A stretch of 64,000 nt of DNA. It comes from a virus (lineage: Duplodnaviria; Caudoviricetes). Numbering within the stretch: the stretch's first letter is position 1; every line of letters starts with the position of its first letter. A program made the translations under genes and the position numbers. The stretch covers positions 1 through 64,000 of the IMG/VR virus record IMGVR_UViG_3300033075_001896. One strand, written 5' to 3'. The notes below the pieces were generated by a model, which did not search any database, had not been told where the DNA came from, and worked only from the letters and a program-made list of their open reading frames with translations. Of this stretch, positions 1-64,000 are shown piece after piece.

Positions 1-162
1 GCAATGGGGCGTGTGTTCGGGTGGGATTGGACCGAACCTGTTCGGTGGGTGTTCTGCGAAGGGATCGGGGAGCAAGGGCGCAGCGTGTGGGTGCCGACGC
101 CCAACACCACAAGCGAGAAGGACGATGGGCTGATCGCGCGTTCAGGTTCGCCCGATCTCCCG

Positions 163-180
163 TGACCCGCCGCGGAGGGC
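163..180 (+). promoter_or_regulatory. Variant of the late TGAC element upstream of the lipoprotein
   Basis: TGAC-ccgccgcg-GAGGGC matches the element, but the ATG lies further away (198) behind a GGAGGG/CCCTCC hairpin. Confidence 0.4.
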
Positions 181-197
181 TCCCGTACCCTCCGGCC

Positions 198-995
198 ATG
201 CGGTTGCCGCTCTCCTGCCTCTTCCTCGCCCTCACGCTCGCCGCCTGTTCGTCCGATCCCGCCGCGCCCCCGCCGCTCACCGACGCGGGCCCCGAGGTCG
301 GCGGCGATGTGCAACGCCTGCCCGACGTGGGGACGGACACGGGCACGGACACCGGGGCGGACCTCGGCGACGTCGACGCGGGCCTCGTGGACGTGGCGAC
401 CGATCAGAAGCTCCCGCTCGACGCAGGCCCCGAGACGAGCACCCCCGACGCGGGCGGTGAGGATCGGGTGGACGCCGGCGGCCCGCTCGACGTGCCCGAG
501 GACCGGCCGCAGCTCCCGACGGACACCGGCACGGACACGGGCGGGGTCGACGTCGTCGCCGATCGACCGACGTGCGCCGAGGGAACGACCGAGTGCTCGA
601 ACGCGACGACGATGCGGGTGTGCCGGGGCGGGAGCTGGACGGCGATCGCGTGCGGGCGCTCGACGAGCGGTACGCAGGAGGTGTGCACCGCGAGCTCGCG
701 CGCGTGCGGCCTCGCGTCGCCCCCCTGCACGGCCGACGCGCAGTGCGGCTACGGGTACGTGGCCTGTGTCGCCGCGGTGTGCCTCTGGCGGGGGGCGGTG
801 GCCTGCACCGACGACCTCGCGTGCGAAGACGTGTACGGGGCGGGGGCGCCCTTCCGGTGCGTCGCCGCGACGTTCCACGGCCAGGCCGTGCGGGTCTGCC
901 AGGAGATGAGCTACCTGCCGCGGCCGTGCGTGCTCGATCGCCAGTGCCCGACCGGCAGGCGGTGCGAGGTCGCGACGGGCTTGTGCGTGCGGTGA
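198..995 (+). CDS. Cys-rich lipoprotein (myxobacterial type), moron-like
   Basis: Signal peptide MRLPLSCLFLALTLAAC with lipobox, DAG/DTG low-complexity linker, C-terminal Cys repeats (CxxDxQC). Confidence 0.75.
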   Translation: MRLPLSCLFLALTLAACSSDPAAPPPLTDAGPEVGGDVQRLPDVGTDTGTDTGADLGDVDAGLVDVATDQKLPLDAGPETSTPDAGGEDRVDAGGPLDVPEDRPQLPTDTGTDTGGVDVVADRPTCAEGTTECSNATTMRVCRGGSWTAIACGRSTSGTQEVCTASSRACGLASPPCTADAQCGYGYVACVAAVCLWRGAVACTDDLACEDVYGAGAPFRCVAATFHGQAVRVCQEMSYLPRPCVLDRQCPTGRRCEVATGLCVR

Positions 996-996
996 G

Positions 997-1638
997 CTAC
1001 GGCAGGAGGAGGTCGTTGGCGCCCTCGGTGATCGTCCCGTCGCACTGGACGGGCGCGGTCGTGGTGAGGGTGGCGGGGCTTCCGCCGACGGTGCCCGTGA
1101 AGGTGGTGCCGATGGGGATCGTGACGCGGACGGCGTGACCCTCGCGCGCCGCGCGGTGCGAGCCGCCCTTGATCGTCACCACCTTCGCGTCGAGCGTGAG
1201 GTCGTCGAGGTCGAGCGTGACGGGCTTCTCCGTCGAGACCTCGAGGTCGCCGTGCGCCTTCTCCAGCACCTTCACGCTGCGGCCGCGCACGAGAAGGCTC
1301 TTGGCCGGGTAGCGGTCGCGCGTCGCGCGGGCCGAGGACTTCACGTCGGGATCGACCTCGGCGGCGAGCATCGGTCCCGCCAACCACACGGGCCGCTCCG
1401 GGTCGCCGTCGAGGAACATCACCGCGACCGTGGCGCCGATCGCGGGCACGAGGAAGGTGCCGCGCGCGACGCGGGCGTCCTTCCCGTACGACTGCCCGAT
1501 CGCGGGCACCCACGCGGGGAGCGGGCGCGTCTGGTGGATCGCCGGGACGAGGATCTTCAGGCGCCCGCGCTGTTCGGGGTCGTTGTGGTCGCGCACCGTC
1601 CCGAGCGTCACGCCGAACCGACGGGGGCCGTCATCCAT
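997..1638 (-). CDS. Baseplate spike / assembly protein V (gp5 OB-fold, gpV-like)
   Basis: GTVRDHNDPEQRGRLKILVP...W...GTFLVPAIGATVAVMFLDGDPERPVWLAG is the typical gpV/Vgr OB-fold signature; C-terminal AAREGH...GTITEG. Confidence 0.85.
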   Translation of the reverse strand: MDDGPRRFGVTLGTVRDHNDPEQRGRLKILVPAIHQTRPLPAWVPAIGQSYGKDARVARGTFLVPAIGATVAVMFLDGDPERPVWLAGPMLAAEVDPDVKSSARATRDRYPAKSLLVRGRSVKVLEKAHGDLEVSTEKPVTLDLDDLTLDAKVVTIKGGSHRAAREGHAVRVTIPIGTTFTGTVGGSPATLTTTAPVQCDGTITEGANDLLLP

Positions 1639-2365
1639 GGTGTTCGTCCTTCTGCCCCTTCGGACGGCCGTCGACCGCCCGCACGGGCCCCGGGCGGCCG
1701 AGGAGCGGGCGGAGCGTGCGGATCGCGGCCCAGACGACCTTGTGAATGGCCTGCCGCGAGACGCCGCGGCGCTCGCCGATCTCCTTGCGGCTCCTGCCGC
1801 TCAGGAACATCTTCAGGACCTCGCGCTGCGGCTCGGTGAGGAGCCCCGGCGTCTCGACGAGTGCGAGGAGCCGCCGGCCGCCGCACGTCTTGAGGAGCGA
1901 CCGCCACCGATCGTCCGTCTCGGTGCCCGCGAAGGGGTTCTCGGGCTCGTCGGCCCACTCCGCCGGGATGGTCAAAAAGGCTTCGTCGTGGCCGCCGCCG
2001 TTCATCAGCGCGGGGGACGAGACCTCGTTGTAGGCGCGCACCTCTTCGGGCGGCAGGAGCCGCGTGAGGAGCTGGCAGGGTGCGCGGCAGGTGGGGCGCT
2101 CGCGGCACCCCTCGCAGGGCTTCAGCGGGTCGGGGCCGCCGCGCTCGCGGCGCCACGCGAGGAGGTCGCCCTGTTCGGGGACACGGTGCGCGTCGAGGTA
2201 GTCCTTCAGCCACGCACCGAGGCCGAGGACGACGACCGTCCGCACGACCTCCCGGCGCTTCGAGCGGCGAAGGGGGCGTGCGGCCGTCTCGACCGCCTCG
2301 GGCGCGGCGACGAACCACCCGAAGTACGCCTGACTCGTTGTGGGCGCGCGTCGCATCGGCGTCAT
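1631..2365 (-). CDS. Cys-cluster + sigma-70 region 4-like HTH protein (putative transcription regulator)
   Basis: CEGCRERPTCRAPC; C-terminal LTEPQREVL...SRKEIGERRGVSRQAIHK; ATGA overlap with the upstream gene. Confidence 0.7.
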   Translation of the reverse strand: MTPMRRAPTTSQAYFGWFVAAPEAVETAARPLRRSKRREVVRTVVVLGLGAWLKDYLDAHRVPEQGDLLAWRRERGGPDPLKPCEGCRERPTCRAPCQLLTRLLPPEEVRAYNEVSSPALMNGGGHDEAFLTIPAEWADEPENPFAGTETDDRWRSLLKTCGGRRLLALVETPGLLTEPQREVLKMFLSGRSRKEIGERRGVSRQAIHKVVWAAIRTLRPLLGRPGPVRAVDGRPKGQKDEHHG

Positions 2366-3087
2366 CTCCCCTCCAGAAACGGCACGAGGTACGCGGGGCC
2401 TCGGGCGGGCCACGCGGCGAGCTCCTTCGGGCCGACCGAAGGCGGGCCGCCGCGCACCGAGGTCCAGAGCGTGTCGAGCACCGTCCAGGGGACGGCGAAG
2501 CGGAGCGGGCCCGCGGCGCGCTCGAACTCGACCACCACGAGGACGAGGGCCGCGGCGCACTGCGCGTAGCGCGTGAGCGCGTCGCGTTGGTGGCGCGCGA
2601 TCCCCGCGCGGTCGATCGTGCCGTCGGGGCGCTCGCGGTCGCGGTGCAGGCGCCCGGCGCGGTGCTTGGCCTCGATCACGAGCATGCGCTCGCGGGTCGC
2701 GCCGAGGTAGTCCGGGGGGGCGGTGCCCGAGATCGCCGCGAGGAGTCGCCCCCGGCCGTCGAACTGCGCGCGCCCACCCTCGACGTGGGGCTCCGACGGG
2801 GCGCCGATCTTCTCGATGACCAGGGCGTGCCCGTGCTCGATCGCGTACCGATGCTGCGCGGCGCACCACGCCTCGAAGGACTCGCCCGCGGCGTGCGCCG
2901 CCGCCCCGTGCGCCGCGTGCTCGGCACGGGCCGCGAGCGCGCGGTCGAGCGCGGGGAGCTCGGAGGGCGGCACGGCCGCGCGGCGGAGCGTGTCGAGCGG
3001 GTCGCGGCGCGCGGGCACCTGGGTGAGGTGGGCGTTGCGCTCGCGGAGGGAGGGCGGCAGGCTTTCGAAGAGCTCCCGCGGCTTCAT
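2362..3087 (-). CDS. RecU-like Holliday junction resolvase (PD-(D/E)XK)
   Basis: AGESFE...PPDYLG...VIEAKH...HQRDAL motifs. Confidence 0.7.
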   Translation of the reverse strand: MKPRELFESLPPSLRERNAHLTQVPARRDPLDTLRRAAVPPSELPALDRALAARAEHAAHGAAAHAAGESFEAWCAAQHRYAIEHGHALVIEKIGAPSEPHVEGGRAQFDGRGRLLAAISGTAPPDYLGATRERMLVIEAKHRAGRLHRDRERPDGTIDRAGIARHQRDALTRYAQCAAALVLVVVEFERAAGPLRFAVPWTVLDTLWTSVRGGPPSVGPKELAAWPARGPAYLVPFLEGR

Positions 3088-3190
3088 CGGTTACCTCGGG
3101 GGGAGGCGACGGCCGGGACGCACGCGCGGGCGCGCGCAACCGACGCGGGGCGCGCGGGCAGAGAAGGGTGGTGTCGGTCCTCGGGAAGCA

Positions 3191-3406
3191 TCAGGGGAGG
3201 GTCTCGGGCACCTCCTTTCGGGCGCGGGCGACGCGCTCCTCGCGGAGCCGCACGTCGAGCGCCGCGCCGTCGTCGATGCGCCGACGCACCTCGACACGGT
3301 CGACGCCGAGCGCGCGCGCGAGCTGGCCCTCGCTCACCGCCGCCACGTCGGTCACGCGGAAGAGGAGCCAGTCCAGGGCCTCGCGCTCGGTGAGGGCGCC
3401 GCTCAC
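3191..3406 (-). CDS. Small hypothetical protein (HTH-like)
   Basis: SEGQLARALGVDRVEVR; GTGA coupling to the MTase. Confidence 0.5.
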   Translation of the reverse strand: MSGALTEREALDWLLFRVTDVAAVSEGQLARALGVDRVEVRRRIDDGAALDVRLREERVARARKEVPETLP

Positions 3407-4323
3407 GCCGCCGCCTCGCGATCCGCCTTCGGCGCCGTGGCCGCCACGCCGAGGAGCGAGAGCTGATTCTTCTGCACCTTGAGCTCGTCGCCGACGTTCC
3501 GCGCCGCGGTGAGGTGGTACTCGGGCTTGAGCTCGGTGCCGACGTACCGCCGACCGCGCTTCGCGCAGACGACGCCGGTCGAGCCGACGCCGCCGAAGGG
3601 GTCGAACACGAGGTCGCCGGGGTTCGACCAGAGCACCACGCAGCGGTCGATGGGCCACCGTTGGAGGGCGCAGATGTGCTTCGTGTCGTCGGGTGCGCCG
3701 GTCCCCCGCGTCTGGAGCACGTCCGTCTCCGGACCCCGCCACGTCCCGCGCGCCCACTCGATCCACTGCTCCTCGGTGATCTCCCCACGCTCGAAGGAGG
3801 TCACGGGCGGCGCCTCGCCCTCCTTCTGAAACACGTAGAGGTAGTCGTTGCGGATCGGGAAGCACTTCCCCGTGTCCGTGTGCAGCGTCTTGAACTGGAT
3901 CGAATGGAGGTGCATCCTCGACGCGACGGCCTGCGCGTCCTTCTCGATCGCGACCTTCGCCCGCAGGTGGAACCCCGCGGCCTCCATCGCGTCGTGGAGC
4001 CTGCCGCCGAAGTCCTTCAGACCCTGGAAGCCGTCCTTCACGCCCCACGCGATGAGGTCCGTCCAGTGCAGCACCACGACGCCCCCGGGCGCCATCACGC
4101 GGAAGAGTTGCTCGGTGAAGAACCGCCACGCGAGGTTGAAGCCCTCGGGGCGGTTGTTGCCCATGTCGGCTTCGTCGTTACTGTACGTGAAGAAGTCCGC
4201 GAACGGGGGGCTCGTCACCACGAGGCGGACGCAGCCCTCGGGCATTGCGGCCATGGCCTCGATGTTGTCGGCGTGGACGAGCGTGTGATCTTCGTTCGTC
4301 ACGGGGTCATGCAGCGTGCTCAC
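3403..4323 (-). CDS. DNA amino-methyltransferase (N4C/N6A, beta-class order)
   Basis: VTSPPF catalytic motif before DPFGGVGSTG SAM-binding motif; SNPGDLVFDPF. Confidence 0.9.
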   Translation of the reverse strand: MSTLHDPVTNEDHTLVHADNIEAMAAMPEGCVRLVVTSPPFADFFTYSNDEADMGNNRPEGFNLAWRFFTEQLFRVMAPGGVVVLHWTDLIAWGVKDGFQGLKDFGGRLHDAMEAAGFHLRAKVAIEKDAQAVASRMHLHSIQFKTLHTDTGKCFPIRNDYLYVFQKEGEAPPVTSFERGEITEEQWIEWARGTWRGPETDVLQTRGTGAPDDTKHICALQRWPIDRCVVLWSNPGDLVFDPFGGVGSTGVVCAKRGRRYVGTELKPEYHLTAARNVGDELKVQKNQLSLLGVAATAPKADREAAA

Positions 4324-6076
4324 GGATCGTCTCCTCGATGGGGCGGTAGGGGCGCAGACCTGCAAGCGCCGTGCGATCGGCGGGCGAGAGCTGGTGGCGG
4401 GTGCGGTGCTTGCTCGGCGAGGGCGCGCCCCGCCACGCGTCGAGGTCGGCGCGCATCGCCGCGCAGTAGGCGCGCTCCATCTCCGCGGCGTCCGTGAGCC
4501 AGCGCCCGCGCTTCTCGCGCACGTTCGCCAGCATGGACGCTTCGAGGGGCGTCACGACGTAGTAGCAGTGGACGGTGTTCTCCTGGCCGTCGCGCCACAC
4601 GCGGCTGAACGCCTGGTGGTCCTGCTCGAAGGAGTCGTTGATCCCGCTGAAAACACAGACCGACGCGCCCTGGAGGTTCACGCCGAACCCCAGGGCCGTG
4701 ACCTTCGCGACGAGCGCGTCGATGCGCCCCGCGTTCAGGTCCTCAACGGCCGCGTACTGCGCGGCATCGGACGTCTCGGCCGTCACCTCGACGACCTTCA
4801 CGCCGCGCGCGCGCAGGGCCTGGGTGATGAGCGCGGACTCCTCGTTGTACTGGACCCAGACCACCGACCGCTCGCCCGCGAGCGCGTGGCGGGCGACGAT
4901 GTCGGCCACCGCGGCGGGCTTGCGCGAGGGGATGTGGAGGGTGCGGCGCGTCTTCTTCGACTTCCCCTTCGCCCCCTCGACCGTCTCGTTCGCGTAGAGG
5001 AACCCGCGCGCGACCTGGGAGAGGCGCTGCTGGAGCGAGACCCCGACGGCCTCGTGGTAGAGCGACATCTGCCCCTTGCGGGAGGACGCCGCGCGCAGCT
5101 CGCGCGACACCCGCTCCTGCTCGGGGGTGAGCGCGACCTCCACGTCCTCGAACACGGGCGGGGGGATGGGCTTGAGGCGCGGGGCGAACCCGTACACCGC
5201 GGGGTCGCGGATCCAGATCGACCAGGAGGCCATGAAGGCGTAGTAGGCGTCCCGCGCGTGCGGGCGCAGGACCCAACCGCACTCCTCGGTCGAGTCGAAG
5301 AAGTCCGCGAAGAACTCCTTGTGGGAGCTCACCGCCCGCACGAGCAGGGCCTGCGCGGCGTACTCGCGCTCCTCGTTCGGCGCCGGGGTCGCGGTGCATC
5401 CGAGCACGTACTCCACCGGCTTGAACGACGCGAGCACGTTCTTCCAAAGCACGCCCCCGGCCTGCTTGATCTTCGAAGCCTCGTCGAGGATCGCGCCGCC
5501 AAGGGACTTGAGGTCCCGTGGCTTGCGGAAGAGGTCGACGTTCACGATCCCGAGCGCGGGCGCCGTGGGGTCGCGGACCCAGGCGTCAAAGCCCCCCTTC
5601 CACTCCATCACGTTCGCGGGGGTCGGCGCGTCGGGCCAGAACTTCTTGTACTCGCCGAGCAGGGGGTACACGACGCCCTTCGGCGCGACCACGAGGACTT
5701 TCTTCCCGGTGCGCTTCACGGCCTGGCGCGCGAAGGTCCAGAGGCAGGGGCTCTTGCCGAAGCCGCAGCGGCCGAAGAGGTCGAAGCAGCGGCGGCGCAG
5801 GGCGACGTCGACCACGTAGCGCTGGTCGGGGTAGAGGAAGGGGGCCTCGTCGTCGTCGAGGCCCCCCGCGAGCGCGCGCACGTCCACGCCGAGGCGGGCG
5901 AGGTCGGCGACGTGGCAGGTGAGCGTGCGGGCCCGCGCGTCCACCTCGACGCGCGGGAGCGCCGCCTTGATCGACACGAAGGTCCGGTAGCTCTCGATCG
6001 ACCAGTCGGGGAGCGCGAAGGTCGCGCGCGTGTCCGTGGTCGTGAGCGTCGCGTTGCCGAAGGTGGGGAGCGTCAC
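4307..6076 (-). CDS. SNF2-like superfamily 2 helicase
   Basis: CGFGKS, ILDEAS, CTATPAPN, GFGVNLQ, QAFSRVWRDGQ. Confidence 0.85.
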   Translation of the reverse strand: MTLPTFGNATLTTTDTRATFALPDWSIESYRTFVSIKAALPRVEVDARARTLTCHVADLARLGVDVRALAGGLDDDEAPFLYPDQRYVVDVALRRRCFDLFGRCGFGKSPCLWTFARQAVKRTGKKVLVVAPKGVVYPLLGEYKKFWPDAPTPANVMEWKGGFDAWVRDPTAPALGIVNVDLFRKPRDLKSLGGAILDEASKIKQAGGVLWKNVLASFKPVEYVLGCTATPAPNEEREYAAQALLVRAVSSHKEFFADFFDSTEECGWVLRPHARDAYYAFMASWSIWIRDPAVYGFAPRLKPIPPPVFEDVEVALTPEQERVSRELRAASSRKGQMSLYHEAVGVSLQQRLSQVARGFLYANETVEGAKGKSKKTRRTLHIPSRKPAAVADIVARHALAGERSVVWVQYNEESALITQALRARGVKVVEVTAETSDAAQYAAVEDLNAGRIDALVAKVTALGFGVNLQGASVCVFSGINDSFEQDHQAFSRVWRDGQENTVHCYYVVTPLEASMLANVREKRGRWLTDAAEMERAYCAAMRADLDAWRGAPSPSKHRTRHQLSPADRTALAGLRPYRPIEETIREHAA

Positions 6077-6549
6077 GCCTCACCTCCGGGGGCGGTCGTC
6101 GTGGGGGTCGCGACCGAGTGTTCGAACGGCTCCTCCACCAGCATCCGGTGATGTGGGATCGGGATGTAGAGCCACACGTGACCGGGCTTCGGGGGGTGCG
6201 CGAGCGTCGCCCGCGCTTCCGCGCACTCAGGCGCGTCGTCGGGCGCGATCACGTCCTCGCGCGCCACGAAGTCGATGGCGATCACCATCTGATCCGAACC
6301 CGCGGGGATGCGGGGGTTGGGGCAGACGAGGAGCACGTGCGTGCGGTCGTAGCCCGCGGCGGCCATCGTCCGCTTCGCGGTGAGGATCTCCGCGTCGAGC
6401 TCCTTCCGCAGGGACGCGAAGATGGCGTAGGGGTTCTCGATCGCGGCGTCGCGGTACGCCCGCTCCTTCGCGCGGCGTCCCTCGATGCGCGCGCGGAGCG
6501 CCCCGTGCACGCCGCCGCGTCCTCGGATGGGGACCTTGGGGCGGCTCAC
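6073..6549 (-). CDS. Hypothetical protein
   Basis: Coupled (GTGA) to both neighbours; protein-like composition. Confidence 0.55.
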   Translation of the reverse strand: MSRPKVPIRGRGGVHGALRARIEGRRAKERAYRDAAIENPYAIFASLRKELDAEILTAKRTMAAAGYDRTHVLLVCPNPRIPAGSDQMVIAIDFVAREDVIAPDDAPECAEARATLAHPPKPGHVWLYIPIPHHRMLVEEPFEHSVATPTTTAPGGEA

Positions 6550-7349
6550 GGCAGGCCCTCGAAGGTCTGGAGGTAGCCGCGCACCTTCTCTGCGTCGAGC
6601 ACGTCGTGGCCGGGGAGGTGGAAGTCGTGGCTCGCCGGGACGCGGAGGTTCGACTCGGCGTCGAAAGAGAGCCGCGCGAAGACGGCCTCGTCGAGGATGC
6701 CGTGCAGCACGCCGAGGACGGGCCGCGCGTCGGGGCCGAGTCCGCCCGCGACGCCGAGGCCCACGTGGCGCGTGTCGGCCTGAAGCTCGTGCAGGCGGAT
6801 CTCGTCGGCGGTGGCCTCCACCGGGAGGGGGCGACCCGTGCCGCGCGAGAGGTCGAGGAGGAGGTGATCGACCACGCGGCCGTAGTCCGCGAGGACCGCC
6901 CACGGGTTCAACCCCGCGCCCGCGTACTGCGCGCGGGTCTCGCCCGACACCTGGAGCACGATCTCCACCCACGGGTGCAGCCGCCGGAACTCCTCGACGA
7001 CCTCGACCGCGGGGCAGATGATGTTGAGCTGGAGCATCCGCATCGCCGGGACGGCGTTCGCCAGCGCGACGAGCTCGGCCAGGAGGTCGCCGCCGTTCGT
7101 GCGGCTGTTGTAGTGGACGGCCGGGGTCACGACCGACTGTGCGAGCGCGGCGCAGAGGACCTGTGCGTCTGCGAGTGAGGGGTAGCGCAGGCTCTCGACG
7201 CGCTGGCCGCCGAGCGTCTTGCGGCTCACGAGGACGGCGCCGACGAGGCGCCGCGTGAGTGCGGGGAACTCCTTGGCGAGGCTCAACAGAAGCGCCACGT
7301 CGGTCGGCGACGCGACCCCCGAGACGGCGATGTAGGGGCGTGCTTTCAT
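6546..7349 (-). CDS. TIM-barrel protein, phosphoribosylanthranilate-isomerase-like
   Basis: IAVSG...LQLN...LLLDLSRGTG...GVAGGLGPD...SFDAESNLR pattern of TrpF-like barrels. Confidence 0.6.
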   Translation of the reverse strand: MKARPYIAVSGVASPTDVALLLSLAKEFPALTRRLVGAVLVSRKTLGGQRVESLRYPSLADAQVLCAALAQSVVTPAVHYNSRTNGGDLLAELVALANAVPAMRMLQLNIICPAVEVVEEFRRLHPWVEIVLQVSGETRAQYAGAGLNPWAVLADYGRVVDHLLLDLSRGTGRPLPVEATADEIRLHELQADTRHVGLGVAGGLGPDARPVLGVLHGILDEAVFARLSFDAESNLRVPASHDFHLPGHDVLDAEKVRGYLQTFEGLP

Positions 7350-8800
7350 GACTCATCCTCCCAGGCAGTTTCAATGCCATCGTGGGTCGGTTCTTCCGGC
7401 GGCACTTCCTTGAAGGAATTCCCGTCGAACATCTCCGACTGAAGATCCATGAAGCGCGTGATGTGCCTGGCGAAGCGGAGGCGCACGGTGTCGGTGGGTC
7501 CGCTCCGCTGCTTCGCGACGATGACCTCGGCGATGCCCTTGTCCTCGGTGTCCTTGTTGTAGACCTCGTCGCGGTAGATGAACATCACCACGTCGCTGTC
7601 TTGCTCCAGGCTCCCCGACTCGCGGAGGTCGGCGAGCATGGGGCGCTTGTTCTTGCCGGGACGTGTCTCGCACCCGCGGTTGAGCTGCGCGAGGGCGAGG
7701 AAGGGGCATTTGAACTCCTTCGCGAAGCTTTTGATGGAGCGCGAGACCTCCGCCACCTCTTGCTCGCGGTTCGACTCCTTGCGGTCGAGCTTCGCGCGCA
7801 TGAGCTGAAGGTAGTCGATCACGACCAGGCGCAGGCGCTTGTGCTTGAGGCGCATCCGGTAGAGGAGCGATTTGAGGTCGTGCAGCCAATAGGTCGCGTC
7901 GTGGATGTAGATCGGGAGGTGCGCGAGCTCGTTGGCTACCGCACTAACGCGATCAATCGTCTCTGAGGGAAGGGAACCCGGGCTCTTGAGTTCAGCCTCA
8001 GTCACGCCGGTAAGTTGCGAGGTGAGGCGTCGAACAATTTCGACCCTCGGCATTTCGATGGACACGAAAAGGCAAACGCCTTCTTCGTTGCGCGCGACGA
8101 GATCCTTCCCCGCGGCCACGAGCATCCCGAGACCGAGGCTCGTTTTTCCCATCGCCGGACGCGCGGCGAGGGTGATCATCTGTCCGTCGCTGTACCCACC
8201 GAGAAGTTCATCCAGGGACTTGAAACCCGTCGTGCGCCCAATCGTTTCGAGCGACGAACCATCCACGATGAGATTCATCAGCTCCGTCACGCCGTCGCTC
8301 ATGGACACCGCATCTTCGATCGTCGCACGCTCCGCGATGACCGTCTCCATCGACGAAGCTTCCTTCACCACGTCTTCGTAGGAGCCTTGCGCGGAGGCCA
8401 TCAACGTACGGAGCGCGGCGCGCTGGATGCGACGAACGGCGGCGGCGCGAAGGAGATCCTCCATCCACTGCTCCGCCCACACACTCGCGGCCGCGTGCGC
8501 GATGAGTTCGTGCAGGAACCGAGCACCGCCGACCGCATCGTGAGCGCCCGCCTCGCGCAGGGCGCGCGCCATCGTCCCGATCGTGAGCGTAATGTTGGCG
8601 CTCAGAAGTCCCGTGGCGACCTCCCAGACCTTCGCGACGCGAGGGTCGTGGAAGTCCTCGGGAAGCACCCGGCCCACGACCCTCGGCCAGACTTCTTCAG
8701 GTTTGTCGAGAAGCGCCCCCGCGAGGGCTTCCTCCACCTCTTGATCCCAGCGAGGCGGGATGATGTCCGCGATCGACTCGATCGTTTGCATGTTGCTCAC
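7346..8800 (-). CDS. dnaB: Replicative DNA helicase
   Basis: AARPAMGKT, VVIDYLQLM, LAQLNR, RPMLADLRESGSLEQDSD, KQRSGP. Confidence 0.97.
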   Translation of the reverse strand: MSNMQTIESIADIIPPRWDQEVEEALAGALLDKPEEVWPRVVGRVLPEDFHDPRVAKVWEVATGLLSANITLTIGTMARALREAGAHDAVGGARFLHELIAHAAASVWAEQWMEDLLRAAAVRRIQRAALRTLMASAQGSYEDVVKEASSMETVIAERATIEDAVSMSDGVTELMNLIVDGSSLETIGRTTGFKSLDELLGGYSDGQMITLAARPAMGKTSLGLGMLVAAGKDLVARNEEGVCLFVSIEMPRVEIVRRLTSQLTGVTEAELKSPGSLPSETIDRVSAVANELAHLPIYIHDATYWLHDLKSLLYRMRLKHKRLRLVVIDYLQLMRAKLDRKESNREQEVAEVSRSIKSFAKEFKCPFLALAQLNRGCETRPGKNKRPMLADLRESGSLEQDSDVVMFIYRDEVYNKDTEDKGIAEVIVAKQRSGPTDTVRLRFARHITRFMDLQSEMFDGNSFKEVPPEEPTHDGIETAWEDES

Positions 8801-9993
8801 TTCTTGCCCTTTCTCTGCTGAATCTCTTCAATGACTTTCAATGCGCGTGCTCGGATCTCTTCAGGGGGGAGACGCGGCTTGGCGGATTTCTCCACAGTCT
8901 TCACGGCGGGCTTGTGCGCGACGGTGGCCGGTCGGGTCTGCGCGCACCGCTCGCACGTCTGCGCCTCGTCGTAGAGCGAGAGAAGCGTCGTCCACGAACC
9001 GTCACGCCCCCGCAGGTGAGCGATCGAGGGACGCCACCCGTCGCGCAGGTGCCCCGCTTTGATGTGCCGCGCGAGGTGCCGCGTCCCGTCGAGCGTCCAG
9101 ACCGGGGTCACGCCCTGCAGCACGCCATCGAGTTCGTTCTCTTGAACCGGACCCGCGGAGAGGCGCAGTCCGCCGTCCGTGCGCAGCGTGAACAGCACCT
9201 CCGTCGCGCTCACACGTGCGCCCGTACGCTCCCAGGAGGAAAGGCGGGGAGTGGGGGAAACCTCAGTTGCTCCCGTGGTTGCTCCCGGTGCGGAAGCAAC
9301 TGGTTGCTCCCGGTTGCTCGCGTTTGGTTCGGCTTCTTTCTTTGTCTCTATCTCTCCGGAAGGGGGAGTGGGGGAAACCTCAGTTGCTCCCGTGGTTGCT
9401 CCCGGTGCGGAAGCAACTGGTTGCTCCCGGTTGCTCTGGGAATGAGCAACGGTTGCTCCGCGAGTTGCGGCCGGTCGCTCGTGCCCGAACCGACCCTTGT
9501 GTTGCCCCGCGCCCTCGGCCATCACCAGGGCCTCGTCCCGCGTGAGACCGAGACGGTCGATCGCCCTTTGACCGTGCTCACTGTCGAGCCACCGGACACG
9601 AGCGTCACATGTCTTCAGCCGCAGCTTGGAGAACCATGCGCGAAGTGCAGCCGCCCGCGCAGGCCGTGGCGACTCTTCTGCGGTGTTTGGAAGAGGCCGT
9701 GCCCCGTCATCGCCCGCGTCGACGGCCGGGAGATCGAGCGCGATCACGCCACCCTCGACGTACGCAAGGCGGACGCGGTGCAGCTCCAGCCACGCCGCGC
9801 GCACGGGTTCCTCGGGGTCGCGGCCAGAGACCGCCAGGAGCACCTCGTCGAGCGTCATCGCGCCGAGCGGCACCGCGCCTCGACCGTCCGCGACGTCCGA
9901 AAGGGACCACAGAAGTCCGCGCGCGGCGAGCGAGAGCTTCGCGCACCGAGGATCGTTGAGTTGCCCCGAGGGCGAGCGCCACCAGCCCTTCAC
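8797..9993 (-). CDS. Putative phage replication initiator
   Basis: Directly upstream of dnaB; N-terminal LSLAARGLLWSL motif; internal iteron-bearing duplication as in lambda O-type initiators. Confidence 0.7.
   Translation of the reverse strand: MKGWWRSPSGQLNDPRCAKLSLAARGLLWSLSDVADGRGAVPLGAMTLDEVLLAVSGRDPEEPVRAAWLELHRVRLAYVEGGVIALDLPAVDAGDDGARPLPNTAEESPRPARAAALRAWFSKLRLKTCDARVRWLDSEHGQRAIDRLGLTRDEALVMAEGAGQHKGRFGHERPAATRGATVAHSQSNREQPVASAPGATTGATEVSPTPPSGEIETKKEAEPNASNREQPVASAPGATTGATEVSPTPRLSSWERTGARVSATEVLFTLRTDGGLRLSAGPVQENELDGVLQGVTPVWTLDGTRHLARHIKAGHLRDGWRPSIAHLRGRDGSWTTLLSLYDEAQTCERCAQTRPATVAHKPAVKTVEKSAKPRLPPEEIRARALKVIEEIQQRKGKK
9246..9460. repeat. Putative replication origin: two identical 74-bp direct repeats (9246-9319, 9363-9436) with multiple GTTGCT/AGCAAC iterons and a T-rich spacer
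   Basis: Exact repeat with 117-bp period; GTTGCTC recurs four times per copy and again near 9452; spacer TTTGGTTCGGCTTCTTTCTTTGTCTCTATCTCT. Confidence 0.8.
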
Positions 9994-11174
9994 TCTGCCT
10001 CCTTCTCGTGAATGTTTTCGTCGTCGAGCGCACCGACGTGGTGGGTCTGACCGAGGGGCTTCGGAGGGGCTTCGGAGGGGCTGTGGAGGTCCTCATCCTC
10101 CACGAGGAAGTTGAGCTGCCCGCCCTCCTCGAAGGGGTCCGTCGCGAGCGGCTCGCGGCCCGTCCACCCGTCCGGCCAAGTGCCGTGTCCGTCGTTTGCC
10201 GCGAGGAGTTCGCGGATGCGCGACTCCTCCTCCGCGTTGAGAATGTCCAGCGCACCCCACGGGAGACGATCCGCGCGCGCGGCCGCGTCGTTCACGCGGC
10301 GCTGCACGTCGATCACCTTCTCCAGGGCCTCGTAGCGCGCGGCGACGGTGATCGGCCCGATGCGGTGCTGCTTCTTGACGAGGTCGCCGTCCGCGCGTCG
10401 CTCCCCCGCAGGTTGGCGGAGCCGCACGTCGTGTTGACGGAGCCGCCGCCAGAGGCGCTTGAGTTCCAACACCGGGGCGAGGTGTGACCAGTCCGCGAGC
10501 TTCACGACGCGGGCCGTGGCGCGATCCTCCTCGACGCAGAAGCAGCTCATGCACCCCGTCCTGGCCGTAAGGTCGAGCCCTTCGAGGTCGTCCTTCTCGT
10601 CGGGCGTGTCCACGCCGTAGACGTGCGCGACGAGTCGCGTGCACCACCGCATCGTCATGTTCGTCGCGGGCGGCGGGCCCTTGCCGAGCATGTACACGAG
10701 GATGCGCTCGTCGAGCGGGGCCATCGCGACGTGCGTGGTGACCTCGACGCCGCGCTCCTCGCCCTTCTCCTGCGCCTCTTCGAGGAGCCGCAGCGCCGCG
10801 CGCAGGAGCGGCGGGAGTTCGAGGCGCGTGTCGGCCAGGATCACGCGAATGGACTTCGGCCGCGGGACACGGCCCGTGAGGACGGCCCACAGGAAGAAGG
10901 TGAGCGTGGCGGTGGAGTCTTTGCCGCCCGAGAACATCACGACCACGTGTTCGTGCCGTTCGAGGTACTGCTTGAGCGACGCGAGCGAGAGCTCAATCGA
11001 GGCGTGCATGTTCATGCGCGGCGAGGCGACGGCCGGGAGCGCGTTCTGCCCGCGGCCAACCTTTGGGCGCCGACCGCGCAGGTGTGCGCGGAGGTCCTCG
11101 GGGGAGATCGTGGCGGCGTTCGCGAGCGCGGTGATCGCTTCGACGTTGAGGACGGGGAGGGCCCTGCGCTTCAT
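9990..11174 (-). CDS. PAPS-reductase family (DndC-like) protein, possibly internally deleted
   Basis: FSGGKDS, ADTRLE, RWCTR, ARTGCMSC; the central segment expected in this family appears absent. Confidence 0.75.
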   Translation of the reverse strand: MKRRALPVLNVEAITALANAATISPEDLRAHLRGRRPKVGRGQNALPAVASPRMNMHASIELSLASLKQYLERHEHVVVMFSGGKDSTATLTFFLWAVLTGRVPRPKSIRVILADTRLELPPLLRAALRLLEEAQEKGEERGVEVTTHVAMAPLDERILVYMLGKGPPPATNMTMRWCTRLVAHVYGVDTPDEKDDLEGLDLTARTGCMSCFCVEEDRATARVVKLADWSHLAPVLELKRLWRRLRQHDVRLRQPAGERRADGDLVKKQHRIGPITVAARYEALEKVIDVQRRVNDAAARADRLPWGALDILNAEEESRIRELLAANDGHGTWPDGWTGREPLATDPFEEGGQLNFLVEDEDLHSPSEAPPKPLGQTHHVGALDDENIHEKEAE

Positions 11175-11581
11175 GCCCGTTCCGCCTCTCGCGCCAGCGC
11201 CTCGAACACTTCTTTCGCCAGGACCGTGCACGCCGACCGCGCCGTCTCGGAGACGCGCACGGCGTACAGCCCCGGGACCGCCCGCAGTTGCACGCAGAGC
11301 CACGGGGCGATCAGTTCGCTCGTAGGGTTTTGAAGGCCCTCGATGGCATGGAGGGGCTTGTGGTCGAGCGTCTGGATGACGGGCTTCGCCACCGCGTCGA
11401 TCTCCGCGAAGTCCGCCACCATCCCATCGGCGCGGATCGGTCCGAGGACAAACACCGTGACGGTGTAGCTGTGCCCGTGCAGCGTCCCGCACTTGTGCCC
11501 CGGCGCCACGAGGGGAAGCTGGTGCGCAGCCTCGAACGTGTAGATCCGCTCCAGAAGCGCGGGGAGCCCCACGAAGTTCAT
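11171..11581 (-). CDS. queD: 6-carboxy-5,6,7,8-tetrahydropterin synthase
   Basis: FEAAHQLP...KCGTLHGHSY...DFAEI...LDH...NPTSE...VSET. Confidence 0.92.
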   Translation of the reverse strand: MNFVGLPALLERIYTFEAAHQLPLVAPGHKCGTLHGHSYTVTVFVLGPIRADGMVADFAEIDAVAKPVIQTLDHKPLHAIEGLQNPTSELIAPWLCVQLRAVPGLYAVRVSETARSACTVLAKEVFEALAREAERA

Positions 11582-12234
11582 GACCGCACCCCCACCGACG
11601 TCGCCGGGTCCGTGACCCCCGCGGCCTCGAACCCCTTCGCCCGCGTCACGCACGCGCCACACAACCCGCAGGGTGCCGCCGTGGCCGCGTAGCAGGAGCG
11701 TGTCGCTGCGATGTCCACACCCAGCGCCAGGCCGAGGTGGATGACCTCCGCCTTCGTCCGCGCGGACAGCGGGGCGACGAGTTCCGGCGCGCGCGCCATC
11801 CCGAGGCGTGCCGCCGTCTGCACCGCGTCGAGGTACGCGGGGCGGCAGTCGGGAAAGCCGAGGGCGTCCTCGGCCGTCGCCCCGATCACGACACACGCCG
11901 CGCCTTTCGTCTCCGCGACCGAGAAGGCCAGCGCGAGGAGGATGCCGTTGCGGCCCGGCACATAGTGTGGCGACACGCCCACGCCCCCGGTTTGCGCGAG
12001 ACGAAGCCGGGACAGGTCGAGCGGCACGACCTCGGCGTTGCAACGCCCCGCCTGCACCCGAGCGCAGGTGAGTTCGAAGTCGCCGTGCGGCTGGCCGTAG
12101 TCCACGAGGACGGCGACACAGCGATAGGTCTCGGCGGCGTGCGCGAGGGCGACGGCCGAGTCGAGGCCCCCCGAAAGGAGAACGACGGCCACAGGGCGGG
12201 TGTCTTCCGACGGGACGAGTGAGCGTGGCTTCAT
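11578..12234 (-). CDS. queC: 7-cyano-7-deazaguanine synthase
   Basis: LLSGGLDS, DYGQ, YVPGRNG, FPDCRP, TRSCY, CGLCGAC. Confidence 0.93.
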   Translation of the reverse strand: MKPRSLVPSEDTRPVAVVLLSGGLDSAVALAHAAETYRCVAVLVDYGQPHGDFELTCARVQAGRCNAEVVPLDLSRLRLAQTGGVGVSPHYVPGRNGILLALAFSVAETKGAACVVIGATAEDALGFPDCRPAYLDAVQTAARLGMARAPELVAPLSARTKAEVIHLGLALGVDIAATRSCYAATAAPCGLCGACVTRAKGFEAAGVTDPATSVGVRS

Positions 12235-13235
12235 GCGCGGACTCCGGCGGCAAAGAGGTTGAGTTGTCGGCGCGGGCGCGCGGCGACCTTCTCCGCGGCG
12301 CGCGCGAGGGCGACGCGGTTCCGCTCACACCCGAGGTGACGTGGCACGAGGAAGGCGCGCCCGCGCGTTGCCGCGTCGAGTTGCGCGAGGCGAAGCGCGC
12401 GGACGTGCAATGCGTAGGTCAAGCAAGAGGCGCAGTTCTGATGCCCCTTGTTCGTCGTGCGCAGCCGCGCCGCGCACGTGGGGTGCAGGAGTTTTTGGCT
12501 CCGAGCGGCGAGGAGATCGGCCTGCGTGTCGTATGAAGCGACGCGGCCGACGCCGTAGACGCGCGGCGCGAGGTCGGTTTCGTATACATCCCCGAGGAGG
12601 TCGGCGAAGCGCGCGAGGCCCTCGACCTTGAAGCCGAGCAGGTGCAGCGAGAGCCCTTTGCCAACGAGCTCGCGGACGAGACCCTCCGCCATCCGCGTGT
12701 TCTGTCGGCGGCAAACGGAGCCAAGCCCGACAAGCCCCTCCGCGAGAAGGTCCACGCCCGCCTCGGCATACATCGCAAGGTGGTCGAAATACTCCTCGTG
12801 CTCCCACCCCTGGAGGGCAGGCATCCACGGCACCTCGGGCGCGAGTTCTCGGAGCGCCTTGAGGTTGTGCACGGTCTCCTGCTGGTGGCGGCGTACGCCC
12901 TCGCGCCGCGAAAGACCCTTCGCCCACCTGGACATCGCGAGGATCGGTGGCTCGCACATGAGGTCGAGGGCCGCGACACGCACGACCCCTCCGATCTCCG
13001 CGCAGACCCGCCGCGCGAGGGCTGCGTACGCCTCCAACGTGAACGGGAGTTCGCCGCGCGACGACATCGTGTGAAACACCCCGCCGTCGATCGCGAGCGG
13101 AGCGGGGGTGCCGTCCTCGCGTTGGATGCGGCGCGGCATGGTGACGCGATCGGCGAGCGTCGTCATCGCGACGAACTGCGGCTCTGTGGCACGCGTGAGC
13201 CACGCTGGGTTTGGAGCGCCGAAGAAGAAGATCAC
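12231..13235 (-). CDS. Queuine tRNA-ribosyltransferase-like (DpdA-type) deazapurine DNA transglycosylase
   Basis: AIDGGVF, DLMCEP, PALQGW, VGLGSVCRRQ, LHLLGFK, HQNCASC; coupled to queC. Confidence 0.75.
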   Translation of the reverse strand: MIFFFGAPNPAWLTRATEPQFVAMTTLADRVTMPRRIQREDGTPAPLAIDGGVFHTMSSRGELPFTLEAYAALARRVCAEIGGVVRVAALDLMCEPPILAMSRWAKGLSRREGVRRHQQETVHNLKALRELAPEVPWMPALQGWEHEEYFDHLAMYAEAGVDLLAEGLVGLGSVCRRQNTRMAEGLVRELVGKGLSLHLLGFKVEGLARFADLLGDVYETDLAPRVYGVGRVASYDTQADLLAARSQKLLHPTCAARLRTTNKGHQNCASCLTYALHVRALRLAQLDAATRGRAFLVPRHLGCERNRVALARAAEKVAARPRRQLNLFAAGVRA

Positions 13236-14197
13236 GCGGCCTCCCGTTGCGGGTCGTTGCCCCACACGCGCGCACACCACAGCACGTGCGCCTCACCCGG
13301 CGGCGCGAGGCAGGTGCAGGGCGGGAGCTCGCGGCCCTTGCCGACGACGCGGAAGACGCACTCGCACGGCCGCGCGTCGCGGCTGTCCTCGGCGAGCACC
13401 GGGAGCGCGCGCACACGCTTCTTCGCGTCGGCCCAGAACGCCTGATGCGGCACGCGCTCGGTCGGCACGACGCCCGCGCGCACCATCTCCGCGAAGATGG
13501 GCTCCAGCTCCTCCAGCGAGATCCCGTTGAGGATCGTGTACCCGATGTCGGCCTCGGCCTCTTTCGCGCGCGCCCACACGTCCGGTCGCGTCACGTACAC
13601 GACGAACCAGTGCTGGCGCCCCGCCTTCAAGCACCCCGTGCAGTTGGCGTGCTTGAAGGTGCTGTACGAGAGCGGCGGCTCGATGCCGACCTCGCGCGTC
13701 GAGAGGATCGTGCGCGGCCAGAGCGCGAGCGGGTAGTCCGTGCGCCACCCGTCCGCGCCGAGGATCGACGCGCGGCGACGGATGCGGTCGGTCTCGTGCG
13801 CGTCGAAGCCGTAGTAGATCGTCGTGACCGCGCGGTCGGCGTGCGCGTCGAGCCACGCGCGGAAGGGCTCCGTCTTGAGGAAGTATGTGCAGAGCACGTG
13901 ACCGTTCGCACCCTTGAACGCCCCCGCGGCGCGCACCACGTCGAACTGGTCCATCGTGTCCCATGCGGGGTGATTCGCGTAGGTGATCGGGAGCCCGAGG
14001 TGCGCGGCCACGTCGCGCTTGAAGCGCTTCACGTCGGCGTCTTCGGAGCGCTCGTGAATGTCGTGGTTGAGGAGCACCACGCTGTTGCGCCCATAGCGCC
14101 GCACGACTTCGAAAGCGACGAGGGCCGAGGAGTGGCCGCCCGAGAAGCACACCACGTGGGCCGGGGCTGTGAGGCTGAAGAGAGTGAGCGGCGTCAC
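13232..14197 (-). CDS. PAPS-reductase/PP-loop family protein
   Basis: CFSGGHSS, CTYFLKTEPF, YYGFDAHE, HANCTGCLKAG, PCEC. Confidence 0.8.
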   Translation of the reverse strand: MTPLTLFSLTAPAHVVCFSGGHSSALVAFEVVRRYGRNSVVLLNHDIHERSEDADVKRFKRDVAAHLGLPITYANHPAWDTMDQFDVVRAAGAFKGANGHVLCTYFLKTEPFRAWLDAHADRAVTTIYYGFDAHETDRIRRRASILGADGWRTDYPLALWPRTILSTREVGIEPPLSYSTFKHANCTGCLKAGRQHWFVVYVTRPDVWARAKEAEADIGYTILNGISLEELEPIFAEMVRAGVVPTERVPHQAFWADAKKRVRALPVLAEDSRDARPCECVFRVVGKGRELPPCTCLAPPGEAHVLWCARVWGNDPQREAA

Positions 14198-14466
14198 ACG
14201 CGCCTCCCGAGGAGTGCGTTCCATCGCGGCTTCGGGGGCGGAGGGAGCGACGGGGCCGCGAGGCAGGTGGCGGCGTGCGCGAGGTCCTCGGCGCGCTCCG
14301 ACCACCGCCCGCAGTCCGCGCAGCGGAAGCCGTCACGCACGCCGCCCTTGTCGCACGGGTTGTCCGTGACAAGGGCGGCCACGGTCGTGCAGCCCGCGGG
14401 GCCGGGACACGCCTCGCCGCGATGTTCGTAGAGGCAGTCGTGCCCTTTCGACGCGAGGACTCTCAT
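14194..14466 (-). CDS. Small Cys-rich hypothetical protein
   Basis: 4-nt overlaps with both neighbours; CADC. Confidence 0.5.
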   Translation of the reverse strand: MRVLASKGHDCLYEHRGEACPGPAGCTTVAALVTDNPCDKGGVRDGFRCADCGRWSERAEDLAHAATCLAAPSLPPPPKPRWNALLGRRV

Positions 14467-15104
14467 GCCGCCTGCTCCTCGGTGGCGTCCTCGGCCTGGT
14501 CGTCACGCGACCGCGGCGCGGCGGGGTCGCGCTGCTGAAGGAGCGGCCACAGGCCCGCCGCGCGGACGGCGCGGAGAAGGGCGCGGTGCAGCGCGCCGTG
14601 CTTCTCCATCGGCGCGGTCTCGGCGCGGTCGCCCTCGATCGCCCACGCGGCGTCATGGCCCTTGAGTGGCGACTGGAGGCTCTGGCGCTGGTCGAGCTTG
14701 AGCGACGTGTAGAGCGTCGCGTCGAGCGCGAGGATCACCTGCGGGCGGGACGGGACGAAGTTCGTGTCGGTGATCGGGTCGAGCGCGGTGAAGAGGTGCC
14801 GCGGGGCGATCATCAGGAACTCTTCGAAGAGCTCCCCGCCGCGCGCGATCGGCCCCACCCACACCACCCTGTCCGTGCGCGTCCACGCGAGCGTGTGGCG
14901 GCGCGTCGAGAGCACCCACTCCGCCGTGTCCTCGTGAGACTTCACCCAGGGGTCGAGACGCTGGCGGTACTCGTGGACGGCCCGCTCCAGCCGCTCGCGC
15001 ACGCGCGTGGGGAGACGGTCCCAGGTCTCGGCGCGGGTGTAGAGCACGGCCTGCGGAAGACCCGACGGGAGGCGCGAGCGGAGCGGGATGCGCACCGTCG
15101 TCAC
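14463..15104 (-). CDS. Hypothetical protein
   Basis: Coupled in operon; protein-like composition. Confidence 0.6.
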   Translation of the reverse strand: MTTVRIPLRSRLPSGLPQAVLYTRAETWDRLPTRVRERLERAVHEYRQRLDPWVKSHEDTAEWVLSTRRHTLAWTRTDRVVWVGPIARGGELFEEFLMIAPRHLFTALDPITDTNFVPSRPQVILALDATLYTSLKLDQRQSLQSPLKGHDAAWAIEGDRAETAPMEKHGALHRALLRAVRAAGLWPLLQQRDPAAPRSRDDQAEDATEEQAA

Positions 15105-15943
15105 GGACGGCTCTCCAGCGCGAGCCGCACGCCCGTGACCTCGACCTCACCGGGGCCGACGAGCGTGCCCCAGACCGGGACGCCGCCGAGCATCACCTGC
15201 GTCATCCCGCCCACGACGTCCGCGGTCGATCCCGGCGCGAGCTGCACCGCGGTCGTCGGGTAGACCTCGGGTGTCGTCGGGGTCTCGGGCTCCACCATCT
15301 CATCAAGCGACTCCGCGACCGAAGGGAGCTCGACCGCCACGTCGGGCGGGGGGACGGGCGGGAGCTCGATCACACGCGAGGGGGGCGCGTCGGCGAGGGC
15401 CGTGATGGCCGCGACGGCCGCCTCGGGCGTGAGCCCGCCCTGCGACCGGAGCACCTGCGCGCGCGTCCGGTGCCTCTTGCAGAGCGGCCGCAGGGCCTCG
15501 GGGAGCGTCGGCCGGTAGCGCTGCGGGACGTCGCCGCAGACCTTGCAGACGCCCTCGGGCTGAAGGAACGCGAGACCGTGCGCCGGGGCCTCGGGCTCCT
15601 CGGCCAAGGCCTCGACCGCTGCGCGCGTGTCGGGCGCCGCGGCAGGCGGCGCGTCCTCGACCTCGCCGAGCGGGACGGGCGGGTCGCGTCGCACGAGCCA
15701 CGCCTCGACGGCCCGACGCGCTTCGCGCGGCACGTCGGGGTGCCACTCGGACACCGCGCGGTTCCGAACGATCGCGTCCCAGGTGCGCCCCGCGCGCGCG
15801 CGGGCCTCGGCGACCGTGGCGCAGGAGTTCCGCACCTCGACCGCGCCCTTCTTCACCTGCACGACTTCGTACGGCCAGACCTTCATGCGAAATCCCTCCC
15901 GCGCGCGGCCCGTCTCGTGGGCCGGTGCGTGTTGCGTGTTCAC
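15101..15943 (-). CDS. Hypothetical protein with CxxC...CxxH zinc knuckle
   Basis: CKVCG...LCKRH; GTGA overlap. Confidence 0.55.
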   Translation of the reverse strand: MNTQHAPAHETGRAREGFRMKVWPYEVVQVKKGAVEVRNSCATVAEARARAGRTWDAIVRNRAVSEWHPDVPREARRAVEAWLVRRDPPVPLGEVEDAPPAAAPDTRAAVEALAEEPEAPAHGLAFLQPEGVCKVCGDVPQRYRPTLPEALRPLCKRHRTRAQVLRSQGGLTPEAAVAAITALADAPPSRVIELPPVPPPDVAVELPSVAESLDEMVEPETPTTPEVYPTTAVQLAPGSTADVVGGMTQVMLGGVPVWGTLVGPGEVEVTGVRLALESRP

Positions 15944-16377
15944 CGCGCGCCCCGCAGCCGCGCGATCTCCGCGGCGAAGAGGCGCCACTTCGCGGCCTCG
16001 TCCTTCGGCGCCTGCGCCCGCACGGCCGCGAGCGCCTGCATGGCGAGGGCGCGGCGCTCCGCCGCCACCGCGCGGCTCTGCCAGCACCACCGCCATGGCG
16101 TGCTCTCCTCGGGCACGTCCTCCATCCGCACGAGCGTGCAGCGCTCCGTGGCGATGAGCAGCCGCACGGGGCGCGGGTCGCCGCGCCGACGCCAGCACCG
16201 CGCGATCACCCCGCGCAGCTCCTCGCCCGTCTCCTTGTTGTGCACGCACACGGGCCACCCCACGTAGGGCGCGCGCTGCTGGGCCTCGATCGCGTCCATC
16301 TCGTCCGCGACGCTCGGCGGCGCGCGAAACACCGTGTGGTTCCGAAAGATCACCGGGACCTCCGCACGCCCGCCCAC
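15940..16377 (-). CDS. Hypothetical protein
   Basis: Operon coupling; start uncertain. Confidence 0.5.
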   Translation of the reverse strand: MGGRAEVPVIFRNHTVFRAPPSVADEMDAIEAQQRAPYVGWPVCVHNKETGEELRGVIARCWRRRGDPRPVRLLIATERCTLVRMEDVPEESTPWRWCWQSRAVAAERRALAMQALAAVRAQAPKDEAAKWRLFAAEIARLRGAR

Positions 16378-16429
16378 AGGGCGAGGCCACCGACCGCGGC
16401 GAAGGCCGCGAGGTCGACCAGGAAGGCGC

Positions 16430-16645
16430 TCATCGCCGCACCCACACCGAGGCGTCGCAGCGGTCGAGCACCGCGCGCGTCGCGACGTTGCAGGGCGCGG
16501 GCCGCGCCCACGGCGCCTCGCACGCGACCGGGTGGTGCACGCACGTCGCGAGGTGGTCGGTGCCGTGGATGCGCCCGCACGGGCACGGGCCCGACTCGAC
16601 GTGCGTCGAGAAGAATCCCCGCGTGCGGTGTCCCGCGCGCCTCAC
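16430..16645 (-). CDS. Small Cys/His-rich hypothetical protein
   Basis: CPCGRIH...CVHH; GTGA overlap. Confidence 0.4.
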   Translation of the reverse strand: MRRAGHRTRGFFSTHVESGPCPCGRIHGTDHLATCVHHPVACEAPWARPAPCNVATRAVLDRCDASVWVRR

Positions 16646-16947
16646 GGCCGCGCCTCGACGTCGAGGCGCCAGGCCACCCGCGCGATCACCGCGTATGCGA
16701 GCGCGCCCGCGAGGGCGTACGGGCTCCGGTGGGCCGCTGCGGCGACGAGGAGCGCGACCCCGAGGGCCGCGGCGGCGACGATCGCGCAGGCGTCGAGGAG
16801 CCGCGCGCAGCCGCGCGCGACCGTTCGCTCCAGCTTTTCGATTCGTACGCGCCGCGTCGAAACCTCGCTTGACGCAGACACGTTGAGAGGCGACGTTCGG
16901 CGTGCGACGAATGTCGTCGCACCAGGGACGAATGGAAGGAACCTCAC
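16642..16947 (-). CDS. Small membrane protein
   Basis: Two hydrophobic segments; GTGA overlap with the cro-like stop (start uncertain). Confidence 0.45.
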   Translation of the reverse strand: MRFLPFVPGATTFVARRTSPLNVSASSEVSTRRVRIEKLERTVARGCARLLDACAIVAAAALGVALLVAAAAHRSPYALAGALAYAVIARVAWRLDVEARP

Positions 16948-17285
16948 GGGCACCTCGCGGTGCGGCGTGCGCGGCGCGGACGCGTCGTTTGCGTCGCGGC
17001 GCGCGACACGGCGGCGAGGATGCGCTCGGCGGGCGGGGGCTCCCCCTCGCCGCGCACGAGCCAGTCGAGCGAGACGCCCGCGACGGTGGCGATCGAGGTG
17101 AGCGTGTGCGCGCCGAGGTTGCCGCGCTTCCCCTGGAGGATCACGCGGACGTGCGAGCGGTCGAGGCCCGCGAGGACCGAGAGGCGGGTGGCCGTGATCT
17201 TCGCGGCCTTGAGGATCAGGCGGACGTTTCGCGCCAGGGTGCGACCGATGTCGCGGAAGGTCGGCGTCTTTGGCGGACAGCACAT
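16944..17285 (-). CDS. Cro-like XRE HTH regulator
   Basis: ATRLSVLAGLDRSHVRVI...TLTSIATVAGVSLDWLVRGEG. Confidence 0.75.
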   Translation of the reverse strand: MCCPPKTPTFRDIGRTLARNVRLILKAAKITATRLSVLAGLDRSHVRVILQGKRGNLGAHTLTSIATVAGVSLDWLVRGEGEPPPAERILAAVSRAATQTTRPRRARRTARCP

Positions 17286-17287
17286 GC

Positions 17288-17320
17288 GACCTTTGTAGCC
17301 AAGCGGACAAAGATCGTCAA
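17288..17320 (-). promoter_or_regulatory. Leftward early promoter TTGACG-N17-TACAAA, overlapped by operator-like palindrome 17286-17299
   Basis: Minus strand TTGACGATCTTTGTCCGCTTGGCTACAAAGGTC; ATG 6 nt after the -10-like box. Confidence 0.6.
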
Positions 17321-17338
17321 GAAAAACGGAGAGCGGTA

Positions 17339-18001
17339 ATGATGACAGCGGTGATTCCCGCGGATAACGTGGCGGGCGTGGAGCTTTTTGAGCGAATCAT
17401 GATCGCGGTGCGACGGGCCGAGGAGAGGGGCCTCAGCGTCTCGGCCCTGAGCCAGAAGATCGGCTCCAAAGACAAGATCCGGGCGTGGATCGTCCGCGCC
17501 GGGCAGGGGAAGCCCGTGCAGAAGGTCGCGATCGAGGACCTCCGCACGCTCGCGCGCGAGACGGGCGTGAACGAGAAGTGGCTGATCCACGAGCTCGGCG
17601 AGCCCTTCGCGAAGGACGCCCCGACGCCGAAGGTCGTGTCGACCGTGTACGTGCCCGACGTGGAGTCGGGGATGCGGCCGAAGCTCACGGGGGAGGTCGA
17701 GGCGGCGCTCGCCGAGGGCGCGGCGCACGCCACCCAGGCGCCCGCGCTGCGATACTACGCCGACCTCCCGAACATCCACACTCTACTCCGCGAGGCGCAG
17801 AAGCGGCGGCCCGACATCGAGCGGTGGGTCTGGGAGCGCATCCCGACGACCCCGATCGTCACGCAGGGGCGGGTCGCGCCGACCGTCCACTCCATCCTCG
17901 GCCTGGCCGAGTATCTCGCGGAGAACGACGCGCCCCCGGCCGACGAGACGCGCGTCGACCTCGCGCCGGTCGCCTCCCCCGTGAAGCGCAGGGCGCGCTA
18001 A
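17339..18001 (+). CDS. CI-like repressor (XRE HTH)
   Basis: RGLSVSALSQKIG...LRTLARETGVNEKWLIHELGEP; divergent from the cro-like gene. Confidence 0.7.
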   Translation: MMTAVIPADNVAGVELFERIMIAVRRAEERGLSVSALSQKIGSKDKIRAWIVRAGQGKPVQKVAIEDLRTLARETGVNEKWLIHELGEPFAKDAPTPKVVSTVYVPDVESGMRPKLTGEVEAALAEGAAHATQAPALRYYADLPNIHTLLREAQKRRPDIERWVWERIPTTPIVTQGRVAPTVHSILGLAEYLAENDAPPADETRVDLAPVASPVKRRAR

Positions 18002-18267
18002 GGCTTCTTCTTGGGCCTGCCCGGTCCCCGCGGCGCCCGCGACGCCGGGGCTTCGAAGAGCTCCTGAAGGGTCGCGCAGCCGAGGGCGTTGGCGATCGCG
18101 ACGAGCCGAGTGACGCCGACCGCGGGGAGGGCCGCACCCTCGATCTTGCGCAGGTGCGTCACGTCCATCCCGACCCGCTCGGCGAGCTCGTCCTGCGTGA
18201 GCCCGCGCGCCTCGCGAAGCTCGGCGATCCGACGACCCAGGTCTGCGAGCACGTCTGCGGCGTCCAC
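17998..18267 (-). CDS. XRE-family HTH regulator
   Basis: LGRRIAELREARGLTQDELAERVGMDVTHLRKIE...IANALG. Confidence 0.85.
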   Translation of the reverse strand: MDAADVLADLGRRIAELREARGLTQDELAERVGMDVTHLRKIEGAALPAVGVTRLVAIANALGCATLQELFEAPASRAPRGPGRPKKKP

Positions 18268-18381
18268 GTCCGCGATGTCGGCGGTTCGCGGGGCAGCAAA
18301 ACAGCGCAGCGCTTGCGCTGTTTCTCGCTCGCACCTGATGCACCCTAGACCTTTTCCTGAACATCTGTAGAGTACCGCCCC

Positions 18382-18789
18382 ATGCTCAGACCAGCCATGG
18401 GGCGACCGGAGCGGACGCAGGGCGTGGGCGCCCGCAGGCTCGCGGGAATCCCGGTGCCGCGCTTCGAGGCGTTGGCCTCGCGCGTGCGCGCGGCGCGCGT
18501 CGGGCCGGGCGTGGAGGGCCTGGCCGCCGGGCAGGGCCTCGCGATCTACGTCCGCCCCCTGCCTCCCGACCTCGGGAGCTCCGAAGGCTTGCTCCTCGCG
18601 AGCGGCCTGCACGTCCGCCACGACCCCGACCCCGCCGTCGTCGCGCGCCGCGCGTACGTCCTCCTCGCGAGCCACCTCCTGCGCGACACGCAGCCGACCG
18701 AGCGCGACGTGTGGTCGCTCGCCGCGCGCCTCGCTGCTGAAAAAGACCGCGGAAACTCCCCCGTTTTACGGCGTGCGCGACAAAAGTAG
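18382..18789 (+). CDS. Hypothetical protein
   Basis: ORF in the immunity region; no motif recognised. Confidence 0.45.
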   Translation: MLRPAMGRPERTQGVGARRLAGIPVPRFEALASRVRAARVGPGVEGLAAGQGLAIYVRPLPPDLGSSEGLLLASGLHVRHDPDPAVVARRAYVLLASHLLRDTQPTERDVWSLAARLAAEKDRGNSPVLRRARQK

Positions 18790-18832
18790 CAAAAGGCTCT
18801 TGACGACATTTGTCGCAGAGCGTACATAGGTC
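18777..18832 (+). promoter_or_regulatory. Rightward early promoter TTGACG-N17-TACATA with two operator-like palindromes (18777-18790, 18803-18816)
   Basis: TTGACGACATTTGTCGCAGAGCGTACATAGGTC, same architecture as the leftward promoter. Confidence 0.6.
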
Positions 18833-18875
18833 CTCGTTCCTGCCGCTCTTGCGCGGTGGGGACGGAGACCACGCC

Positions 18876-19094
18876 GTGCAAACCACCCCCTGTCCCTTCT
18901 GCGAAACCCCCCACGTCGTCACCGACCGTGACCGTCGCGATGACCACGGAAACCCGGTCTCGGACGAGATCGCGGTCATGACGGCGCACTTCCGCTTCGA
19001 GCTCGACGAGAAGCTCAAGCGGCCCTTCGAACTCTTCGAGAAGCGCACGCCCCTCCGTCGCGTCCGCCGTGCCGCGAAGGCGGGTGCGCGATGA
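18876..19094 (+). CDS. Hypothetical protein
   Basis: GGAG RBS, CPFC. Confidence 0.5.
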   Translation: MQTTPCPFCETPHVVTDRDRRDDHGNPVSDEIAVMTAHFRFELDEKLKRPFELFEKRTPLRRVRRAAKAGAR

Positions 19095-19402
19095 GCGCCC
19101 CGTCGCCCCTCTTCGCGCGGCGCGACCCGAACCTCGCGGCGCGTCTCCAGGCTGCGGCGGTGCTCGCGGCGTCGTCGAACGCCGAGGCGTGGGTGGAGTG
19201 CTTCGGTGAGGAGCCGTTCGCCCACGGCGACGAAGCGCGCCACGACAGCATCCACGTCGATGCGATCGCGTGCTTCCTCGGGCGCGACGAGGGGAGCGTG
19301 GACGCGCTCACCGACGACGAGCACGCGGCGCTCTGGCCCGTGTACCTCCCGATGCTCCGCGCGGAGATCGCGCGCCTCCAGCTCTCGAAGAGGGGTGCGT
19401 GA
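19091..19402 (+). CDS. Hypothetical protein
   Basis: ATGA coupling. Confidence 0.55.
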   Translation: MSAPSPLFARRDPNLAARLQAAAVLAASSNAEAWVECFGEEPFAHGDEARHDSIHVDAIACFLGRDEGSVDALTDDEHAALWPVYLPMLRAEIARLQLSKRGA

Positions 19403-19716
19403 TGCACGAGGACGCAGAGCAGCTCGTCCGCTTCGACCTCCTCGACACCGCCACGCGCGCGGGTCTGCGCTGTGCGGCGCTGCTGATCCCCACGGCCACC
19501 ACGCCCGCGCAGTGGGAGGCCATCGCCGCGGACTTCCGTAGCGCCGGGATGCGGTGGGGGTCGCACGTGCCCGGCCTCTCGGACGCGCACGATGCCGCGG
19601 AAGCCCTCGCGCGCGGCCGCCTCGACCGCGCCCTCGCGCACCTCGCCGACTCGTGCGGGACGACGCCCGAGGTGTGGCTGGCCACCACGCGCGAAGAAGC
19701 AAGGGCGCGCGCATGA
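19402..19716 (+). CDS. Hypothetical protein
   Basis: TGATG coupling. Confidence 0.55.
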   Translation: MHEDAEQLVRFDLLDTATRAGLRCAALLIPTATTPAQWEAIAADFRSAGMRWGSHVPGLSDAHDAAEALARGRLDRALAHLADSCGTTPEVWLATTREEARARA

Positions 19717-20030
19717 AGACGACGCACTGCGAAGCCTGCGGCGCGGAGGGCAAGGTCGGCGCGCTCTCGGGACTCTGCGCGGTCTGCGAAGACGACGTCG
19801 CGCTGCACGCGGCGGCGCTCGAACTCGTCGATCTCGAACTCCCCGCCGCGCGCCTCTGCCCCATCTGCGAGCGCGAGGTCGGCTCGGACCTCGGCGGGTG
19901 GAGCCCCTGCGCGGCGTGTCGCCAGCACGAGACCCGCATCGCGGCGCTCGCGCGCCTCGGCGGGTTCGCGGTGCCGGTGATGGACCGCGACCTCGGCGTC
20001 GCCGACCGGCTCACGGGAGCGGCGTCGTGA
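19713..20030 (+). CDS. Zinc-finger hypothetical protein
   Basis: Four CxxC pairs. Confidence 0.55.
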   Translation: MKTTHCEACGAEGKVGALSGLCAVCEDDVALHAAALELVDLELPAARLCPICEREVGSDLGGWSPCAACRQHETRIAALARLGGFAVPVMDRDLGVADRLTGAAS

Positions 20031-20896
20031 GCCCCGCGATCGTCCACGCCCTGCGGCACCGCCCCATCCTCACGAAGGGCGGGCCGGTGCACCTCTACGT
20101 CTTCGTGCCCGGGAAGGACCGGGCGAAGATCCTCTGCCGCGAGGCCACCGACGCGATCGTCGCGAAGATCGACGGCGCCTCCGTGGTCACGCGCCTCGCG
20201 CGCTGCAAGGGGTCGCTCACGAAGCCGCAGGGCTACGCGCGGCAGGTGCGGGTGCCCGACACGCGGGTGGTCGGGGGGATGCACGCCGCGGCGTCGGTGC
20301 TCCTGCGCCGCGGGGGGTGCGTCGAGGTCGAGCGCGACGCCGACGTGGCGCCCGACGGCGTGGCGCGCAAGTTCGTGATCGGGACGGCGTGGCGCGCGGT
20401 CGTGGCGTGCGAGGACCCGTCGCACGTCCGCCGCGTCGTCGCCGCGGGGCACGCGCCCTGCGTCCGGTGCGAGGTCGAGAGCCTCTACCCGGTGCCGGTC
20501 GCGGACGAGATGAGCCGCGTGGAGTCGCTCGTCTCGGAGGCCGTCTGTTCGTGGCTCCCGCTGGTGCTCCGCGGGACGCCCGTCGCGGGGCGCTTCCTGA
20601 GCCGCAACGTTTACGTCGAGGACGCGCGCGACTATGCCGGGCACCTCGTCACGCTGCGCGACGCGCTCCCGGCGGGTGATGACGAGAGCGACTGGCAGGA
20701 CGCGCATACGGCCCTGCACGAGGCCGCGCACGCCTGCTACGCGCTCGCGACGTGCGAGTTCGCCAACGCGGGCCGCACGCGGCTCCTCGCTGAAACGATC
20801 CGACGCGCGAACGCCGTGGGGGCGCTCGCGAAGAAGCTCCACGGGGAGCACTACCGCAGGGCGGTGCGCGAGGCCCGCGGCATGGGCGTGCTGTGA
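20027..20896 (+). CDS. Hypothetical protein
   Basis: GTGA coupling. Confidence 0.55.
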   Translation: MSPAIVHALRHRPILTKGGPVHLYVFVPGKDRAKILCREATDAIVAKIDGASVVTRLARCKGSLTKPQGYARQVRVPDTRVVGGMHAAASVLLRRGGCVEVERDADVAPDGVARKFVIGTAWRAVVACEDPSHVRRVVAAGHAPCVRCEVESLYPVPVADEMSRVESLVSEAVCSWLPLVLRGTPVAGRFLSRNVYVEDARDYAGHLVTLRDALPAGDDESDWQDAHTALHEAAHACYALATCEFANAGRTRLLAETIRRANAVGALAKKLHGEHYRRAVREARGMGVL

Positions 20897-20907
20897 AAGG
20901 AACCACG

Positions 20908-22056
20908 ATGAAGACGACGAAGGTTGCGCCGATCCCGCTCTACAAGGTGCTCGTGAACGGCGAGAGCCGCCACTACGTGCCCCTCGAACTCAGGAACTTG
21001 AAGGAGTTCTACAAGTGGTCACTCCCCGTGCAGAACGAGGACGGCACGTGGACGCCGGGCGCGTGGCACGAGGTCGCGGGCGAGGTGGTGCTCTGCAAGA
21101 ACGGGCTGCACCTCACGCCCGACCCGCTCGCGTGGTGGCTTGACGGCGCGGTGGTGTACCGCGTCGAGGCCGAGGGCGTCGTCGGCGATCCGGCGAACTG
21201 CAAGGGCCCGGAGGGGCTGCCGAAGGTCGCCGCGAAGCGCGTGCGGCTCCTCGAACCCGTGGACATGACCGCGCTCCTCGACGCGCGTCACGCGGAATGG
21301 CTCGCCGAAGCTGCGAAGGAGCGGCGCGAGAGTGAGAAGGCGCGGCTCCTGTGGGACGCGAATGCGCCGCTCCGCGAGGCGCAGGAAGCCGAGGGCAGGA
21401 AGAAGGAAGAGGCCGAACGAGCGGCGTGGGCGAAGAAACAGGCTCGCGATGAGAAGGAGTCCGAGGAGAGGCGGAAGGCCGACCGGGCGGAGCACGCCCG
21501 CGTGCTCGCGCTCACGCCCGCGCAGCGCGCCGCCGAGCGGAAGGCCGGAACCGTGGCCCTCTCTCCCGTGCTGTCGGCCGCCATGGTGTTCTGGCACAAC
21601 ATCCCGCGCGGCTCCTGGCAGAAGCTCAACGAGGGGATGGCGCGGCTCGTCCGCCTCGCGATCGAGACCGGGATGGCGTTCGACGAGTCCGACGTCGAAG
21701 ACCTCTGCGCGAAGTTTCGGGGTTCGTACTGGCTGCTTCCCGAGCACCTCTACAACCACGCCGTCGAGGCGCGGAACGTCTCGGCGTGTCGCTCGATTGA
21801 GCGTCACCTCGGGCGCACGCCCTGGATCGTGAACGGCCAACGCCTCGCGGTGGGGAGCGGGCTCACGTGGGAGGGCAAGGCGTGCAAGGTGACCTCGTTT
21901 AACGACGGGAACGACACCTTCATCGCGTGCTCGTACAAGTCCGCGCCGCGTGGACGCGACACCGACCGAGTGCTCGATAAGCGCTTCACGGTCACGCGCG
22001 AGGCGTTCAAGCAGGCGTTCGGCGCGAAGAAGAAGACCGAGGACAAGGCCGCCTGA
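20908..22056 (+). CDS. Hypothetical phage protein with coiled-coil middle
   Basis: AAGGA RBS; LCKNGLH...KVAAKRVRLL N-terminal domain. Confidence 0.65.
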   Translation: MKTTKVAPIPLYKVLVNGESRHYVPLELRNLKEFYKWSLPVQNEDGTWTPGAWHEVAGEVVLCKNGLHLTPDPLAWWLDGAVVYRVEAEGVVGDPANCKGPEGLPKVAAKRVRLLEPVDMTALLDARHAEWLAEAAKERRESEKARLLWDANAPLREAQEAEGRKKEEAERAAWAKKQARDEKESEERRKADRAEHARVLALTPAQRAAERKAGTVALSPVLSAAMVFWHNIPRGSWQKLNEGMARLVRLAIETGMAFDESDVEDLCAKFRGSYWLLPEHLYNHAVEARNVSACRSIERHLGRTPWIVNGQRLAVGSGLTWEGKACKVTSFNDGNDTFIACSYKSAPRGRDTDRVLDKRFTVTREAFKQAFGAKKKTEDKAA

Positions 22057-22460
22057 TGTCTACCGAGAGCGAAAGCGCAACGGCCTGGACGGAGCCGCGC
22101 ACGATCGACGAGGCCGAGGCCCGTCGCGCGGACGCCATCGGCAAGGTCGCCCGCATCGAGGAGCAGCTCGCCGACGAGGACCGTTGCGCGCAACCGGACT
22201 ACGACGCGTGGCGGAAGAAGGCCCGCGGTGCGCTCCGCCACGCGCAGGAGGAGCTCACGCGGATCAACGCGTGGCTGCGGAAGGCCCGCGCCGCGCGTCG
22301 CCAGGACCTTCACCGGGAGCTCCTCGACGCGTCCGCGCGCGCCGCCGCCGAACTCCAGCGCTGGCGCCTCGGGGCGCCGTGGGACGCGCACGCCGACGCC
22401 GCCGCGCGCCACCTCGACCGGACGCTCGACGCGCTCCGCACGAGGGACCGGGACCGATGA
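22056..22460 (+). CDS. Hypothetical coiled-coil protein
   Basis: TGATG coupling. Confidence 0.55.
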   Translation: MSTESESATAWTEPRTIDEAEARRADAIGKVARIEEQLADEDRCAQPDYDAWRKKARGALRHAQEELTRINAWLRKARAARRQDLHRELLDASARAAAELQRWRLGAPWDAHADAAARHLDRTLDALRTRDRDR

Positions 22461-22708
22461 GCCCCTACGGCTTCGCCCTCGCCGGGTTCGTGCTCGCGAC
22501 CGCCTACGTGCTCCCGGCGCACATCGTCCGCGGGCCGTGGACGCGCGGCGACCTCGGGGCGCACGTCGTCGCGGTCCTGATGGTCGTCGCCGCGATGCTC
22601 GCCGAGTGGTCGCGCGGCGACCTCCGCGTCGCAGGGTTCTTCGCGGGGATCGCCGCCCCGCTCGGCTTCTCGCTCTTTCTCCTCATGCTCGAAGGGACCG
22701 AACCATGA
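22457..22708 (+). CDS. Small membrane protein (3 TM)
   Basis: Three hydrophobic segments; ATGA coupling. Confidence 0.55.
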   Translation: MSPYGFALAGFVLATAYVLPAHIVRGPWTRGDLGAHVVAVLMVVAAMLAEWSRGDLRVAGFFAGIAAPLGFSLFLLMLEGTEP

Positions 22709-23280
22709 CCGCACAGCCGCTCCTCTTCCCCGCCAACGACACGACGCCCGTCCCGCGCCCGCGCCGCCGCCTCGACATCTACCCGCGCGCGCGCCGCCCG
22801 TACGTCCGCACGCCGCGGAGCGTGCTCGACCCGAACGGCGTCGAGGAGGAGGCCGCGCTCGTCGAACTCGCCGTGCGCACCGACCTCGCGTGCAGGCTCG
22901 TGGTGGGCGCGCGCGGGGAGGCCCGCGTCGACGTCCTGCCGACGCTCTGGGAGGGCGAGGCCACCGTGACCGTCGTCGGGAAGTCCCCCGCGACCGAGGA
23001 CGACGGCGCGGCGTGGTGGTGCGAGTCCTTCGTCGCGGCGGGCCCTCGCACGCTCGCGCGTCGGGCGTCGGCCTGGCTCTCGACCTTCGACGACGCGGAC
23101 GTGCGCGTCGCCCGCGCCGAGGCCCTGGAGATCGACGCCGAGGGGCGCACCGTGCTCCGCTTGCGTCGCGACGCGGCGGGCGCGTGGTGTGTCGCGTCCG
23201 AGGCCCCGCGCGGGGTCGCCCCCCCGGTCGTGGTGGTGCGCGCGCACGCGGGGTGCAGCGAGCTCGCGCATGGAGCGTGA
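22705..23280 (+). CDS. Hypothetical protein
   Basis: ATGA coupling. Confidence 0.5.
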   Translation: MTAQPLLFPANDTTPVPRPRRRLDIYPRARRPYVRTPRSVLDPNGVEEEAALVELAVRTDLACRLVVGARGEARVDVLPTLWEGEATVTVVGKSPATEDDGAAWWCESFVAAGPRTLARRASAWLSTFDDADVRVARAEALEIDAEGRTVLRLRRDAAGAWCVASEAPRGVAPPVVVVRAHAGCSELAHGA

Positions 23281-23839
23281 CCTCGACATGGACCGCGCGC
23301 CGTGCGACGCGATCGAGACGCCCGCGAGCCCCGCGCCACGGCGCAGGCGGCACATGCTGCACATGCTGCGGACGTTCCTCGCGGAGAGCCTCCCCGCGGA
23401 CGCGACGTGCCCGACGGACCACCCGCGGCCCGCGACGCGCGCCGAGTGCGAACCCGGGGGCGCGCTGCACCTGCGGCCGTGCCCGTTCGTCGGGTGCAAG
23501 CACCACCTCTTCCTCGACCCCGGCCGCGCCGCGAAGGGCTCCGTGCGCTTCGCGTTCCCCGGCAAGGAGCCGCGCGAGATCCCCGCGTCGTGCGCGCTCG
23601 ATGAGGCCGCGAGAGGCGGGCACACGCTCGACGAAGTGGGCGCGCGGATGGGGATGACCCGCGAGCGCACGCGCCAGCTCGAAGCGTCGGGGCTCGCCAA
23701 GGTCCGCGACGCGCTGCGGGACCTCGGCGTGAACTACCTCGACCTCACGGCCGAGGACCTTCGCCGCGAGCTCGGCGAGCCGAAGCCGCCGAAGCACAAG
23801 CCGAAGCACAAGCCGAAGAACCAGAAGAAGGGCCGATGA
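23270..23839 (+). CDS. Zn-binding + sigma-70 region 4 HTH DNA-binding protein
   Basis: RPCPFVGCKHHL; TLDEVGARMGMTRERTRQLEASGLAKVR. Confidence 0.8.
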   Translation: MERDLDMDRAPCDAIETPASPAPRRRRHMLHMLRTFLAESLPADATCPTDHPRPATRAECEPGGALHLRPCPFVGCKHHLFLDPGRAAKGSVRFAFPGKEPREIPASCALDEAARGGHTLDEVGARMGMTRERTRQLEASGLAKVRDALRDLGVNYLDLTAEDLRRELGEPKPPKHKPKHKPKNQKKGR

Positions 23840-23842
23840 ACG

Positions 23843-24937
23843 ATGAGCGACGAGACAAGCATCGAGTGGGCGGATACGACGTGGCAACCGACGTCGGGGT
23901 GCAAGCGCACCTCGCCGGGGTGCGGCCCCGCGCGCGGCAAGGGCGGCTGCTACGCGGAGCGCATGGCGTGGCGGCTCGCGCACAACCCCGCGGTGCCGCG
24001 CTACAAGGACCTCGTTCGCATGACCGACAAGGGGCCTCGGTGGACCGGCGCGGCGCGGGTGAACGAAGATCTTCTGCTCGGCCCTCTTCATTGGAAGAAG
24101 CCGCGTCGCGTCTTCGTCGATTCGATGGCCGACCTCTTCTTCGAGAAGCTCTCCGACGGCGACATCGACCTCGCGTTCGCGACGATGCTGGCGAGTGAGG
24201 TGCTCTCCAATCAGGCCAAGCACATCTATCAGGTGCTCTCCAAGCGCTCGCGCCGCATGCGCACGTACTTCGAGGCCGGTGCGGAGGAGCTGCTCAAGCG
24301 GTGGGCGAAGGCGGCCGACGGTCGGGTGATCCTCGACGACCCGGACGTCTACTTCTCCGAACACATCGACGCGCACTGCGCCGCGCTGTGGGACGAAAAC
24401 GGACGGGCGATGACGCCCGTCGTGCCCTGGAGCCACCCCGAGAACCTCTTTCCCCTGCGTCACGTCTGGCTCGGTGTCTCGGTAGAAGATCAGGAGCGCG
24501 CCGAGGAGCGCTTGCCCGACCTCACGGCGATTCCGGCTGGGGTGCGCTGGCTCTCGGTGGAGCCGCTCCTCGGGCCGGTGACGTTCGGCGTCGATCCCGA
24601 GGCCACCACGAACCGCTTCGGCTTGCTCTCGTGCCCGCGGTGTCGCGGCTGGGGCGTCGTGCGACGCTCCGGTTCCATCAACGAGTCCGGGTTCGCCGAC
24701 GAGATGACGTGCGCGCACTGCAAGGGGAGCGGCTGCGCGGTGGACTGGATCGTGGTCGGCGCCGAGAGCGGCCCGAACGCGCGACCGATGGAACGCGAAT
24801 GGGTCCGCGCGATTCGAGACGAGGTGACGCCCATCGGCGTGAAGCTCTTCTACAAGCAGGAGAAGGACGCGCAGGGCCGCAAGGTCTCCCTCCCGCTCCT
24901 CGACGGACGTCAGTACGTGGAGATGCCCGATGTCTGA
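23843..24937 (+). CDS. DUF5131 (phage Gp37/Gp68) family protein
   Basis: TSIEWADTTWQPTSGC...CYAE, VFVDSMADLF, VWLGVSVEDQ, SVEPLLG, WIVVGAESGPNARPM. Confidence 0.92.
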   Translation: MSDETSIEWADTTWQPTSGCKRTSPGCGPARGKGGCYAERMAWRLAHNPAVPRYKDLVRMTDKGPRWTGAARVNEDLLLGPLHWKKPRRVFVDSMADLFFEKLSDGDIDLAFATMLASEVLSNQAKHIYQVLSKRSRRMRTYFEAGAEELLKRWAKAADGRVILDDPDVYFSEHIDAHCAALWDENGRAMTPVVPWSHPENLFPLRHVWLGVSVEDQERAEERLPDLTAIPAGVRWLSVEPLLGPVTFGVDPEATTNRFGLLSCPRCRGWGVVRRSGSINESGFADEMTCAHCKGSGCAVDWIVVGAESGPNARPMEREWVRAIRDEVTPIGVKLFYKQEKDAQGRKVSLPLLDGRQYVEMPDV

Positions 24938-25307
24938 GCGCGCCGAGACGCTCAAGCCCCTCTTCGCGAAGCTCCTCGACGCGAACGAAAAGGTGCTCGT
25001 GACGCTGCACGCGCAGTACGCGGCGGAGTCCACGGAGCCGCTCGTGATGGTGCTCGGGACGCGCGCCGCGCTCGCGAAGCTCTACCCGAACTACGCGGGC
25101 ACGAACCCCGTGGGCGTCGTGGCGTCGGGCACCTCGCGCCTGATCGGGAAGCTCGCGGCGATCGGCGAGACGGACGTGATCCCGCACCTTCTCGACCCGC
25201 AGCCCGAGGGTGCGGTGCGCGTCTTCCTGATGGACGGCAAGCACTTCGCGGTGCTCGACCTCGTGCCGAGTCGCACGCTCTGCAACCTCGACCTCGACCT
25301 CAACTGA
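24930..25307 (+). CDS. Hypothetical protein
   Basis: Operon coupling. Confidence 0.55.
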   Translation: MSERAETLKPLFAKLLDANEKVLVTLHAQYAAESTEPLVMVLGTRAALAKLYPNYAGTNPVGVVASGTSRLIGKLAAIGETDVIPHLLDPQPEGAVRVFLMDGKHFAVLDLVPSRTLCNLDLDLN

Positions 25308-25315
25308 AGGACACC

Positions 25316-25891
25316 ATGGACCCCACGACCTTCCCGCGTCGGCTCACGCCGCCCTCGACCCCCGCGTCCCGCGTCACGCTCGACGCGACCAACGCCCGCT
25401 TCGTCGGCCCTCACCTCGTCGTCTCGTGCCTCCGCGGCCTGCGCCACGCGGCGCTCGGCGACCGGCCGCGGGTCGTGCTCGACGTCCGCGACCCCGACGC
25501 GCCCGAGGACGGCGACGGCCCGGTGAAGCTTTGGGAGCGAATCGACGAGGCCCTCGGCGCGCACATCGTCCACTGGCGGAGCCTGCCGCTCCGCGACGGC
25601 TTCCCGGTGCCCGCGGAGGCCGCGCACGAGGCGGTCGAGTGGTACGCGGGGGTGCGGGCGAAGTGGGGTGAGGACGTGCTGGTGATCGTCCACTGCTTCG
25701 CGGGGCGCCAGCGCTCGGCGACGGTGGCCTACGCGCTCCTGCGGGCGGCGCACGGGCTCACCCACGACGAGGCCCTCGCGCGCGTGGGGGACCGCGTGGA
25801 GCACTGCGACCGGCCGTCGCTCTACCCGACGTGGCACCTCTACCAGCACGTCAAGGACTGGTGCGACGCCCGCGTCAACGCCCCGCGGTGA
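25316..25891 (+). CDS. Dual-specificity/tyrosine protein phosphatase
   Basis: VIVHCFAGRQRSA (HCX5R); upstream LRDG acid loop. Confidence 0.85.
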   Translation: MDPTTFPRRLTPPSTPASRVTLDATNARFVGPHLVVSCLRGLRHAALGDRPRVVLDVRDPDAPEDGDGPVKLWERIDEALGAHIVHWRSLPLRDGFPVPAEAAHEAVEWYAGVRAKWGEDVLVIVHCFAGRQRSATVAYALLRAAHGLTHDEALARVGDRVEHCDRPSLYPTWHLYQHVKDWCDARVNAPR

Positions 25892-25934
25892 CCGACCCCA
25901 AAGGACCGCAAGACACCCCTCACCGAGGAGCATC

Positions 25935-27839
25935 ATGTTCGACCGCGACACGATCCGTGAAGTTCGCCAGCGCACCGACCTCGTCCAGCTCATCGATGAG
26001 TTCGTGCCGCTCCGGCGGAAGGGCGCGCGGCACTTCGGCCGGTGCCCCTTCCATCAGGAGAAGACGGCGAGCTTCAGCGTGTCGAACGACGTGGGGCTCG
26101 CATTTTGTTTTGGTTGCAAGTGGGGCGGCGACGCGCTCCGGTTCTTCATGGACTCGCAGGGCGTGTCCTTCCCCGAGGCGGTGCGGGCGCTCGCGCGTCG
26201 CGCGGGGGTGGAGATCCCCGAGGACCGCACGCCCGAGGAGATCGCCGAGGACCGGCGCCAGCACGACCTCGCGGGGCGGCTCCTGCGTGTGTGTGAGGTC
26301 GCGGCGGCGTTCTTCGAGCGCCAGCTCCACGAGGCGGAGTGGAGCGAGCTCGCGCGCGGGGCGCTCGACGAGCGCGGCGTCACCGCCGAGACGGCGGCGA
26401 CGTTCCGCCTCGGGTACGCGCCCGCGTCGTGGGACGCCCTGGCCGCGCACCTGCGCACCCACCAGCTCTCGCCGCACGACGCGACGCTCGCCGGGCTCCT
26501 CGTCGACGGCCGTCACGGGCCGCGCGACCGCTTCCGCCACCGCCTGATGTTCCCCATCCTCGACGCGGGCGGGCGCGTGGTGGCCTTCTCGGGCCGCATC
26601 CTCCCCGTCACGGCGGGCATGGAGGGGCTCGACGAGGGCCTCGTGCCCGAGGACGCCGGGAAGTACGTGAACAGCCCCGAGACGCCGCTCTACAAGAAGG
26701 GCGAGCTCCTCTACGGGCTCACGGCCGCGCGCATGAGCATCCGGCAGCGCGAGCGGGCGCTCCTCGTGGAGGGCAACTTCGACGTGGTGCAGATGCACCA
26801 GCACGGCTTCACCGAGACGGTCGCGCCGCTCGGGACGAGCTTCACCGACGCGCAGGCGAAGCTCCTGCGCCGCCACACCGACCGCGTGACCTTCCTCTTC
26901 GACGGGGACGGGGCGGGCCGCAGGGCGGCGCGCGCGGCGCACGCGGTGGCGGAGCGGGGCGGCTACGTGGCGCGCGTCGGCGTCCTTCCGCCCGACGCCG
27001 ACCCCGACAGCTACCTTCGGGCGCACGGCGCCCCCGCCCTCACGGCGACCCTCGGGCGCGCGGTCGGGATCGTGGAGTGGATCCTCACCGACGCCCTGGC
27101 GCACATGGGCGACACGGTGCCGGAGCGCGTGGCGGGCCTGCGGGAGATCGTGCCGCTCCTCGCCACGGTGCTCGACCCGATCGAGCGCGCCGAATACGTG
27201 CGCCTCGCCGCGCGCGCCCTCTACCTCGACGAGCCCCGCGTGCGCGAGGCGCTCCGGCAGTACGAGCGGGAGGCCGCGCGCGAGGCCCGCGAGGCGCCGC
27301 TCCCCGGCGCGCAGACGATCGACCGACGCCCCGGGCTCACCGCCTTGGGCGCCGAGGGGGACACCTCCGACCAGGCCGAGCGCCGCGCGATGGCGACCGG
27401 GGCCGAGGCGCTTCTCTACGCGCCGGCGCTCCTCGCGACCGACGAGGCCGCGCAGTTCGTCGCGCTCCTGCCCGTGGGGCCGCTCGCCGAGGTCCTGCGG
27501 CTCGCGCGCGAGGGGTGGCGGGAGGAGGGCCGGATCGACGGCGCGCAGCTCCTCGAAGCGTGCCCCGAGGCGCGGCTCCGGCAGTGGGTCGCGGCGCGGC
27601 TCCAGCCGCTCGACGACGAGGCCACGGCCGCGCTCTGCCCCGGCGCCCTCGCCGACGCCCGCGCGCGGCTCGCGCGGTGCCACGCCGCCCGCGAGAGCCA
27701 CCGCGCGCGGCAGGAGAGCGCCCGCGAAGGGGCGCGCGGCAACGCCCTCGGCGAGGTGCGGGTGCTCGAAGACGCGCGCAAGAAGCGCGAGCGGGAACGC
27801 GCGTCGGGCACGCCGTCTGCAACGGCCACGAGACGCTAG
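25935..27839 (+). CDS. dnaG: DNA primase
   Basis: CPFH...CFGC zinc finger, DRFRHRLMFPI, KYVNSPET, VEGNFDV, FDGDGAG, DPD (TOPRIM). Confidence 0.97.
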   Translation: MFDRDTIREVRQRTDLVQLIDEFVPLRRKGARHFGRCPFHQEKTASFSVSNDVGLAFCFGCKWGGDALRFFMDSQGVSFPEAVRALARRAGVEIPEDRTPEEIAEDRRQHDLAGRLLRVCEVAAAFFERQLHEAEWSELARGALDERGVTAETAATFRLGYAPASWDALAAHLRTHQLSPHDATLAGLLVDGRHGPRDRFRHRLMFPILDAGGRVVAFSGRILPVTAGMEGLDEGLVPEDAGKYVNSPETPLYKKGELLYGLTAARMSIRQRERALLVEGNFDVVQMHQHGFTETVAPLGTSFTDAQAKLLRRHTDRVTFLFDGDGAGRRAARAAHAVAERGGYVARVGVLPPDADPDSYLRAHGAPALTATLGRAVGIVEWILTDALAHMGDTVPERVAGLREIVPLLATVLDPIERAEYVRLAARALYLDEPRVREALRQYEREAAREAREAPLPGAQTIDRRPGLTALGAEGDTSDQAERRAMATGAEALLYAPALLATDEAAQFVALLPVGPLAEVLRLAREGWREEGRIDGAQLLEACPEARLRQWVAARLQPLDDEATAALCPGALADARARLARCHAARESHRARQESAREGARGNALGEVRVLEDARKKRERERASGTPSATATRR

Positions 27840-27850
27840 GAGAGGTCCCG

Positions 27851-28117
27851 ATGGGCGATCTGGTGAGGCCCCGCACCGCGCACGGTGCGGGGTCACGGGA
27901 GTCGTGTACGCACGACCACATCGCGGTGGACGCGTCCGCGCGCGAGGTCGAGTGCGCCGCGTGCGGGGTGCTCCTCGACCCGTTCGCGGTGCTCGACCGC
28001 TTCGCGCGCGACGGGACGCTCCTGCGGAAGATGTACGTGGAGCAGTTCCGCTTGCAGGCGGAGCTCGTCGCGCTCCTCCAGAAGGTCACGCAGACGCGCG
28101 AGCGCATCGCGCGGTGA
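27851..28117 (+). CDS. Small zinc-binding hypothetical protein
   Basis: CTHDH...VECAACG. Confidence 0.55.
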   Translation: MGDLVRPRTAHGAGSRESCTHDHIAVDASAREVECAACGVLLDPFAVLDRFARDGTLLRKMYVEQFRLQAELVALLQKVTQTRERIAR

Positions 28118-28130
28118 AGGGGTGAACAGG

Positions 28131-28832
28131 ATGTTCTCAGAACAGGTGCGCGCGGTGCTTCAGTCGCGCGAGCGTCGGCCCGACCCGTCGAAGCTCGACG
28201 TGCAGGGCCGCGAGGTCCATCAAATTCGGCTGCACGCGGAGGACGCGTACCGCCACGCGCGCCTCGTCGGGTACGACGCGCGGCAGGCCGTCGTCACGAC
28301 GCCGAGCGGGTGCCACGCCTTCGAGGTCGTGCGCCTCGGGTGGAACCGCGTGATCGTCCACGGCGACCTCACGCCCGTGACGTTCCGCGCGGGGGGCGAC
28401 GAGGTGTCGGTGTCGATCGCGGGGCTCGCGGCGGCGACGCTCCACTACGCCGAGGGCAAGGCCGAGGGCGACTGGCGCGTCTACAGCGCCGAGGCGTTTG
28501 CCGCGTACCTCGGTGAGCTCCACGACGAGACCGAGGACATGGCGCGGCGCGCGGCGCTCTTCGAACTCCTCACGCTCGTGACGCGCGACGAGGCGGAGTC
28601 GGTGGTCATGGCCGAGGCGTCCGCGATGGGGCTGGAGCTGCGCACGGCGCACACGGTCTACGACCCGTCCCTCGTGTGGGCGCACGAGGCCGCGAAGGTG
28701 GCGCACAAGCTCATCGCCGAGGCGCGGTGGGCGGCGTTCACGCGCGACCCCTGCACGGAGCGGCTCGCGCTCTACAACGCAAGCGCGGCCGTGAGTCGGG
28801 TGATTCGGCGCAACGAGCGGGAGGGCTGGTGA
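28131..28832 (+). CDS. Hypothetical protein
   Basis: Protein-like ORF; VIVHGDL motif. Confidence 0.55.
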   Translation: MFSEQVRAVLQSRERRPDPSKLDVQGREVHQIRLHAEDAYRHARLVGYDARQAVVTTPSGCHAFEVVRLGWNRVIVHGDLTPVTFRAGGDEVSVSIAGLAAATLHYAEGKAEGDWRVYSAEAFAAYLGELHDETEDMARRAALFELLTLVTRDEAESVVMAEASAMGLELRTAHTVYDPSLVWAHEAAKVAHKLIAEARWAAFTRDPCTERLALYNASAAVSRVIRRNEREGW

Positions 28833-31403
28833 ATGTGTAACAGGGTCAAGGAGCACGTCTACACGGTCTTCTTCGCGTTCGCGGGCATCGGCGGCGGCGC
28901 GCTCGGGTTCCAACAGGCGGCGGCCGCGCTGGAGAAGTTCGGGCTCAAGGGGCGCTTCCGCGTGATCGGCGCGTTCGACTTCGACGCGGGCGCCGCCGCG
29001 GACTTCGAGCGCCTCACGGGCGTCCCGTGCGAGGTGGTCGACGTCCGCAAGCTCACCGTGAAACGGCTGCGCGCGCTCTGCCCGCGTCGGCCCGACGTGG
29101 TGTTCGGGAGTGCGCCCTGCAAAGGCGCGTCGCCGCTCCTCGGCAACGAGCTCGCCGAGACCGAGAAGTACCAGGAGATGAACGAGCTCATGCTCGTGTG
29201 GACGGAACTGATGCTCGCCGCGTGGGGGGACGACCCCCCGCTCCTCGTCATCAACGAGAACGTCCCGCGCCTGGCTTCGAGGGCCAAGGACACCGTGAAG
29301 GAGGTTGTGAAGCTCCACCAGAAGCACGGCTATGTGGTGCACGCGGGGAGCCACGACTGCGGCGAGGTCGGCGGGCTCGCGCAGCACCGCGTGCGATTCC
29401 TTCTCGTGGCGCGGCTCGCGCGCAAGGTCACGTCGTTCCTCTACCAGCCCCCGAAGCAGCGCGTGCGGGGGTGCGGCGAGGTGATCGGGCCGCTCCCGCT
29501 CCCGTCGGACCCCGCGGGCGGCGACATGCACATCCTCACGGACATCTGCGTGACGAACTGGATCCGCCTCGCGTTGATCCCCCCGGGCGGGGACTGGCGG
29601 GACATCGAGGGGGCGCTCGCCGCCCACGAGGCGCGCAACGCCCACTGGTCGCGCTACCACACCGCGCGCTTCGACCTCGCGACGCCGGTCGTCGCGGGGA
29701 GCGGATCGAACGGGGCCTTTGGTGTGGGCGACGCGCGCGTGTCGCCGAGGGCCGCGACGGGCTTCGTCGCGTGCACGATCCCGGGCCTCGCGGACGATCG
29801 GCCGCTCGACGTGCGGCTCCCGGTGGACGCCTTCCCCCTGATGTACGGCGTCCGCGGGATGGCGCAGACGAGCGTGACGATCACCGGGAAGGCGTCGCCG
29901 TCGTGCGGCGCGTTCACGCTCGCCGACGAGCGGGTCGCGGCCGAGGTGCGTCGCGTCACGCACGACCCCGACGCGCACCGCAACAAGTACACGGTGGCGT
30001 GCGCGGGCTCCGGCGCTCCCTCGGTCGAAGACCTCCGCGTGCCCGCGGGGACGTATCGCGGTGCGTATGGTGTGCTGCACCTCGGCGACGCCTCGGGCGC
30101 GATCACCTCCGCGGAGGGTCCGAGCATGGGGCGCTTCGCGGTGGCCGACGCGCGCGTCGCGTCTGCCGTCCGCGCGCACGCCTACCACTTCACCAACGAG
30201 CTCATGCTCCACGCATGGAGCCGATCGGCGCGCACGGTCACGGGGGCGACGCACCTCGGCAACGGCGCCGGGGCCGTCGAGGACGTGCGCGTGCCGGGGC
30301 ACCGCTACGGGATGAACTGGCGCGTCGAGGACGCAAGCGCGCCCGCGCACACGGTGATCGGCGTGACGGACATCCAAGCGGGCGCCCCGTCGTACCCGGA
30401 CGTGCGCGTGCCGCCGAGCACGTTCCTGAGCTACGGCGTCCTCGCGTTCACGATGTCCACGGGGGCGATCACCGGGAACCACGCGCCGGGGGGCGGGTCG
30501 TTCTCGGTCGTGGACGTCCGCCTCACGTGCGAGGTGCGCGAGAACTCGGGCGCGTACGGCGTGCTCTCGCCAACGCGCCCGGCCTACACGATCACCGCGT
30601 GGGGGGACATCAACAACGGGCGCTTCGCGTTCGCCGACACGCGCGACCTCGGCGCCGTCGACGGCCGTCGGGACGTGGCGGTGATCCTCGTGGGGATGCT
30701 CGCGCCCGAGGCCCCGGACTTCGCCGCCGACGTGGAGGCTCGCGTCGAGCTCACCACGGCGCCCGCCCCCGAGGCCCCGAAGAAGCGGGGGCGCAGGCGC
30801 GTGCGTCGCGTCGCCGCGCCGTGCGGTCGTGTGCGCCGTCGGGGCGGTCGCGGCGCACTCTTCGAAGGTGTCGCGCTCGTCGCCGACCCGCGCGTGCCGC
30901 GGAACCCCTCGCTCGCCGTGCGGTTCTGGGCTACGCGCCTCGACCAGCCGCCGCTCTTCGTCCCGGTGCTCGCGACGCCCTCGGGCTACTGGCACCGCCC
31001 CCTGACGGTCTGGGAGCGATTCGCGCTCCAGGGCTTCCCGCTCTACGACGGGGACGGCCGCGCGATCGTGCTCTCGGGGACGACGATCTCGGACTGGTCG
31101 GAGCGTATCGGCAACGCGGTTCCGCCCCCGACCGCGAAGGCCGTCGCGGAGCAGATGCTCTTGACGCTCCTGCACGCCGAGGCCGGGGTGTTCGTCCTGT
31201 CGAGCGGGGGCGGGGCCTGGGTGCAGCCTGGACGCGCGCCGCGGTGGATGCGCGTCCTCGGCGTCCTTGACCTCATTCCGCGCGCGAAGCGGGCGTCGAA
31301 GAAACACGCGGCGCGGTGCGGGTCCTTCGCGCCGATCGAACCGGGCGACCCGTGGGCGTCGCTGGTGACACCGGGCCTGCCGCAGGGGGCCGCGCTCCAA
31401 TGA
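28833..31403 (+). CDS. C5-cytosine DNA methyltransferase with expanded, repeated variable region
   Basis: FAGIGG (I), SAPCKG (IV), ENV (VI), QHRVR (VIII), ERFALQGFP (IX), IGNAVPP (X). Confidence 0.92.
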   Translation: MCNRVKEHVYTVFFAFAGIGGGALGFQQAAAALEKFGLKGRFRVIGAFDFDAGAAADFERLTGVPCEVVDVRKLTVKRLRALCPRRPDVVFGSAPCKGASPLLGNELAETEKYQEMNELMLVWTELMLAAWGDDPPLLVINENVPRLASRAKDTVKEVVKLHQKHGYVVHAGSHDCGEVGGLAQHRVRFLLVARLARKVTSFLYQPPKQRVRGCGEVIGPLPLPSDPAGGDMHILTDICVTNWIRLALIPPGGDWRDIEGALAAHEARNAHWSRYHTARFDLATPVVAGSGSNGAFGVGDARVSPRAATGFVACTIPGLADDRPLDVRLPVDAFPLMYGVRGMAQTSVTITGKASPSCGAFTLADERVAAEVRRVTHDPDAHRNKYTVACAGSGAPSVEDLRVPAGTYRGAYGVLHLGDASGAITSAEGPSMGRFAVADARVASAVRAHAYHFTNELMLHAWSRSARTVTGATHLGNGAGAVEDVRVPGHRYGMNWRVEDASAPAHTVIGVTDIQAGAPSYPDVRVPPSTFLSYGVLAFTMSTGAITGNHAPGGGSFSVVDVRLTCEVRENSGAYGVLSPTRPAYTITAWGDINNGRFAFADTRDLGAVDGRRDVAVILVGMLAPEAPDFAADVEARVELTTAPAPEAPKKRGRRRVRRVAAPCGRVRRRGGRGALFEGVALVADPRVPRNPSLAVRFWATRLDQPPLFVPVLATPSGYWHRPLTVWERFALQGFPLYDGDGRAIVLSGTTISDWSERIGNAVPPPTAKAVAEQMLLTLLHAEAGVFVLSSGGGAWVQPGRAPRWMRVLGVLDLIPRAKRASKKHAARCGSFAPIEPGDPWASLVTPGLPQGAALQ

Positions 31404-31873
31404 GCTTCACGGGCACCCGAGAGGGCGTGTTCATCGTCGCCCGCGCCTGCGCCTTCGAGGGCTGCGAGGCGGTGCACGTCGCCCGCGTCCCGTTCGCCAA
31501 CCGCTTCAACGCCCGCGCCTCGACCGTGCGGACGTTCGTGCGGATGCAGGCCGCCGCGGATTTGAAGCGCGACGGGTGGGCGGCGCGCGAGGAGCACTCA
31601 TACGCGCTCGACCCCGAACCGCCCGTCTGGTGCGTCGAGCACAAAGCGTTCGCCCGCACGCCCCACGAGTGGCCCACGGTCGACCAGCTCGTCGCGCACC
31701 TCGCCCACGGCGGCGTCTGGCAGGTGAAGACGCCCGCGGGGGCGTTCCGCGTCTTCACGCGCGTGCACAACGGCGTCCCCGAGATCCGCCGCGAGAACCG
31801 CTCCGAGTGGGACGTCTACGGGCTCTACATCGCCCGCCGCGAAGTCACGATCGAGCCGGAGTACCGGCCGTGA
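31400..31873 (+). CDS. Hypothetical protein
   Basis: ATGA coupling. Confidence 0.5.
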   Translation: MSFTGTREGVFIVARACAFEGCEAVHVARVPFANRFNARASTVRTFVRMQAAADLKRDGWAAREEHSYALDPEPPVWCVEHKAFARTPHEWPTVDQLVAHLAHGGVWQVKTPAGAFRVFTRVHNGVPEIRRENRSEWDVYGLYIARREVTIEPEYRP

Positions 31874-32043
31874 GCGCGCCCGTCTTCACGCCGCGGGCGA
31901 CCGGCCGCCACACGCACCACTGTACGAAGTGCGGCCTCGCGCGCATCTGCGCGAAGCGGGGCTGCTTCCTGAGCGTGAGAGCGAGCGCGCGGCGGGAGCG
32001 GCCCGTGGTGCTCGACCTCTGCGCGCGGTGCGCCGATGGTTGA
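31870..32043 (+). CDS. Small zinc-finger protein
   Basis: HHCTKC...CAKRGC...CARC. Confidence 0.45.
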   Translation: MSAPVFTPRATGRHTHHCTKCGLARICAKRGCFLSVRASARRERPVVLDLCARCADG

Positions 32044-32599
32044 GCGGATCTACCTCGGGCCGAAGGCGAGCGTCGAGGCCATGCTCCGCGGCGCCCTCGA
32101 CGAGGTCGTGCGGTGGCTCGCGCGCGCGCCACGCCTCGACCTCCACGCCGTCGACCTCACCGATCCCGTCCTTCACCCCGCGGCGCTGCTCTTCCACACG
32201 TCCCTCGCGCTCGAAGGGGTGGGGCCGCTCCTCGATGTCGTCGAGCAAATCCTCAAGACGGAGATCACGCTCCTCGCCCGCGCGATGGAGCCCCAGGTCC
32301 GCGGGATCGGCGCGCACGAGGCCCACGACCACGCGATGGTCACGGCGCTCACCCGCGCGCGCTACCGGTGGGCGTGGCACGTCCACGGCGCGGTCGGGAC
32401 CTGGCGCGCGGCGTACGACCTCGCGGTGAAGGAGGAGGGGTCGCGGGGCGTGCGGGACCGCGTGCGGACGAAGCTCATCGCCCTGGTCGGAGACCTCGAC
32501 AACGCGCAGGTGCAACTCGGGGCCCTCATGGCCCCGATGCGCGAGGCCGCCGCGCGGCTCAAGGCGTCGGCGGCGGAGGAGGAGCCATGCTCGACGTGA
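32036..32599 (+). CDS. Hypothetical protein
   Basis: Operon coupling. Confidence 0.55.
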   Translation: MVERIYLGPKASVEAMLRGALDEVVRWLARAPRLDLHAVDLTDPVLHPAALLFHTSLALEGVGPLLDVVEQILKTEITLLARAMEPQVRGIGAHEAHDHAMVTALTRARYRWAWHVHGAVGTWRAAYDLAVKEEGSRGVRDRVRTKLIALVGDLDNAQVQLGALMAPMREAAARLKASAAEEEPCST

Positions 32600-32832
32600 C
32601 GAATCCGATCTGGAAGCGCCTGCCGACCGAGGTCCGCCGCGCGGTCCTCGACGTGGTGATGTCGATGGCGGCGAACGACGAGGTGGCCCTCTTCACCTAC
32701 GAGGGCAAACCGCGCGTGCTCCTGCCGCTCGTGCCGACGCCCGAACAGCGTGAACGCCTCGAACGCGTCGGGTTCAGCGACCGTCACGCGCCGAGCGCGA
32801 AACGCGCGTTCCTCTACGCGCCGAAGACGTAG
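32587..32832 (+). CDS. Hypothetical protein
   Basis: GGAGG RBS. Confidence 0.5.
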   Translation: MLDVTNPIWKRLPTEVRRAVLDVVMSMAANDEVALFTYEGKPRVLLPLVPTPEQRERLERVGFSDRHAPSAKRAFLYAPKT

Positions 32833-32864
32833 CACTGGCCCCGCGCGTGCAACACACCGCGGGC

Positions 32865-33998
32865 ATGGACGACCCCTCTCCCCAGGCCGGAACGTCGGCC
32901 GACGATCTTCGCGCGCTCGAAGCGCTCGACCTCCCACATCTCCGCGCCTTCGCGTCGGATCTCATCCACGAGAACCGACGTCTGCGGCTGATCCAGAAGA
33001 CGCTCGCCAAGGCGGGCGTCGGGACGGGCGCCGTGGTCGAGCTCTACAGCAACGAGCGCTTCGGCGAGCACTACTTCGGCTTCGTGATCTGTCGCGCCGA
33101 CCGAGACGAGGTGGCTTTCTGCGGCGACGTGCGCGAGGCCATCGACCGCCACCTCGGGCCGGTGCTCGTCGCGATGAACCAGAAGCTCCTCGGGACGAGC
33201 GCCGTCGATCGAAAGCGGGCGCCCGAGACCCCCGAGGACCGCGCGGCCCTCGCGACCGCGATCTACGAGGCGCTCGTCGAGAGCGGCGAGATCGAGCACT
33301 CGCTCCAGGCGTGCGCGAACGAGGACTTCTGCGTGCTCTACGGGTACGGGGCGCACCTCGACGCGCTCGTGTCGAACGTCGTCGAGGTCGCCAGCACCTA
33401 CACGGCCTTCGCCGTCCGCCGGAGCTACCTCGCGGAGCAGCTCCAGCGCGTCGGTCGGACGGGCGACGCCGAGCTCGTGCGGCGCGTGGTGCCCTCGGAC
33501 GGCGATCGGGGCCTGCGAAGCGCGGCGGCGCGGCTCCTCGTCTGTGAGCTCGGCGGGGAGCTGGAGGTGCAGTGGCACGGCGGGCTCGCGGACTCGACCC
33601 ACGCGGCGACGGTGCGCGGTGCAGACCACGGCGCGCAGGTGAAGGCCGCGCTCGACGCCTTCCACGCCACGCCGTCGTTCGTCCGCGCTTCCTTCTGGAA
33701 GCGCGCCGACGAGGCGTCATGCGTGGGCGACGCGTCGTGCGTGGTCTTCGGCGCCGGGGCGCACCTTCAGGTCATCTGGCCTGGGGCGTTTGCGCGGCCC
33801 GAAGAGTACGAGTGTTTCGCGTGGTTGGAGCGCGAAGTCGCGTCGTGCTTCGAACTCGCCGATCGCCCCGAAGCGGCGAAGCTCGTGCGCACCGGACCTT
33901 CGACGCCGAGGCCCGAGGGCGCGCGCAAGCTCGTGATCGTGACCGAGGGCGCGGTGGCGGTGTTCTGGTGGAACGGGACGGAGGTCGTAGCTCAATGA
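32865..33998 (+). CDS. Hypothetical protein
   Basis: Long protein-like ORF. Confidence 0.6.
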   Translation: MDDPSPQAGTSADDLRALEALDLPHLRAFASDLIHENRRLRLIQKTLAKAGVGTGAVVELYSNERFGEHYFGFVICRADRDEVAFCGDVREAIDRHLGPVLVAMNQKLLGTSAVDRKRAPETPEDRAALATAIYEALVESGEIEHSLQACANEDFCVLYGYGAHLDALVSNVVEVASTYTAFAVRRSYLAEQLQRVGRTGDAELVRRVVPSDGDRGLRSAAARLLVCELGGELEVQWHGGLADSTHAATVRGADHGAQVKAALDAFHATPSFVRASFWKRADEASCVGDASCVVFGAGAHLQVIWPGAFARPEEYECFAWLEREVASCFELADRPEAAKLVRTGPSTPRPEGARKLVIVTEGAVAVFWWNGTEVVAQ

Positions 33999-35494
33999 GC
34001 GAGCACACCCCCGACACCACGCCCGAGGCGGGCGCCGACGATCCGCTCGCCGCCCTCCGCGCCGAGCGCGACCACTACTTCGAAGGCTTCGAGGCCCTGC
34101 GCCGCGGCACTCAGGCGCTCCTCGACGCCGTGAAGGCGCGCGACTGGCTCAAGGCGACGGTCGTCGCGGCGGAGATGACCGAGACCGAGGTCGCCCGAAA
34201 GCGCCTCGTGCTCGACCGCGACGGGACGATCCACGCGACCGGGTGGGCGGTCGATCTCCTCTCGCAGAGCCTCTACGAATGGCTCGACGCGCTCGGCGCC
34301 GAGAACAACTGCCAGTGGCGCATCTCGAACAAGACCGACCCGCAGGGCCGCGAGCTCACCGTCACCGCGCAGTGGTCGCACGGCCAGACGCCCATGGAGA
34401 TGCGCGCCGCGGCCCTGGCCGAAGTCGAGCGGCTGCGCGCGGCGCTCGCCGAGGCCGAGAAGCGCCATCAGGAGCACGGGGCGTTCATCCAGCTCGGCGG
34501 CTTCCGCGTCGGGATCGACACAGCCGCGGCGTGGCTCGACCAGCGCGCGGCCGCCCTCGACGAGCGCCGCGCGCACCTCGAACCGAACCCGAACGGGTTC
34601 CCCGCGGACATCCACCACAACCTCGTGGAGGACTTCCGCGAGAGCGCCGCGCAGGCCCGCCTCGACGCGCAGACGATCCGCGACCTCCCGCCGCCCGCGT
34701 CCTTCCCCGACGCGGCGCTCCTGGCCGACGCGCGGCTCCGCGCGCAACACGACGAGCAGGTGAATGAGCTCCGCGCGCAGCGCGACGCGAGCCACCGCCG
34801 CGAGGAGTCTTTGCGTCGGGCGTCGGAGGGGAGCACGGTGCCCCCCGCGGGGTGGGAGGTCGCGGCGCTCGACATGGATGGCGGCGCATTCGTGATCTGC
34901 ACGGCGCCGGTCCCCGCGGCGTCGCGCGAGGTTCCGCTCACGGCGCCGAACCTCCGCCGCACGCTGGAGCTGGCGCACTACCACCGGACGCACGCCGACT
35001 GCGGCTTCCGCTGGCTCGCGGTCGATCGGAAGGGGCGCGCGATCGAGCGGCCCGAGGTGCGCCGCGGCGTGGTGATGCTCGTGGAGCGCGACGGCCGCTT
35101 CGCGGCGATCCACTCGGCCAAGCACGGGGGCGCGGTCGAGCTCCCGGGGGGCAAGCTGCACGACGGGGAGCCGCCCGCCGAGGCCGCGATGCGCGAGGCG
35201 CGCGAAGAGGTCGGGCTGGCGGTGAACGTCCTCCAGGGCCTCGGGGACTTCCTCCACAAGCACGAGGGCACGTGGTGGTGCGCGCACGCCTTCGTCGCCG
35301 TCGGGGCCGAGGGCGATCTCGTCGGGAGCGCGGAGGGCGAGGCGCTCTGGGCCACCCGCGAAGAGCTCCTCGGGGGCACCTACGGCGAGGTCGTTGCGCG
35401 CATCCTCGCGACGTACGACCGGCTGATGGAGACCCTGCGCAAGGCGGTCGAGGTGCGCGTCGAAGACGCGACCGCGGAGCCGTCCCGTGACTGA
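33995..35494 (+). CDS. Multidomain protein with C-terminal NUDIX hydrolase
   Basis: Nudix box GGKLHDGEPPAEAAMREAREEVGL. Confidence 0.8.
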   Translation: MSEHTPDTTPEAGADDPLAALRAERDHYFEGFEALRRGTQALLDAVKARDWLKATVVAAEMTETEVARKRLVLDRDGTIHATGWAVDLLSQSLYEWLDALGAENNCQWRISNKTDPQGRELTVTAQWSHGQTPMEMRAAALAEVERLRAALAEAEKRHQEHGAFIQLGGFRVGIDTAAAWLDQRAAALDERRAHLEPNPNGFPADIHHNLVEDFRESAAQARLDAQTIRDLPPPASFPDAALLADARLRAQHDEQVNELRAQRDASHRREESLRRASEGSTVPPAGWEVAALDMDGGAFVICTAPVPAASREVPLTAPNLRRTLELAHYHRTHADCGFRWLAVDRKGRAIERPEVRRGVVMLVERDGRFAAIHSAKHGGAVELPGGKLHDGEPPAEAAMREAREEVGLAVNVLQGLGDFLHKHEGTWWCAHAFVAVGAEGDLVGSAEGEALWATREELLGGTYGEVVARILATYDRLMETLRKAVEVRVEDATAEPSRD

Positions 35495-35762
35495 GCTCGA
35501 CCGTCTGCTCCAGGGGAGCCGCGTGTCCGCGGACGATCAGGCGAAGCTCCGCCACACCGTCGCGGTGATCGAAGGGGGCGGCACCTACGCCGAGGCCCGC
35601 GAGGCGGCGGGTCTGTCCGTCGGCCAGGCCGCGCAGGTGACCGCGATCGACCGTGCCCGTCTGCGCGCGATCGAGGCGGGCGACGCCACGCCCACCGACG
35701 CCGAGTTCGCGCGGCTGCGTGAGACCTACGACGTGGCGGGGTTCGCGGGGGCGACGCGGTGA
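35487..35762 (+). CDS. XRE-like HTH protein
   Basis: AREAAGLSVGQAAQVTAIDRARLRAIEAG. Confidence 0.7.
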   Translation: MTELDRLLQGSRVSADDQAKLRHTVAVIEGGGTYAEAREAAGLSVGQAAQVTAIDRARLRAIEAGDATPTDAEFARLRETYDVAGFAGATR

Positions 35763-36727
35763 GGGCCGTCGCGCCGAAGGGCGCCGACGCCGACGAGCGG
35801 GCGCTCCGCCGTGACCTCGTGCGCATCCTCGCGGCCACGTCCGCCAACTTCTACACGAAGGAGCCGGAGGGGGATCGGCTGCACCGGGATCGGTGGCGCG
35901 AGCGCATCCGTCGGACGAAGGACGTGTGGAACCTCCGCTACATGCCGAAGGCCATCCACCTCGCGAATCACCACCCGGTGCCGTGGGCGCCCGACGCCGC
36001 GACGCGCTGGCCCGCCCTCGTTTCCGTGCTCAACGCGCTGCGCGACAGCCGCGGCGAGGTCGGCGTGGCGTGGGAGGCCCTCTTCGCGCGCGAGGTCCTG
36101 CCCGCGTCGTGGTTCGAGGACCCCGGCCGTCGGTTCTGGTGCGCGGGCTGCGACGGGACGGGGGACGGCATCTGGCGCGACGCGCAGATGTTGGCGTGCC
36201 CGTGCGCGGGCCTGCACCGCGTCGAGCCGCGCACGTTCCTCGACCTCGTGTCGTGGGCGAGTCTCGGGAAGGACACGATCGGGCGGGCCGAGGAGACGGC
36301 CCGCGAGGCGTCGCGTCGAATCCTCCGCTGGGGGATCGGCTCGACGGCGCAATCGATCGTGTGGCGTGTCGCCCACCCGTCCGAGCTCTATGCCGCCACG
36401 ACCCCGCCGCACGTCGTGGGCTACGACAAATTCGCCCGTGGCGTGCGCCTGTCTCCAATCGCGTGCGAGATCGGCGCCCCCGCCAAACGATTCATCCGGT
36501 GGGACGACGCCTACCTCGAAGCCGTGAATCGCACGTGGAGTAAAGCGCAACGCGGCTTCGGATGGTACTGCGGCATCGTGGCGGGCTACTGCGCGTGTTG
36601 GCACGACGAGCGCCCGAACCCCTACGTGCCGATGCGCGAACTCCTCGACCTCGGCGTGGTGCTCGACGCAATCACCGACGTCGCGATCGTCCTCTCCCTC
36701 GCGCCCATCGGAGGCCCCCGTGCCTGA
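35759..36727 (+). CDS. Hypothetical protein with CxxCxGxG knuckle
   Basis: CAGCDGTG...CPC; GTGA coupling. Confidence 0.55.
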   Translation: MRAVAPKGADADERALRRDLVRILAATSANFYTKEPEGDRLHRDRWRERIRRTKDVWNLRYMPKAIHLANHHPVPWAPDAATRWPALVSVLNALRDSRGEVGVAWEALFAREVLPASWFEDPGRRFWCAGCDGTGDGIWRDAQMLACPCAGLHRVEPRTFLDLVSWASLGKDTIGRAEETAREASRRILRWGIGSTAQSIVWRVAHPSELYAATTPPHVVGYDKFARGVRLSPIACEIGAPAKRFIRWDDAYLEAVNRTWSKAQRGFGWYCGIVAGYCACWHDERPNPYVPMRELLDLGVVLDAITDVAIVLSLAPIGGPRA

Positions 36728-37280
36728 TCGTGTGCTGCTGATTGCGGGGGCCGTCGCGCTCGGCGACACGCCCCGCGCGCGCCAGTGGGCGCACTTGAAG
36801 ATCGCCGAGACGATGGCGTGGCTCCTCGACGGCGACGCGCCCCTTCTCGTCCACGGCGGGTGCACCGACCCGCAGCGCGCGCCCCCGCGCGACAACGTGG
36901 ACTGGTGGGCCGACGCCATCGCCCGTGCGGCGGGCGTCACGCGCCACATCTACATGGCGAAGGGCCTCGTGTGGGTGTGTCGGCCGCCACGGTTCAAACC
37001 GGAGCCTTCGTGTTGGAAGGACGGCGACGCGCCCGACCCGAAGGCCCGCAACGTGCAGATGGTGACCGCCGTGAGCGGGGCGCTTCGCGCGATGGAAAAG
37101 GACCTCGGCGTGCCCGCCGCGGAGCTCGGTCACGCGGTGCGGGTCGTCGGCCTGCGCGCGCCGTGGTCGCAGCGCAACGGCACGGCGCACCTCCTCGGTC
37201 GCGCGCGCCGCGCGCAGCTCCCGCGCATCGACGAACACCTGTGCCCCGAAGCCTACGGGCCCTCGGGGGGAGAGTCGTAG
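36720..37280 (+). CDS. SLOG-superfamily (DUF2493/YspA-like) protein
   Basis: LLIAG...LVHGGC...VDWWADAIA...ARNVQMV...NGTAH. Confidence 0.6.
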   Translation: MPDRVLLIAGAVALGDTPRARQWAHLKIAETMAWLLDGDAPLLVHGGCTDPQRAPPRDNVDWWADAIARAAGVTRHIYMAKGLVWVCRPPRFKPEPSCWKDGDAPDPKARNVQMVTAVSGALRAMEKDLGVPAAELGHAVRVVGLRAPWSQRNGTAHLLGRARRAQLPRIDEHLCPEAYGPSGGES

Positions 37281-37283
37281 AGA

Positions 37284-37811
37284 ATGAAGCTCAGTGTTGA
37301 AGAAGAGCAGGAGCTGCGACGGCTCCTCGCGCGCTTCCCAACCACCCGCGCGGGGGAGCGGGAGTTCGCCCTCGCGCTGCACACGATGACCGTCGCGGCG
37401 CGCGGGTACGTGCGCTTCTACCTCGACCTCTCGGGGTACGCGCTCCAGCGGATCGAGCGGTGCGCGATCGAAGGGGCGAAGGCGCCCGACCCGGGGGCCG
37501 TGGGCGCCGTCATCGAGTGGCGGCTGATCCGCCACTTCAAGTCCGTCGCGCAGCTCGCGCTCGCCGAGGTCTCGGCGCTCAAGGCCGTGCAGCACTTCGT
37601 CTACGCGGTGCGCACCGAGGACTACGCGACGCGCGCGGACAACGTGCTCGACGCGATCGAGCACTGGCAGGAGGCCGCGGCGAACGACGCGATCGAGCAC
37701 CAGAATCTCCCCGAGAACGAGGCCGAGGCGCGGGGTCGCGTCTTCCGCCTCGCGGCCGGGCTCCTCGCGGGGCACGCCGAGACGGCCCTCGTGGAGGCGC
37801 TCCGTGGGTAG
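37284..37811 (+). CDS. Hypothetical protein
   Basis: Protein-like ORF. Confidence 0.55.
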   Translation: MKLSVEEEQELRRLLARFPTTRAGEREFALALHTMTVAARGYVRFYLDLSGYALQRIERCAIEGAKAPDPGAVGAVIEWRLIRHFKSVAQLALAEVSALKAVQHFVYAVRTEDYATRADNVLDAIEHWQEAAANDAIEHQNLPENEAEARGRVFRLAAGLLAGHAETALVEALRG

Positions 37812-37962
37812 CCCCGCCCGCGCCCTCCCCCCGGCGACCGTTCGCCCCGCGAACGACACCGCGCCGCCCGCGGTCGATCCCGCGCTCCTGCCGACCCTCG
37901 ACGCGCTCGCGCACCTTCTCGTAGCGAATTTGAAGCGTGATCGGGCAAAGTCGCGCCCATGA
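37804..37962 (+). CDS. Small ORF coupled to the integrase (52 aa)
   Basis: Manual translation VGSPARALPP...LDALAHLLVANLKRDRAKSRP; ATGA overlap with the integrase start. Confidence 0.45.
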   Translation: MGSPARALPPATVRPANDTAPPAVDPALLPTLDALAHLLVANLKRDRAKSRP

Positions 37963-39635
37963 CCCTCCGCGCCGCCCTCTACGCCCGCCGCTCCACCGAG
38001 GAGCACCAGCGCGAGTCGATCGCCACCCAGGTCGAGAACGCCACCGCCTACGCCCGCGCGAAGCGCTGGACGATCACCCACACCTTCACTGACGAGGGCG
38101 TGAGCGGGGCGGAGTTCGTGCGCCGACCGGGGCTCGCGGCGCTCCTCGCGGCGTGCGCCGAGCGTGAGGTCGACGCGGTGATCGTGCGCGACCTCGACCG
38201 CATCGGCCGCGACACGCTCGAAGTGCCCGTGATCGTGCGGCGCCTCGGGGAGCAGGGCGTCGCGGTCTGGTGCTACGCGACCGACGCGCAGGTGCGCGCC
38301 GACGACCCCCTCTCCGCGTTCATCGCGGCGGCCACGTCCTTCGCGCGCGACATGGAGCGGCACGCGCTCGTCTCGCGCATCAAGGAGTCGCTCCGGCGCA
38401 AGGCCAAGAACGGCCTCGTCGCGGGCGGCGACGTGTACGGCTACGGCCGCGACCGGCGGCCCGACGGCGTGCACTACGTGATCGACGAGGCCGAGGCCGA
38501 GGTCGTCCGCGACATCTTCGAGCGCCGCGCGCAGGGCGAGGGGCTCCGCACGATCCTCCGCGCGCTCAACGCCCGACGCGTCCCCTCGCCGCGCGCGGGG
38601 AGCCGCGGCACCGGGTCGTGGTCGGTGAGCGTCCTGCAGGGCATGCTCTCGAACGAGCGCTACCGCGGCGTGCTCGTCTGGGGGCGCACCGGGGCGGAGT
38701 ACGCGGGCCGCACGCGGAAGACCGTCGTGCGCGACGAGAGCCAGGTGGTGCGCGTCGAGCGCGAGGACCTTCGGATCGTGTCCGATGAGCTCTGGCACCG
38801 CGCGCAGGCCCGCACCGACAAGGACCTCGTGAAGCGCGGGCTCACGGTCGCGCACGGCAAGCCAAAATTCCTCCTGGCCGGGCTCGCGCGGTGCGCCGTC
38901 TGCGGCGGGCCGATCCGCGCCCTGCACCGCCGCCGCAACAAGACCACGATCCGCGTGTACGGGTGCGCGTGGCGCGACGAGCGCGGCCCGGCCGTGTGCA
39001 CCAACTCCACGCGCCGCCCCGTCGAGGCGTGCGAGGACGCAATCCTCCAGTGGTTCCGAAACCACGTGCTCGACGACACGGCCGTCGCGTACGTGCTCCA
39101 CCGCGCGCAGGCGCTCCTCGCCGAGGAGCGCACGAAGGTCGGCGACGACCCCACGCTCGCGCTCGCCGCCGAGCTCGCCGAGGTCGAGCGCGAGGTCGCG
39201 CGTCTGACGCAGGCGGTGGTCGCGGGCGCGGGCTCCGTGCAGGCGGTCGTGGAGGCCCTCACCGCGCGCGACCGGCGGGCGAAGGAGCTGCGCGCCGAGA
39301 TCGCCCGCGTCCGCGCCGAGAACGCGGAGCCGTTGCCCGAGTGGCCCGAGGCCCTCGACGACCTCCGCGCGCGGCTCGCGTCGCTGCGGGAGGAGTTCCG
39401 CAAGGGGGTGGACGAGGCGCGCGAGGTGCTCCGACGGTTCCTCGTCGGCCCGATCCTCTTCGCGCCCGTGGTGTTCGGGCCCCGTCACCACCGTTTCCAG
39501 ATCACCGGAAAGGCCCTCGGTGGGAGGGGATTGTTGGCGTCCCTAGATGGGACCGAACAATCACCTTCCACTGCGAGAGGCCCCCTCCCTACCAGAGCGG
39601 TCGACGAGACTCAAGCGTTTCTTACGGCGGCGTAG
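37959..39635 (+). CDS. Large serine recombinase (integrase)
   Basis: ALYARRST catalytic motif, DEGVSG, DLDRIGR, YGY, recombinase domain, LLAGLARCAVCG zinc ribbon, coiled coil. Confidence 0.95.
   Translation: MTLRAALYARRSTEEHQRESIATQVENATAYARAKRWTITHTFTDEGVSGAEFVRRPGLAALLAACAEREVDAVIVRDLDRIGRDTLEVPVIVRRLGEQGVAVWCYATDAQVRADDPLSAFIAAATSFARDMERHALVSRIKESLRRKAKNGLVAGGDVYGYGRDRRPDGVHYVIDEAEAEVVRDIFERRAQGEGLRTILRALNARRVPSPRAGSRGTGSWSVSVLQGMLSNERYRGVLVWGRTGAEYAGRTRKTVVRDESQVVRVEREDLRIVSDELWHRAQARTDKDLVKRGLTVAHGKPKFLLAGLARCAVCGGPIRALHRRRNKTTIRVYGCAWRDERGPAVCTNSTRRPVEACEDAILQWFRNHVLDDTAVAYVLHRAQALLAEERTKVGDDPTLALAAELAEVEREVARLTQAVVAGAGSVQAVVEALTARDRRAKELRAEIARVRAENAEPLPEWPEALDDLRARLASLREEFRKGVDEAREVLRRFLVGPILFAPVVFGPRHHRFQITGKALGGRGLLASLDGTEQSPSTARGPLPTRAVDETQAFLTAA
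39531..39560. other. Putative attP inside the 3' end of the integrase
   Basis: Imperfect inverted repeat TTGTTGGCGTCCC-TAGAT-GGGACCGAACAA; TGGCGTCCC resembles the reverse complement of a tRNA 3' end. Confidence 0.55.
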
Positions 39636-39669
39636 GGGTGCTGGCACTCGGGCTGCACATCCGTGCAGC

Positions 39670-40101
39670 ATGCGTAAGTCGCACCTGCCGCGGAAGGGGC
39701 CGCGGCGTCCCGAACCCCGTCGCCCCGCTCGACCCGACCCGTCGCGCCCGAAGTGGGTCCGCAACCGCGACGCGCCGACGACCGTCCTCGTCACGAAGCA
39801 CGCGATGGACCGCTACCGGCTGCGCTTCGCGCACGCGATGGACGCGCGCTCGGACGGGGAGATCGAGGCGCACCTCCGCGCGCTCCTGGCCGACTCGGAC
39901 GCGATCGGCGAGCGCGACGACCAGGGGGTCCTCTGCGCGCTCCATCGGCCGCGCGCGGAGATCGACGTGCTGCTGGTCTTGAAGCCCGATCAGGCACCCG
40001 GGGCGCCGCAAGGGCGTCGGGTGCTCGTGACGGTCATCTGGCCGCCGAAGCGCGCGACGAGCACGCACGGCCCGACCCCCTACACGCCGCCCGCGGCGTA
40101 A
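39670..40101 (+). CDS. Hypothetical protein, possibly RelE/DUF4258-like fold
   Basis: VTKHAMDRYRLR...VLVTVI pattern. Confidence 0.45.
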   Translation: MRKSHLPRKGPRRPEPRRPARPDPSRPKWVRNRDAPTTVLVTKHAMDRYRLRFAHAMDARSDGEIEAHLRALLADSDAIGERDDQGVLCALHRPRAEIDVLLVLKPDQAPGAPQGRRVLVTVIWPPKRATSTHGPTPYTPPAA

Positions 40102-40116
40102 GATCCCCGGAGACCC

Positions 40117-40422
40117 ATGAACCTCCATGACCCCGTTCTCAACACATACGACCTCGTGGATCGTCTGGTGAAGGTCCTCGGACTCGATGCGGATCGGGCC
40201 GCCGCGGTCGAGCGGCAGGTGCGCGCGCACTCCGAGGCGCACCGTACGTGGACCTTCCTGTGGGCGGTCGCAGAGCCGCCGCGCCCCCTCCCGTTGCAGG
40301 CGTGGATGGACGCCGCGCCGGAAACGCAAGTGTCGCGCACCGCGGTGCTCTCGTTTGAACGGGGACAGCTCGTGTCGATCGCGGCCTTCGACGGCCTGCC
40401 GGTGTGGTCGGCTACGGCGTGA
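40117..40422 (+). CDS. Hypothetical protein
   Basis: GGAG RBS; last gene of the rightward operon. Confidence 0.5.
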   Translation: MNLHDPVLNTYDLVDRLVKVLGLDADRAAAVERQVRAHSEAHRTWTFLWAVAEPPRPLPLQAWMDAAPETQVSRTAVLSFERGQLVSIAAFDGLPVWSATA

Positions 40423-41437
40423 CGAGGTGGATTCCCATCGCGCAGGCGGTGTCCTCACCCGCCCATCCATCGACGGCGATCTTCGCGTTCTCGGGCGCGG
40501 TGGCGTTGTAGCTCCGCTGCCACGCGCGCACGGCCTCGCGCGCGTCCACCCCCGGCCCCGCGTGCCCCTCGCGGAGGAGAATCTGCACGATCTTCACCGC
40601 GGCGAGCGTCACCGCGTCGGGCCACGGGTCGCACCAGAGGATGAGCGGCGCGTTCGGCCGCACGCAGCGATCGAGGAGCGCGTGCACCTGTTCGTGCAGC
40701 TTCCACCGATACGCCTGGAGCGTGACGTAGAGCGGACGGTCGAGGCCCTCGGCGGCGAGCGCCGGGGTGATGTTCGCCCACTCCTTGTCCATGCGTTCGA
40801 ACGTCGGGCGGTAGAAGGCCCCCTGCGCGTTGTAGATGTACGCCTGCCGGAACCTGCCGAGGTCGCAGACGACCGCGAACTCGTCCACGGGAAAGCCCCG
40901 GAAGACGCCCCCGTGCTCGATCGGCCGCGCGGTGCGGCGCACGTCGCCGTGGGCCTCGATCGCGTACCAGGGCTGATCGCCCACCCGCGCGGACGGCGCG
41001 CGACGGCGCAGGGCCTCGCCGAGTTCGAGCGCCCCTTGCTCGTCCATGTCGTCGGCCGGGCCGAGGTCCGAGTCCCACTGCCCCTCGGCGTCGAGGAGCC
41101 CGAAGCGGCACTTGGGTGCGGCGAGCACCTGTCCGACGAGATCGCCCTTCGCGCGGGCCGAGAGGTCACGGCTGTCGAGCCCCCACGACGCCCCCGCGGG
41201 CACGCCGTAGGTGTCGGCCAGGGCTTCGAGCCGGGGCCACGCATCGCGGAGGTCCTCGCAGAAGCCGTGGAAGACCACGCCGCGGACGAGGCCCTGCGTG
41301 CGCAGGCCCGCGATCTCGCGGACGTAGCGCGCGAGCGTGTCGCGCCGGGCCTGGAGGGTGTTCCCGCGGATCGCGCCGCGGTAGATCTGGAGGTACACGC
41401 CCGGGTCGATCCCGGGCGCGGCGGTCGGCGTGGTCAT
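40412..41437 (-). CDS. Putative endolysin: glycoside-hydrolase-like barrel + C-terminal peptidoglycan-binding domain
   Basis: LLDAEGQW; AVRAWQ...IAVDGWAGEDT matches the PG-binding-1 VDGxxGxxT motif. Confidence 0.6.
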   Translation of the reverse strand: MTTPTAAPGIDPGVYLQIYRGAIRGNTLQARRDTLARYVREIAGLRTQGLVRGVVFHGFCEDLRDAWPRLEALADTYGVPAGASWGLDSRDLSARAKGDLVGQVLAAPKCRFGLLDAEGQWDSDLGPADDMDEQGALELGEALRRRAPSARVGDQPWYAIEAHGDVRRTARPIEHGGVFRGFPVDEFAVVCDLGRFRQAYIYNAQGAFYRPTFERMDKEWANITPALAAEGLDRPLYVTLQAYRWKLHEQVHALLDRCVRPNAPLILWCDPWPDAVTLAAVKIVQILLREGHAGPGVDAREAVRAWQRSYNATAPENAKIAVDGWAGEDTACAMGIHLVTP

Positions 41438-41613
41438 GGGCGCTCACCTCGGCGGAGGAAGGTCCCCTCGTTCGCCCGCAGCCGCGCGCAGGCGCACTGC
41501 GCCTCGGACGGGCACGTGCAGCGCGGGAGGAAGCCCGTCTGAAGGGGCTCCTCCCCGCGTCCGCGCAGCACCTCGGCCGGGGGCTTCGGAGGGGGTTGGC
41601 AGGGGTCACTCAT
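41434..41613 (-). CDS. Small Cys-containing protein (59 aa)
   Basis: Manual translation MSDPCQ...RCTCPSEAQCAC...; ATGA overlap; preceded by a TGAC-N14 element. Confidence 0.5.
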   Translation of the reverse strand: MSDPCQPPPKPPAEVLRGRGEEPLQTGFLPRCTCPSEAQCACARLRANEGTFLRRGERP

Positions 41614-41628
41614 GCCCCTTGCCGCGCG

Positions 41629-42399
41629 TCAACGCGGCGGCGGGACGGTGGGCGCCGCGACGCGCACGGCGCGGACGGCGTGGAGTTCGCCCGTCCAGAA
41701 GACGTGCGTCGCGTAGGCGTAGGGGAGCCACGCGCGGCCCTGATCGCCCCAGGTGCTCCCCCACGAGTTCTGGATTCGAAAGGCCTTTCGCGCGTCGGAG
41801 TAGCCCACGAGGCAGAGGGCGTGTCCGCCCACGTAGACGCCCGAGGGGAGCGGGACCGTCGCGTCCTCCCCGAGACGTTCGAACGACTCGTAGATCCGCG
41901 CCCCCATCACGACGGGGTGGCCCGACGCGAGCTCCCACCGGAGCGTGTCGAGGTCCCAATCCAGGGGCTCCCAGGTGAGGAGCCGCGCGCGGCCGCGGTC
42001 GCGCTCGAGCTTCGTGGGCGGCGGGCCGCGGAAGTCGAGGCTGTGCTCCGCGAAGGGCCAGAGCGTGTCGGGGGCGAAGCCCGCCGTCTCGGCGTGCGTG
42101 AGCACGTCGGCGAGCATCGCCCCGGCGTCGCGCTCGACCGTGCCCGCGCGCATCCGGCCGCCCCGGTAGAGGTCGAGCGGGGACGGGAACCACGACGCCG
42201 ACCCTTGGAAGAGGAGCCGGAGGTAGAGGGCCAGCGCGGCCGCGTGGCCGGTGCAGCTCCCGAGCGGGCCCTGGTCGGTCGCCGGGTGCAGGTGCGCGAG
42301 CTCGACGTGGGGCGCGAGCGCGAGGAGATCGGACGCGGAGGCGCGCGTGCGCGTCCCGCGGTGCCCTTCGGGGGGCGGTGTCCAGCCGAAAGCCCTCAT
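41629..42399 (-). CDS. Papain-like C1A cysteine peptidase
   Basis: DQGPLGSCTG, GGHALCLVGY, IQNSWGSTWGDQG. Confidence 0.92.
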   Translation of the reverse strand: MRAFGWTPPPEGHRGTRTRASASDLLALAPHVELAHLHPATDQGPLGSCTGHAAALALYLRLLFQGSASWFPSPLDLYRGGRMRAGTVERDAGAMLADVLTHAETAGFAPDTLWPFAEHSLDFRGPPPTKLERDRGRARLLTWEPLDWDLDTLRWELASGHPVVMGARIYESFERLGEDATVPLPSGVYVGGHALCLVGYSDARKAFRIQNSWGSTWGDQGRAWLPYAYATHVFWTGELHAVRAVRVAAPTVPPPR

Positions 42400-42479
42400 G
42401 GCGTCCCGCGGACCTTCCAACGCACGACGGCGAAGGCGAGCATAAGCGCGCCGAGGAGGATGAAGCCGAGGAGCATCAT
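42396..42479 (-). CDS. 27-aa single-TM peptide
   Basis: MMLLGFILLGALMLAFAVVRWKVRGTP; ATGA overlaps on both sides. Confidence 0.5.
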   Translation of the reverse strand: MMLLGFILLGALMLAFAVVRWKVRGTP

Positions 42480-43063
42480 CGGACGCCACCGTCGGGCGGG
42501 TGAAGGTGGTCGAGGTCGCGGCGCAGGATCACGCCGCGGGACGCGGCGCGCAGCTCCAGCTCGCGCAGTTCCGCGTTGGTCGCGCGGCCTTCGGAGCGCC
42601 ACCCGGCGTCCCCGTCGCACCCGGGCACGAGCGTATCGACCAGGGCGGCGACGGTGTCGGTCACGCGCTCGAGGACCCGACCGAGCGCCACCCCGTTGTC
42701 CGTGAGGGTCTGCGCGGCGACGACGAGCGCGGTGCGGACGCCCCCGACGGCCGCGTGCGCGGCGCATCGGTCGCCGCCCCGTTGCTCGTACGCATCGAGG
42801 GCGGTCTGGAGACCCTCGGCGGCCGTCGCGACGCCATCGAGGGCGCGGCCCACGACCGTCCGTGCAGGTTCGGGGAGGATCAGGTCGGTGATGGCGTGCG
42901 CGGCGGGCACGGCCCACGTCAGGGTCGTGAGCACCGTGCGCGCGGTGTCCGTCCAGCTCGACGGCGTGACGGCGGGCGTGTCGGGCGAGGGTGGGGGGAG
43001 GGGGCGGCACGCGCCGATGAGCGCGAGCACCAGGGCGAGGAGAAACAGTCGGAGGATCTTCAT
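42476..43063 (-). CDS. Lipoprotein (possible spanin-like lysis accessory)
   Basis: MKILRLFLLALVLALIGAC lipobox; helical body; lysis context. Confidence 0.6.
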   Translation of the reverse strand: MKILRLFLLALVLALIGACRPLPPPSPDTPAVTPSSWTDTARTVLTTLTWAVPAAHAITDLILPEPARTVVGRALDGVATAAEGLQTALDAYEQRGGDRCAAHAAVGGVRTALVVAAQTLTDNGVALGRVLERVTDTVAALVDTLVPGCDGDAGWRSEGRATNAELRELELRAASRGVILRRDLDHLHPPDGGVR

Positions 43064-43750
43064 GCCCCTCCGCGGGGTGTCATCCCCGCGGCGCGTTAGC
43101 AGGCTTCGAGGTAGCCGCCGCGCAGGAAGCCGTGGTAGTCGCCCGCGAGGATCGACCCCCCGCCCGCGCCGCAGGTGTGCCCGTTCTTGTCGACGGTGAT
43201 CGCGGGGACCGCGCCGTGCCGCACCCAACAGCGGTGCGCGTTGTCGTCGGGCATCGTGCAGTTCGCTGCGCGCGAGTCGATCGTCCAGTCGCGGCCGTTC
43301 GGCAGGCGCACCGTGAGGCAGTAGTCATCATCCCCGACGTGGAACGACCCCACGAGGCCGTGCAGCCACTCGGCGTCCCACATCGCGCCGATCGGCGCCT
43401 CCTTGAGCGTCGTCGGTTCGCCGCCGTCCGAGCGCGCGTAGAGCGCCTCCTCGCGCACCTGATAGGGGTCCGTCGGGGCGAAGGGCTGCTTGCACGCCTC
43501 GCAGTGCGTCGGGTAGCGCGGGTCGTCGTGGGGGTAGCGCTCGGCGTCGTCCGCGTCGCGCGGGGGGCGCCCGTTGAGCGCGACCGTCGCGACGCCCTTC
43601 GTCGTCGCGTCGCAGCCCCAGGCGCCCTTCACGGTGCAGGGGCGGGTGGAGGTCGGGGAGAAGCGCCGAAGGTCCACGCGGGCCTCGCCCGTCGGCGTGA
43701 GGAAGAAGCAGGGGACGCGTTCCATGCCCCTCCGCGGGGTGTCATCCCCG
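43061..43750. repeat. 28-bp exact direct repeat (43061-43088, 43723-43750) flanking one gene; each copy is a late TGAC element
   Basis: CATGCCCCTCCGCGGGGTGTCATCCCCG at both positions. Confidence 0.9.
43096..43725 (-). CDS. Conserved-looking Cys/His-rich phage protein
   Basis: HCEAC; W.IDSRAANC...HRCWVRHG...SILAGDYHGFLRGG. Confidence 0.65.
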   Translation of the reverse strand: MERVPCFFLTPTGEARVDLRRFSPTSTRPCTVKGAWGCDATTKGVATVALNGRPPRDADDAERYPHDDPRYPTHCEACKQPFAPTDPYQVREEALYARSDGGEPTTLKEAPIGAMWDAEWLHGLVGSFHVGDDDYCLTVRLPNGRDWTIDSRAANCTMPDDNAHRCWVRHGAVPAITVDKNGHTCGAGGGSILAGDYHGFLRGGYLEAC

Positions 43751-44524
43751 TAGGCGGTCGGCGAGCTCGGTGACGAGCGGGATGCCGCCGCCGACGCCGA
43801 GCACCGCGAGGTGCGAGAGCCCCCGCACGTCGAGCGCGTCGCCGAGGAGCGCGAACCCGACCATCGCCGCCGCGCCGCCCGCGGCCGTCACGGGCCGGGC
43901 CTTGGCCGCCTTGAGCGCGCCCTCGACCCCGAGGGCCATCACGGACAGCGCGACCACGACGGGCGTCGGGACGGTGTGGCCGCGGCTCTCGAAGTAGAGC
44001 GTCACGACGGTCGTCAGGATGGCGATGAGGCCGCGCAACATGCGGCGGCTGTGGAGGTCGGCGATCTCGACGCGCGGGTCGCGCGGGGCAGGCGACGTAC
44101 TCGCGTCGACGGCCGTCGCCACCAGGTCGGACTTCGGCGCGGGCGGCACCGCGCTCGTCGGCACGGCCGTCGTGCGACCCGGGCGCGCGAGGAGCTCGTG
44201 CACGAGGCTGCGCAGCACGGCGGGCTCGAAGGGCTTGGAGAGGTAGCGCCACCCGCGCTCCCCTGCGATGCGCTCCAGCTCCTTTCCGTCCGCGCCCGAG
44301 AAGAGGAGCACCGGGAGCTGCTGCGCGGTGAGCGCGTCGTGGAGGCGCTCGGTCGCGACGCCGAGCACGAGGTCGAGGAGCACCGCGTCCGGTCGGTCGG
44401 CGAGGATCGCGGCGAGCGCGTCGCCCACGTCGCGGGCCTCGGTGACGGCGTGCTCCGGGCGGAGCATCGCCGCGACGGCGGCGCGTACCGCGTCGTTGTC
44501 GTCGATGAGAAGGATCTTCGGCAT
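43742..44524 (-). CDS. Receiver (REC) domain fused to a C-terminal multi-TM domain
   Basis: KILLIDD, phospho-acceptor D51 (DAVLLD), S76, K97-P98; 3-4 hydrophobic segments after a Pro/Ala linker. Confidence 0.85.
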   Translation of the reverse strand: MPKILLIDDNDAVRAAVAAMLRPEHAVTEARDVGDALAAILADRPDAVLLDLVLGVATERLHDALTAQQLPVLLFSGADGKELERIAGERGWRYLSKPFEPAVLRSLVHELLARPGRTTAVPTSAVPPAPKSDLVATAVDASTSPAPRDPRVEIADLHSRRMLRGLIAILTTVVTLYFESRGHTVPTPVVVALSVMALGVEGALKAAKARPVTAAGGAAAMVGFALLGDALDVRGLSHLAVLGVGGGIPLVTELADRLRG

Positions 44525-44599
44525 GGTCGCTCGTCGGTGATCCCGCAGCGCGGGAGGGACCGTCCCGCAGTGGGGCGGCGTTCACCGCTCGACACGACG

Positions 44600-44842
44600 T
44601 CACCCCGGCGGCGGAGCGGGCGCGGGCTCGATCACCCAGGTGGGCGGGAGCGGATCGGGGGCGGGCGCGAACCCCGGCGCCCCGGGCGGAGCGGCTTCGC
44701 GCACCTCCACGAGCGGGTCTTCGGTGTCGCCGACCTCGCGCGGGGTGCGGTAGATCGTGGCGCCCTCCCCGCGAAGGGAGTGGAGCAGATAGTTGCGAAT
44801 GCCCCGGTGCGGCGAAGGGGGGATGCGACGGTAGACGGCCAT
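44600..44842 (-). CDS. Small Pro-rich hypothetical protein
   Basis: GGAGG RBS, follows the tail gene. Confidence 0.45.
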   Translation of the reverse strand: MAVYRRIPPSPHRGIRNYLLHSLRGEGATIYRTPREVGDTEDPLVEVREAAPPGAPGFAPAPDPLPPTWVIEPAPAPPPG

Positions 44843-44844
44843 GG

Positions 44845-46041
44845 TCAGACGCCTCCAGGGCGACCCGTGCGGATCGCGTGAATCGCCACGTCGAGATTCA
44901 CACCGGAGCCCGTCGTGAGCCCCACGATCACGCAGTACGTCCCGGCCGCGCAGCGCACGGCGTTCCGCGCCGCGGCGGCATACCCGAGCCCCGCGTGATC
45001 GATCGTGCTGTAGATCGGGACCCACTTCGTCGGGAGCGCACCCGACGTGCCCGTGTTGATGCCGTACTTCCACGACACGGCGTCGTGCGTGCGCGTGATG
45101 AGGAACCACAGCTCCCCGCCCGTGCGCACGGCGTCGGTGAGGGCGGCTACCGAGATGATCGCGAGGGAGCTGTACGCCCCCGCATCGACGTACGCGGGCT
45201 CCACCTGCCCGTTCGTCCAGAAGGCGAAGTTGCAGGTGTTCTCGTCGTCGCTCCCGATGTTGAACACGATGCGCGTGGCCGAACTGCCGTCCCCGTTGAG
45301 GACCTGCACGCGCACCGCGAGGAGGCATTCCTCGGGCGACGTGAAGAGGTCGGGGATCTCCGCGCCGCAGAAGCCCATCGCCGCGGGGTCGACGTCCAGC
45401 GTGAGCTTGCCATCCGCCCACGTCGCGGTCGCCCCGCCCGTGGCGGTGAGCGCCGCCCACCCGTCGCCCGTCATGTCCTCGCTGCGCAGGCCCGCGGTCG
45501 TGGGCGCCGCCGACTGCCACACGCTCCCGTCGTAGGTGAGCACGTGCCCCGCCGTGGGCGACGTGGGCGCCTTGATCGCGCCGAGCTCGGCGAGCACGTC
45601 ATCGGCGGTCGCGCCCATCGAGCGGAAGCGCCACGCCCCGTTCACCCGCTTCCAAAGCGTGCCCGACCCGGAGCCCGAGGACACGTACCACTGGTCGCCC
45701 TCGCGCACGGGCGAGAGGGCGTCGCGCTCGGCGAGCGTGCCCGAGAGGACGCGCGCCCGCGCCGCGTAGCTCGTGCCCGAACCCGTGGAGAGGAGCATCT
45801 GCCCCGCGGCCGTGGCCGACGGGAGCGTCGCGCCGCCCATCGAGCGCCACGTGCTCCCGTCCCAGAGCGTCACGGCCGGCGTGTCGGTCGCGTAGTGGAG
45901 CGAGGGCTGCGCGGGGGACGCGGGCCGCGACCCCGCCACGGTCGCGCCCGCCCACAGGACGGCCGTCTCGGGCTCGATGAGCGTCGGCGGCTGCGTCGGA
46001 TCGACGAGGCGGCGACGGCTCGTGCCGGGGGAGAGCTGCAT
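44845..46041 (-). CDS. Tail fibre/receptor-binding-like protein
   Basis: Fibre-type repeats (LHYATDT...WDGSTW, GHVLTYDGSVW), C-terminal beta-rich domain. Confidence 0.6.
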   Translation of the reverse strand: MQLSPGTSRRRLVDPTQPPTLIEPETAVLWAGATVAGSRPASPAQPSLHYATDTPAVTLWDGSTWRSMGGATLPSATAAGQMLLSTGSGTSYAARARVLSGTLAERDALSPVREGDQWYVSSGSGSGTLWKRVNGAWRFRSMGATADDVLAELGAIKAPTSPTAGHVLTYDGSVWQSAAPTTAGLRSEDMTGDGWAALTATGGATATWADGKLTLDVDPAAMGFCGAEIPDLFTSPEECLLAVRVQVLNGDGSSATRIVFNIGSDDENTCNFAFWTNGQVEPAYVDAGAYSSLAIISVAALTDAVRTGGELWFLITRTHDAVSWKYGINTGTSGALPTKWVPIYSTIDHAGLGYAAAARNAVRCAAGTYCVIVGLTTGSGVNLDVAIHAIRTGRPGGV

Positions 46042-46044
46042 CGG

Positions 46045-47907
46045 TCACTTCTCCTTGAAGCCGAGGACGCGGACGGTGGCCGTGCCGCTGTAGCCGCTCG
46101 GGATGCGGTAGTCGAACTGCTGCGCGCCCCCGAGGTGCAGGTGCACCTCGCGGCGGACCTCCTGCGCGGCGGTGTTGGCCTCGACGAGGAGCGGCACGCC
46201 CGTGCCCGGGGCGTTGATCTTGCGCACCTCGACGCCGCCGTTCGCCGCCCCCGACGCGTTCACCTGAAGCTCCAAGAGCGCCAGCGTGACGGTCGAGCCG
46301 ACGGGGGGCACGAGGGACGCGCACGAGACGCTCGTCCACGAGGTCTGCGTCCCCGCCGTGAGCACGTCGAGGCCCGACGTGAAGATCGTCCGGTCCCAAT
46401 ACCACCAGCCCTCGTAGCGGTGCCCGGGGAGCGGCACGCCGGAGCCGTCGGTGCGGATCGGGCCGAGGTAGCGGTGCGTCCCGGCCGCGCCGCCCTTCCA
46501 CGTGTACGAGTCGTCCGGGGGCGTCGGCGAGACCTCGACCGCGAGCGTGCCGCCCGAGGCGTAGAGGTAGAGGTAGCGCCAGGCCCCGGCCGCGTAGCCC
46601 GAGGGCGTGATCGTGAAGCCGCCCGTCGCGCTGTAGCTCCGCTGCCCGAGGACCACGAGCTGAATCGGGGCGACGTAGATTTTCGTGCCTGCCCCGATGT
46701 CCTTCACCGAGTAGTTGCCGCCGATCAGGAGCCCGTTGAGGGAGTCGGTGACCGACGCGAGCGCGACGGTTTCGAGCGCCGAGGTGTCGAGCGCCCGCAC
46801 CGAGACCTTCTCGCCGCCCGAGAGCGCCGAGAGGAGCGTGACCGTGGTCGCGTCGGTCTCGGTGTACTCGGACTCGGCGAGCACCGCCCCATCGACGATC
46901 ACCTCCAGGCAGTGCGCCCCGGGCGTGTACGCGAACGGGAGGTTGAGCGCCGTCTGCGAGCTCGTCCCGGTCGTCTCGTAGTAGCGGCGCGTGCCCGTGG
47001 TCGCGCGCTGGAAGCCGCGCGCGTCCTGGAGGTTCTGCGGCGTGATCGTCGTCTGACTCGGCGAGAGGCCGACGAACGCGAGCGGGAGGACGCCGCGCGT
47101 CGAGGGCCGCACGGGCGAGGACGCCTCGGTGCCCTGCCGCACGCCGAGCGTGCCGTTCGCCGCGAGGTAGAGGAGGTCGATGCGCGGGTTCGAGGTCGGG
47201 GCCGTGAAGGTCGGCGACGTGCCGCCCACGTAGGCCACGTGCGTGTCGTCGATGTTGAAGCGCCCCGCGGCCACGCGCAGGGCCAGTGAGGGCGGGTCGG
47301 TGGGCGTGACCTCGCCGTCGCGCTTGACCGACTCGTCGTACACGTCCTCCGCGCGGTTGAGCACGGGGACGTCGAGGAGCCGCACGTCCGTCGTGCGGAT
47401 CGCCGTCAGGCCGTTCGTGATCTTCACCCGCCCGAGGAGCACGGGGTTCCCCGAGGGGGCCGCGGGGTAGGTCGCGGTCGAGACCGGCGCCGAGGTGCCC
47501 GAGACCCGCAGGATCTCGTACGACTCAGGCTGCGTTGTGTAGACCGTCGTCGCGTCCGGGGCGGTGGAGGGGTCCGCGGAGGTGCGCGCGAAGCGGAGGT
47601 AGATCGCGACGAAGCGCTCCTGCCCCGAGGCGACGGCCGTCGCCGTGTTGCCCGAGTCGAGGCTCAGATCCACGGTGACTGTGGTGGGGACGTTGAGGCG
47701 ACGTCCGAGCGCGTCGTACGCCACGCCCGCCGAGAGCTGGAGCGTCAGGTTCGGCGACGCCTGCTCCGTGAGCTGGAGCCCCGCGGCGACGCCGTAGCCG
47801 AGGAGGTCGGTGACGATCGCGCGGTCGGCGTTCTCGGCGTTGTCCTGCCAGGAGTGCACGTCCGTGTGCTCGATCACGAAGTCGCGGTGGTATACGCGTC
47901 GGTCCAT
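46045..47907 (-). CDS. Tail fibre/baseplate-associated structural protein
   Basis: YGVAAGL...GVAYDALGRR N-terminus, NPRIDLL repeat, LPFAYTPG module; follows baseplate J and I. Confidence 0.7.
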   Translation of the reverse strand: MDRRVYHRDFVIEHTDVHSWQDNAENADRAIVTDLLGYGVAAGLQLTEQASPNLTLQLSAGVAYDALGRRLNVPTTVTVDLSLDSGNTATAVASGQERFVAIYLRFARTSADPSTAPDATTVYTTQPESYEILRVSGTSAPVSTATYPAAPSGNPVLLGRVKITNGLTAIRTTDVRLLDVPVLNRAEDVYDESVKRDGEVTPTDPPSLALRVAAGRFNIDDTHVAYVGGTSPTFTAPTSNPRIDLLYLAANGTLGVRQGTEASSPVRPSTRGVLPLAFVGLSPSQTTITPQNLQDARGFQRATTGTRRYYETTGTSSQTALNLPFAYTPGAHCLEVIVDGAVLAESEYTETDATTVTLLSALSGGEKVSVRALDTSALETVALASVTDSLNGLLIGGNYSVKDIGAGTKIYVAPIQLVVLGQRSYSATGGFTITPSGYAAGAWRYLYLYASGGTLAVEVSPTPPDDSYTWKGGAAGTHRYLGPIRTDGSGVPLPGHRYEGWWYWDRTIFTSGLDVLTAGTQTSWTSVSCASLVPPVGSTVTLALLELQVNASGAANGGVEVRKINAPGTGVPLLVEANTAAQEVRREVHLHLGGAQQFDYRIPSGYSGTATVRVLGFKEK

Positions 47908-47929
47908 CGACCCTCGCGCGTGGTCACCC
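47908..47929 (-). promoter_or_regulatory. Late TGAC-N15-ATG element
   Basis: GGGTGAC CACGCGCGAGGGTCG ATG. Confidence 0.7.
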
Positions 47930-47975
47930 GTGGAGTTCGGCGACCCTCGGAGAACTTGTACCGCAGGTGGCGGCC

Positions 47976-49118
47976 ATGTACTTTGATCTCGCGATGTTCC
48001 TGATCTACTTGGACGCTGGCACCATCAACCACATTGCCGATGGCAAATGCCCTCCCGAACAGGTCGCGGACCTACACGCTGCCATGCGGGAGGTCGGCGC
48101 CTCGCTGATTCTTTCACTCGCGCATGTGTGGGACTTCTGCAACAACACGGACGACGCCACAAAGCAGCGTGTTGCGACGGCGATCGATGCGTTCCCTTCC
48201 CGTATGTTGATCGCGGACAGCCCCGAAGCTACCGAACGTGAGGCGCTCGACAGGATCGGTGATGGCGCGGAATTCGATGCAGACACCTACGCCCCGCCGC
48301 ACTGGCAGGGGCGATTGTTCCAGGCGCGTGACTTCATGCGTGTCTGCGAGCCGAAGGTGATGGATGCCGCCGACCGTTTCATCACGTGTGTTCGTGCCCT
48401 TACTGAAGCTCATCGGTTGGGCGTCCAGGCGAGGCGCGCATCCACCTCGGGTCCGTCGGCTCAAAAGCAGGAACGCGATGCGGTACGGGCCTTCCTCGAA
48501 GGGCTATTCGCAGCGCAAAACGATGAAGAAATCAAAGCGCTTGTCGAAATGCGCCTTGCCTCTCTATCTCCAGAAGCACGGGCGGCGAGCGACAAAATGC
48601 TCAAGGATGGTTTTGAAAAGGGCATCGCAATGTTTCCTCCGGAAGTACGCGAACAAATGCCGCAGTGGTCGCTCGACCTGTTTTGCCGCGCCGTCATGCA
48701 AACTCGCAGAGACGCGGAAACGCATGGAATTACCCCAGGACGGGCCGTCCAACTCGCGGTGAAACAGCCCGCACTAAACAGCGTCAACTGGGCGGGTGCA
48801 CGGATTCGTGGTGGGATGGACCGATGGTACGAGATCGCGGGTGCCGTGGCTCCCGGCATGGCGATCCGGGTGAAGATCATCGAGCAAAACACAGGCAACG
48901 CGATGCGCAACCCGCTGCACAGCGACACGGCCGACACGATCCATGTGCTCTACCTGCCCTACATGGATCTCTCGGTCGTGGATGCGAATAACTTCTCTGC
49001 CTACCAGTCGTTGCAGAGCAAGGTGAGACCCAGGCGCAAAGGGGTCGTCGTGAAAGATCCAGGGCGCGACCTGAGGCCGCTGATTCAGAGAATCAGGTCA
49101 CTTCCCATCGACCCGTGA
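47976..49118 (+). CDS. PIN-like domain protein (moron, lower GC)
   Basis: IYLDAGTI near the N-terminus and DTADTIHVLYLPYMDLSVVD near the C-terminus; visibly more A/T-rich; opposite strand to tail genes; start uncertain (47967/47976/47994). Confidence 0.6.
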   Translation: MYFDLAMFLIYLDAGTINHIADGKCPPEQVADLHAAMREVGASLILSLAHVWDFCNNTDDATKQRVATAIDAFPSRMLIADSPEATEREALDRIGDGAEFDADTYAPPHWQGRLFQARDFMRVCEPKVMDAADRFITCVRALTEAHRLGVQARRASTSGPSAQKQERDAVRAFLEGLFAAQNDEEIKALVEMRLASLSPEARAASDKMLKDGFEKGIAMFPPEVREQMPQWSLDLFCRAVMQTRRDAETHGITPGRAVQLAVKQPALNSVNWAGARIRGGMDRWYEIAGAVAPGMAIRVKIIEQNTGNAMRNPLHSDTADTIHVLYLPYMDLSVVDANNFSAYQSLQSKVRPRRKGVVVKDPGRDLRPLIQRIRSLPIDP

Positions 49119-49120
49119 CC

Positions 49121-50164
49121 TCACCCGAGGGCGGTGTTCCGTCCGAGCAGGGACGTGCCGAGGCGCCACGACGGGTGCCGCGCGGCGGCGTCGTCGAGCG
49201 TGACGGTCATCGTGGAGGGGCGCATCACCTCGATCACCTGCGCGAGCGCGCGCCGCTCGTCGCTCGTGAGCACGCGCGGCAGGACGAGCGCGAGCGTGAA
49301 CGCGTCGTCGGCCGGGGTCGCCCCGCGGGCCGACGCGGCGAGCGCCGTGGCCAGGACCTCGGTGGTCGCGAGCTCGATCCGGTCGCCCGCCGTGAGGCCC
49401 GTCGGATTCTCGCGGCGCCACACCCGCACGACCGCCCCCCGCGCGAGCGGCGCGGCGAAGGTGATCGTGGACGCGGACGTCTCCGACCACGCGGGCGCGT
49501 CCACGCGAAGACGGTCGACCGTCACGACCAGCGTCCCGATCCCCACCGTGTAGCTGAAGGGGAGCGTGAGCGCCGACTCGCCGCCGTAGGCCGTGTATTC
49601 ATGGCCGCGCGTGAGGAGCTCGACCCGTCGCGGCTCGACCGCGAGGAAGGCCGTCCGGTCGAGCTCCACCCCGTTGCGCCACGCCCGCAAGGTCCCTGTG
49701 TGCGGCGTCACGCGCCAGCGCGCGTCGGTCACGTCGATCGCGGTCTCGCCGCCCGTCGCGGTGTAGACGAACGAGAGGCCCCCGAGGTGCGACCGCCCGA
49801 GGCGCCACGCCTGACGTCGCTCGCCGCGCAGGTACGCCTCTTCGCCGAGGAAGAGGCGTACGGCGTCGAGGAGCCCGGGGGCCGTGCCCTTCTCGCGGTA
49901 GAGCGGCACGAGGAGCGCCACGACCTTGCGCTGGAGCGCCTCGGGGAGGGTCGTGTCGAGCGTCCAGCCCTTCGCCCGCGCAAGCTCGGGGAGCCACCGC
50001 GCCGCGCAGGTGAGCGGGTCGTCGAGCGTGAGGAGCTGCCCCGTGTCGTCGTAACGGTCGCCGAGCGCGTCGTCGGCGAGGCGCACGAGGGACGCGAGGG
50101 GTTCGGCCGGGGCCTCGCGCCGCCAGAACCGGGGGAGGGCGTCCCAGAGCGTCGGGCGGGCCAT
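49121..50164 (-). CDS. Phage tail/baseplate protein (P2 gpI-like)
   Basis: LWDALP...DPLTCAARWLPELA...GW...LYREKGT. Confidence 0.8.
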   Translation of the reverse strand: MARPTLWDALPRFWRREAPAEPLASLVRLADDALGDRYDDTGQLLTLDDPLTCAARWLPELARAKGWTLDTTLPEALQRKVVALLVPLYREKGTAPGLLDAVRLFLGEEAYLRGERRQAWRLGRSHLGGLSFVYTATGGETAIDVTDARWRVTPHTGTLRAWRNGVELDRTAFLAVEPRRVELLTRGHEYTAYGGESALTLPFSYTVGIGTLVVTVDRLRVDAPAWSETSASTITFAAPLARGAVVRVWRRENPTGLTAGDRIELATTEVLATALAASARGATPADDAFTLALVLPRVLTSDERRALAQVIEVMRPSTMTVTLDDAAARHPSWRLGTSLLGRNTALG

Positions 50165-51618
50165 CAGGGCGTCTCCTGAATCACCGTCACGGCGGGCGTC
50201 GCGGCGAGCGCGGCGAACTGCACGGCCGTGAAGGTCGGGTCGCTCGCGGGCGACGTGACCTCGACGCGCGTCACGCCCGCGAGGGACTGGCAGGCGTCGT
50301 ACATCCTCGACCGCGGCACCGGGTAGCCGAAGCGCAGCACGTAGAAGCCCTCCTCGTCGCGCGCCCCCGGCGTCCAGAGCGCGGCGAGGGCGGCCTGCGC
50401 GGCGGTCTGGAGGGCCGCGGCGTCCACGTCCGCGCGGCAGTAGACCGTCACGGCGATCGACTGCGCGACGTACACGGCGCTCACGACCGACACCTCAAGG
50501 CCCGCGGGGCAGGGCTTGGTCTCGGTGACGTACGTGTGCACCGCGTCGAGGAGCGTCGCGTCGGGCGATCCGCCCGCCGTCGGGACGACGTAGAGGCGGT
50601 GCTGGAGGTGGCCGAGGGTCGCGTCCTCGCGCCGCGTGTGGCAGAGCGCGCGGGCGACGCCCGGCACCTCGACCGCGTGGAGCTCGTAGTCCTCGCGGCT
50701 CACCGTCCGATCCGTGGCGCGGAGCGAGTCGGGCGCGGCGTACCGGGCGTGCTCCAGGCTCTCGCGGTCGGTGCCGCCCGCGGCGTCGCCGGGGTTCGTC
50801 ACGGTGACCTCGACGGGCAGGCCCGCGGCGGTCGCGAACGAGCCCTGCACGCGCCGCAGCGTGCCGCGCCGCACGCGCCCGGCCGCGCCGAGCGTGGTCC
50901 GGTAGGTGACGGTGATCGTGGCGCCCTCGGCGGGGCGCTTGCCGTTCACCCCGTCGCCGAAGACGACCGTGGCGCGCTCGTCGGCGTCGCGCTCGACCAC
51001 GTAGTGCTGCGACGCGGACGTCGACGAGAGGAAGTTCGCGACGCGCGTCCACGTCACGCCGCCGACCCGCACCACCTCGCTCGCGCGCACGAAGGGCGTG
51101 GCCGAGAGGGTCACGCGCTGGCCCGTGGGCCACGCGCCCGCCGCGTCGCCGACGAAGCTCTGCGTCTGCGCGCGCCCCTCGGTGCAGGCCACCGTGCGCG
51201 ACGTCTGCCCCGGCGCGAAGGTCACCGCGGCGTCGGTCGTGTAGACCACCGCGCCGTCTTCCGTGTAGACCTCGGTCCCCGCGGCGATCGGCACCGCGTC
51301 CGACTGCGACGGGATCGCGAGCGAGACGGTGACCGTCGGGGGCGTCGGCGACGCGAGCTCGTACGCGAGGCCCCGCGCGTGGTCGATCACGCTCTGGCGC
51401 AGGCGCGCGCGGTGGATGAACGCCTCGTTGAGGCCGCGGTTCTGGTAGTACGTGAGCTTCGCGCCGACGGTCGCGACGGCCACGAACCAGCGCCGGTCGG
51501 GCGACCCTTCGGAGAGGTCGAGGCCCGCGAGCGAGGGCTCCCCCGCGGCGTTCGTCGTGAGCTCCGCGAGGATGCCCTCGAAGTCGAGCACGGTGTACTG
51601 AAGCGCACGAGGGGCCAT
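50164..51618 (-). CDS. Baseplate J/gp6-like wedge protein
   Basis: DFEGIL, NEAFI..ARLRQSV, VFGDGVNGKRP, GGTDRES, RTVSREDY. Confidence 0.9.
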   Translation of the reverse strand: MAPRALQYTVLDFEGILAELTTNAAGEPSLAGLDLSEGSPDRRWFVAVATVGAKLTYYQNRGLNEAFIHRARLRQSVIDHARGLAYELASPTPPTVTVSLAIPSQSDAVPIAAGTEVYTEDGAVVYTTDAAVTFAPGQTSRTVACTEGRAQTQSFVGDAAGAWPTGQRVTLSATPFVRASEVVRVGGVTWTRVANFLSSTSASQHYVVERDADERATVVFGDGVNGKRPAEGATITVTYRTTLGAAGRVRRGTLRRVQGSFATAAGLPVEVTVTNPGDAAGGTDRESLEHARYAAPDSLRATDRTVSREDYELHAVEVPGVARALCHTRREDATLGHLQHRLYVVPTAGGSPDATLLDAVHTYVTETKPCPAGLEVSVVSAVYVAQSIAVTVYCRADVDAAALQTAAQAALAALWTPGARDEEGFYVLRFGYPVPRSRMYDACQSLAGVTRVEVTSPASDPTFTAVQFAALAATPAVTVIQETP

Positions 51619-51641
51619 CGCCCCTCGCGGGTGGTCACCCC
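51619..51641 (-). promoter_or_regulatory. Late TGAC-N15-ATG element
   Basis: GGGGTGAC CACCCGCGAGGGGCG ATG. Confidence 0.7.
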
Positions 51642-51717
51642 GACGCGGTGGCACGCCGCGCGCAACGCGGGGACGGGCGCGCGGCCGCACAGGGCGACCC
51701 GCGTTCAGGAGCACGCC

Positions 51718-52812
51718 ATGACACGACGCCAGAAGATCGAAGCGCCCGACGCGCAGCCGACCTCGCCCGCCACCCTCCCCGCGTCCGAGAAGGTGCGCGT
51801 CACGCCCGCCCTCGCCCGCGAGTGGCTGGAGAAGTACAACCGGCGCAACCGCCCGCTGCGCGAGGCGGTCGTGGATCGCTACGCCGAACAGATGAAAGAG
51901 GGCGAGTGGCAGGAGACGGGGGACACCGTGAAGTTCGGGGCGGACGGTCTCCTCTACGACGGCCAGCACCGCCTCTCCGCGGTCGCGCGGTCGGGCCGCA
52001 CCGTGGAGCTGTGGGTGGTGCGCGGCCTGCCGCCGGGCGCGCGCGAAGCGATCGACATGGGCGAGGCGCGGCGCGCGTTCGACAACCTCGCCATCTCCGA
52101 CGGGTTGAGCCTCGCGGCGGAGGACCGGACGTGGCTCACGGCCATCGCGCGCCACGCCTACGGCGTGCACCACAAGCTCACGGTCTCCGTCGCGCGGGCG
52201 GTGCTCGCCGCGTACGGCCCCGGGCTCAAGGTCGCGCGCGAGGTGTTCAAGGGCCACCAGCGCGGGCTCTGCCGCGCCTCGTACGTCGGGGCGTTCATCT
52301 TCGCGTACCGCAAGGAGGGCGAGCGCGTGGCCGAACTCATGCGCCGGTTCCGCGACGGCGCGAACCTCGACGCGAAGGACCCGATCCTCTTGCTCCGCAA
52401 CTCGATGATGACGACGTCGTCGGGCGGGTACGTCGTCGGCCACGCGGAGTTCGAGCGGACGTGCGCGGCCGTGGCCGCGGCGCTCGACGGCGAGAAGCGG
52501 GCGCGCCTCATCCGCAGCGCCGCGGCGCTCGAACGCTTCCGCGTGCCGAACGACACGTGCCTCGCCACGGCGAAGGAAGAGGCCGTGACCCTCGACGGGC
52601 TCATCAAGACCTACGGTGAGGTCTGCGTGCGCGCCGCGCTCGACGCGAAGGACGTGCTCACGGAGCGTCAGAAGGAGGTCCTGCGCGAGGTGCTCTCGGG
52701 CAAGGACACGTCCTCGATCCGCGCGCAGGACGGCGTGACCCGCCAGGACATCTTCAAGGTCCGACGGGCGGCGCTCCGCAACCTGCACAAGCACCTGTCC
52801 GCGCAGGGGTAG
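51718..52812 (+). CDS. ParB/Srx-like N-terminal domain + sigma-70 region 4-like HTH
   Basis: VTPALAREWL..NRRNR...YAEQM...DGQHRL; C-terminal LTERQKEVL...GVTRQDIFK. Confidence 0.8.
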   Translation: MTRRQKIEAPDAQPTSPATLPASEKVRVTPALAREWLEKYNRRNRPLREAVVDRYAEQMKEGEWQETGDTVKFGADGLLYDGQHRLSAVARSGRTVELWVVRGLPPGAREAIDMGEARRAFDNLAISDGLSLAAEDRTWLTAIARHAYGVHHKLTVSVARAVLAAYGPGLKVAREVFKGHQRGLCRASYVGAFIFAYRKEGERVAELMRRFRDGANLDAKDPILLLRNSMMTTSSGGYVVGHAEFERTCAAVAAALDGEKRARLIRSAAALERFRVPNDTCLATAKEEAVTLDGLIKTYGEVCVRAALDAKDVLTERQKEVLREVLSGKDTSSIRAQDGVTRQDIFKVRRAALRNLHKHLSAQG

Positions 52813-52840
52813 CGGCCCGTCGCGTGCAGCGCCACCGCGC

Positions 52841-53881
52841 ATGATTGGACTCGCGCATGCAGACGGGAAGGAGTACCCCAACCTCGCGCTCGCGTCTCTC
52901 TCCGCGTATTTCAAAGCGCTCGGCGAAGAGGTGCGACTCATCCGCCCCGACGATCGCCCCGACCTTTTCCGGGGCGGCTTCCCCGAACGCATCTACGGCT
53001 CGTCGATCTTCGACGAATCCGCTTCGCAGCGAGAGGACATTGAGCAGCACTGGGGGCACGTCCTGTGGGGCGGGACCGGGGTGCGTCTCGCTTCCTCACT
53101 CCGCGAGGTTGATGCGTCGGTGGATTGGGACGCAATCCGCCCCGACTTCTCGCTCTACCCCGATTTCGCTGCATCCATGGGGTTCCTCACGAGGGGGTGC
53201 CGTCTGCGCTGTGGTTTTTGCGTGGTGCCCGAGAAGGAGGGGAGGCCGCGCGTCGTGTCGGACGTGCACCGAGTGTGGCGCGGCGAGGGGCACCCTCGGC
53301 ACCTGCACCTTCTCGACAACGACGCCTTCGCGAAGCCGTTGCGAGACTTCTGGCGAGATGCGGTTGAGGAGTTCCGGAAGGGTCGGTTCCGCGTGTGCTT
53401 TACGCAGGGGATCAACGTCCGACTGATCGACGACGAGGCGGCGGCGCTCATCGCGCGGACGCCTTATTACGGCAACGACTTCAACAAGCGCATCCTCTAT
53501 ACGGCGTGGGATAACCTTCGCGACGAATCCATCTTCAAGGCGGGTGTTGAGCGACTGCGCCGCGCGGGTGTGTCACCCCACAGGCTCCGCGTGTTCATGC
53601 TCGTGGGCTACCGCGAAGACGAGACGTGGGAGGAGAGGTTCTATCGGTTCGCGGAGATCGCGGCTCTGCGTGCCGAACCCTACGTGATGGTGTATGGCGC
53701 CGAAGGCGCACGCCCCGAACTCGACGCGTTCCAACGGTGGTCGAATCGTTGGTTCTTCCGCTCGATCGCGTGGCCGGACTACGCGCGTGATGGGAAGTGG
53801 GACACGCGTATTTATGGCGACGCGCGCGCGGACTCAGACGCCGCGTGGAACCGCGTGGTAGAGCGAATGCTCACCCGTTGA
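52841..53881 (+). CDS. Radical SAM protein
   Basis: YPNLAL, TRGCRLRCGFCVVPEKEG, LLDND, QGINVRL. Confidence 0.88.
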   Translation: MIGLAHADGKEYPNLALASLSAYFKALGEEVRLIRPDDRPDLFRGGFPERIYGSSIFDESASQREDIEQHWGHVLWGGTGVRLASSLREVDASVDWDAIRPDFSLYPDFAASMGFLTRGCRLRCGFCVVPEKEGRPRVVSDVHRVWRGEGHPRHLHLLDNDAFAKPLRDFWRDAVEEFRKGRFRVCFTQGINVRLIDDEAAALIARTPYYGNDFNKRILYTAWDNLRDESIFKAGVERLRRAGVSPHRLRVFMLVGYREDETWEERFYRFAEIAALRAEPYVMVYGAEGARPELDAFQRWSNRWFFRSIAWPDYARDGKWDTRIYGDARADSDAAWNRVVERMLTR

Positions 53882-54227
53882 CTTCCACGACGCGGGACTC
53901 GCCCGTCCCGCGCGGGCGGAGGGTGATCGCGGCCTTCGTGCTCCGCTCCCCCTGCGTGATCTCCGCGCGCTCGACCTTGAGCCGCTTCTCCCACCGACCG
54001 AGCGCGTCGGCCGTCGACGTCTTCATCTCCAGCGCGAGCGCGGCGTCGTTGGGCTCGTGGAGGAGCTGGCGCACGCGCGACCCGAACTCGGGCTGAAACT
54101 CGATCTCGCCGGGGGTCGTGTCGAGGATCGTGCGCGCGGCGACGAGGGCCGTTGCGGTGCCGGTCACGGTCGCGAGGTAGCCGCGGGCGCCGAGGTGCAG
54201 CGGGCGGTCGTAGCCGAAGGTCGTCAC
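53871..54227 (-). CDS. Baseplate gp25/GPW-like protein
   Basis: ILDTTPGE..FQPEFGS...LLHEP...LGRWEKRL. Confidence 0.88.
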   Translation of the reverse strand: MTTFGYDRPLHLGARGYLATVTGTATALVAARTILDTTPGEIEFQPEFGSRVRQLLHEPNDAALALEMKTSTADALGRWEKRLKVERAEITQGERSTKAAITLRPRGTGESRVVEVNG

Positions 54228-54526
54228 GGGAGGATCTCCACCTGCACGCGCGTGAGTGAGGGGATGCGCAGCTCGCCGGTCGTGGGGAGGTTGAAGGGGT
54301 CGATCACGTCGTTCGCGTCGGCGATCACCCACCAGAGATGCGGCGTGCCGTAGAACTCCTGGGCGAGGAGTCCGAGCTTCGTCGCGGCCGTGGCGGGCAC
54401 GCGAGCGTCGGGGTCGCGCGCGTCCTCGGGCAGGAGCGCCGGGGCGCGCGGGCCGTGGAAGGTCTCGTCGCGCACGAGGTCGCGGTAGTGGGGCTCGCGG
54501 GCGAAGGGGTTGTAGACCGAGCTCAT
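54224..54526 (-). CDS. Baseplate wedge LysM/gp53-like protein
   Basis: LAQEFYGTPHLWWVIADAN.VIDPF...LRIP. Confidence 0.85.
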   Translation of the reverse strand: MSSVYNPFAREPHYRDLVRDETFHGPRAPALLPEDARDPDARVPATAATKLGLLAQEFYGTPHLWWVIADANDVIDPFNLPTTGELRIPSLTRVQVEILP

Positions 54527-54530
54527 CGGA

Positions 54531-55010
54531 TCACCTTCCGGCCAGGACGTCGTCGCGGGAGAGGTCGCCGTTCACGGGCACGTTCGTCCACTTGAGCGTG
54601 GCGCGCAGCTCCCCGGGCGCCGTGGTGTCGGGGTCGAACCAGGGCCCGCTCTTGAGCATGACCTCCGTGATGATCACACGCAGCGTCCGGTAGCCGCCGA
54701 AGACGAGGAGCACCGGGTGCGGCCCGTTCCTGAGGCGCCCTGTGTCGTCGTACTCGGGGAGCGGGAGCGCTTCGAGCTGGCGGCGCACGCGCTCGATGTC
54801 TTGCGCGTCGAGTTCGCGCCGGATGAACACGAGCTCGACCTCCCCGTCGCGCCCCTTGCCGCCCGTGTAGTGCTGGCGCGGGAAGGAGCCGCCGCGGACG
54901 TTCTTCTCCGACCAGTTCGCGCCGACCGTGACCGGGAGGTCCTCGGGGTTGAACTGCCAGTCGAGGCGCAACCCGTCGACAAGATCGCGGAGGTAGCCCG
55001 TGGTCGCCAC
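54531..55010 (-). CDS. Tail tube initiator (CIS tube-like) protein
   Basis: WQFNPE...QHYTGG...PHPVLLVFG...VIITEV...FD. Confidence 0.75.
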   Translation of the reverse strand: MATTGYLRDLVDGLRLDWQFNPEDLPVTVGANWSEKNVRGGSFPRQHYTGGKGRDGEVELVFIRRELDAQDIERVRRQLEALPLPEYDDTGRLRNGPHPVLLVFGGYRTLRVIITEVMLKSGPWFDPDTTAPGELRATLKWTNVPVNGDLSRDDVLAGR

Positions 55011-55059
55011 GCCCCTCCGCGCGGGGTCACCCGGGAGGGATGACTGCGCGGCGAAGGGC
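55011..55059. promoter_or_regulatory. Back-to-back pair of late TGAC-N15-GTG elements
   Basis: Minus: GGGTGAC CCCGCGCGGAGGGGC GTG(55010); plus: GGATGAC TGCGCGGCGAAGGGC GTG(55060). Confidence 0.75.
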
Positions 55060-56484
55060 GTGGGCGTCCTCGATCAGGTCCCGATCCTCTACCTCTCGCT
55101 CGACGGCCAGCGCGCGCCCGCCGACCTCACGCGCCGGGTGCTCGAACTCACCGTCGACGAGGGCGAGAAGAAGGGCAAGGCCCTCGCGCTGCACGTCACG
55201 CTCAAGCTCGACGACGCGGACCACACGCTCCGCGAGCGCCTGCCGCAGGGGACGGTACTCGGCGTGCGGTGGGGGTATCCCGGCACGCTCTCCGCCCCGT
55301 TCGGCGCCGTCGTCCACGAGGTCACGCCGAGCTACGACGACGCGACCGTGACGGTCGAGGCGTTCGGCCGGGAGCTTGAGCTCTCGCGCGGCGCGATCCG
55401 CCACGTCTTCGAGGGCCGCACCTTCCGCGAGGCCGCCGAGGAGATCGCGCGCCACGCGGGGCTCACGGTGCGCTTCGAGGCGGAGGACACGATCCGCTTC
55501 GACGGGCAGGTGATCGACCACGAGACGGCCTGGAGCTGGATCACGCGCCGCTCCGCCGAACTCGGGCTCTCGGTCGAGATGGAGGGCGACACGATCGTGG
55601 TGCGGGAGCCGCCCGTGGGCGACCCCCCCGCGCTCGTGCTCCTCCACGGGTGGCGGAACGGCAACGTGCTCAACTTCGAGGTCAAGGAGGACACGAAGAA
55701 GGGGCGCACCGAGGACGAGGGGGTCGTGGCGCTCTTTCACGACCCGGCCTCGGGCCAGGTCCTCGCGCACGCGGCGGGCGACCCGAACACGACCCGGCAG
55801 ACGCTCGCCGCGCGACGACTCGCCGCCGAGCGCCGCCGCGCGCAGGCCGCCGAGGGGGCGGGGCTTTCGGCCTTCCTCGCGGCGCACCCCGACCTCCAGA
55901 CCGCCACGCCCGAGGCGCAGGCCGAAGCGTGGCAGGCGTCGCGGGCGGCGGCCCGACGTTCGAACGCCGCGCCGACCGAGGACGACGCGGCGTTCTTCGT
56001 GGTGAGCACCGAGAGCGGGGAGGTGCTCTCCGAGGGCGGGCGCGCCCCGGTGACCTCACCGCCGAACGGAGCCCCCGAGGCCGGACGCGTCGTCACGCCG
56101 CCCGCGACGGGCTCGACCGCCGCCGCGCGCCAGCACGTCGCGCGGGTGGCGTCGGCGACCTTCAAGCACCACGAGGCGCGGAAGGTCGAGGCCACCGCGA
56201 AGGCCCTCGGGCTCCCGCGCGCGCGCCGCGGGGTCCTCGTCAAGGTCCTCGGGGTCGAGGCCCGCGACGCGGGGCTCTGGCGGGCGAAGGGGTGCCGCCA
56301 CACGATCGACGCGAGCGGCTACGAGACCGAGCTCACGCTCACGCGCGACGGCGTGAACGCGGGGCGGCGCAACCCGCGGCGCACCGGGGCCGCGCAGCCG
56401 ACGCCCACCACGGGTCAGCCGGGGCGCGCCGCGGGGTCGCCGCAGACGACCGAGGCGCCCGATGTGGTGAACTTGGAGGAGTAG
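55060..56484 (+). CDS. Baseplate hub / late control D-like protein (inverted relative to other tail genes)
   Basis: VRWGYPG, ETAWSWITRRSAELG, GLP..RRG..V.VLG...GLWRAKGCRHTIDASGYETEL. Confidence 0.8.
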   Translation: MGVLDQVPILYLSLDGQRAPADLTRRVLELTVDEGEKKGKALALHVTLKLDDADHTLRERLPQGTVLGVRWGYPGTLSAPFGAVVHEVTPSYDDATVTVEAFGRELELSRGAIRHVFEGRTFREAAEEIARHAGLTVRFEAEDTIRFDGQVIDHETAWSWITRRSAELGLSVEMEGDTIVVREPPVGDPPALVLLHGWRNGNVLNFEVKEDTKKGRTEDEGVVALFHDPASGQVLAHAAGDPNTTRQTLAARRLAAERRRAQAAEGAGLSAFLAAHPDLQTATPEAQAEAWQASRAAARRSNAAPTEDDAAFFVVSTESGEVLSEGGRAPVTSPPNGAPEAGRVVTPPATGSTAAARQHVARVASATFKHHEARKVEATAKALGLPRARRGVLVKVLGVEARDAGLWRAKGCRHTIDASGYETELTLTRDGVNAGRRNPRRTGAAQPTPTTGQPGRAAGSPQTTEAPDVVNLEE

Positions 56485-56485
56485 C

Positions 56486-56701
56486 TCAGAAGGGCCAGCA
56501 CCGTCGGCACAGGCAGAGCGACGTGCGCACGCGCCGCGGCAGGAGCCCCCGGCGCCAGTGCGCGTGCGGGTGCTCGAACCACGTCGGCCCGCCCGGGTGG
56601 CGTCGCGGCGGGGAGGCGACGGCGCCGAAGTGCACCGGGGCGCTCGGGATCGCGGCCGTCGCGCCGAAGGCCAGGAGCAGGAGTCCGAGCGGGTACCTCA
56701 C
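56486..56701 (-). CDS. Small hypothetical protein
   Basis: Hydrophobic N-terminus; GTGA coupling. Confidence 0.4.
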   Translation of the reverse strand: MRYPLGLLLLAFGATAAIPSAPVHFGAVASPPRRHPGGPTWFEHPHAHWRRGLLPRRVRTSLCLCRRCWPF

Positions 56702-57273
56702 CGGAGGTTCGCGCGGTCGAGCTGGAGGTACGCGACGACCTTCGCCATCGACTCCATGAGGGGCGCGTCGGTCGAGACCTCGACCGAGCGGACGCGCGTG
56801 TCGGCGAGCGCCCGATAACGCTCGCGCATCGCGTCGCGCCGGGGGTCTTCGTCGAGCGCGGCGAGCGCCGAGGCGACGCGCGGGCGGTCGCGGAGGCGCG
56901 CGTTGAGCACCGCATCGGGCGCGGTGAGGAGGACGAGTACCGGTTCGATCCCCATCTCGGCGAGCGTGATCTCCTCGGCGCGCGCGAGCTCGGCGGCCCA
57001 CCGCGCGCCCGTCACCGCGTAGCTCGTCCAGTGCGAACGGTCGAGGAGGTGCACGCCCGGGAGGTCGCGGACGAGGCAGTGGATGCGCGCGCGCTCGTAC
57101 GCGTACCAGTACGCGCGGCGCACGTCGTCGGCGAGGTCCTTGGGGTCGTAGGGCGTCGCGTGGACGTGCCGATGCACGTGCGCGCCCTTGCCCGTGAGTT
57201 CGCCCGCGACGGCGGAGAGGATCGTGCCCTTCCCCACCGCGTCGGGGCCGTCGATCATGTAGAGCTGCTTCAT
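56698..57273 (-). CDS. Thymidylate/dNMP kinase-like P-loop protein
   Basis: IDGPDAVGKGT, LLDRSHWTSYA, VLLTAP. Confidence 0.8.
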   Translation of the reverse strand: MKQLYMIDGPDAVGKGTILSAVAGELTGKGAHVHRHVHATPYDPKDLADDVRRAYWYAYERARIHCLVRDLPGVHLLDRSHWTSYAVTGARWAAELARAEEITLAEMGIEPVLVLLTAPDAVLNARLRDRPRVASALAALDEDPRRDAMRERYRALADTRVRSVEVSTDAPLMESMAKVVAYLQLDRANLR

Positions 57274-57887
57274 CGGTCATACCCCCGCGATGGCATGTCG
57301 TTTGGGTCGTAATCGAACACGGGCCAGGCCCGCGCCGCCGACCTTTCGCCGTCGAGCCCCGACACGAACCAGGACCACCCTTCGCCCTTCACGAGGAGCA
57401 CGCGCTGCTTCGGACGATCGATCACACCGACCTGGACGCTTTGACCGAAGCCGAAGAACGGGACGGCCCACACGAACCGCCACGGATCGAACGGCAGGCC
57501 GCAGACCGAGACGGGTGGCGGGGTGTGGTAGCGCGTCCAGGCGCAGGGCCGCGGAGGCTCGATCGGGCACCCGTCGTTCCCGCAGTGCGGGCACGGCTCC
57601 GTGGGCTCCTTGGGGACGCAGCCGTCCAGCCACGCGCCCATCGCCTTCGCATCGAAGCGAAACAACTTGATGAGCGCCTGGCACTCGCGGACGAACATCG
57701 CGTTCGCGTACGTGACCATTGGAAGCGTCGAGGGCACCTCGGGCGCGTGCTCGACAAGGAGCACCTCGTAGCGTGAGATCAGGGCGATCGAGTCATCGAC
57801 GGTGCCGATCTCGATCACGTCCCCGCCGTCCTCTGCGTCGGCGACGGCGAGCATGAAGGCTTCCGAGAGATTCATGGCCGCGCTCAA
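57270..57887 (-). CDS. Hypothetical protein
   Basis: Coupled ORF; CPHC. Confidence 0.5.
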   Translation of the reverse strand: MSAAMNLSEAFMLAVADAEDGGDVIEIGTVDDSIALISRYEVLLVEHAPEVPSTLPMVTYANAMFVRECQALIKLFRFDAKAMGAWLDGCVPKEPTEPCPHCGNDGCPIEPPRPCAWTRYHTPPPVSVCGLPFDPWRFVWAVPFFGFGQSVQVGVIDRPKQRVLLVKGEGWSWFVSGLDGERSAARAWPVFDYDPNDMPSRGYDR

Positions 57888-58357
57888 AGCAGAAACCGTG
57901 CACGCGCGCAGTCCGCGTCGGTGAGTCCGACCGCGAGGTCCGTCCGCACGAACCGTTCACCCGGCACCCCCACGAGCGGAAGGTCGTCGATCACACACCA
58001 GCGCTCGACCTCGGGGTGCGCGTCGAGCCACGCCCGAATCTCGAACCAACGCCCTTTCTCGGTGCGGCGGTCATCGTCCAGCGACACGGGGTTGTCGTCG
58101 GGGGTTGCGCCCACGATGGGCGCGGTGAGGCCCGCGGCGCGCAGCACGTCCTCGGTGTGTGCGAGATACGTCCGCCACGAGGAGCTGATCACCAGCGACG
58201 CCCCCATCTCCGCGCAGAGCCGGTTGAGTCGGTCGATGCACGCGGGGTCAAGCCAGTCCACAGGCTTCGTCGTGCCGAGACGTGGCTTGAGCAGTTCGTA
58301 CCACCCCGCGTGGTTGAGCACGCCGTCGATGTCGAGGAAGATCACGACGGGCATCAC
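57884..58357 (-). CDS. HAD-family phosphatase (Swiss-Army-knife RNA-repair type)
   Basis: IFLDIDGVLN, VISSSWR, VIDD, GLT. Confidence 0.88.
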   Translation of the reverse strand: MMPVVIFLDIDGVLNHAGWYELLKPRLGTTKPVDWLDPACIDRLNRLCAEMGASLVISSSWRTYLAHTEDVLRAAGLTAPIVGATPDDNPVSLDDDRRTEKGRWFEIRAWLDAHPEVERWCVIDDLPLVGVPGERFVRTDLAVGLTDADCARARFLL

Positions 58358-59169
58358 GCGTCCTCACTCTCGTCGGTCGCGTCCTCGGTCTCCTCGCACC
58401 ACCGACAGACGAGCTTCTTGAAGCCCGTGTATTCGGCCGTCGCCTGGCAGGTGAGGCAGGCGCCCGTCTTGTCGCGGTAGCGCGCGGCCACCTGCGCGCG
58501 TCGGTCTTCCTGCGACATGAAGGGCGGTGCCTCGTCCGCGCGCCGCAGGGCCTCGTCGCTGTAGCGGCGCATCCCGCGGTCGAGGAACATCACCGTGAGG
58601 AACACCCACGCGCCCATCGCGAATCCCGTGACGTACGCGCCCATGCGTTCGGTTCCCACGGCATCGGCCACAGCGATGAAGCCTGCGCACGCCGAACCGA
58701 AGAGGACGAGTTCGTGCTTGAGCGCGCGCCACATCGAGGGCCGCGCAGTGGCGAGGAGGGCGCTTTCTTCGGCGGTGAGACCGCCCTCCGCGACCTCATC
58801 CAGCACCCGCACTGTGCTCGGCGTGAAGAAGTCGCCCACGTCGAGCTTCTTCTTGTCCTCGGGCGTGAGCGCGTGCGTCCACGTCTCGATCGCCGCGCCG
58901 GGCTTGCTCGTGCAGACGAAGCCCTCCCCGGGCGACTCGTCCGCGCGCTGCGCGCGGCCCGCGTCGGTGATCGTGTAGCGGCGGAGCGGGAGGTCGCGCC
59001 CCTCGACCGGGAGGGCCTCGGACGTGACGAGGCCGCGGTCTTCGAGCGCCTGAAGGTGCACGTAGACGGTGCCGCGCTGGAGCGCCCCGTCGGCGCGTTC
59101 GACGAGCTCACGGCCGGTCTTCGGCCCGGTCGCGAGGAGGTGCAGGATGGTGCGGTGAGCGTCGTTCAT
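58354..59169 (-). CDS. PadR-like winged-HTH fused to a 2-TM region
   Basis: GPKTGREL...GTVYVHLQALEDRGLVTS...RRYTITDAGR; two hydrophobic segments. Confidence 0.7.
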   Translation of the reverse strand: MNDAHRTILHLLATGPKTGRELVERADGALQRGTVYVHLQALEDRGLVTSEALPVEGRDLPLRRYTITDAGRAQRADESPGEGFVCTSKPGAAIETWTHALTPEDKKKLDVGDFFTPSTVRVLDEVAEGGLTAEESALLATARPSMWRALKHELVLFGSACAGFIAVADAVGTERMGAYVTGFAMGAWVFLTVMFLDRGMRRYSDEALRRADEAPPFMSQEDRRAQVAARYRDKTGACLTCQATAEYTGFKKLVCRWCEETEDATDESEDA

Positions 59170-59474
59170 GGCGACGGCGGGATCGCAAGGCCCACGCCAC
59201 CGGGCGTGCATCCGGCGTTGAGGCGCTCGATCGCGGCGCGCTCGTCGCGCGCGAGCGCGGGGAGGCGCTGGCAGACGAGGACGAGGACGGCCTGGGTGAG
59301 CACGCGCACCGAGGCCCGCGCGCCCGTCCCGCCCCCCGCGTAGCGGCGCACGGTCGACTCGCTCTCGCCCGCGAAGGCCGCGACCTCCGCGAGGTCGAGC
59401 TCGGCCAGGAGCGCCACGAGGAGCCGTTGCGCGTCGGCGGTGAGGGCCTGGGAGGGCTTGGGGCGGCGGGCCAT
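59166..59474 (-). CDS. Small HTH-like protein
   Basis: LAEVAAFAGESESTVRRYAGG. Confidence 0.55.
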   Translation of the reverse strand: MARRPKPSQALTADAQRLLVALLAELDLAEVAAFAGESESTVRRYAGGGTGARASVRVLTQAVLVLVCQRLPALARDERAAIERLNAGCTPGGVGLAIPPSP

Positions 59475-59514
59475 CACCCGTCGCGGGCGCGTCAACGCGG
59501 CGCGCGGTTGGCGC

Positions 59515-60225
59515 TCAATCCCCGTCGAGCATCGCGGCGTCGATCGCCAACGACTCGAAGAACTCCGCGATCACCCCGAGGAGTTCGGCCTGCGTGTCGC
59601 ACACCGCGTACTCCCCCTCGTGGAAGTCCTCCCAGGTGTAGAGGTCCCCTTCGGTGCCGTCGGTGTAGCGCACGCGGAGGTGGTAGGCCGTGAAGCGGTG
59701 CTCGGGCGCGAGGCCGGGGGGATCGGGGAGGAGCTCGGTCACGAGGATTCGCTCGATCGCGGCGAGCCGCGTCCAGCCGACGCGCGGCGTCCCCGCGTCG
59801 GAGCCCCACACCGCATCGAGGAGCGCCACCGCGTCGGCCGCGAGGGCGGTCGGGGGCTTCGCGCGCGTCGAGGCGTCGAGGCCCATCGCGGCCGTCATCG
59901 CACCGTCCGACCAGTACGCCCACCGCGCGGTCGCGTGCACGAGGTCGGCGGCGACGGTGCGCGTCGCGACGGTCGAGCGCAACACCACGTCGTGCCCCTT
60001 GGCCCGCGCGCGTTCGCCGTCGAGCCGGATTCGTTCGGCGACTTCGAGGTCGCGGGCGCGCGTGGGCGCGTCCGAGGCCGCGACGAGCGCGTCTTGTGCC
60101 GCGCCGAAGGTCCTCCACAACGAATCGAGCTGGACGAGCGCGTTCGGGGAGAGAGCCCACGGGAACGCCGCGCGGAGGTCGTCCTCGGTCATGGCCTCGG
60201 TCTGGAGTCGGATCTCGTGCCTCAT
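59515..60225 (-). CDS. Hypothetical protein
   Basis: AAGGAG RBS; ATGA coupling. Confidence 0.55.
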   Translation of the reverse strand: MRHEIRLQTEAMTEDDLRAAFPWALSPNALVQLDSLWRTFGAAQDALVAASDAPTRARDLEVAERIRLDGERARAKGHDVVLRSTVATRTVAADLVHATARWAYWSDGAMTAAMGLDASTRAKPPTALAADAVALLDAVWGSDAGTPRVGWTRLAAIERILVTELLPDPPGLAPEHRFTAYHLRVRYTDGTEGDLYTWEDFHEGEYAVCDTQAELLGVIAEFFESLAIDAAMLDGD

Positions 60226-60563
60226 CGTCGCTTCTCCTTCGTGCGCCTCTCCTTCACCGTCCGTGCCGCCGCGGTGGGGCGGCCCCGCGGCGGGATCGGG
60301 CACGCGGCCGAGACCTCGGGCACCTCGCGTTGCATGCGCCGCCACACGCTCGGCGCGATCCCCACCCGGCCCGCGGCGTCCCGCACCCGGTCGCGCGCGA
60401 GGGCGGCGGCCGTCCAGGCGGGCGCGAGCGCCGCGGCGAGGTGCTTCGCGGCCCGGTCGCGCGCCTCGCGCAAGGGGCCGCGCACGTCCTCGGGGTAGCC
60501 GTCGGGCACGAGGTCCATCAGCGCGATCAGGCGGTGTACGGGGTCGTTTCGGTCGGTCGTCAT
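60222..60563 (-). CDS. Small HTH-like protein
   Basis: VRDAAGRVGIAPSVWRR. Confidence 0.5.
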   Translation of the reverse strand: MTTDRNDPVHRLIALMDLVPDGYPEDVRGPLREARDRAAKHLAAALAPAWTAAALARDRVRDAAGRVGIAPSVWRRMQREVPEVSAACPIPPRGRPTAAARTVKERRTKEKRR

Positions 60564-60605
60564 GGGCGGATCGTACGCGCCGAAACCGTGACAGGATACG
60601 ACCAA

Positions 60606-60636
60606 AAAAGCAACGTTTGAGCGTTGCTTTTGTCGC
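60606..60636. promoter_or_regulatory. Inverted repeat/operator in an AT-rich divergent intergenic region
   Basis: AAAAGCAACG-N6-CGTTGCTTTT (60606-60631); overlaps GTTGCTTTTGTCGC, similar to the immunity operators. Confidence 0.6.
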
Positions 60637-60672
60637 GCTCGCACGTACCTATCTACAGAAGCGAGGGCGAGG

Positions 60673-60987
60673 ATGCGCATCGTGCTCGAAGTGACGGTGG
60701 CGACGGGCGGTCTCACGGCGGACGACTTCATGGCGCGCGCGCTCGCGGGGCTCCGCTCGGTGAACGACCAGGGCGAGGAGCTCCTCACGGCGATGGAGGC
60801 GGCGGTCTCCCCCGCGCCCGTGACCTACGGCGCCCTCACCGCGGCGCGCACGCGCATCCCCCGCGCGGCGCTCCTCGCGTCGCTCGAAGCCCACGGCTGG
60901 CGCATCGCGGCCGTCGCGCGGGAGTTCGGCGTGTCGCGCGCGACCGTCCGCGACCGCATGGCGGACTACGGCATCACCCGGGCGTAA
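60673..60987 (+). CDS. Fis-type HTH protein
   Basis: SLEAHGWRIAAVAREFGVSRATVRDRMADYGI. Confidence 0.8.
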   Translation: MRIVLEVTVATGGLTADDFMARALAGLRSVNDQGEELLTAMEAAVSPAPVTYGALTAARTRIPRAALLASLEAHGWRIAAVAREFGVSRATVRDRMADYGITRA

Positions 60988-61014
60988 CGCCCACGAAGGA
61001 AAGGACGAACGACC

Positions 61015-61362
61015 ATGGAAGCTCTCTTCACGGCAGACGACCTCATCCACGCCTACACCCGCGCGCAGGCCCTCGAAGACGGCGTGCTGGTGGACGTGAC
61101 GGCCGCGGCGGACGCCGTGGGCGTGCGCGTCCACACCGCGATGACCGCGGGCCTCTTCGCGGACGTGGGTGGCGAGGACGGGGCGCGTCTCCTGCGCGCG
61201 TTCGGCGACGTGCGCGCGGCGCTCCTCGCGGCGCCCGCGGACGAAGACCGCGTGTACTTCACGCTGCGCGGCGTCGGGGGCGACGTCGACGCGTGGGCGC
61301 ACATCGGCCCCGGCGACGACGGCGAGCCCGTGCTCACGCTCATGCGCCAGGGCGAGGACTGA
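61015..61362 (+). CDS. DUF6573-like phage protein
   Basis: IHAYTRAQALEDGVLVDVT...IGPGDDGEPVLTLM. Confidence 0.75.
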   Translation: MEALFTADDLIHAYTRAQALEDGVLVDVTAAADAVGVRVHTAMTAGLFADVGGEDGARLLRAFGDVRAALLAAPADEDRVYFTLRGVGGDVDAWAHIGPGDDGEPVLTLMRQGED

Positions 61363-61368
61363 TCCACG

Positions 61369-61404
61369 GGCGAGGGGCGGGGCCTTCGGGCTCCGCCCCT
61401 CGCC
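61369..61404 (+). terminator. 16-bp GC stem with cUUCGg loop (no U-tract)
   Basis: GGCGAGGGGCGGGGCC-TTCG-GGCTCCGCCCCTCGCC immediately before an AGGAGG RBS. Confidence 0.5.
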
Positions 61405-61418
61405 AGGAGGATGCGAAG

Positions 61419-61751
61419 ATGAACATGAACCCGGAGCGTCTGCGTCTCCCGATCGTGTGCGACGGCTGCGGCGGTCTCGGCGAGATTCGCGCGCGGCGCG
61501 CGTCGCCCGAGGCCACCTGCGACCTCGAAGAGTGCCCCGACTGCCGCGGCAACGGCACGCGGTACGTCACGCTCGACCCGGGCGACCCGTGGGCGATCCT
61601 GCGCGCCCTGCGGGCCTTCCCGCCCGTCGATGCGACCGCCGACGAAGGCGCGAGCCTCGACGGCTGCGACGCGGTCGACGCCCTCGGCGCGCTGCGCGCG
61701 TTCCTCGACATCGCGCTCGCGCAGGCCCCGACCTCGGCCTTCCCGCGGTAG
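61419..61751 (+). CDS. Protein with DnaJ-type CxxCxGxG zinc finger
   Basis: CDGCGGLG...CPDCRGNG; AGGAGG RBS. Confidence 0.6.
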   Translation: MNMNPERLRLPIVCDGCGGLGEIRARRASPEATCDLEECPDCRGNGTRYVTLDPGDPWAILRALRAFPPVDATADEGASLDGCDAVDALGALRAFLDIALAQAPTSAFPR

Positions 61752-62150
61752 CCCGAGGGGGTGTACGCTCCGCGCGTGCACCCCTACCGCACCCCCGCAC
61801 CGCCACGCTGGCGCCTCACGCCCTCTCGGGCGGCCCTGATCGTCGCAGGGCTTCTGTTCTTCGCCGCACTCACGTTCCTCGTACGCGTCTCGTGGCGCGT
61901 GTGGGGCGGTGGGTGAGCTGGAAGAGTCGCCGCCCCGATTCCCCCTCCGCACCCGGCCCGATGCCGGGCACACCCCGTCGCCCGATGCAACCGCACTCGA
62001 TCGCGTACGTCCCGCAGTCGTCCGTGCTCGAACCTACGCCTGAGGTGATCCCGCCGCCGCCCGAGCCGTACGACGAGCTCGCCGACGCGGTGGCCGAGCG
62101 CGCCGCAGTCGAGCGACTCAGGCGCGGGGAGTAACGCGGCACTTGCCGCC

Positions 62151-63101
62151 CTACCACGCGAGCCCGCTCCCGAGGAAGCTCGTGAGCCGCTGCGCGTCGG
62201 CCATCACGGCCGTGAGCTCCGCCTCGCGCTGCGCGAGCACGTTCCGCAGGGTGGGCTTCTCCGCCCACGCGCGCTCCAGGTCGAGGACCGTCTCACGGAG
62301 GAGATCGACCTCCACCGCGCGCAGCGCCCCTTCGCCCACCGGCAGGGCCGCGAGCCCGAGGAGGCGGTTGCGCACGGCGTCGAGGACCCCGCCCGCGCTG
62401 TTGCCGAGCGTGAGCGCGCTGCGGATCTCGGGCACGGCGCGCTTCAGGTGCACGAACGGGAGCACGAGGAGACTCTCGTCCTGGGAGCCCGTGCCGCCCT
62501 CGGCGGTGAAGTCGAGGTCGTCGTAGACCTCGCTGTAGGACCCGAGGCGCAGGATCACCTTGCGGTGCGTGGCGTCGCCGTCACTCGCGGCGGCGACCTC
62601 GACGCTCACGCGCCCGCCCGCGATGCCGAGCTCGCGCGCTTCGATGCGCGCGACGGGCGCCCCGCCGCCGTCGAGGATCGTGTCCCAGGCCCGCGCGGGC
62701 GAAGGGTCCGTGAAGGGGTCGGGGAAGGGCACGGTGTGCTCGCCGAGGACGATGGGCCCGCGGGTCGTCTCGGCGATGCGCGGCGTGAGGGTCGTGCCGT
62801 AGCTCGACTGGTAGGCCACCTGCGCGGCTTCGAGGTAGCGGCAGAGGTTGGTGGCGCGCGTCCAGACCGGGCCCATCGCCGTCGTCCACGTGGTGAGCGC
62901 GGCGCTGTAGGTCGCGTCGTCGGCGTCGACCGTGGTGCGCAGGCGGGCGTTGTCGGCGTCGTAGGCCGCGCCCGTGGCGTTCAGGCGCGCGAGGAGCCCC
63001 TGCCCGTAGAGCTTCGCGGGCGCGTCGGCCGCGAGCGAGACGTGCGCGAGGGCCGTCCCGAGCGCGTCGCGCGTCGTCGTCCAGGTGATGACCGAGGGCA
63101 T
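62151..63101 (-). CDS. Putative virion protein downstream of the tape measure
   Basis: Coupled to the TMP-like gene; IEARELGIAGGRVSVEV...SEVYDDL resembles a sheath-type beta domain. Confidence 0.55.
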   Translation of the reverse strand: MPSVITWTTTRDALGTALAHVSLAADAPAKLYGQGLLARLNATGAAYDADNARLRTTVDADDATYSAALTTWTTAMGPVWTRATNLCRYLEAAQVAYQSSYGTTLTPRIAETTRGPIVLGEHTVPFPDPFTDPSPARAWDTILDGGGAPVARIEARELGIAGGRVSVEVAAASDGDATHRKVILRLGSYSEVYDDLDFTAEGGTGSQDESLLVLPFVHLKRAVPEIRSALTLGNSAGGVLDAVRNRLLGLAALPVGEGALRAVEVDLLRETVLDLERAWAEKPTLRNVLAQREAELTAVMADAQRLTSFLGSGLAW

Positions 63102-63103
63102 CG

Positions 63104-64000
63104 CTACTCCGTCTCGACCGCGCGCCCGCTGCGCAGGGCCGTGGTGGTGTTCTGCCGATTGACGGCCCGCATGACCTCGCGGCCGTCGATCTCTACGATC
63201 GTGGGCCCCGGGGGCGGCGGCGGGGGCGTGTTCACGACGACGGCGGCGGGGGTCTGCGCGGCGGCCATCACGCCCGTCGTGCGGGCGACGTTCGCGGCCG
63301 TCACCGCGCCCGCGCCGGCGGCCTGGGTGTCCACCACGGCGCCCGCCTGCGCGGGGGTCGCGGGGCCTTGCGCGAAGGTCTCCAGGGTGCGCGCCGCGCC
63401 CTCCAGGCCCGAGGGCCGCAGCGCCGCCGGGAGCCCGCGGTACATCGACACGATCTCGCGCGCCACGAGGCGCAAGGGGGCGAGGAGGAGGTTCGGGAGC
63501 GAGCTGAAGGTCGTGCGAATGCCCGCGACGAGGAGCACGAGCGCGAGGCGCGCCCCCGCGAGGTGCACCCCGAACCGCCGCTCCAAGAACCCCCCGACGG
63601 CCCGCAGCGCGCCGAGGATGAGCCCGAACGCGAACCGGGCCACGAAGATGAAGGGGGCGAAGAGGACGCGGGCGAGGGCGGCGAAGACCCCGACGCGCGC
63701 GCGGATCCACCCGAAGAGGGCCACGAAGGGGGCCGTGAGGGTGCGGCCGATCGCGAGCGCCGCGCGTCCGAGGGCACCCCCGATCCACACCGCCGCCCGC
63801 GCGAGGGCCCCGACCATCCACGCGAGCGCCATCCCGACGCGCGCCTGCACGACGTACCACGCGAGCACGATCATCGCGACGGCCACGCGCAGGGGCCAGA
63901 GCGCGCGCCAGAGCGACTGCGCGCCCGCGACGACGCGCCCGCGGAACCGCTCGAACGACCCGTCGGTGCGGCCGAGGAGCACCGCGAGCTCGATGAAGGG
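63104..64000 (-). CDS. Tape measure protein, C-terminal part (runs off window)
   Basis: Ala/Gly/aromatic amphipathic repeats and terminal VEIDGREVMRAV motif. Confidence 0.75.
   Translation of the reverse strand, partial: PFIELAVLLGRTDGSFERFRGRVVAGAQSLWRALWPLRVAVAMIVLAWYVVQARVGMALAWMVGALARAAVWIGGALGRAALAIGRTLTAPFVALFGWIRARVGVFAALARVLFAPFIFVARFAFGLILGALRAVGGFLERRFGVHLAGARLALVLLVAGIRTTFSSLPNLLLAPLRLVAREIVSMYRGLPAALRPSGLEGAARTLETFAQGPATPAQAGAVVDTQAAGAGAVTAANVARTTGVMAAAQTPAAVVVNTPPPPPPGPTIVEIDGREVMRAVNRQNTTTALRSGRAVETE

Follow-up and report, generated by a model that had tools for sequence, protein, structure and literature searches.

Organization of the Late Genes

The question raised by this locus is whether a baseplate/tail module that appears scrambled, with an inverted hub gene and a spike gene ~53 kb away from it, is a genuine genome architecture, and, if so, how such a layout could be tolerated. 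The window (the whole stretch of DNA analyzed, 64,000 nucleotides) corresponds to bases 1–64000 of a 91,917-bp virus contig, or ~70% of a circular-map genome (~92.4 kb, 72% GC). Its source is an uncultured temperate contractile-tail phage (myovirus), which occurs in wastewater, activated-sludge, and freshwater metagenomes and for which a search of GTDB genomes found no relatives; that it is temperate follows from the presence of a large serine recombinase (integrase). Gene order and strands, obtained from GC3-based gene calls, agree with the scrambled module described in the first-pass annotation: the late operon is conventional in order from the terminase to the tape measure and fragmented thereafter, being interrupted three times, by a 5.7-kb accessory block and two opposite-strand cassettes, with the hub inverted as well. 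The relevant features are as follows:

63104–65764, minus strand: tape measure gene (TMP_3), with its 3′ part, 63104–64000, in the window
62151–63101, minus strand: 316-aa gene, next downstream from the tape measure
56485–62150, mixed strands: accessory block of 5,666 bp, between the tape measure and 316-aa genes and the hub
55060–56484, plus strand: baseplate hub of the gp27 / Mu gp44 / P2 gpD type, pointing against the late operon
54531–55010, minus strand: tube-like gene, 159 aa, candidate tube initiator (CIS_tube, E 1.7e-3, weak)
54224–54526, minus strand: 100-aa baseplate protein, like gp53 and the Cis7 C-terminus (phrog_7145, E 2e-13)
53871–54227, minus strand: gp25 / gpW sheath-initiator wedge (GPW_gp25, E 2.4e-11)
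50164–51618, minus strand: baseplate J, gp6-like wedge (Baseplate_J, E 1e-15)
49121–50164, minus strand: P2 gpI-like baseplate protein (Tail_P2_I, E 1e-6)
44845–47907, minus strand: two fibre-like late genes, 620 and 398 aa (phrog_34307, weak T7 fibre N-domain)
37959–39635, plus strand: large serine recombinase (Resolvase, Recombinase, and Zn_ribbon_recom)

The tape measure match (E 6.4e-16) falls on the N-terminal part of a gene that runs beyond the window end. Family and profile searches returned no match for the 316-aa gene, and a Mu-type DNA-circulation protein showed no similarity to it. The accessory block holds 7 minus-strand and 3–4 plus-strand genes, with matches to HAD_SAK_2, PadR-like, HTH_8, DUF6573, and P-loop kinase-like families, and its content varies among strains, the genes at 57270–58357 being absent from L014 and X3/X7. 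The earlier assignment of a tube initiator is borne out to the extent that the gene is tube-like and also lies beside the hub in relatives G001 and G002, with a weak family match; that of a LysM protein is retained only as a match of the 100-aa protein to the C-terminus of 9gtp_P, a "LysM domain-containing protein" (E 5e-5), alongside matches to All3321 and T4 gp53, as the LysM domain itself was not detected in this protein.

Position of the Spike Gene and Integrity of the Assembly

At the other end of the window, the spike gene lies among quite different neighbors:

997–1638, minus strand: central spike gene, gpV/gp5-type, 213 aa (Phage_base_V)
198–995, plus strand: "g1", 265 aa, convergent with the spike
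1631–2365, minus strand: sigma-70 region-4-like HTH gene, overlapping the spike start by 8 nt

The Phage_base_V match (E 1.5e-12, 48 bits against a cut-off of 23.8) confirms the spike, which, as first annotated, closes the replication/modification block; this block is early and on the minus strand. Weak PDB matches to the OB/beta-helix parts of VgrG were also found, and the last ~55 aa of the protein share homology with 177-aa proteins whose genes lie between hub and gp25 in a canonical Mu-like module. The spike and its partner gene adjoin the sigma-like gene (weak Sigma70_r4 / ECF matches, E ~1e-3) and the lysogeny-switch region, a position common to close relatives, with the order 241-aa gene, sigma-like gene, spike kept in G001 and L013. 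The g1 gene, for which no family or PDB match was obtained, accompanies the spike in all relatives (adjacent in G001, L013, and G002; within ~3.5 kb in G003), and G001 carries three g1 paralogs, one each beside the spike, tape measure, and hub genes.

Such a layout could in principle arise from a misassembled contig, or from a remote spike gene that is part of some other element, with the true spike encoded in the tail operon, and we note that the contig is of metagenomic origin and is scored by CheckV as 78% complete and "linear". Against this, every junction recurs in independent assemblies from several studies, being identical or 99.99% identical in the JGI contig, Logan contigs, and run X18, with the same hub orientation in contigs of three further sources (X3, X7, and L014). 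A sibling contig, L003, bridges position 1 to position 91917 via 499 bp and thus closes the circle, such that, as the first-pass annotation had cautioned, the spike is 39 kb from the hub by the other route rather than 53 kb along the contig, and the first late gene lies 5.3 kb downstream of the spike. Nor is there a second spike in the tail operon beyond the window, where 64–70 kb contains no genes other than those for the tape measure, chaperone, tube, and sheath. No PF04717 match other than the spike occurs in the 91.9-kb record, searches of the genome for PAAR and Phage_GPD matches returned none, and G001, likewise with one spike-family match, shows the same spike context, as does L013. An artefact or mixed element is therefore extremely improbable, and the split architecture is confirmed as real and not misassembled.

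A Start Element Upstream of Late Genes

Many of the late genes are preceded by a 22–26 nt element of consensus G(G/T)TGAC-N7-9-GGAGGGGC-N1-4-start. A relaxed pattern gives 29 matches where shuffles give 12 ± 3.6, and 24 of the 29 fall on the late strand; a stricter pattern gives 16 against 2.7. The earlier claim that each block restarted after an insert begins with this element holds for the hub, initiator, J (51619–51640), and fibre (47908–47929, ahead of the first fibre-like gene) blocks; the element also stands ahead of adjacent, contiguous late genes, ~17 late genes in total, where it frequently encloses the stop codon of the upstream gene, and ahead of the first late gene, beyond a 434-nt gap. 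It is thus not a restart signal specific to inserts.

The spike and g1 have at best degenerate, differently spaced copies. The "degenerate copy" noted upstream of the spike (1654–1673) does exist as sequence, but matches with one or two mismatches are at chance level (12 against 7.7), and it is not conserved in a 60%-identity relative. In the absence of a convincing copy, the element did not "enable" relocation of the spike, and it does not explain expression of the relocated gene.

Cassette Exchange at the gp25/J and I/Fibre Junctions

Two of the three interruptions are plus-strand cassettes:

51644–53880, plus strand: gp25/J cassette, variable (364-aa gene and radical SAM gene)
51718–52812, plus strand: 364-aa DGQHR/ParB-fold-like gene (weak language-model and structure leads)
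52841–53881, plus strand: radical SAM gene (phrog_9298, E 4e-45)
47934–49120, plus strand: I/fibre cassette, variable (380-aa gene, possibly PIN-like)
47976–49118, plus strand: 380-aa "PIN" gene (weak language-model and structure leads)

Both inserts are real and the radical SAM assignment is supported, while the ParB-like and PIN labels given previously rest on weak leads, with Pfam, NCBIfam, and PADLOC offering no support for either. The gp25/J site is empty in L014 and X7, lacks only the radical SAM gene in X3, and holds other inserts in L016–L019 and G001; the I/fibre site is empty in L014, L015, and G001. In empty sites, the upstream TGA stop falls within the GGGTGAC of the next gene's element (GGGTGAC-N8-GGAGGGGC-start), and filled sites carry GGGTGA on either flank, so that the element marks the precise point of cassette gain and loss. 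These comparisons indicate that both junctions are hotspots at which cassettes are gained, lost, and swapped among ~97%-identical strains. Sigma-70-type promoters and intrinsic terminators flanking the cassettes were not above chance, and read-through is therefore possible, in which case "restarts" are perhaps not needed.

Inversion of the Hub Gene

The identity of the inverted hub is well founded, with a phrog_52 match, a PDB match to 7b5h_AJ (E 2e-5, the gp27-like part of All3320), and a hub fold that is confirmed at the level of an AF2 model, for which Foldseek retrieved CIS/T6SS VgrG hub parts, Mu gp44, and the pyocin R2 hub (E 1e-18 to 1e-11). The gene is on the plus strand, as originally described, and it is intact, with dN/dS values of 0.13 (against L014) and 0.34 that indicate purifying selection. 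In the 75%-identical relative G001, the hub is co-oriented with the late genes, and alignment with G001 shows that the turned segment comprises the element and the ORF and no more. At its inner junction the inversion has the following:

55007–55063, both strands: back-to-back start elements, 5 nt apart (minus strand GGGTGAC..GGAGGGGCGTG; plus strand GGATGAC..GAAGGGCGTG), containing inverted repeat I6

The 49-bp divergent spacer consists of two elements and nothing else. These two elements form a 26-nt imperfect palindrome with a weak inverted match past the hub 3′ end (I6, I11), which, together with the serine recombinase encoded by the phage and the inverted repeats of relatives (120-bp around a tape measure segment, 1.26-kb around a spike–hub segment), could suggest that inversion of the hub segment is programmed, as in a Gin/Cin or shufflon switch, or occurs as an inverted-repeat flip, and that one state of it is observed. 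We consider this very unlikely: the recombinase is of the large integrase type and ~15 kb distant, the inverted repeat flanking the hub scores 26 against a shuffle mean of 24.6 and is thus not above shuffle level, a single orientation, with no strand-change joints listed, is shared by every contig of the four runs and four assemblies, and the co-oriented relative has diverged by 20–25%.

How the Layout Could Be Tolerated

Taking these observations together, our preferred explanation, which we regard as reasonably probable, is that the baseplate end of the late operon is a plastic region in which an accessory island, a unit-wise hub flip, cassette hotspots, and a remote spike would be tolerated via per-gene start elements. 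The element would most likely be a late promoter of the −10-only type combined with a ribosome-binding site, and, as most late genes carry their own copy, each would be expressed at any place and in either direction.

The role as promoter is inferred, and the geometry of the element, 14–17 nt from the start codon and frequently overlapping the upstream stop codon, suits a translation-initiation or coupling signal as well. A comparable case is the SAS/ESAS of Cluster K mycobacteriophages (PMC3203893): an asymmetric repeat, placed a few nt ahead of 11–19 start codons, that takes in the SD core, points in one direction only, at times encloses the stop codon of the preceding gene, and has no function established for it. 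If the TGAC element acted in translation only, the scrambling would be tolerated through two-strand read-through or promoters inside neighboring genes, in line with the short fixed spacing, the Shine–Dalgarno-like GGAGGGG core, the single orientation, and terminators at chance level. This alternative is possible but somewhat doubtful, as operon mRNA cannot serve for translating the inverted hub, L014 lacks the closest plus-strand genes ahead of the hub, leaving none nearby for read-through, and the element is the only upstream sequence common to the hub in either orientation; its presence past the 434-nt gap points the same way. SAS (GGGATAGGAGCCC) precedes non-structural genes only (PMC3203893), whereas the motif here has a separate TGAC box and precedes late structural genes.

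Returning to the reading with a promoter at each late gene, the element is also kept by the inverted tape measure gene of G001 and the reversed hub of G003, and the comparisons fit late genes as self-contained units. Of the earlier proposal of a decentralized late-gene architecture enabled by a portable element, the architecture stands; a role specific to inserts or to the spike does not.

Rearrangements in Relatives and Likeness to Known Systems

Judged from related strains, the rearrangements are recent. Among more distant relatives, the spike lies 4–6 kb from the hub, the tape measure gene is inverted, or the spike–hub segment is bounded by inverted TnpB genes, which suggests that module rearrangement is recurrent in the clade; the rearrangements in G001, G002, and G003 are each seen in one assembly, and two are bounded by inverted repeats, where assemblers may pick either orientation. 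The TnpB (IS605-type) genes and inverted repeats of these relatives indicate ordinary causes, likely mobile elements and recombination. OrfB_IS605, TNB, and HTH matches occur beside the hub in G001 and as inverted copies bounding the spike–hub segment in G003, and TnpB is absent from the window's own genome; a search for Y1 TnpA in the four genomes gave no match.

A decentralized layout of this kind is already known from T4, whose late genes have many short −10-type late promoters. In T4 (NC_000866), spike gene 5 (77,959–79,686) is 38 kb from hub gene 27 (117,228–118,403), gp25 and gp26 are opposite in strand to genes 51-27-28-29-48-54, and the homing-endonuclease genes segC, segD, and segE and small ORFs lie amid structural genes. 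T4 is, however, a 169-kb virulent phage with its spike gene still inside a late structural cluster (53-5-6-7...), whereas the present phage is temperate, 92 kb, and otherwise co-linear like Mu or P2, with a spike gene that stands last in an early or middle block and has a sigma-like gene as its neighbor; the motif is G(G/T)TGAC..GGAGGGGC rather than TATAAATA.

The cassette sites resemble the morons and hypervariable hotspots of temperate phages (P2/P4), where unrelated accessory genes are swapped at fixed intergenic sites (PMC9122126) between otherwise near-identical phages, but lie within the baseplate operon, at a specific heptamer of the start element; no known defence family was matched by the cassette genes. 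Compared with the canonical Mu / P2 module (tape measure, (DNA circulation), hub, spike, gp25/W, J, I, fibre), the same proteins are present (tape measure, hub, gpV-type spike, gp25, J, I) and the relative order tape measure, hub, gp25, J, I, fibre is kept, but the hub is inverted, there are three interruptions, and the spike slot holds the tube-like and gp53-like genes; in L011, the canonical slot contains a distant homolog of the spike tip.

Genome Organization and Assembly Integrity

The virus record consists of a single sequence of 91,917 bp (72% GC), of which the window covers bases 1-64000. A near-identical JGI contig of 77,296 bp runs from window position 11638 to 1, then through 499 extra bases, and then from contig position 91917 to 83413; it thus bridges both contig ends, so that the map closes at about 92,416 bp. 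Because shadow ORFs are abundant at 72% GC, genes were called by third-position GC, and the genome is laid out in three blocks:

17285 to 997, minus strand, early block: QueC, QueD, DpdA, DnaB, helicase, N6/N4 methylase, sigma-region-4-like gene, spike
17339-40422, plus strand, plus-strand block: primase, C5 methylase, NUDIX, DUF5131, large serine recombinase
88142 to 40412, minus strand, late operon of 48 kb

QueC, QueD, and DpdA are 7-deazaguanine DNA-modification genes. The late operon follows the conventional order as far as the tape measure gene (terminase, portal, protease, major capsid, adaptor, neck, sheath, tube, chaperone, tape measure), and the genes of interest here are as follows:

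63104-65764, minus strand: tape measure gene
62151-63101, minus strand: 316-aa gene
56485-62150: accessory block
55060-56484, plus strand: hub
54531-55010, minus strand: 159-aa gene, tube initiator candidate
54224-54526, minus strand: 100-aa gene
53871-54227, minus strand: gp25
51718-52812, plus strand: 364-aa gene
50164-51618, minus strand: J
49121-50164, minus strand: I
47976-49118, plus strand: 380-aa gene
1631-2365, minus strand: sigma-like gene
997-1638, minus strand: spike
198-995, plus strand: 265-aa gene

The first-pass annotation had set this arrangement against the premise that baseplate genes usually share a single co-oriented operon, a premise valid for phages the size of P2 and Mu without being a rule: in the annotated T4 record, the spike and hub genes are 38 kb apart, gp25 and gp26 are on the opposite strand, and homing-endonuclease genes sit among the structural genes.

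The arrangement is not a misassembly, as the junctions recur in independent assemblies. Those between the spike and the 265-aa gene, radical SAM and gp25, initiator and hub, and hub and accessory block are matched at 100% or 99.99% in the JGI contig, in Logan contigs from two runs, and in sequencing run X18, and the same inverted hub orientation is found in ~3%-diverged contigs from other studies (freshwater runs X3, from 2018, and X7, from 2024, and ENA contig L014). Sequencing runs that carry the window stretch at least in part belong to 12 studies, on activated sludge, wastewater, and fresh water. A search of GTDB genomes with the spike and J proteins for a host or prophage gave no match, and among cultured phages we found remote matches only. 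We also note a perfect 74-bp direct repeat (9246-9319 and 9363-9436) in a 776-bp gap of the early block (region of 8797-9993), which may be an origin or iteron region.

Identities of the Baseplate Genes

Every structural assignment that matters is borne out, and the strands proposed earlier agree with our gene calls; the tape measure, gp25, J, I, and Phage_base_V spike matches all exceed their Pfam thresholds. The identity of the hub is backed in three ways: by PHROG (phrog_52 at 2.8e-15), by a sequence match in the PDB, to the gp27-like portion of a CIS spike, and by an AF2 model (pLDDT 66) that has CIS/T6SS hubs, Mu gp44 (9ki1_G, 1wru), the pyocin R2 hub (6u5h), and T4 gp27 (1k28_D) as its best Foldseek matches, with 7b5h_AJ at 1e-18 and 3cdd at 3e-14. 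The hub thereby conforms to the gp27 / Mu gp44 / P2 gpD fold of tandem tube-like beta-barrel domains. It is divergent in sequence, with a weak match to Gp44-like_2nd and none to the Pfam Phage_GPD HMM at E<=1.

The label "initiator/LysM" is roughly right, in that the 159-aa product is weakly tube-like and the 100-aa product matches both T4 gp53 and the C-terminal end of a CIS baseplate protein labeled "LysM domain", but a LysM domain itself was not found. The labels "ParB-like" and "PIN" remain weak leads; searches of Pfam, NCBIfam, PADLOC, and PDB sequences gave nothing usable for the 364-aa, 380-aa, 316-aa, and 265-aa proteins. Identification of the 316-aa gene as a Mu DNA-circulation protein was rejected, there being no similarity.

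A Remote Spike Gene with a Conserved Neighborhood

The N-terminal OB-fold of the spike matches Phage_base_V over residues 12-88 at 48.1 bits (cutoff 23.8; 49.8 bits in a six-frame search), which would place it in the gpV / gp5-type central spike family. An AF2 monomer model from a 16-sequence alignment was poor (pLDDT 46), with confidence over the C-terminal ~40 residues only. The last ~55 residues are shared with 177-aa proteins that occupy the canonical spike slot, flanked by hub and gp25, of a Mu-like module unrelated in other respects.

As proposed, the spike is remote from the remainder of the baseplate genes, lying 53 kb from the hub on the contig and 39 kb round the circle, and it is adjacent neither to the hub nor to gp25; such adjacency is a positional convention and is not required of the protein family. 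On the circle, it lies upstream of the first late gene at a distance of 5.3 kb, and a switch region separates the two. The alternative that a second spike gene sits in the tail operon outside the window fails, as the complete record yields one match to the spike family and none to PAAR or Phage_GPD, and the tail operon beyond the window holds only the sheath, tube, chaperone, and tape measure N-terminus. Annotation pipelines that expect the spike beside the hub would call such phages incomplete.

The order of 241-aa gene, sigma-like gene, and spike with the convergent 265-aa gene is common to relative G001 (an IMG/VR contig with a hub 75% and a spike 94% identical to those of the window) and to a further contig, where the spike is merely 60% identical against 80-96% for its neighbors. 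Two spike homologs (P0004 and P0005) are 76-87% identical over the OB-fold half of 997-1638 and have a longer, wholly different C-terminal part, suggesting that the spike tip is exchanged as a module.

The 265-aa gene (198-995) is always near the spike. Its paralogs in G001 (8739-9641, 20498-21397, and 51522-52325) adjoin the spike, the rearranged tape measure gene, and the hub, and in the more distant relative G003 it occurs as duplicated fragments around tnpB. It may be either a partner of the spike or a passenger of mobile DNA.

Exact Inversion of the Hub Gene

In G001, the hub points the same way as the initiator, gp25, J, and I. Hub homologs number 24 in all, on contigs of up to 129 kb. 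Junction alignment shows that the unit inverted in the lineage of the window extends from the first base of the hub's own copy (GGATGAC) of the TGAC-type late-gene start element (hereafter, the element) through the stop codon, so that two elements now stand back to back with 5 nt between them. The hub gene remains intact, and its dN/dS is 0.13 relative to L014 and 0.34 relative to G001. No inverted repeats above chance flank the hub, and a remnant of its 5' end at the canonical site was sought and rejected (score 26, shuffle mean 24.6). The hub does not conform to Gin/Cin-type invertible segments, with their flanking inverted sites, nearby invertase, and both orientations in the population.

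Strain-Variable Cassettes at Two Fixed Sites

Opposite-strand inserts, here called cassettes, occupy the gp25|J and I|fibre junctions of the window. The former has at least six states among strains, and the latter is empty in L014, G001, and the related contig L015.

States of the gp25|J junction
Empty: L014, X7
364-aa gene alone: X3
364-aa gene and radical SAM: the window, L015
Unrelated insert of 0.5-0.7 kb: contigs L016-L018
Compound form: contig L019
199-aa gene and radical SAM: G001

Where a site is empty, the upstream gene ends on the TGA contained in the GGGTGAC of the next gene, whose start codon lies 15 nt further on; at filled sites, GGGTGA is present on both flanks. Accessory-block genes at 57270-58357 are also variable. 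With both presence and content polymorphic at a fixed site among near-identical genomes, gp25|J and I|fibre are moron-like, hypervariable hotspots. A consensus scan found no sigma-70-type promoter flanking the cassettes, and terminator-like sites are at chance level.

In the cassette at 51718-53881, a radical SAM gene is paired with one whose product is predicted to fold much like DGQHR/ParB-type proteins. The early block (9990-14197) has QueC, QueD, and DpdA and no recognizable QueE, and NCBIfam does not recognize the radical SAM gene as QueE; the cassette could be an optional part of a 7-deazaguanine DNA-modification pathway. The cassette genes (radical SAM, DGQHR/ParB-fold, PIN-like) are unannotated and may serve anti-defense or DNA modification.

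Rearrangements in Related Genomes

Each rearrangement described here for relatives G001, G002, and G003 comes from one assembly, and the orientation calls in these genomes are uncertain because of inverted repeats. In the more distant G002 and G003 (hub 49-51% identical), the spike is closer to the hub. In G002, 22 kb separate the tape measure gene from the hub, and the spike with its 265-aa partner lies on the opposite strand, 4 kb upstream of the hub. In G003, spike and hub are 6 kb apart, and each has the reverse orientation to that of the tape measure gene. The 10-kb spike-hub segment of G003 is bounded by inverted 1.26-kb copies of a TnpB (IS605 OrfB) gene that are 99.4% identical, and in G001 a TnpB gene lies directly upstream of the hub. 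As assembled, G001 has its full tape measure gene inverted, start to start with the 316-aa gene, with a 120-bp 5' remnant left at the canonical site; the 6.1-kb segment around it is bounded by a 120-bp inverted repeat comprising the element and the first ~97 nt of the tape measure gene.

G001 (contigs L026/L027), 17783-17901 and 23884-24002: copies of the 120-bp inverted repeat
G001 (L026), 10213-11843: TnpB (IS605 OrfB + Cas12f-like TNB)
G003 (contig L035), 1128-2402 and 12490-13773: TnpB (IS605 OrfB + Cas12f-like TNB)

No Y1 TnpA was found in any of the three relatives, and the window's own genome matches neither PF01385 (TnpB) nor PF01797 (TnpA), which gives no sign of an IS200/IS605 insertion there. 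Rearrangement probably came about by ordinary means: IS-type elements, short-repeat recombination, and the exchange of cassettes through homologous flanks.

Strains of ~97% identity vary in entire cassettes at two precise positions within the baseplate operon, and among relatives a single gene, either the hub or the tape measure gene, is found inverted; the shuffling of essential virion genes can thus take place on short time scales. T4 long ago showed that baseplate genes need not be contiguous, and this general picture is unchanged. The novelty lies in setting and resolution: a temperate, otherwise co-linear 92-kb phage, a spike behind a sigma-like gene, an exact one-gene inversion, and two hotspots at a defined heptamer, all of them visible between natural strains.

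A full NtrC-type sigma-54 activator directly follows the tape measure gene in G002 (contig L030, 16932-18419); the counterpart in the window is limited to a small HTH_8 (Fis-type) protein (60673-60987) of the accessory block. In G003, an MmeI-like type IIL restriction-modification gene (L035, 45932-49441) lies between spike and hub.

The Late-Gene Start Element and Its Possible Role

The exact pattern TGAC-N8-GAAGGGGC, allowing up to 2 mismatches, occurs at chance level (12 matches, 7.7 expected). The motif was re-derived from start-codon contexts as G(G/T)TGAC-N7-9-(G/A)(G/A)GGGG(C/G)-N0-4-start, which in relaxed form has 29 matches, 24 of them on the late strand, compared to 12 +/- 3.6 in shuffles, and in a stricter form 16 compared to 2.7. 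About 17 copies stand exactly at called late-gene starts. The element does head blocks that restart after inserts, as the first-pass annotation held, but it also occurs between contiguous late genes, and the "degenerate copy" proposed upstream of the spike is at chance level and not conserved. Enrichment recurs in G001 (18 vs 2.7) and G003 (10 vs 1.8), and in G001 the element stands before the inverted tape measure gene, in G003 before the reversed hub. The baseplate genes thus form a T4-type dispersed late-gene layout, in separate clusters on different strands, each behind a short repeated putative late motif.

The element resembles the start-associated sequences (SAS) of Cluster K mycobacteriophages (PMC3203893) in being an asymmetric repeat in one orientation, a few nucleotides from many starts and including the SD core; it differs in sequence from the SAS consensus (GGGATAGGAGCCC) and marks late structural genes, whereas SAS is restricted to non-structural genes. 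A purely translational signal of the SAS kind would fit this geometry equally well, and the element shows no potential for an RNA hairpin beyond expectation (mean folding energy -11.1, compared to -10.3 +/- 0.6 in shuffles). However, the operon mRNA cannot serve to translate the inverted hub, the L014 hub lacks plus-strand genes close by that could provide read-through, and the region upstream of the inverted hub shares only the element with the co-oriented relative. From these three points, we infer that the element confers gene-autonomous late expression. The inverted hub would favor a short promoter of the T4-late type combined with a ribosome-binding site, perhaps read through one of the region-4-like proteins of the phage, whose sigma-like candidate genes include those at 1631-2365 and at contig 70411-71076.

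The fullest version of gene-autonomous expression, which we offer tentatively and consider rather unlikely as a whole, is that the 22-26-nt TGAC...GGAGGGGC element is both a self-sufficient late unit (a -10-only promoter plus ribosome-binding site, served by a phage sigma-like factor) and a preferred breakpoint for insertion, exchange, and single-gene inversion. Were this true, the late genes of the clade would behave as freely movable cassettes, and strain differences would amount to a natural promoter-sufficiency experiment. In either case, the element is a compact candidate late-gene signal, for which the 49-bp divergent spacer (55011-55059) is a ready-made reporter.

Two further occurrences are of note. 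Outside the window, a copy at contig position 75515-75535 (L006) lies inside the protease/scaffold gene (74524-76194), which suggests a nested internal start, as is common in many capsid protease/scaffold genes. In addition, two identical 23-nt copies (ATGACACCCCGCGGAGGGGCATG; 43063-43083 and 43725-43745) head two adjacent genes downstream of a response-regulator-like gene (43742-44524), in the presumed lysis region.

Follow-up and report, generated by a model that had tools for sequence, protein, structure and literature searches.

A conserved short DNA signal precedes the late genes of an uncultured wastewater phage

Late genes in this phage repeatedly begin a short distance downstream of the same TGAC-containing word, which raises the question of whether the word is a signal and, if so, at what level it acts. 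The window analysed is a 64,000-nucleotide stretch (positions 1 to 64,000 of the viral record). A preliminary description of it listed six sites in which exactly 15 nt separate TGAC from an ATG or GTG, and all six are present (starts 43063, 43725, 47907, 51618 and 55010 on the minus strand, 55060 on the plus strand; Table 1), as is the 14-nt variant before 41613. Two looser copies fared differently: that at 1654-1675 is plausible (GTCGAC, N16, SD leader), whereas that at 163-180 is simply a GTG start followed by ACC. The analysis below shows that a conserved short DNA signal in this uncultured wastewater phage is real.

The full unit, here called the cassette, is cG-G(T/G)TGAC followed by 13-17 nt (mostly 14-16), with a 3' end of A-G-G-G-G-C. 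Within the hexamer G(T/G/A)TGAC the TGAC is unchanged in 44/44 sites, and CG or GG usually lies directly 5' of it. The G-run is part of a second conserved box (A-G-G-G-G-C) anchored to the 3' edge of the cassette, where the edge dinucleotide is a C in 32/44 sites and then a purine in 41/44. What follows the edge varies: an ATG or GTG, a leader containing a Shine-Dalgarno (SD) sequence and beginning at the edge (at least 11 sites across the family), or base 1 of a tRNA-Met. The length of the unit is constant regardless of which of these follows. TGAC-N15-start is therefore a special case of a constant unit of hexamer plus 13-17 nt whose edge sometimes carries no start codon; the exact 15-nt spacing holds for the six sites but not for the family. 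Because it also precedes a tRNA, which is untranslated, the cassette is not a start-codon device.

Table 1. Cassettes, looser copies and candidate reader genes, with coordinates in the window unless stated otherwise.
Feature	Position	Strand	Hexamer and spacer	Start or gene	Context
Cassette	41611..41635	-	GTTGAC 41628-41633, N14	ATG 41613, 59-aa ORF with an ATGA overlap to the following gene	Hexamer TGA is the stop of peptidase gene 41629-42399; best match of the relatives' matrix, 22.7 bits
Cassette	43061..43088	-	GATGAC 43079-43084, N15	ATG 43063, 195-aa lysis-region gene	28-nt exact copy of 43723..43750; upstream gene stop is TAA, 14 nt earlier
Cassette	43723..43750	-	GATGAC 43741-43746, N15	ATG 43725, 209-aa gene	Hexamer TGA is the stop of gene 43742-44524
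Probable distal copy	44583..44606	-	GGTGAC 44599-44604 and 15-nt block	About 59 nt before ATG 44524	14.9 bits; in the 320-bp gap heading the lysis cassette
Cassette	47905..47930	-	GGTGAC 47923-47928, N15	ATG 47907, 620-aa tail-fibre-region gene	Heads the unit downstream of a 908-bp low-GC gap; 90% identity over 29 nt with the cassette at 51612-51640
Cassette	51616..51641	-	GGTGAC 51634-51639, N15	ATG 51618, baseplate wedge gene 50164-51618	Inside a 99-bp divergent intergenic region
Cassette	55008..55033	-	GGTGAC 55026-55031, N15	GTG 55010, tube-like/baseplate operon	Back to back with the next, filling the 49-bp divergent gap 55011-55059
Cassette	55037..55062	+	GATGAC 55039-55044, N15	GTG 55060, inverted tail/hub gene 55060-56484	Gene is phrog_52, tail protein
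Cassette	59475..59498	-	GTTGAC 59491-59496, N13	GTG 59477, 103-aa HTH gene	16.2 bits
Looser copy	1636..1677	-	GTCGAC 1670-1675, N16 ending in G-rich box	ATG 1638	13.0 bits; SD leader, then the ATG, after the G-rich box
Candidate trans-acting reader of the hexamer	23270..23839	+		189-aa Cys/His and sigma70 region-4 protein	Early/middle operon
Late paralogue of 23270..23839	70414-71046 of the contig, outside the window	-			E = 6e-9 to the early copy

About two dozen structural and lysis genes, plus one tRNA, begin at the end of the motif. Head and sheath genes outside the window had been proposed as a prediction set, and the motif was indeed found there before the portal, protease/scaffold, head-tail adaptor, tape-measure, sheath and tube genes. 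In the structural and lysis modules, a cassette precedes nearly all starts except those that overlap the upstream gene or lie within 11 nt of it; among gaps of at least 15 nt in these modules, about 15 of 20 carry one (matrix score at least 12.9 bits), and more are recognised by eye. Every divergent or separated late unit is headed by a cassette, including the inverted tail gene at 55060, as had been suggested, but the element is not special to the heads of blocks. It was also said to precede lysis and structural genes only. This is correct in that the cassette is late and not early: the matrix gives no good sites before early genes at 1-40 kb, bar the loose copy at 1638, and non-structural gene junctions on the same strand have none. 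It is too narrow in that the tRNA-Met, the HTH gene starting at 59477 and possibly the gene at 1638 are carriers as well.

A pattern of this kind could in principle arise at ordinary gene junctions of a 72% GC genome, where a TGA stop and a start codon flank a short spacer that contains a G-rich ribosome binding site. TGA is the common stop, the G-run is SD-like, and bare TGAC-N15-RTG occurs at chance level (9 matches vs 8.7 expected). GGRTGAC is likewise not over-represented genome-wide (24 copies vs 27 +/- 5.5 in simulations), with 19 of the 24 on the minus strand. However, the full motif is above chance and its placement is non-random, with an orientation that follows the genes. Eight of the 24 GGRTGAC copies lie 14-17 nt before a co-oriented start, the starts having been called independently of the motif, where 0.06 would be expected (binomial p = 1e-15); in the control, 1/24 copies of the reverse complement lies within 40 nt. 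GGGTGAC was found 8 times in upstream windows vs 0.4 expected. The background comparison set out in the preliminary description thus goes against the bare pattern and in favour of the full motif and its placement.

Moreover, the motif predicts sites between genomes. A matrix trained on three relatives alone (L165, L166 and L004) and then scanned over this genome yielded 11 matches of at least 16 bits, against a null mean of 1.8 and maximum of 4, and all 11 are late-gene sites. The motif is kept before orthologous genes of phages at 44-55% portal identity, and in L165 all 9 copies lie on the gene strand. In close relatives the hexamer is changed at 0/114 positions and the spacer at 12/130; spacer and upstream flank together are changed at 43/510 (p = 3e-4 against the hexamer). 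The motif is specific to this phage family. An ordinary junction would leave these observations unaccounted for, together with the invariance of the hexamer while its flanks drift, the several sites found in divergent gaps or downstream of a separate stop, and the same-strand non-structural junctions that lack the motif. In addition, just 5/45 sites have a hexamer TGA that also ends the upstream gene, and the SD-like run lies at 0-4 nt and is missing in most L165 and L004 sites. Contradicted by stop-codon counts, the cross-genome matrix, hexamer invariance and SD spacing, the ordinary-junction explanation is highly improbable.

Genes that abut a cassette all start with ATG or GTG, and an SD core at 5-11 nt was found for only 3/33 of them vs 57/107 other genes (p = 5e-6). 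The earlier remark that the purine run is too near the start agrees with this: its 4-nt core lies at 0-4 nt in 11/15 abutting sites of this genome. The data support the view that this run does not function as an SD. Leaderless messages are known from the late gene V of P2 and from lambda cI transcribed from PRM. In mycobacteria, an ATG or GTG at the 5' terminus is enough for leaderless translation (PMC4633059). Like leaderless messages of phages and bacteria, the cassette genes open, at what is presumed to be the 5' end, with ATG or GTG and lack a usable SD. Known leaderless promoters differ in that they carry a standard -10 element from -12 to -7, and the cassette conserves none.

With regard to promoter class, the hexamer is TTGACA-like, lies on the coding strand upstream of the gene and is oriented as a -35 element. 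The start codon follows 13-17 nt past it, so that a TANNNT -10 element placed 16-18 bp past the -35 would land in codons 2-3, and there is no A/T enrichment at these codons or within the block. The geometry matches no known holoenzyme, which counts against the promoter reading: with only 15 bp between a -35-like hexamer and the start, there is no space for a -10. A sigma70 consensus scan gave 0 sites at 41-60.8 kb and likewise 0 in the early region, and is hence uninformative. Nor is there a conserved GG 9-10 nt upstream of the hexamer, as in sigma54 elements, where GG and GC stand 10 bp apart (-24/-12; TGGCAC-N5-TTGC), and the assertion of a geometry unlike sigma70 or sigma54 stands. Just two true sigma54-type elements (TGGC-N7-TTGC) were found in the genome, both before other genes. 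Both abut their ATG (TTGC-N14/15-ATG), so the cassette is not alone in having a near-leaderless design.

The explanation that we favour, with a probability of about 0.5, is that the cassette is a late promoter specific to the phage family and yields mRNAs that are leaderless or carry a 5' SD. What we infer here is that the cassette acts as a promoter, where transcription begins and which protein reads the hexamer. The cassette is the sole candidate promoter of the divergent late units. A phage factor would direct host RNA polymerase to it, and transcription would begin at the edge or no more than a few bases from it. With a start codon at the edge, the product would be a leaderless or near-leaderless mRNA translated independently of an SD; otherwise the transcript would open with an SD leader or the tRNA-Met. 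Late genes that overlap or lie close together form groups, each of which would thereby possess its own start signal. Coverage of the RNA-library contigs is flat, which counts against a promoter.

The likely readers of the hexamer, judging by their sequences, are the phage Cys/His (Zn) proteins with a sigma70 region 4. The early copy matches Pfam Sigma70_r4 (PF04545; E = 4.4e-8, 33.0 bits vs a cut-off of 24.1) and its recognition helix, TRERTRQLE, is as in sigma70 region 4.2 and matches the helix with which sigma70 reads TTGACA. Its late paralogue has no Pfam match of its own but is homologous to proteins carrying PF04545. Zn/sigma70_r4 proteins with a TRER(T/V)RQ helix are encoded by both this phage and L004. 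A protein with region 4 only is not a sigma factor, which counts against the promoter reading, and the proteins scanned yielded neither an RNA polymerase nor a region-2 protein.

Late promoters of T4 are read by a split sigma, gp55/gp33, through an element (TATAAATA) centred near -10, and give mRNAs with leaders. As in T4, one short element without a -35/-10 pair precedes many late genes or gene groups, and T4's reliance on phage-encoded sigma fragments has a parallel here, where the reader is a candidate. The cassette differs: it is GC-rich, resembles a -35 element and lies 15 nt before the start codon. No homologues of gp55, gp33 or gp45 were seen among the proteins scanned. A further analogy, with no homology claimed, is GafA, a phage-derived gene transfer agent regulator whose sigma-factor-like DNA-binding domain binds near the core promoter of structural genes, with an unusual RNA polymerase contact (PMC9638019). 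GafA serves a single promoter or a handful and carries a second, DnaA-like domain; the candidate readers would serve about two dozen sites and have a Cys/His domain.

Alternatively, the cassette could be an RNA-level element in a polycistronic late RNA, which we regard as unlikely. It might be a processing site at whose 3' edge a host or phage endoribonuclease cuts, so that the tRNA and the leaderless or 5'-SD mRNAs are set free, or it might serve a translational regulator as a start-associated operator. Consistent with this, the edge marks where the translation initiation region begins and is also the mature tRNA 5' end, and the unit can sit within the coding sequence of the gene before it, the portal/protease junction being an example. 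Long RNA-library contigs also span several cassettes, a weak point as the libraries may contain DNA. In the two GC-richest genomes (G000 and L166) the G-run forms the 3' arm of a small hairpin 3' of the hexamer; the arms differ between the two yet are complementary, and the hairpins fold more stably than shuffles of their own composition (p = 0.035 and p = 0.012, respectively). The SD-like second box and this hairpin could point to an RNA-level role. However, by the same shuffles the hairpin is not kept in L165 (p = 0.6) or L004 (p = 0.3), and no T-tract lies 3' of it. A hairpin at a start codon without an SD would also block internal initiation of highly expressed genes, and divergent units would require additional, unseen promoters within the opposite genes. 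Furthermore, the constant part is a -35-like DNA word for which the phage has matching region-4 DNA-binding proteins, and no nuclease candidate was identified.

Such an operator would be comparable to the Start-Associated Sequences (SAS/ESAS) of Cluster K mycobacteriophages, present at 11-19 copies per genome in one orientation immediately 5' of some start codons (PMC3203893). The SAS is a 13-bp word, GGGATAGGAGCCC, located 3-7 bp from the start with AGGAG at a workable SD spacing; it precedes non-structural genes only, is kept across subclusters before different genes, and has an SD-like core yet conserved positions unable to pair with 16S rRNA (PMC3203893). Both are family-specific asymmetric repeats before the starts of a subset of genes. 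The cassette word, in contrast, is -35-like, lies 13-17 nt upstream and serves structural and lysis genes, its SD is missing or misplaced, and it also precedes SD leaders and a tRNA. Sequence, distance and gene class thus place the cassette outside the SAS, and the comparison is an analogy.

A third possibility is silencing, in which a phage DNA-binding protein, either the repressor or a region-4 protein, would block RNA polymerase at the entrance to late genes in the lysogen or in early infection. The model is phage L5 and Cluster A, where immunity repressor bound to 13-mer stoperators spread genome-wide stops elongation (PMC9283540). The phage is temperate (serine integrase and cI-like HTH), and about 20 promoters in about 40 kb would be unusual for a temperate phage, which counts against the promoter reading. 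More than 20 asymmetric sites lie in short intergenic spaces, oriented with transcription as in L5, and the core resembles a -35 word; the phage also has an early-expressed region-4 protein. Sites are not found throughout the genome, however: they are late only, and early lytic genes, which silencing should cover, have no good ones. A roadblock requires no fixed distance to a start codon, SD or tRNA end, yet here it is 13-17 nt throughout. Silencing would also leave the late units without a promoter and the edge-anchored second box without an explanation, and we consider it distinctly unlikely.

Taken together, the preliminary interpretation is partly supported, and the late promoter remains our preferred reading. 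PeSLs, the promoter/stem-loop cassettes of T4-type phages, are reported to combine early sigma70 promoters with terminator-like stem-loops in hyperplastic regions (PMC2839356, PMC4122927). They resemble the present cassettes in being short repeats at gene boundaries that possibly let modules move, and the 28-nt exact duplicate, the 90% identical pair and the cassette on the inverted hub gene offer a parallel. The cassette differs from PeSLs in being late rather than an early sigma70 promoter with a stem-loop, and recombination at cassettes is putative. If the late promoter reading is true, late blocks could function after insertion, separation or inversion, because each late group would have its own start signal.

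The preliminary description placed a TGAC-N15-start element before late genes, and its six sites with a 15-nt spacer, together with a 14-nt variant before 41613, are present exactly as given there. As a bare pattern, TGAC-N15-RTG is found at chance level (9 matches, 8.7 expected), and GGRTGAC is not enriched genome-wide (24 copies vs 27 in simulations). Genes were called with a self-trained codon log-odds model that did not take the motif as input. Measured against these calls, 19/24 GGRTGAC copies are on the gene strand and eight lie 14-17 nt before a co-oriented, independently called start, where 0.06 would be expected (p ~1e-15). For the reverse complement, 1/24 falls within 40 nt of a start. 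Moreover, GGGTGAC is the top enriched 7-mer except for an ordinary SD word. The non-randomness of the element is in its placement, not in its copy number.

Relatives were reached via portal homologues. These comprise near-identical strains (L003, L163 and L164, 92-97% portal identity) and the more distant L004/L006 (55%), L005 (48%), L166 (46%; 74.6% GC, in a 449-kb contig) and L165 (44%; 65.6% GC). In all of them (44-97% identity) orthologous genes are preceded by the motif, which in L165 takes the form GCGG-GTTGAC-N15-ATG, with nine copies on the gene strand and none on the other. A two-box matrix trained on L165, L166 and L004 alone, and then scanned over this genome, returned 11 matches at >=16 bits (null mean 1.8, maximum 4), all top 11 being late-gene sites, and 22 at >=14 bits (null 8.1). 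Amongst the close strains, 0/114 aligned hexamer positions are changed, compared with 12/130 in the spacer and 31/380 in the upstream flank. Portal relatives at 30-35% identity, including prophages in Kofleriaceae MAGs, show no word that is over-represented at a set position ahead of starts. An IMG/VR scan with a 15-base L165-type motif found 38 contigs with one match each, the other candidate sites in them being random-looking, and so no further carriers. A megablast of 21 kb against a phage collection gave no match, and tblastn with the protease found distant Rhodobacter phages only.

Alignment of 44 sites reveals a unit, here called a cassette, that is broader than the preliminary description had it: the 15-nt sites stand as described, and to them are added sites with a leader, a tRNA and distances from TGAC to a fixed 3′ edge of 13-17 nt (mode 15). 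TGAC is invariant and is preceded by G in 44/44 sites, with G or C before that. A second box is keyed to the edge and not to the hexamer, with A at -6 (30/44), G from -5 to -2 and C at -1 (32/44), and the first base after the edge is a purine in 41/44 sites. What adjoins the edge is variable. At some sites it is the ATG or GTG of the class first described (abutting sites). In at least 11 others a leader with an SD word begins at the edge and the start follows 14-20 nt further on; such leadered sites are seen in this genome before sheath, tube, 78351 and 73446, and in L165, L166 and L004 before several genes, among them the L165 capsid gene. The adaptor gene is abutting in one phage and leadered in another. 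Since a gene may be either, depending on the phage, the unit is the constant part and the start codon is just one possible neighbour. Two pairs of cassettes are identical or nearly so, first codons included (see table), which suggests that cassettes have been copied or converted.

A junction of a stop codon and an SD sequence was rejected as an explanation, because the TGA of the hexamer supplies the stop of the upstream gene in just 5/45 family sites. At the others the hexamer comes after a separate stop, the site is in a divergent gap, or the upstream ORF contains the entire unit, which is the case between portal and protease. Of the abutting genes, 3/33 have an SD core at 5-11 nt compared with 57/107 other genes (p = 5e-6), and most abutting genes of L165 and L004 have no SD-like sequence whatever. 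An ordinary gene junction is considered very improbable.

The virus record is a single sequence of 91,917 bp with 72% GC, of which the window is the first 64 kb. Family searches show the phage to be a temperate myovirus, with genes for replication and lysogeny (serine integrase, DnaB, primase, C5 methylase, cI-like HTH), the virion (portal, protease/scaffold, major capsid, adaptor, sheath, tube, tape measure, baseplate wedge, gp25-like, tail/hub) and packaging (large terminase). Structural and lysis genes occupy the - strand from ~88 kb down to 40.4 kb, with + strand inserts and a regulatory block (56.7-60.6 kb) breaking the run. Where gaps in the structural and lysis modules are >=15 nt, most downstream genes have a cassette; the matrix finds it at ~15/20 such gaps at >=12.9 bits, and more copies can be read by eye. 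Structural and lysis genes that have none mostly overlap the upstream gene or lie <=11 nt from it. A cassette stands at the head of each late unit that is divergent or separated: the units at 88142, 55010, 51618 and 47907, the lysis genes (a probable distal copy, ahead of 44524) and, on the + strand, the inverted tail gene at 55060. The 49-bp gap between 55010 and 55060 is filled entirely by two cassettes back to back. The head and sheath genes outside the window, offered in advance as a prediction set, do carry the motif: in these 28 kb it precedes the portal, protease/scaffold, adaptor, tape-measure, sheath, tube and first packaging-operon genes. Comparable gaps of non-structural genes at 79-87 kb, and the early genes at 1-40 kb, have no cassette. 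The exceptions amongst genes that are neither structural nor lysis genes are a loose copy before 1638, a copy before the HTH gene at 59477 and the tRNA described below. Repeated copies ahead of gene units might also act as a stoperator-like roadblock (PMC9283540), which we regard as improbable.

Several other features of this layout were observed. A stretch of lower GC (0.66) between the tail-fibre and baseplate genes, without a confident late-strand gene, is probably an insert (moron), and a cassette restarts the unit after it. Inside the protease/scaffold gene, GGTGAC is followed by an SD word and an in-frame ATG, which may mark a nested start for the scaffold, equipped with a signal of its own. 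GGTGAC is also found ~80 nt upstream of a gene for a small EAD1-domain protein. HAD_SAK_2 and DSP/PTP-SAK-like domains, which are parts of the 'Swiss Army Knife' RNA-repair proteins, are here encoded by separate phage genes.

GTTGAC and 16 nt end exactly at base 1 of a tRNA-Met (CAT) that is supported by ARAGORN and by Rfam (67 bits); for any one tRNA, a hexamer would be so placed by chance with a probability of ~0.002. As a tRNA is not translated, this cassette argues against a purely translational device. The cassette overlaps the stop of an HTH_3 gene. Three G:C pairs close the anticodon stem of the tRNA, which is initiator-like, yet C1:G72 is paired; an initiator tRNA of the phage's own would suit a programme in which translation is leaderless. 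Near its structural genes L165 has a tRNA-Met too, with GTTGAC 65 nt upstream. The block before the edge often folds into a GC hairpin of 4-6 bp in this genome and in L166, with the G-run as its 3′ arm and with arms that vary in sequence and remain complementary. Folding energy is better than in shuffles of the same composition in this genome (p = 0.035) and in L166 (p = 0.012), but not in L165 (0.6) or L004 (0.3). The hairpin was therefore rejected as the core of the element and is treated as an accessory or compositional feature; a split ribosome binding site bridged by it was dropped, as it is not conserved. In an mRNA, a hairpin against a start that lacks an SD would hinder internal initiation, so a block lying upstream of the transcript fits better. 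A role at the RNA level, through processing at the edge or as a start-associated operator like the Cluster K SAS (PMC3203893), is judged unlikely; if the cassette did act at that level, it would join the start-associated sequences of mycobacteriophages, themselves unexplained, as a second case with no relation to them.

The best supported reading is that the cassette is a family-specific late promoter, to which we give a probability of about 0.5, promoter function being predicted. Transcripts would begin at the edge or a few bases from it; those of abutting genes would have no leader, nor would that of the tRNA, and the others would open with the SD. The many single-element late promoters of T4 provide a precedent. 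There is precedent also for translation from a 5′-terminal ATG or GTG without a leader (PMC4633059) and for a sigma-like, phage-derived activator that binds a core promoter, GafA (PMC9638019). The weak point is the geometry, as neither the sigma70 nor the sigma54 holoenzyme suits a -35-like word that lies 15-16 bp from +1 and is not accompanied by a -10. A scan with the sigma70 consensus gave no site in either the late or the early regions and so does not discriminate. A promoter for a single-subunit polymerase of the T7/SP6 type was dropped, no such polymerase being found (the 886-aa protein is the tape measure). An N4-type hairpin promoter was dropped for want of a giant virion polymerase and because the distance from loop to start is wrong, and lambda nut/boxB because there are ~20 copies and not two. 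Some probability is kept for an explanation that we have not thought of. In four metatranscriptome runs (X15-X18), compared in the form of assembled contigs with positions 1-20000 of L001, a piece of this phage, ~95%-identical strains were present at an even depth over the structural genes, with neither starts nor ends visible; the signal may be RNA or carried-over DNA. Wastewater metatranscriptome libraries from two studies contain such strains, and the lineage is common in such plants.

Two paralogous proteins are candidates for reading the cassette. The early/middle-operon copy matches Sigma70_r4 above the Pfam cut-off. The late copy, in the neck region, has no Pfam match of its own, is homologous to the early copy and to PF04545-bearing proteins, and is placed by a protein atlas in viral 'sigma factor-like HTH' clusters. 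Throughout the family, a helix-turn-helix of the region 4.2 type comes after Cys/His positions that do not vary. The TRER(T/V)RQ helix is kept in the early copy and in the L004 homologue, and the recognition helix of the late copy has diverged. The AlphaFold model of the early protein is poor (mean pLDDT 53), and phmmer with the late paralogue found no match amongst PDB sequences. A sigma70 region 4.2 helix of this type reads the TTGACA -35 element. The hexamer is a -35 word in both sequence and orientation, which makes these proteins its natural candidate readers, and we infer from sequence that they may read it. In a bolder version, the region-4/zinc protein would read the TGAC word ~16 bp upstream and make the host RNA polymerase start at a fixed point without a -10, so that the late proteome and the initiator-like tRNA-Met would come from ~20 autonomous cassettes as leaderless RNAs. 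This new promoter architecture is possible but doubtful.

Near-consensus sigma54-type elements (TGGC-N7-TTGC) precede the late region-4 gene, where the close strains L003 and L163 have kept the element, and a PadR-like regulator gene. In both, 14-15 nt separate TTGC from the ATG, and the -12 geometry known for such elements puts the predicted start just 3-4 nt ahead of the ATG. These elements therefore also adjoin the ATG, and start-abutting promoters seem to be a habit of this phage. Their presence suggests that the host has sigma54. Fis-type HTH_8 is a DNA-binding domain typical of sigma54 activators, and two phage proteins that carry it, without an ATPase domain, could belong to a sigma54-dependent tier.

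Coordinates of features discussed in the text (contig, full virus record; L001 and L002, pieces of the phage).
Feature	Coordinates	Strand	Remarks
Early region-4 protein gene	window 23270-23839	+	Sigma70_r4, E = 4.4e-8
DSP/PTP-SAK-like phosphatase gene	window 25316-25891	+
Cassette pair	window 43061-43088 and 43723-43750		28 nt, identical
Cassette pair	window 47901-47929 and 51612-51640		29 nt, 90% identical
Low-GC stretch	window 47930-49120
Back-to-back cassettes	window 55011-55059
HAD_SAK_2 domain protein gene	window 57884-58357	-
Sigma54-type element	window 59185-59199	-	before PadR-like regulator gene at 59169
HTH_8 protein gene	window 60673-60987	+
Late region-4 protein gene	contig 70414-71046	-
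Sigma54-type element	contig 71061-71075 (L001 9061-9075)	-	before late Zn/sigma70_r4 gene
Putative nested scaffold start	contig ~75507-75535	-
EAD1-domain protein gene	contig 78415-78864 (L001 16415-16864)	-	Pfam E = 8.5e-8
HTH_8 protein gene	contig 79916-80968	-
tRNA-Met	contig 90918-90993 (L002 12918-12993)	+

Taken together, these data show that the cis element is real, conserved and specific to late genes, and that its geometry is unusual and well defined; a cognate protein plausibly goes with it. It is a variant of known phage signals (late promoter classes and start-associated repeats) for which a mechanism is proposed, and it is paired with a concrete trans-acting candidate, for which in vitro tests need no culture of the host. 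The motif corrects start-codon calls, for example at 51618, 55060, 69601 and the 59-aa ORF at 41613, and flags late genes in relatives that have not been cultured. Should the cassette be a promoter, the geometry of its start site lies outside current models of sigma70 and sigma54 initiation. A temperate myovirus would then use leaderless messages, gene group after gene group, for the entire structural and lysis programme, and there would be a simple explanation for the continued expression of scrambled and inverted tail modules.

Follow-up and report, generated by a model that had tools for sequence, protein, structure and literature searches.

What does a bacteriophage do with a two-component receiver domain attached to a bundle of membrane helices, and does such a protein contribute to lysis of the host? 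The question is raised by a gene in the IMG/VR virus record IMGVR_UViG_3300033075_001896. The window analysed comprises positions 1-64,000 of the record; the whole record is 91.9 kb (~92 kb) and ~78% complete. The timing of lysis is a central fitness trait of phages, and the known controls are intrinsic, through holin concentration or dual starts, or respond to superinfection as in T4 and N4. A first-pass annotation of the window suggested a holin or antiholin whose timing is gated by host phosphorylation. We assign a probability of about 0.4 to the broader reading, that the protein, here termed REC-4TM, controls host lysis as a holin or as a holin regulator/antiholin. Late expression, the role in lysis and gating by phosphorylation are what we infer for this gene, and the evidence is considered below.

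Architecture of REC-4TM

The window encodes a genuine protein of 260 amino acids. The GC3 of the open reading frame is 0.95-0.96 in sequence of 72% GC, a value typical of real genes there. A complete CheY-like receiver is followed by a disordered Pro/Ala linker and then by four charge-free helices. The components are:

43742..44524, minus strand: REC-4TM gene, 260 amino acids plus stop (open reading frame, GC3, Pfam REC match, AF2 model)
44177..44524, minus strand: receiver (REC), residues 1-116, with D8, D9, D51, S76, Y94 and K97-P98 (PF00072, pLDDT, KdpE match, invariant residues)
44078..44176, minus strand: disordered Pro/Ala/Thr linker, residues 117-149, with a conserved R117-x-T-x-x-P122 motif (pLDDT, conservation)
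43745..44077, minus strand: juxtamembrane helix 150-164, orphan four-helix membrane domain 165-251 and charged tail 252-260 (helices, charge pattern)

Against the Pfam profile Response_reg (PF00072) the receiver scores 37.8 bits over residues 4-108 (gathering cut-off 30.2) and 39.8 bits in a six-frame search of the record. The AF2 model displays pLDDT values of 87-98 over residues 1-116 and the (beta/alpha)5 fold, five strands alternating with five helices. Foldseek pairs the model with RR468, YycF and Spo0F at target TM-scores of 0.82-0.86, and VIA-align superposition onto the KdpE REC gives Z 19.2 and an rmsd of 1.7 over 116 residues. Profile match, fold and the catalytic set of acidic pair, Asp, Ser/Thr and Lys are all present, with D8, D9, D51, S76 and K97-P98 exactly where the first-pass annotation had placed them. 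In 18 relatives, with identity down to 34%, D51, S76, K97 and P98 are invariant and D9 is nearly so (at least 90%). The receiver looks phosphorylatable because the family conserves all the catalytic residues. The earlier statement that the window holds no histidine kinase extends to the whole 91.9-kb record (~78% complete), where neither HATPase_c nor HisKA nor a second REC was found. Since the phage record carries no kinase, a phosphoryl donor, if any, would most likely be provided by the host, either as kinases or as small donors such as acetyl phosphate.

Residues 117-145 of the linker have AF2 pLDDT below 50, indicative of disorder, and in its motif R117 is invariant and P122 nearly invariant among the 18 relatives. 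An internal dual start, which would produce a REC-less isoform, was considered and rejected. In the linkers of 10 family genes no in-frame start combines a consistent position with a Shine-Dalgarno-like sequence, the linker of L001 has no in-frame internal start of any kind, and M162, just before TM1, is not conserved.

Beyond the linker AF2 places helices at residues 150-180, 187-209, 211-231 and 234-259. Within them the segments 165-178, 187-200, 212-228 and 236-251 are essentially devoid of charge across the 18 relatives, the uncharged stretches being short at 14-17 residues. In these relatives the stretch before TM1 has on average 3.9 Lys and Arg residues and loop 2/3 has 3.1, compared to 0.8 in loop 1/2 and 0.5 in loop 3/4. 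By the positive-inside rule this pattern fits an N-in/C-in topology, with predicted periplasmic loops of ~7-8 residues and a C-terminal tail of just nine. The invariant positions of the domain are G182-H183, R210-P211, G199, G217, G228 and G243.

Searches of Pfam (E up to 5), PHROG, NCBIfam and PADLOC matched the REC region only and no family in the four-helix part; the single PADLOC match is weak, partial and confined to REC. The earlier claim that REC-4TM has no DNA-binding output is borne out, with none in the Pfam, NCBIfam or PADLOC searches. For residues 150-260, relaxing E to 5 still brought no holin-family match in Pfam, PHROG or NCBIfam. Given the number and divergence of holin families, the missing match is compatible with holin function. 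Look-alikes in the ESM Atlas are confined to sub-threshold, unnamed clusters (score 0.78), and fold searches with the full model were filled by REC matches and so are not informative on the fold of the four-helix part. A homo-oligomer prediction with four copies of residues 146-260 scored 0.27 against a mark of 0.42, which is evidence neither for nor against assembly. The intact receiver, Pro/Ala linker and hydrophobic helices noted previously are upheld by PF00072, the AF2 model and family conservation, with the helix count now set at four. REC-4TM combines a receiver with an orphan membrane output, an architecture new for REC.

An exhaustive search for relatives produced ~25 clusters, nearly all with both REC and the four helices; the relatives compared share 34-89% identity with REC-4TM. 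In P0007 and P0008, the closer relatives, conservation of the membrane domain exceeds that of REC, and at least one family member, in L018, is a complete REC-less gene of 173 amino acids in the equivalent slot. It would follow from this gene that the membrane module is the conserved functional core of the family. The module also appears, on sequence comparison, to constitute a previously undescribed, phage-specific membrane domain family. A tblastn search of INPHARED phages gave no match, a pattern search of GTDB species genomes no relative, and a pattern search of IMG/VR one locus (L009). Our literature search retrieved no paper on a fusion of receiver and holin or on a REC-TM protein of a phage.

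Gene neighbourhood in the window and in relatives

The phage is best explained as a temperate myovirus with a probable myxobacterial host. In its late operon REC-4TM would be located distally, immediately behind the tail-fibre genes. The genes around REC-4TM are, in the order of transcription of the minus strand and ending with the convergent integrase:

46045..47907, minus strand: 620-residue tail fibre (phrog_34307; follows Baseplate_J and Tail_P2_I in L007)
44845..46041, minus strand: 398-residue fibre-associated protein (GC3; homologues in L009, L013, L024 and L025)
44600..44842, minus strand: p80, 80 residues, no TM helix, a conserved partner of the fibre-like gene (homologues)
43096..43725, minus strand: p209, a Cys/His-rich cytoplasmic protein of 209 residues (no family match)
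42476..43063, minus strand: 195-residue lipoprotein, with a lipobox Cys at the end of its signal peptide (sequence)
42396..42479, minus strand: 27-residue single-TM micro-ORF that overlaps its neighbours by ATGA (conservation)
41629..42399, minus strand: 256-residue papain-like (C1) cysteine peptidase (PF00112; phrog_16701; PDB 3ois, E 1.5e-30)
40412..41437, minus strand: p341, a 341-residue TIM barrel with a C-terminal three-helix module (AF2 pLDDT 92.9)
37959..39635, plus strand: large serine integrase, in convergent orientation to the cassette end (phrog_95 at 1.4e-90; L007 domains)

REC-4TM thus lies, as first described, between the tail-fibre genes and those for the lipoprotein, C1 peptidase and TIM barrel. 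It is co-oriented and tightly packed with the late genes, and its GC3 is like that of the neighbours and unlike that of a low-GC insertion at 47967-49118. The intergenic gap 5' of the gene is 76 nt and lacks the TGAC-N15 element that precedes p209. The integrase of L007 carries Resolvase, Recombinase and Zn_ribbon_recom domains.

The two putative envelope enzymes of the window are unusual. The C1 peptidase is related to xylellain and corresponds to no known lysin. Among the VIA matches of p341 the peptidoglycan hydrolase Cwp19 ranks first at Z 16.3, level with generic glycosidase barrels. PF01471 (PG_binding_1) is precomputed in 2 of 70 p341 homologues, and direct Pfam searches did not detect this domain in p341 or in a 386-residue protein of L013. 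On the model and these matches p341 is a probable cell-wall hydrolase. Neither p341 nor the C1 peptidase has a signal peptide, so a lesion in the membrane would be required for both to reach the wall. A homologue of the p341 TIM barrel is also present among host genes in a Myxococcaceae MAG.

REC-4TM follows tail-fibre genes in eight of the nine contexts examined and in most of them a lipoprotein is next. Homologues of the 398-residue protein sit directly upstream of REC-4TM or p80 in L009, L013, L024 and L025, and p80 homologues precede REC-4TM in L023, L024 and L025. In the window lineage p209 stands between REC-4TM and the lipoprotein; in L013 a homologue (55% identical) also adjoins REC-4TM, but on the other side. 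Homologues of the 195-residue lipoprotein come directly after REC-4TM in L010/L011, L013 and L027. L001, L002 and L007 retain the micro-ORF, between the lipoprotein and peptidase genes, with an in-frame indel, and L013 lacks it.

Downstream of the lipoprotein the envelope enzymes vary, being either a papain-like peptidase with a TIM-barrel/PG-binding protein or an HExxH protein with Amidase_2. The lineage of the window, L001 and L007, together with L013 and L027, has REC-4TM, lipoprotein, C1 peptidase and TIM barrel. In L010/L011 REC-4TM precedes the lipoprotein, and in L023 an N-terminal-TM protein precedes both. In L024 the order is REC-4TM, lipobox-bearing protein, methyltransferase and HExxH protein. 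In L009 REC-4TM is followed by an HExxH protein, then by an endolysin of the Amidase_2 type (PF01510, 8.9e-14) and an SLT-like protein. The REC-less gene of L018 is flanked by a fibre-like gene on one side and by a lipoprotein and an HExxH protein on the other. Small TM proteins fill the slot upstream of the lipoprotein in L015, a related cassette that lacks REC-4TM. REC-4TM is one gene away from a wall enzyme in L009 (Amidase_2) and four to five genes away from the probable wall hydrolase p341 in the window. The homologues are therefore linked to envelope or lysis genes in several divergent phage lineages, the exception being the family member in L021, with no envelope enzymes nearby. The gene order supports a link of REC-4TM to a lysis/envelope cassette. 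That a membrane gene keeps its place while the flanking enzymes change is the usual pattern for holins, and we count it for a role in lysis.

Possible lysis control and competing explanations

Could REC-4TM form or regulate the membrane lesion? Holins are small integral-membrane proteins with at least one TM helix, and REC-4TM has predicted helices of this kind. Within the cassette the only integral-membrane proteins are REC-4TM and the 27-residue peptide. Lysis control is further favoured by the small TM proteins that take the slot upstream of the lipoprotein in L015 and by the two enzymes having no signal peptide. The first-pass annotation recognised no other clear holin, which holds in that no holin-like TM ORF is found elsewhere in the record (~78% complete) and has to be qualified by the conserved micro-ORF at 42396-42479. 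Other TM-bearing ORFs, including 58354-59211 (HTH, two TM helices) and 88256-88948, were considered and set aside as not holin-like. The cassette of the window is atypical, a C1 peptidase and an uncharacterised TIM barrel rather than the textbook holin-endolysin-spanin set, and the hole-former could instead be the 27-residue TM peptide or, in other lineages, N-terminal-TM proteins of 33 or 124 residues. Also counted against a role in lysis are the short uncharged segments, the nine-residue tail, the L021 context and the p341 homologue among host genes.

The specific proposal is that REC-4TM is a phosphorylation-gated holin, or a fused holin-antiholin, in which the four helices make the lethal lesion and the receiver sets or vetoes triggering via host kinases or acetyl phosphate. 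On the broader reading of lysis control REC-4TM would be an inner-membrane protein with both termini in the cytoplasm and with its receiver joined to the bundle through the flexible linker and then the basic juxtamembrane segment, the membrane module being the effector and the receiver an added regulator that reads host histidine kinases or acetyl phosphate. Phosphorylation of REC might cause a conformational change or dimerisation, and the signal could pass along the continuous juxtamembrane-TM1 helix to favour or prevent the assembly of membrane domains with one another. The catalytic residues, the membrane output and the linkage to lysis genes agree with what was first suggested; the missing holin-family match does not, and we regard the phospho-gated holin or fused holin-antiholin as rather unlikely.

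Somewhat unlikely, and the most serious competitor, is a module for superinfection exclusion or lysogenic conversion, in which the four-helix protein and the lipoprotein protect the lysogen or infected cell, keeping DNA out or hiding the receptor of the fibres, with REC tuning the activity to the state of the host. Genes for Cor and Llp, which are lipoproteins, and for the inner-membrane exclusion proteins T4 Imm and HK97 gp15 lie next to those for fibres or receptor-binding proteins, and a slot adjacent to fibre genes or an integrase is typical of exclusion and conversion genes. REC-4TM occupies such a position, directly after the fibre genes and near the integrase at the prophage end, and the resemblance extends to the combination of an inner-membrane protein and a lipoprotein immediately after the fibre genes of a temperate phage. 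The most constant neighbour is indeed this lipoprotein, of variable sequence, and not an enzyme, and the 76-nt gap without TGAC-N15 is also in favour. However, Cor, Llp, T4 Imm and HK97 gp15 are not known to carry a receiver domain, and wall-degrading enzymes follow the pair in several of the REC-4TM lineages. The orientation, packing and GC3 of the gene are those of the late genes, and the PADLOC match, being inside REC, is of little weight. Metatranscriptome contigs from two wastewater studies join REC-4TM to the fibre genes, with depths that cannot rank genes. In one of these studies the REC-4TM/fibre contigs, of similar depth to each other, are ~10x deeper than those of the integrase, a weak point for lysis control and against exclusion, in which uncovered parts mean nothing.

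An improbable explanation is that REC-4TM serves as a membrane-tethered phosphate sink or decoy, which drains off or intercepts the phosphoryl groups of one or more host histidine kinases and so reprograms two-component signalling in the infected cell, with the four helices mainly an anchor. Single-domain receivers (CheY-type sinks, DivK, CpdR) act without binding DNA, and myxobacteria carry very many two-component proteins. An orphan receiver with an intact active site, in a phage record with neither a kinase nor another output, would suit such a role. Against this, the membrane domain is better conserved than REC in closer relatives, the invariant G182-H183 and R210-P211 exceed the needs of a passive anchor, and the complete REC-less member in L018 implies an independent function for the membrane domain.

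A partnership with the lipoprotein in envelope disruption, as a non-canonical spanin-like or outer-membrane step, or a part in virion or fibre assembly, is very improbable: the two genes are paired in most contexts and the cassette has nothing recognisable as an Rz/Rz1-type pair, but periplasmic loops of ~7-8 residues leave REC-4TM with no i-spanin periplasmic coiled coil, and the neighbouring lipoproteins lack the C-terminal TM helix of a u-spanin.

Comparison with known regulators and holins

REC-4TM adds an integral-membrane bundle as a new output class of response regulators and defines a new phage-specific membrane domain family. If REC-4TM controls lysis or exclusion, host two-component or acetyl-phosphate signalling would have a direct, post-translational line to that decision. 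A phospho-gated holin, if confirmed, would be the first two-component receiver wired straight to a lysis effector, and the phage would read the signalling or energy state of its host to time lysis. To our knowledge a true two-component receiver as a holin regulator is unprecedented.

With CheY, Spo0F, DivK and CpdR (PF00072) REC-4TM has in common the (beta/alpha)5 fold, acidic pocket, Asp, Ser/Thr, aromatic switch residue and Lys-Pro, and like them it has no DNA-binding output. Unlike these regulators it continues at the C-terminus into a four-helix membrane domain of no known family, and its gene belongs to a phage, lying in a late/lysis block of a record with no kinase.

The holin systems of lambda (S105/S107), T4 (T/RI) and N4 (gp63) place a small multi-TM module beside wall enzymes at the end of the late genes, a setting approached by REC-4TM in L009, one gene from Amidase_2. 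REC-4TM shares with holins that have regulatory parts a soluble portion that could set timing. The N4 pinholin gp63 has a cytoplasmic regulatory region and a regulator, gp62, so that a cytoplasmic holin segment can be regulatory (PMC12642591). The 'Receiver domain' of gp63 is a name only, with no CheY-like fold (PMC12642591). In contrast to the described holins, REC-4TM has no sequence relation to any holin family and no dual-start motif.

The connection of two-component signalling to four-TM, holin-like proteins and to cell lysis has a cellular counterpart. LytSR and CidR control LrgAB and CidAB in cells at the level of transcription, via a DNA-binding response regulator. Pfam LrgA has no match in REC-4TM. 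Where LytSR and CidR act on the genes of their membrane proteins, the receiver of REC-4TM is physically fused to the membrane protein, and the fusion is viral.

A receiver domain with a membrane-embedded output

REC-4TM is a response regulator whose output is of a new type, embedded in the membrane, and its gene lies in a phage lysis/envelope block. The IMG/VR record, 91.9 kb in full with the window as its initial 64 kb and approximately 78% complete (CheckV), is that of a temperate myovirus. Its minus strand holds the large terminase, portal, protease, major capsid protein, tail sheath, tape measure, baseplate W/J/I and fibres; the plus strand holds a large serine integrase, primase and methyltransferases. 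GC content is ~72%, and the third-position GC of the REC-4TM ORF, 0.95-0.96, marks genuine genes in this sequence and so identifies it as one. The first-pass annotation placed it between tail fibre genes and lipoprotein, peptidase and endolysin-like genes, and the order of the window ORFs agrees.

Late minus-strand genes from the fibres to the end of the block
Fibre block, minus: 620-aa fibre, 398-aa protein (p398), 80-aa protein (p80)
43742-44524, minus: REC-4TM, 260 aa, first gene after the fibre block
43096-43725, minus: p209, Cys/His-rich 209-aa protein, no family match
Minus: 195-aa lipoprotein
42396-42479, minus: 27-aa micro-ORF, a single TM segment with hydrophobic core and basic tail
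Minus: 256-aa papain-like peptidase
Minus: 341-aa protein (p341), where the block terminates, facing the integrase

The receiver part genuinely belongs to PF00072 (Response_reg, 37.8 bits, over the gathering threshold). In an AlphaFold2 (AF2) model built from 18 relatives, residues 1-116 adopt the canonical arrangement of five strands and five helices with pLDDT 87-98. Foldseek and VIA-align searches with this model returned receiver domains only, with target TM-scores of 0.82-0.86 for the best stand-alone receivers and a Z of 19.2 to KdpE. Asp8, Asp9, Asp51, Ser76, Tyr94 and Lys97-Pro98 are all present; Asp51, Ser76, Lys97 and Pro98 are invariant among relatives down to the lowest identity of 34%. 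The intact receiver noted at first pass is thus borne out by profile, fold and conservation. The same annotation found no histidine kinase in the window, which extends to the whole record: HATPase_c, HisKA and a second receiver are absent from the 91.9 kb (~78% complete). Since fold and key sites are present and no kinase accompanies them in a record of that completeness, the receiver looks, from sequence and model, to be functional and orphan. Unless a kinase is encoded on the missing part, any phosphoryl group would have to come from a host kinase or from a small-molecule donor.

Residues 117-145 form a disordered linker (pLDDT < 50), variable apart from a conserved R117-x-T-x-x-P122 motif (window 44159-44176) in which Arg117 is invariant and Pro122 at least 90% conserved. 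Family members that lack the receiver keep this motif close to the N-terminus; cleavage or docking might be its purpose. Four helices follow (150-180, 187-209, 211-231 and 234-259; pLDDT 57-77). Charged residues are all but missing from segments 165-178, 187-200, 212-228 and 236-251 of the family alignment, and the mean number of lysines plus arginines is higher ahead of TM1 (3.9) and in loop 2/3 (3.1) than in loop 1/2 (0.8) and loop 3/4 (0.5). This distribution obeys the positive-inside rule and puts the C-terminus, like the receiver and loop 2/3, on the cytoplasmic side. A four-TM arrangement is well supported by alignment and model, falling short of proof because the segments are short, with 14-17 uncharged residues each. 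Gly182-His183 in an outer loop, Arg210-Pro211 in the inner loop and glycines of TM2, TM3 and TM4 are invariant.

The first-pass description of three to four hydrophobic, holin-like helices after a Pro/Ala linker holds for the disordered linker and the helices, now four, but the likeness to holins finds no known family behind it. The membrane part matched no Pfam, PHROG, NCBIfam or PADLOC model, the ESM Atlas offered nothing usable for it, and judged by sequence it lies outside every described family. To call it a holin is functional speculation.

A word-indexed search recovered close relatives only (73-99% identity). Exhaustive phmmer with residues 150-260 against 1.84 billion representatives (E up to 1e-3) gave 25 proteins, the majority of 250-320 aa with the same receiver, linker and four-TM plan. 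In two closer relatives (P0007, P0008) the membrane part is conserved far better than the receiver. A few members have no receiver, among them P0016, 173 aa, a complete gene inside its contig that starts 5 nt 3' of the preceding gene. The membrane module is therefore the core of the family, the receiver a frequent but dispensable addition.

Gene neighbourhoods and the downstream enzymes

Gene order around relatives of REC-4TM, by locus
L001-L007 (window lineage): full order from baseplate to the 341-aa gene kept
L013 (44% identity): fibre, 285-aa protein, p209 homologue, REC-4TM, lipoprotein, 64-aa ORF, C1 peptidase, 109-aa ORF, 386-aa protein
L027: REC-4TM (divergent), lipoprotein, C1 peptidase, p341 homologue
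L010/L011: fibre-like gene, 33-aa hydrophobic ORF, REC-4TM, lipoprotein
L023: p80-like, 124-aa protein with N-terminal TM helix, REC-4TM, lipoprotein
L024/L025: p398-like, p80-like, REC-4TM, 178-aa protein with lipobox, methyltransferase, HExxH protein
L018: fibre-like gene, receiver-less 4TM, lipoprotein, HExxH protein
L009 (IMG/VR contig): p398-like, REC-4TM, HExxH protein, Amidase_2 (PF01510, 8.9e-14), SLT-like protein
L021 (exception): divergent genes upstream, structural-looking gene downstream

REC-4TM, or in L018 its receiver-less form, lies directly 3' of fibre genes in eight of nine contexts. A lipoprotein or lipobox-bearing protein is next, or one gene on, in seven of the nine, and lineage-variable enzymes then follow. 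In L015, where a related lipoprotein-peptidase-p341 cassette occurs without REC-4TM, small TM proteins occupy the slot before the lipoprotein. The p209 homologue of L013 is 55% identical and sits on the opposite side of REC-4TM; p209 is not beside REC-4TM in L009, L010, L018, L023 or L024. The HExxH-motif proteins (L009:11007-11663, L018:2470-3069, L024:2547-3149, L026:5262-5945) belong to an uncharacterised family, are encoded downstream of the 4TM/lipoprotein genes and replace the C1 peptidase in those lineages; they may be metallopeptidases of the same cassette.

The model of p341 is a TIM barrel with a three-helix C-terminal module (pLDDT 92.9). Among known structures it matches Cwp19 best, a peptidoglycan hydrolase of Clostridioides difficile (Z 16.3, rmsd 3.8, 246 residues), with generic glycosidase barrels next, within about 1 Z unit. 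PG_binding_1 occurs in two of 70 p341 homologues. In a Myxococcaceae MAG, a 60% identical homologue (L016:8004-9005) is surrounded by host genes such as that for an RND efflux pump, which supports a myxobacterial host and means that the family is not restricted to phages. The peptidase has a true papain fold (PF00112; PDB code 3ois, E 1.5e-30) and is not a known lysin. Neither p341 nor the peptidase carries a signal peptide. The cassette is plausibly, not demonstrably, a lysis cassette, the clearest tie being the Amidase_2 of L009.

Possible functions

An effector in the membrane, modulated by the receiver, would fit the data. Lysis control, as holin or antiholin, is the favoured reading, with a probability of roughly 0.4. 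The gene occupies the slot usual for lysis membrane proteins, it remains while downstream enzymes swap among lineages, and those enzymes lack export signals. REC-4TM is also the only sizeable membrane protein of the cassette, and to that extent the first annotation of no other clear holin stands, but the 27-aa TM micro-ORF is there. It may be that the holes are made by the small TM peptides near the gene (27 aa in the window, 33 aa in L010, 124 aa in L023); REC-4TM would then more likely be a regulator.

The most constant neighbour of REC-4TM is the lipoprotein and the site adjoins the integrase; both would suit a fibre-adjacent exclusion or conversion pair of 4TM protein and lipoprotein, a reading we consider somewhat unlikely. 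A tethered phosphate sink is improbable, given that the membrane domain is strongly conserved and occurs without the receiver. The tiny periplasmic loops make a spanin-like role very improbable.

In favour of late co-expression, metatranscriptome libraries from two wastewater studies yielded contigs that carry relatives at ~95% identity and span REC-4TM together with fibre genes and cassette. In one study they are ~10-fold deeper than integrase contigs and in the other depths are similar; we caution that this is a weak pointer because genes cannot be ranked by contig depth and DNA may have been carried over.

Among the papers searched, none describes a phage protein that joins a receiver to a membrane output, holin-like or otherwise. 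What is called the 'Receiver domain' in the N4 pinholin (PMC12642591) is unrelated to that of REC-4TM.

Other features of the window

42396-42479, minus: the 27-aa micro-ORF shares an ATGA overlap with the stop of the lipoprotein gene and with the start of the peptidase gene. L001, L002 and L007 conserve it, with an in-frame indel, whereas L013 lacks it; it could be a minimal lysis or regulatory peptide.

40100-40408: a segment of ~310-360 nt between integrase-side genes and the 341-aa gene that relatives' contigs lack (joints 40047 or 40099 to 40409); overlaps a 101-aa ORF (40117-40422, plus).

47894-49120: holds a 383-aa gene (47967-49118, plus) on the opposite strand with lower GC (0.66) and no family match, between a Tail_P2_I-like gene and the fibre. 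The gene is absent in L007 and relatives' contigs have 30 nt instead (joint 47893 to 49121); it has the look of a recently inserted moron.

51670-53880: relatives' contigs jump over ~2.2 kb of the baseplate region (joint 51669 to 53881). Where the window shows a 942-aa ORF, the Baseplate_J gene of L007 encodes 484 aa; the late block seems to have taken up a second insertion here.

58354-59211, minus: 285-aa protein that starts with a winged-helix-like region, has two TM helices and ends in a cluster of Cys residues, in a non-structural island with tape measure on one side and baseplate on the other; it may be a membrane-bound regulator.

11578-12234, minus: QueC-like queuosine/7-deazaguanine biosynthesis gene in the early region (phrog_1550, 7.3e-49), a match that suggests a DNA-modification cluster there.
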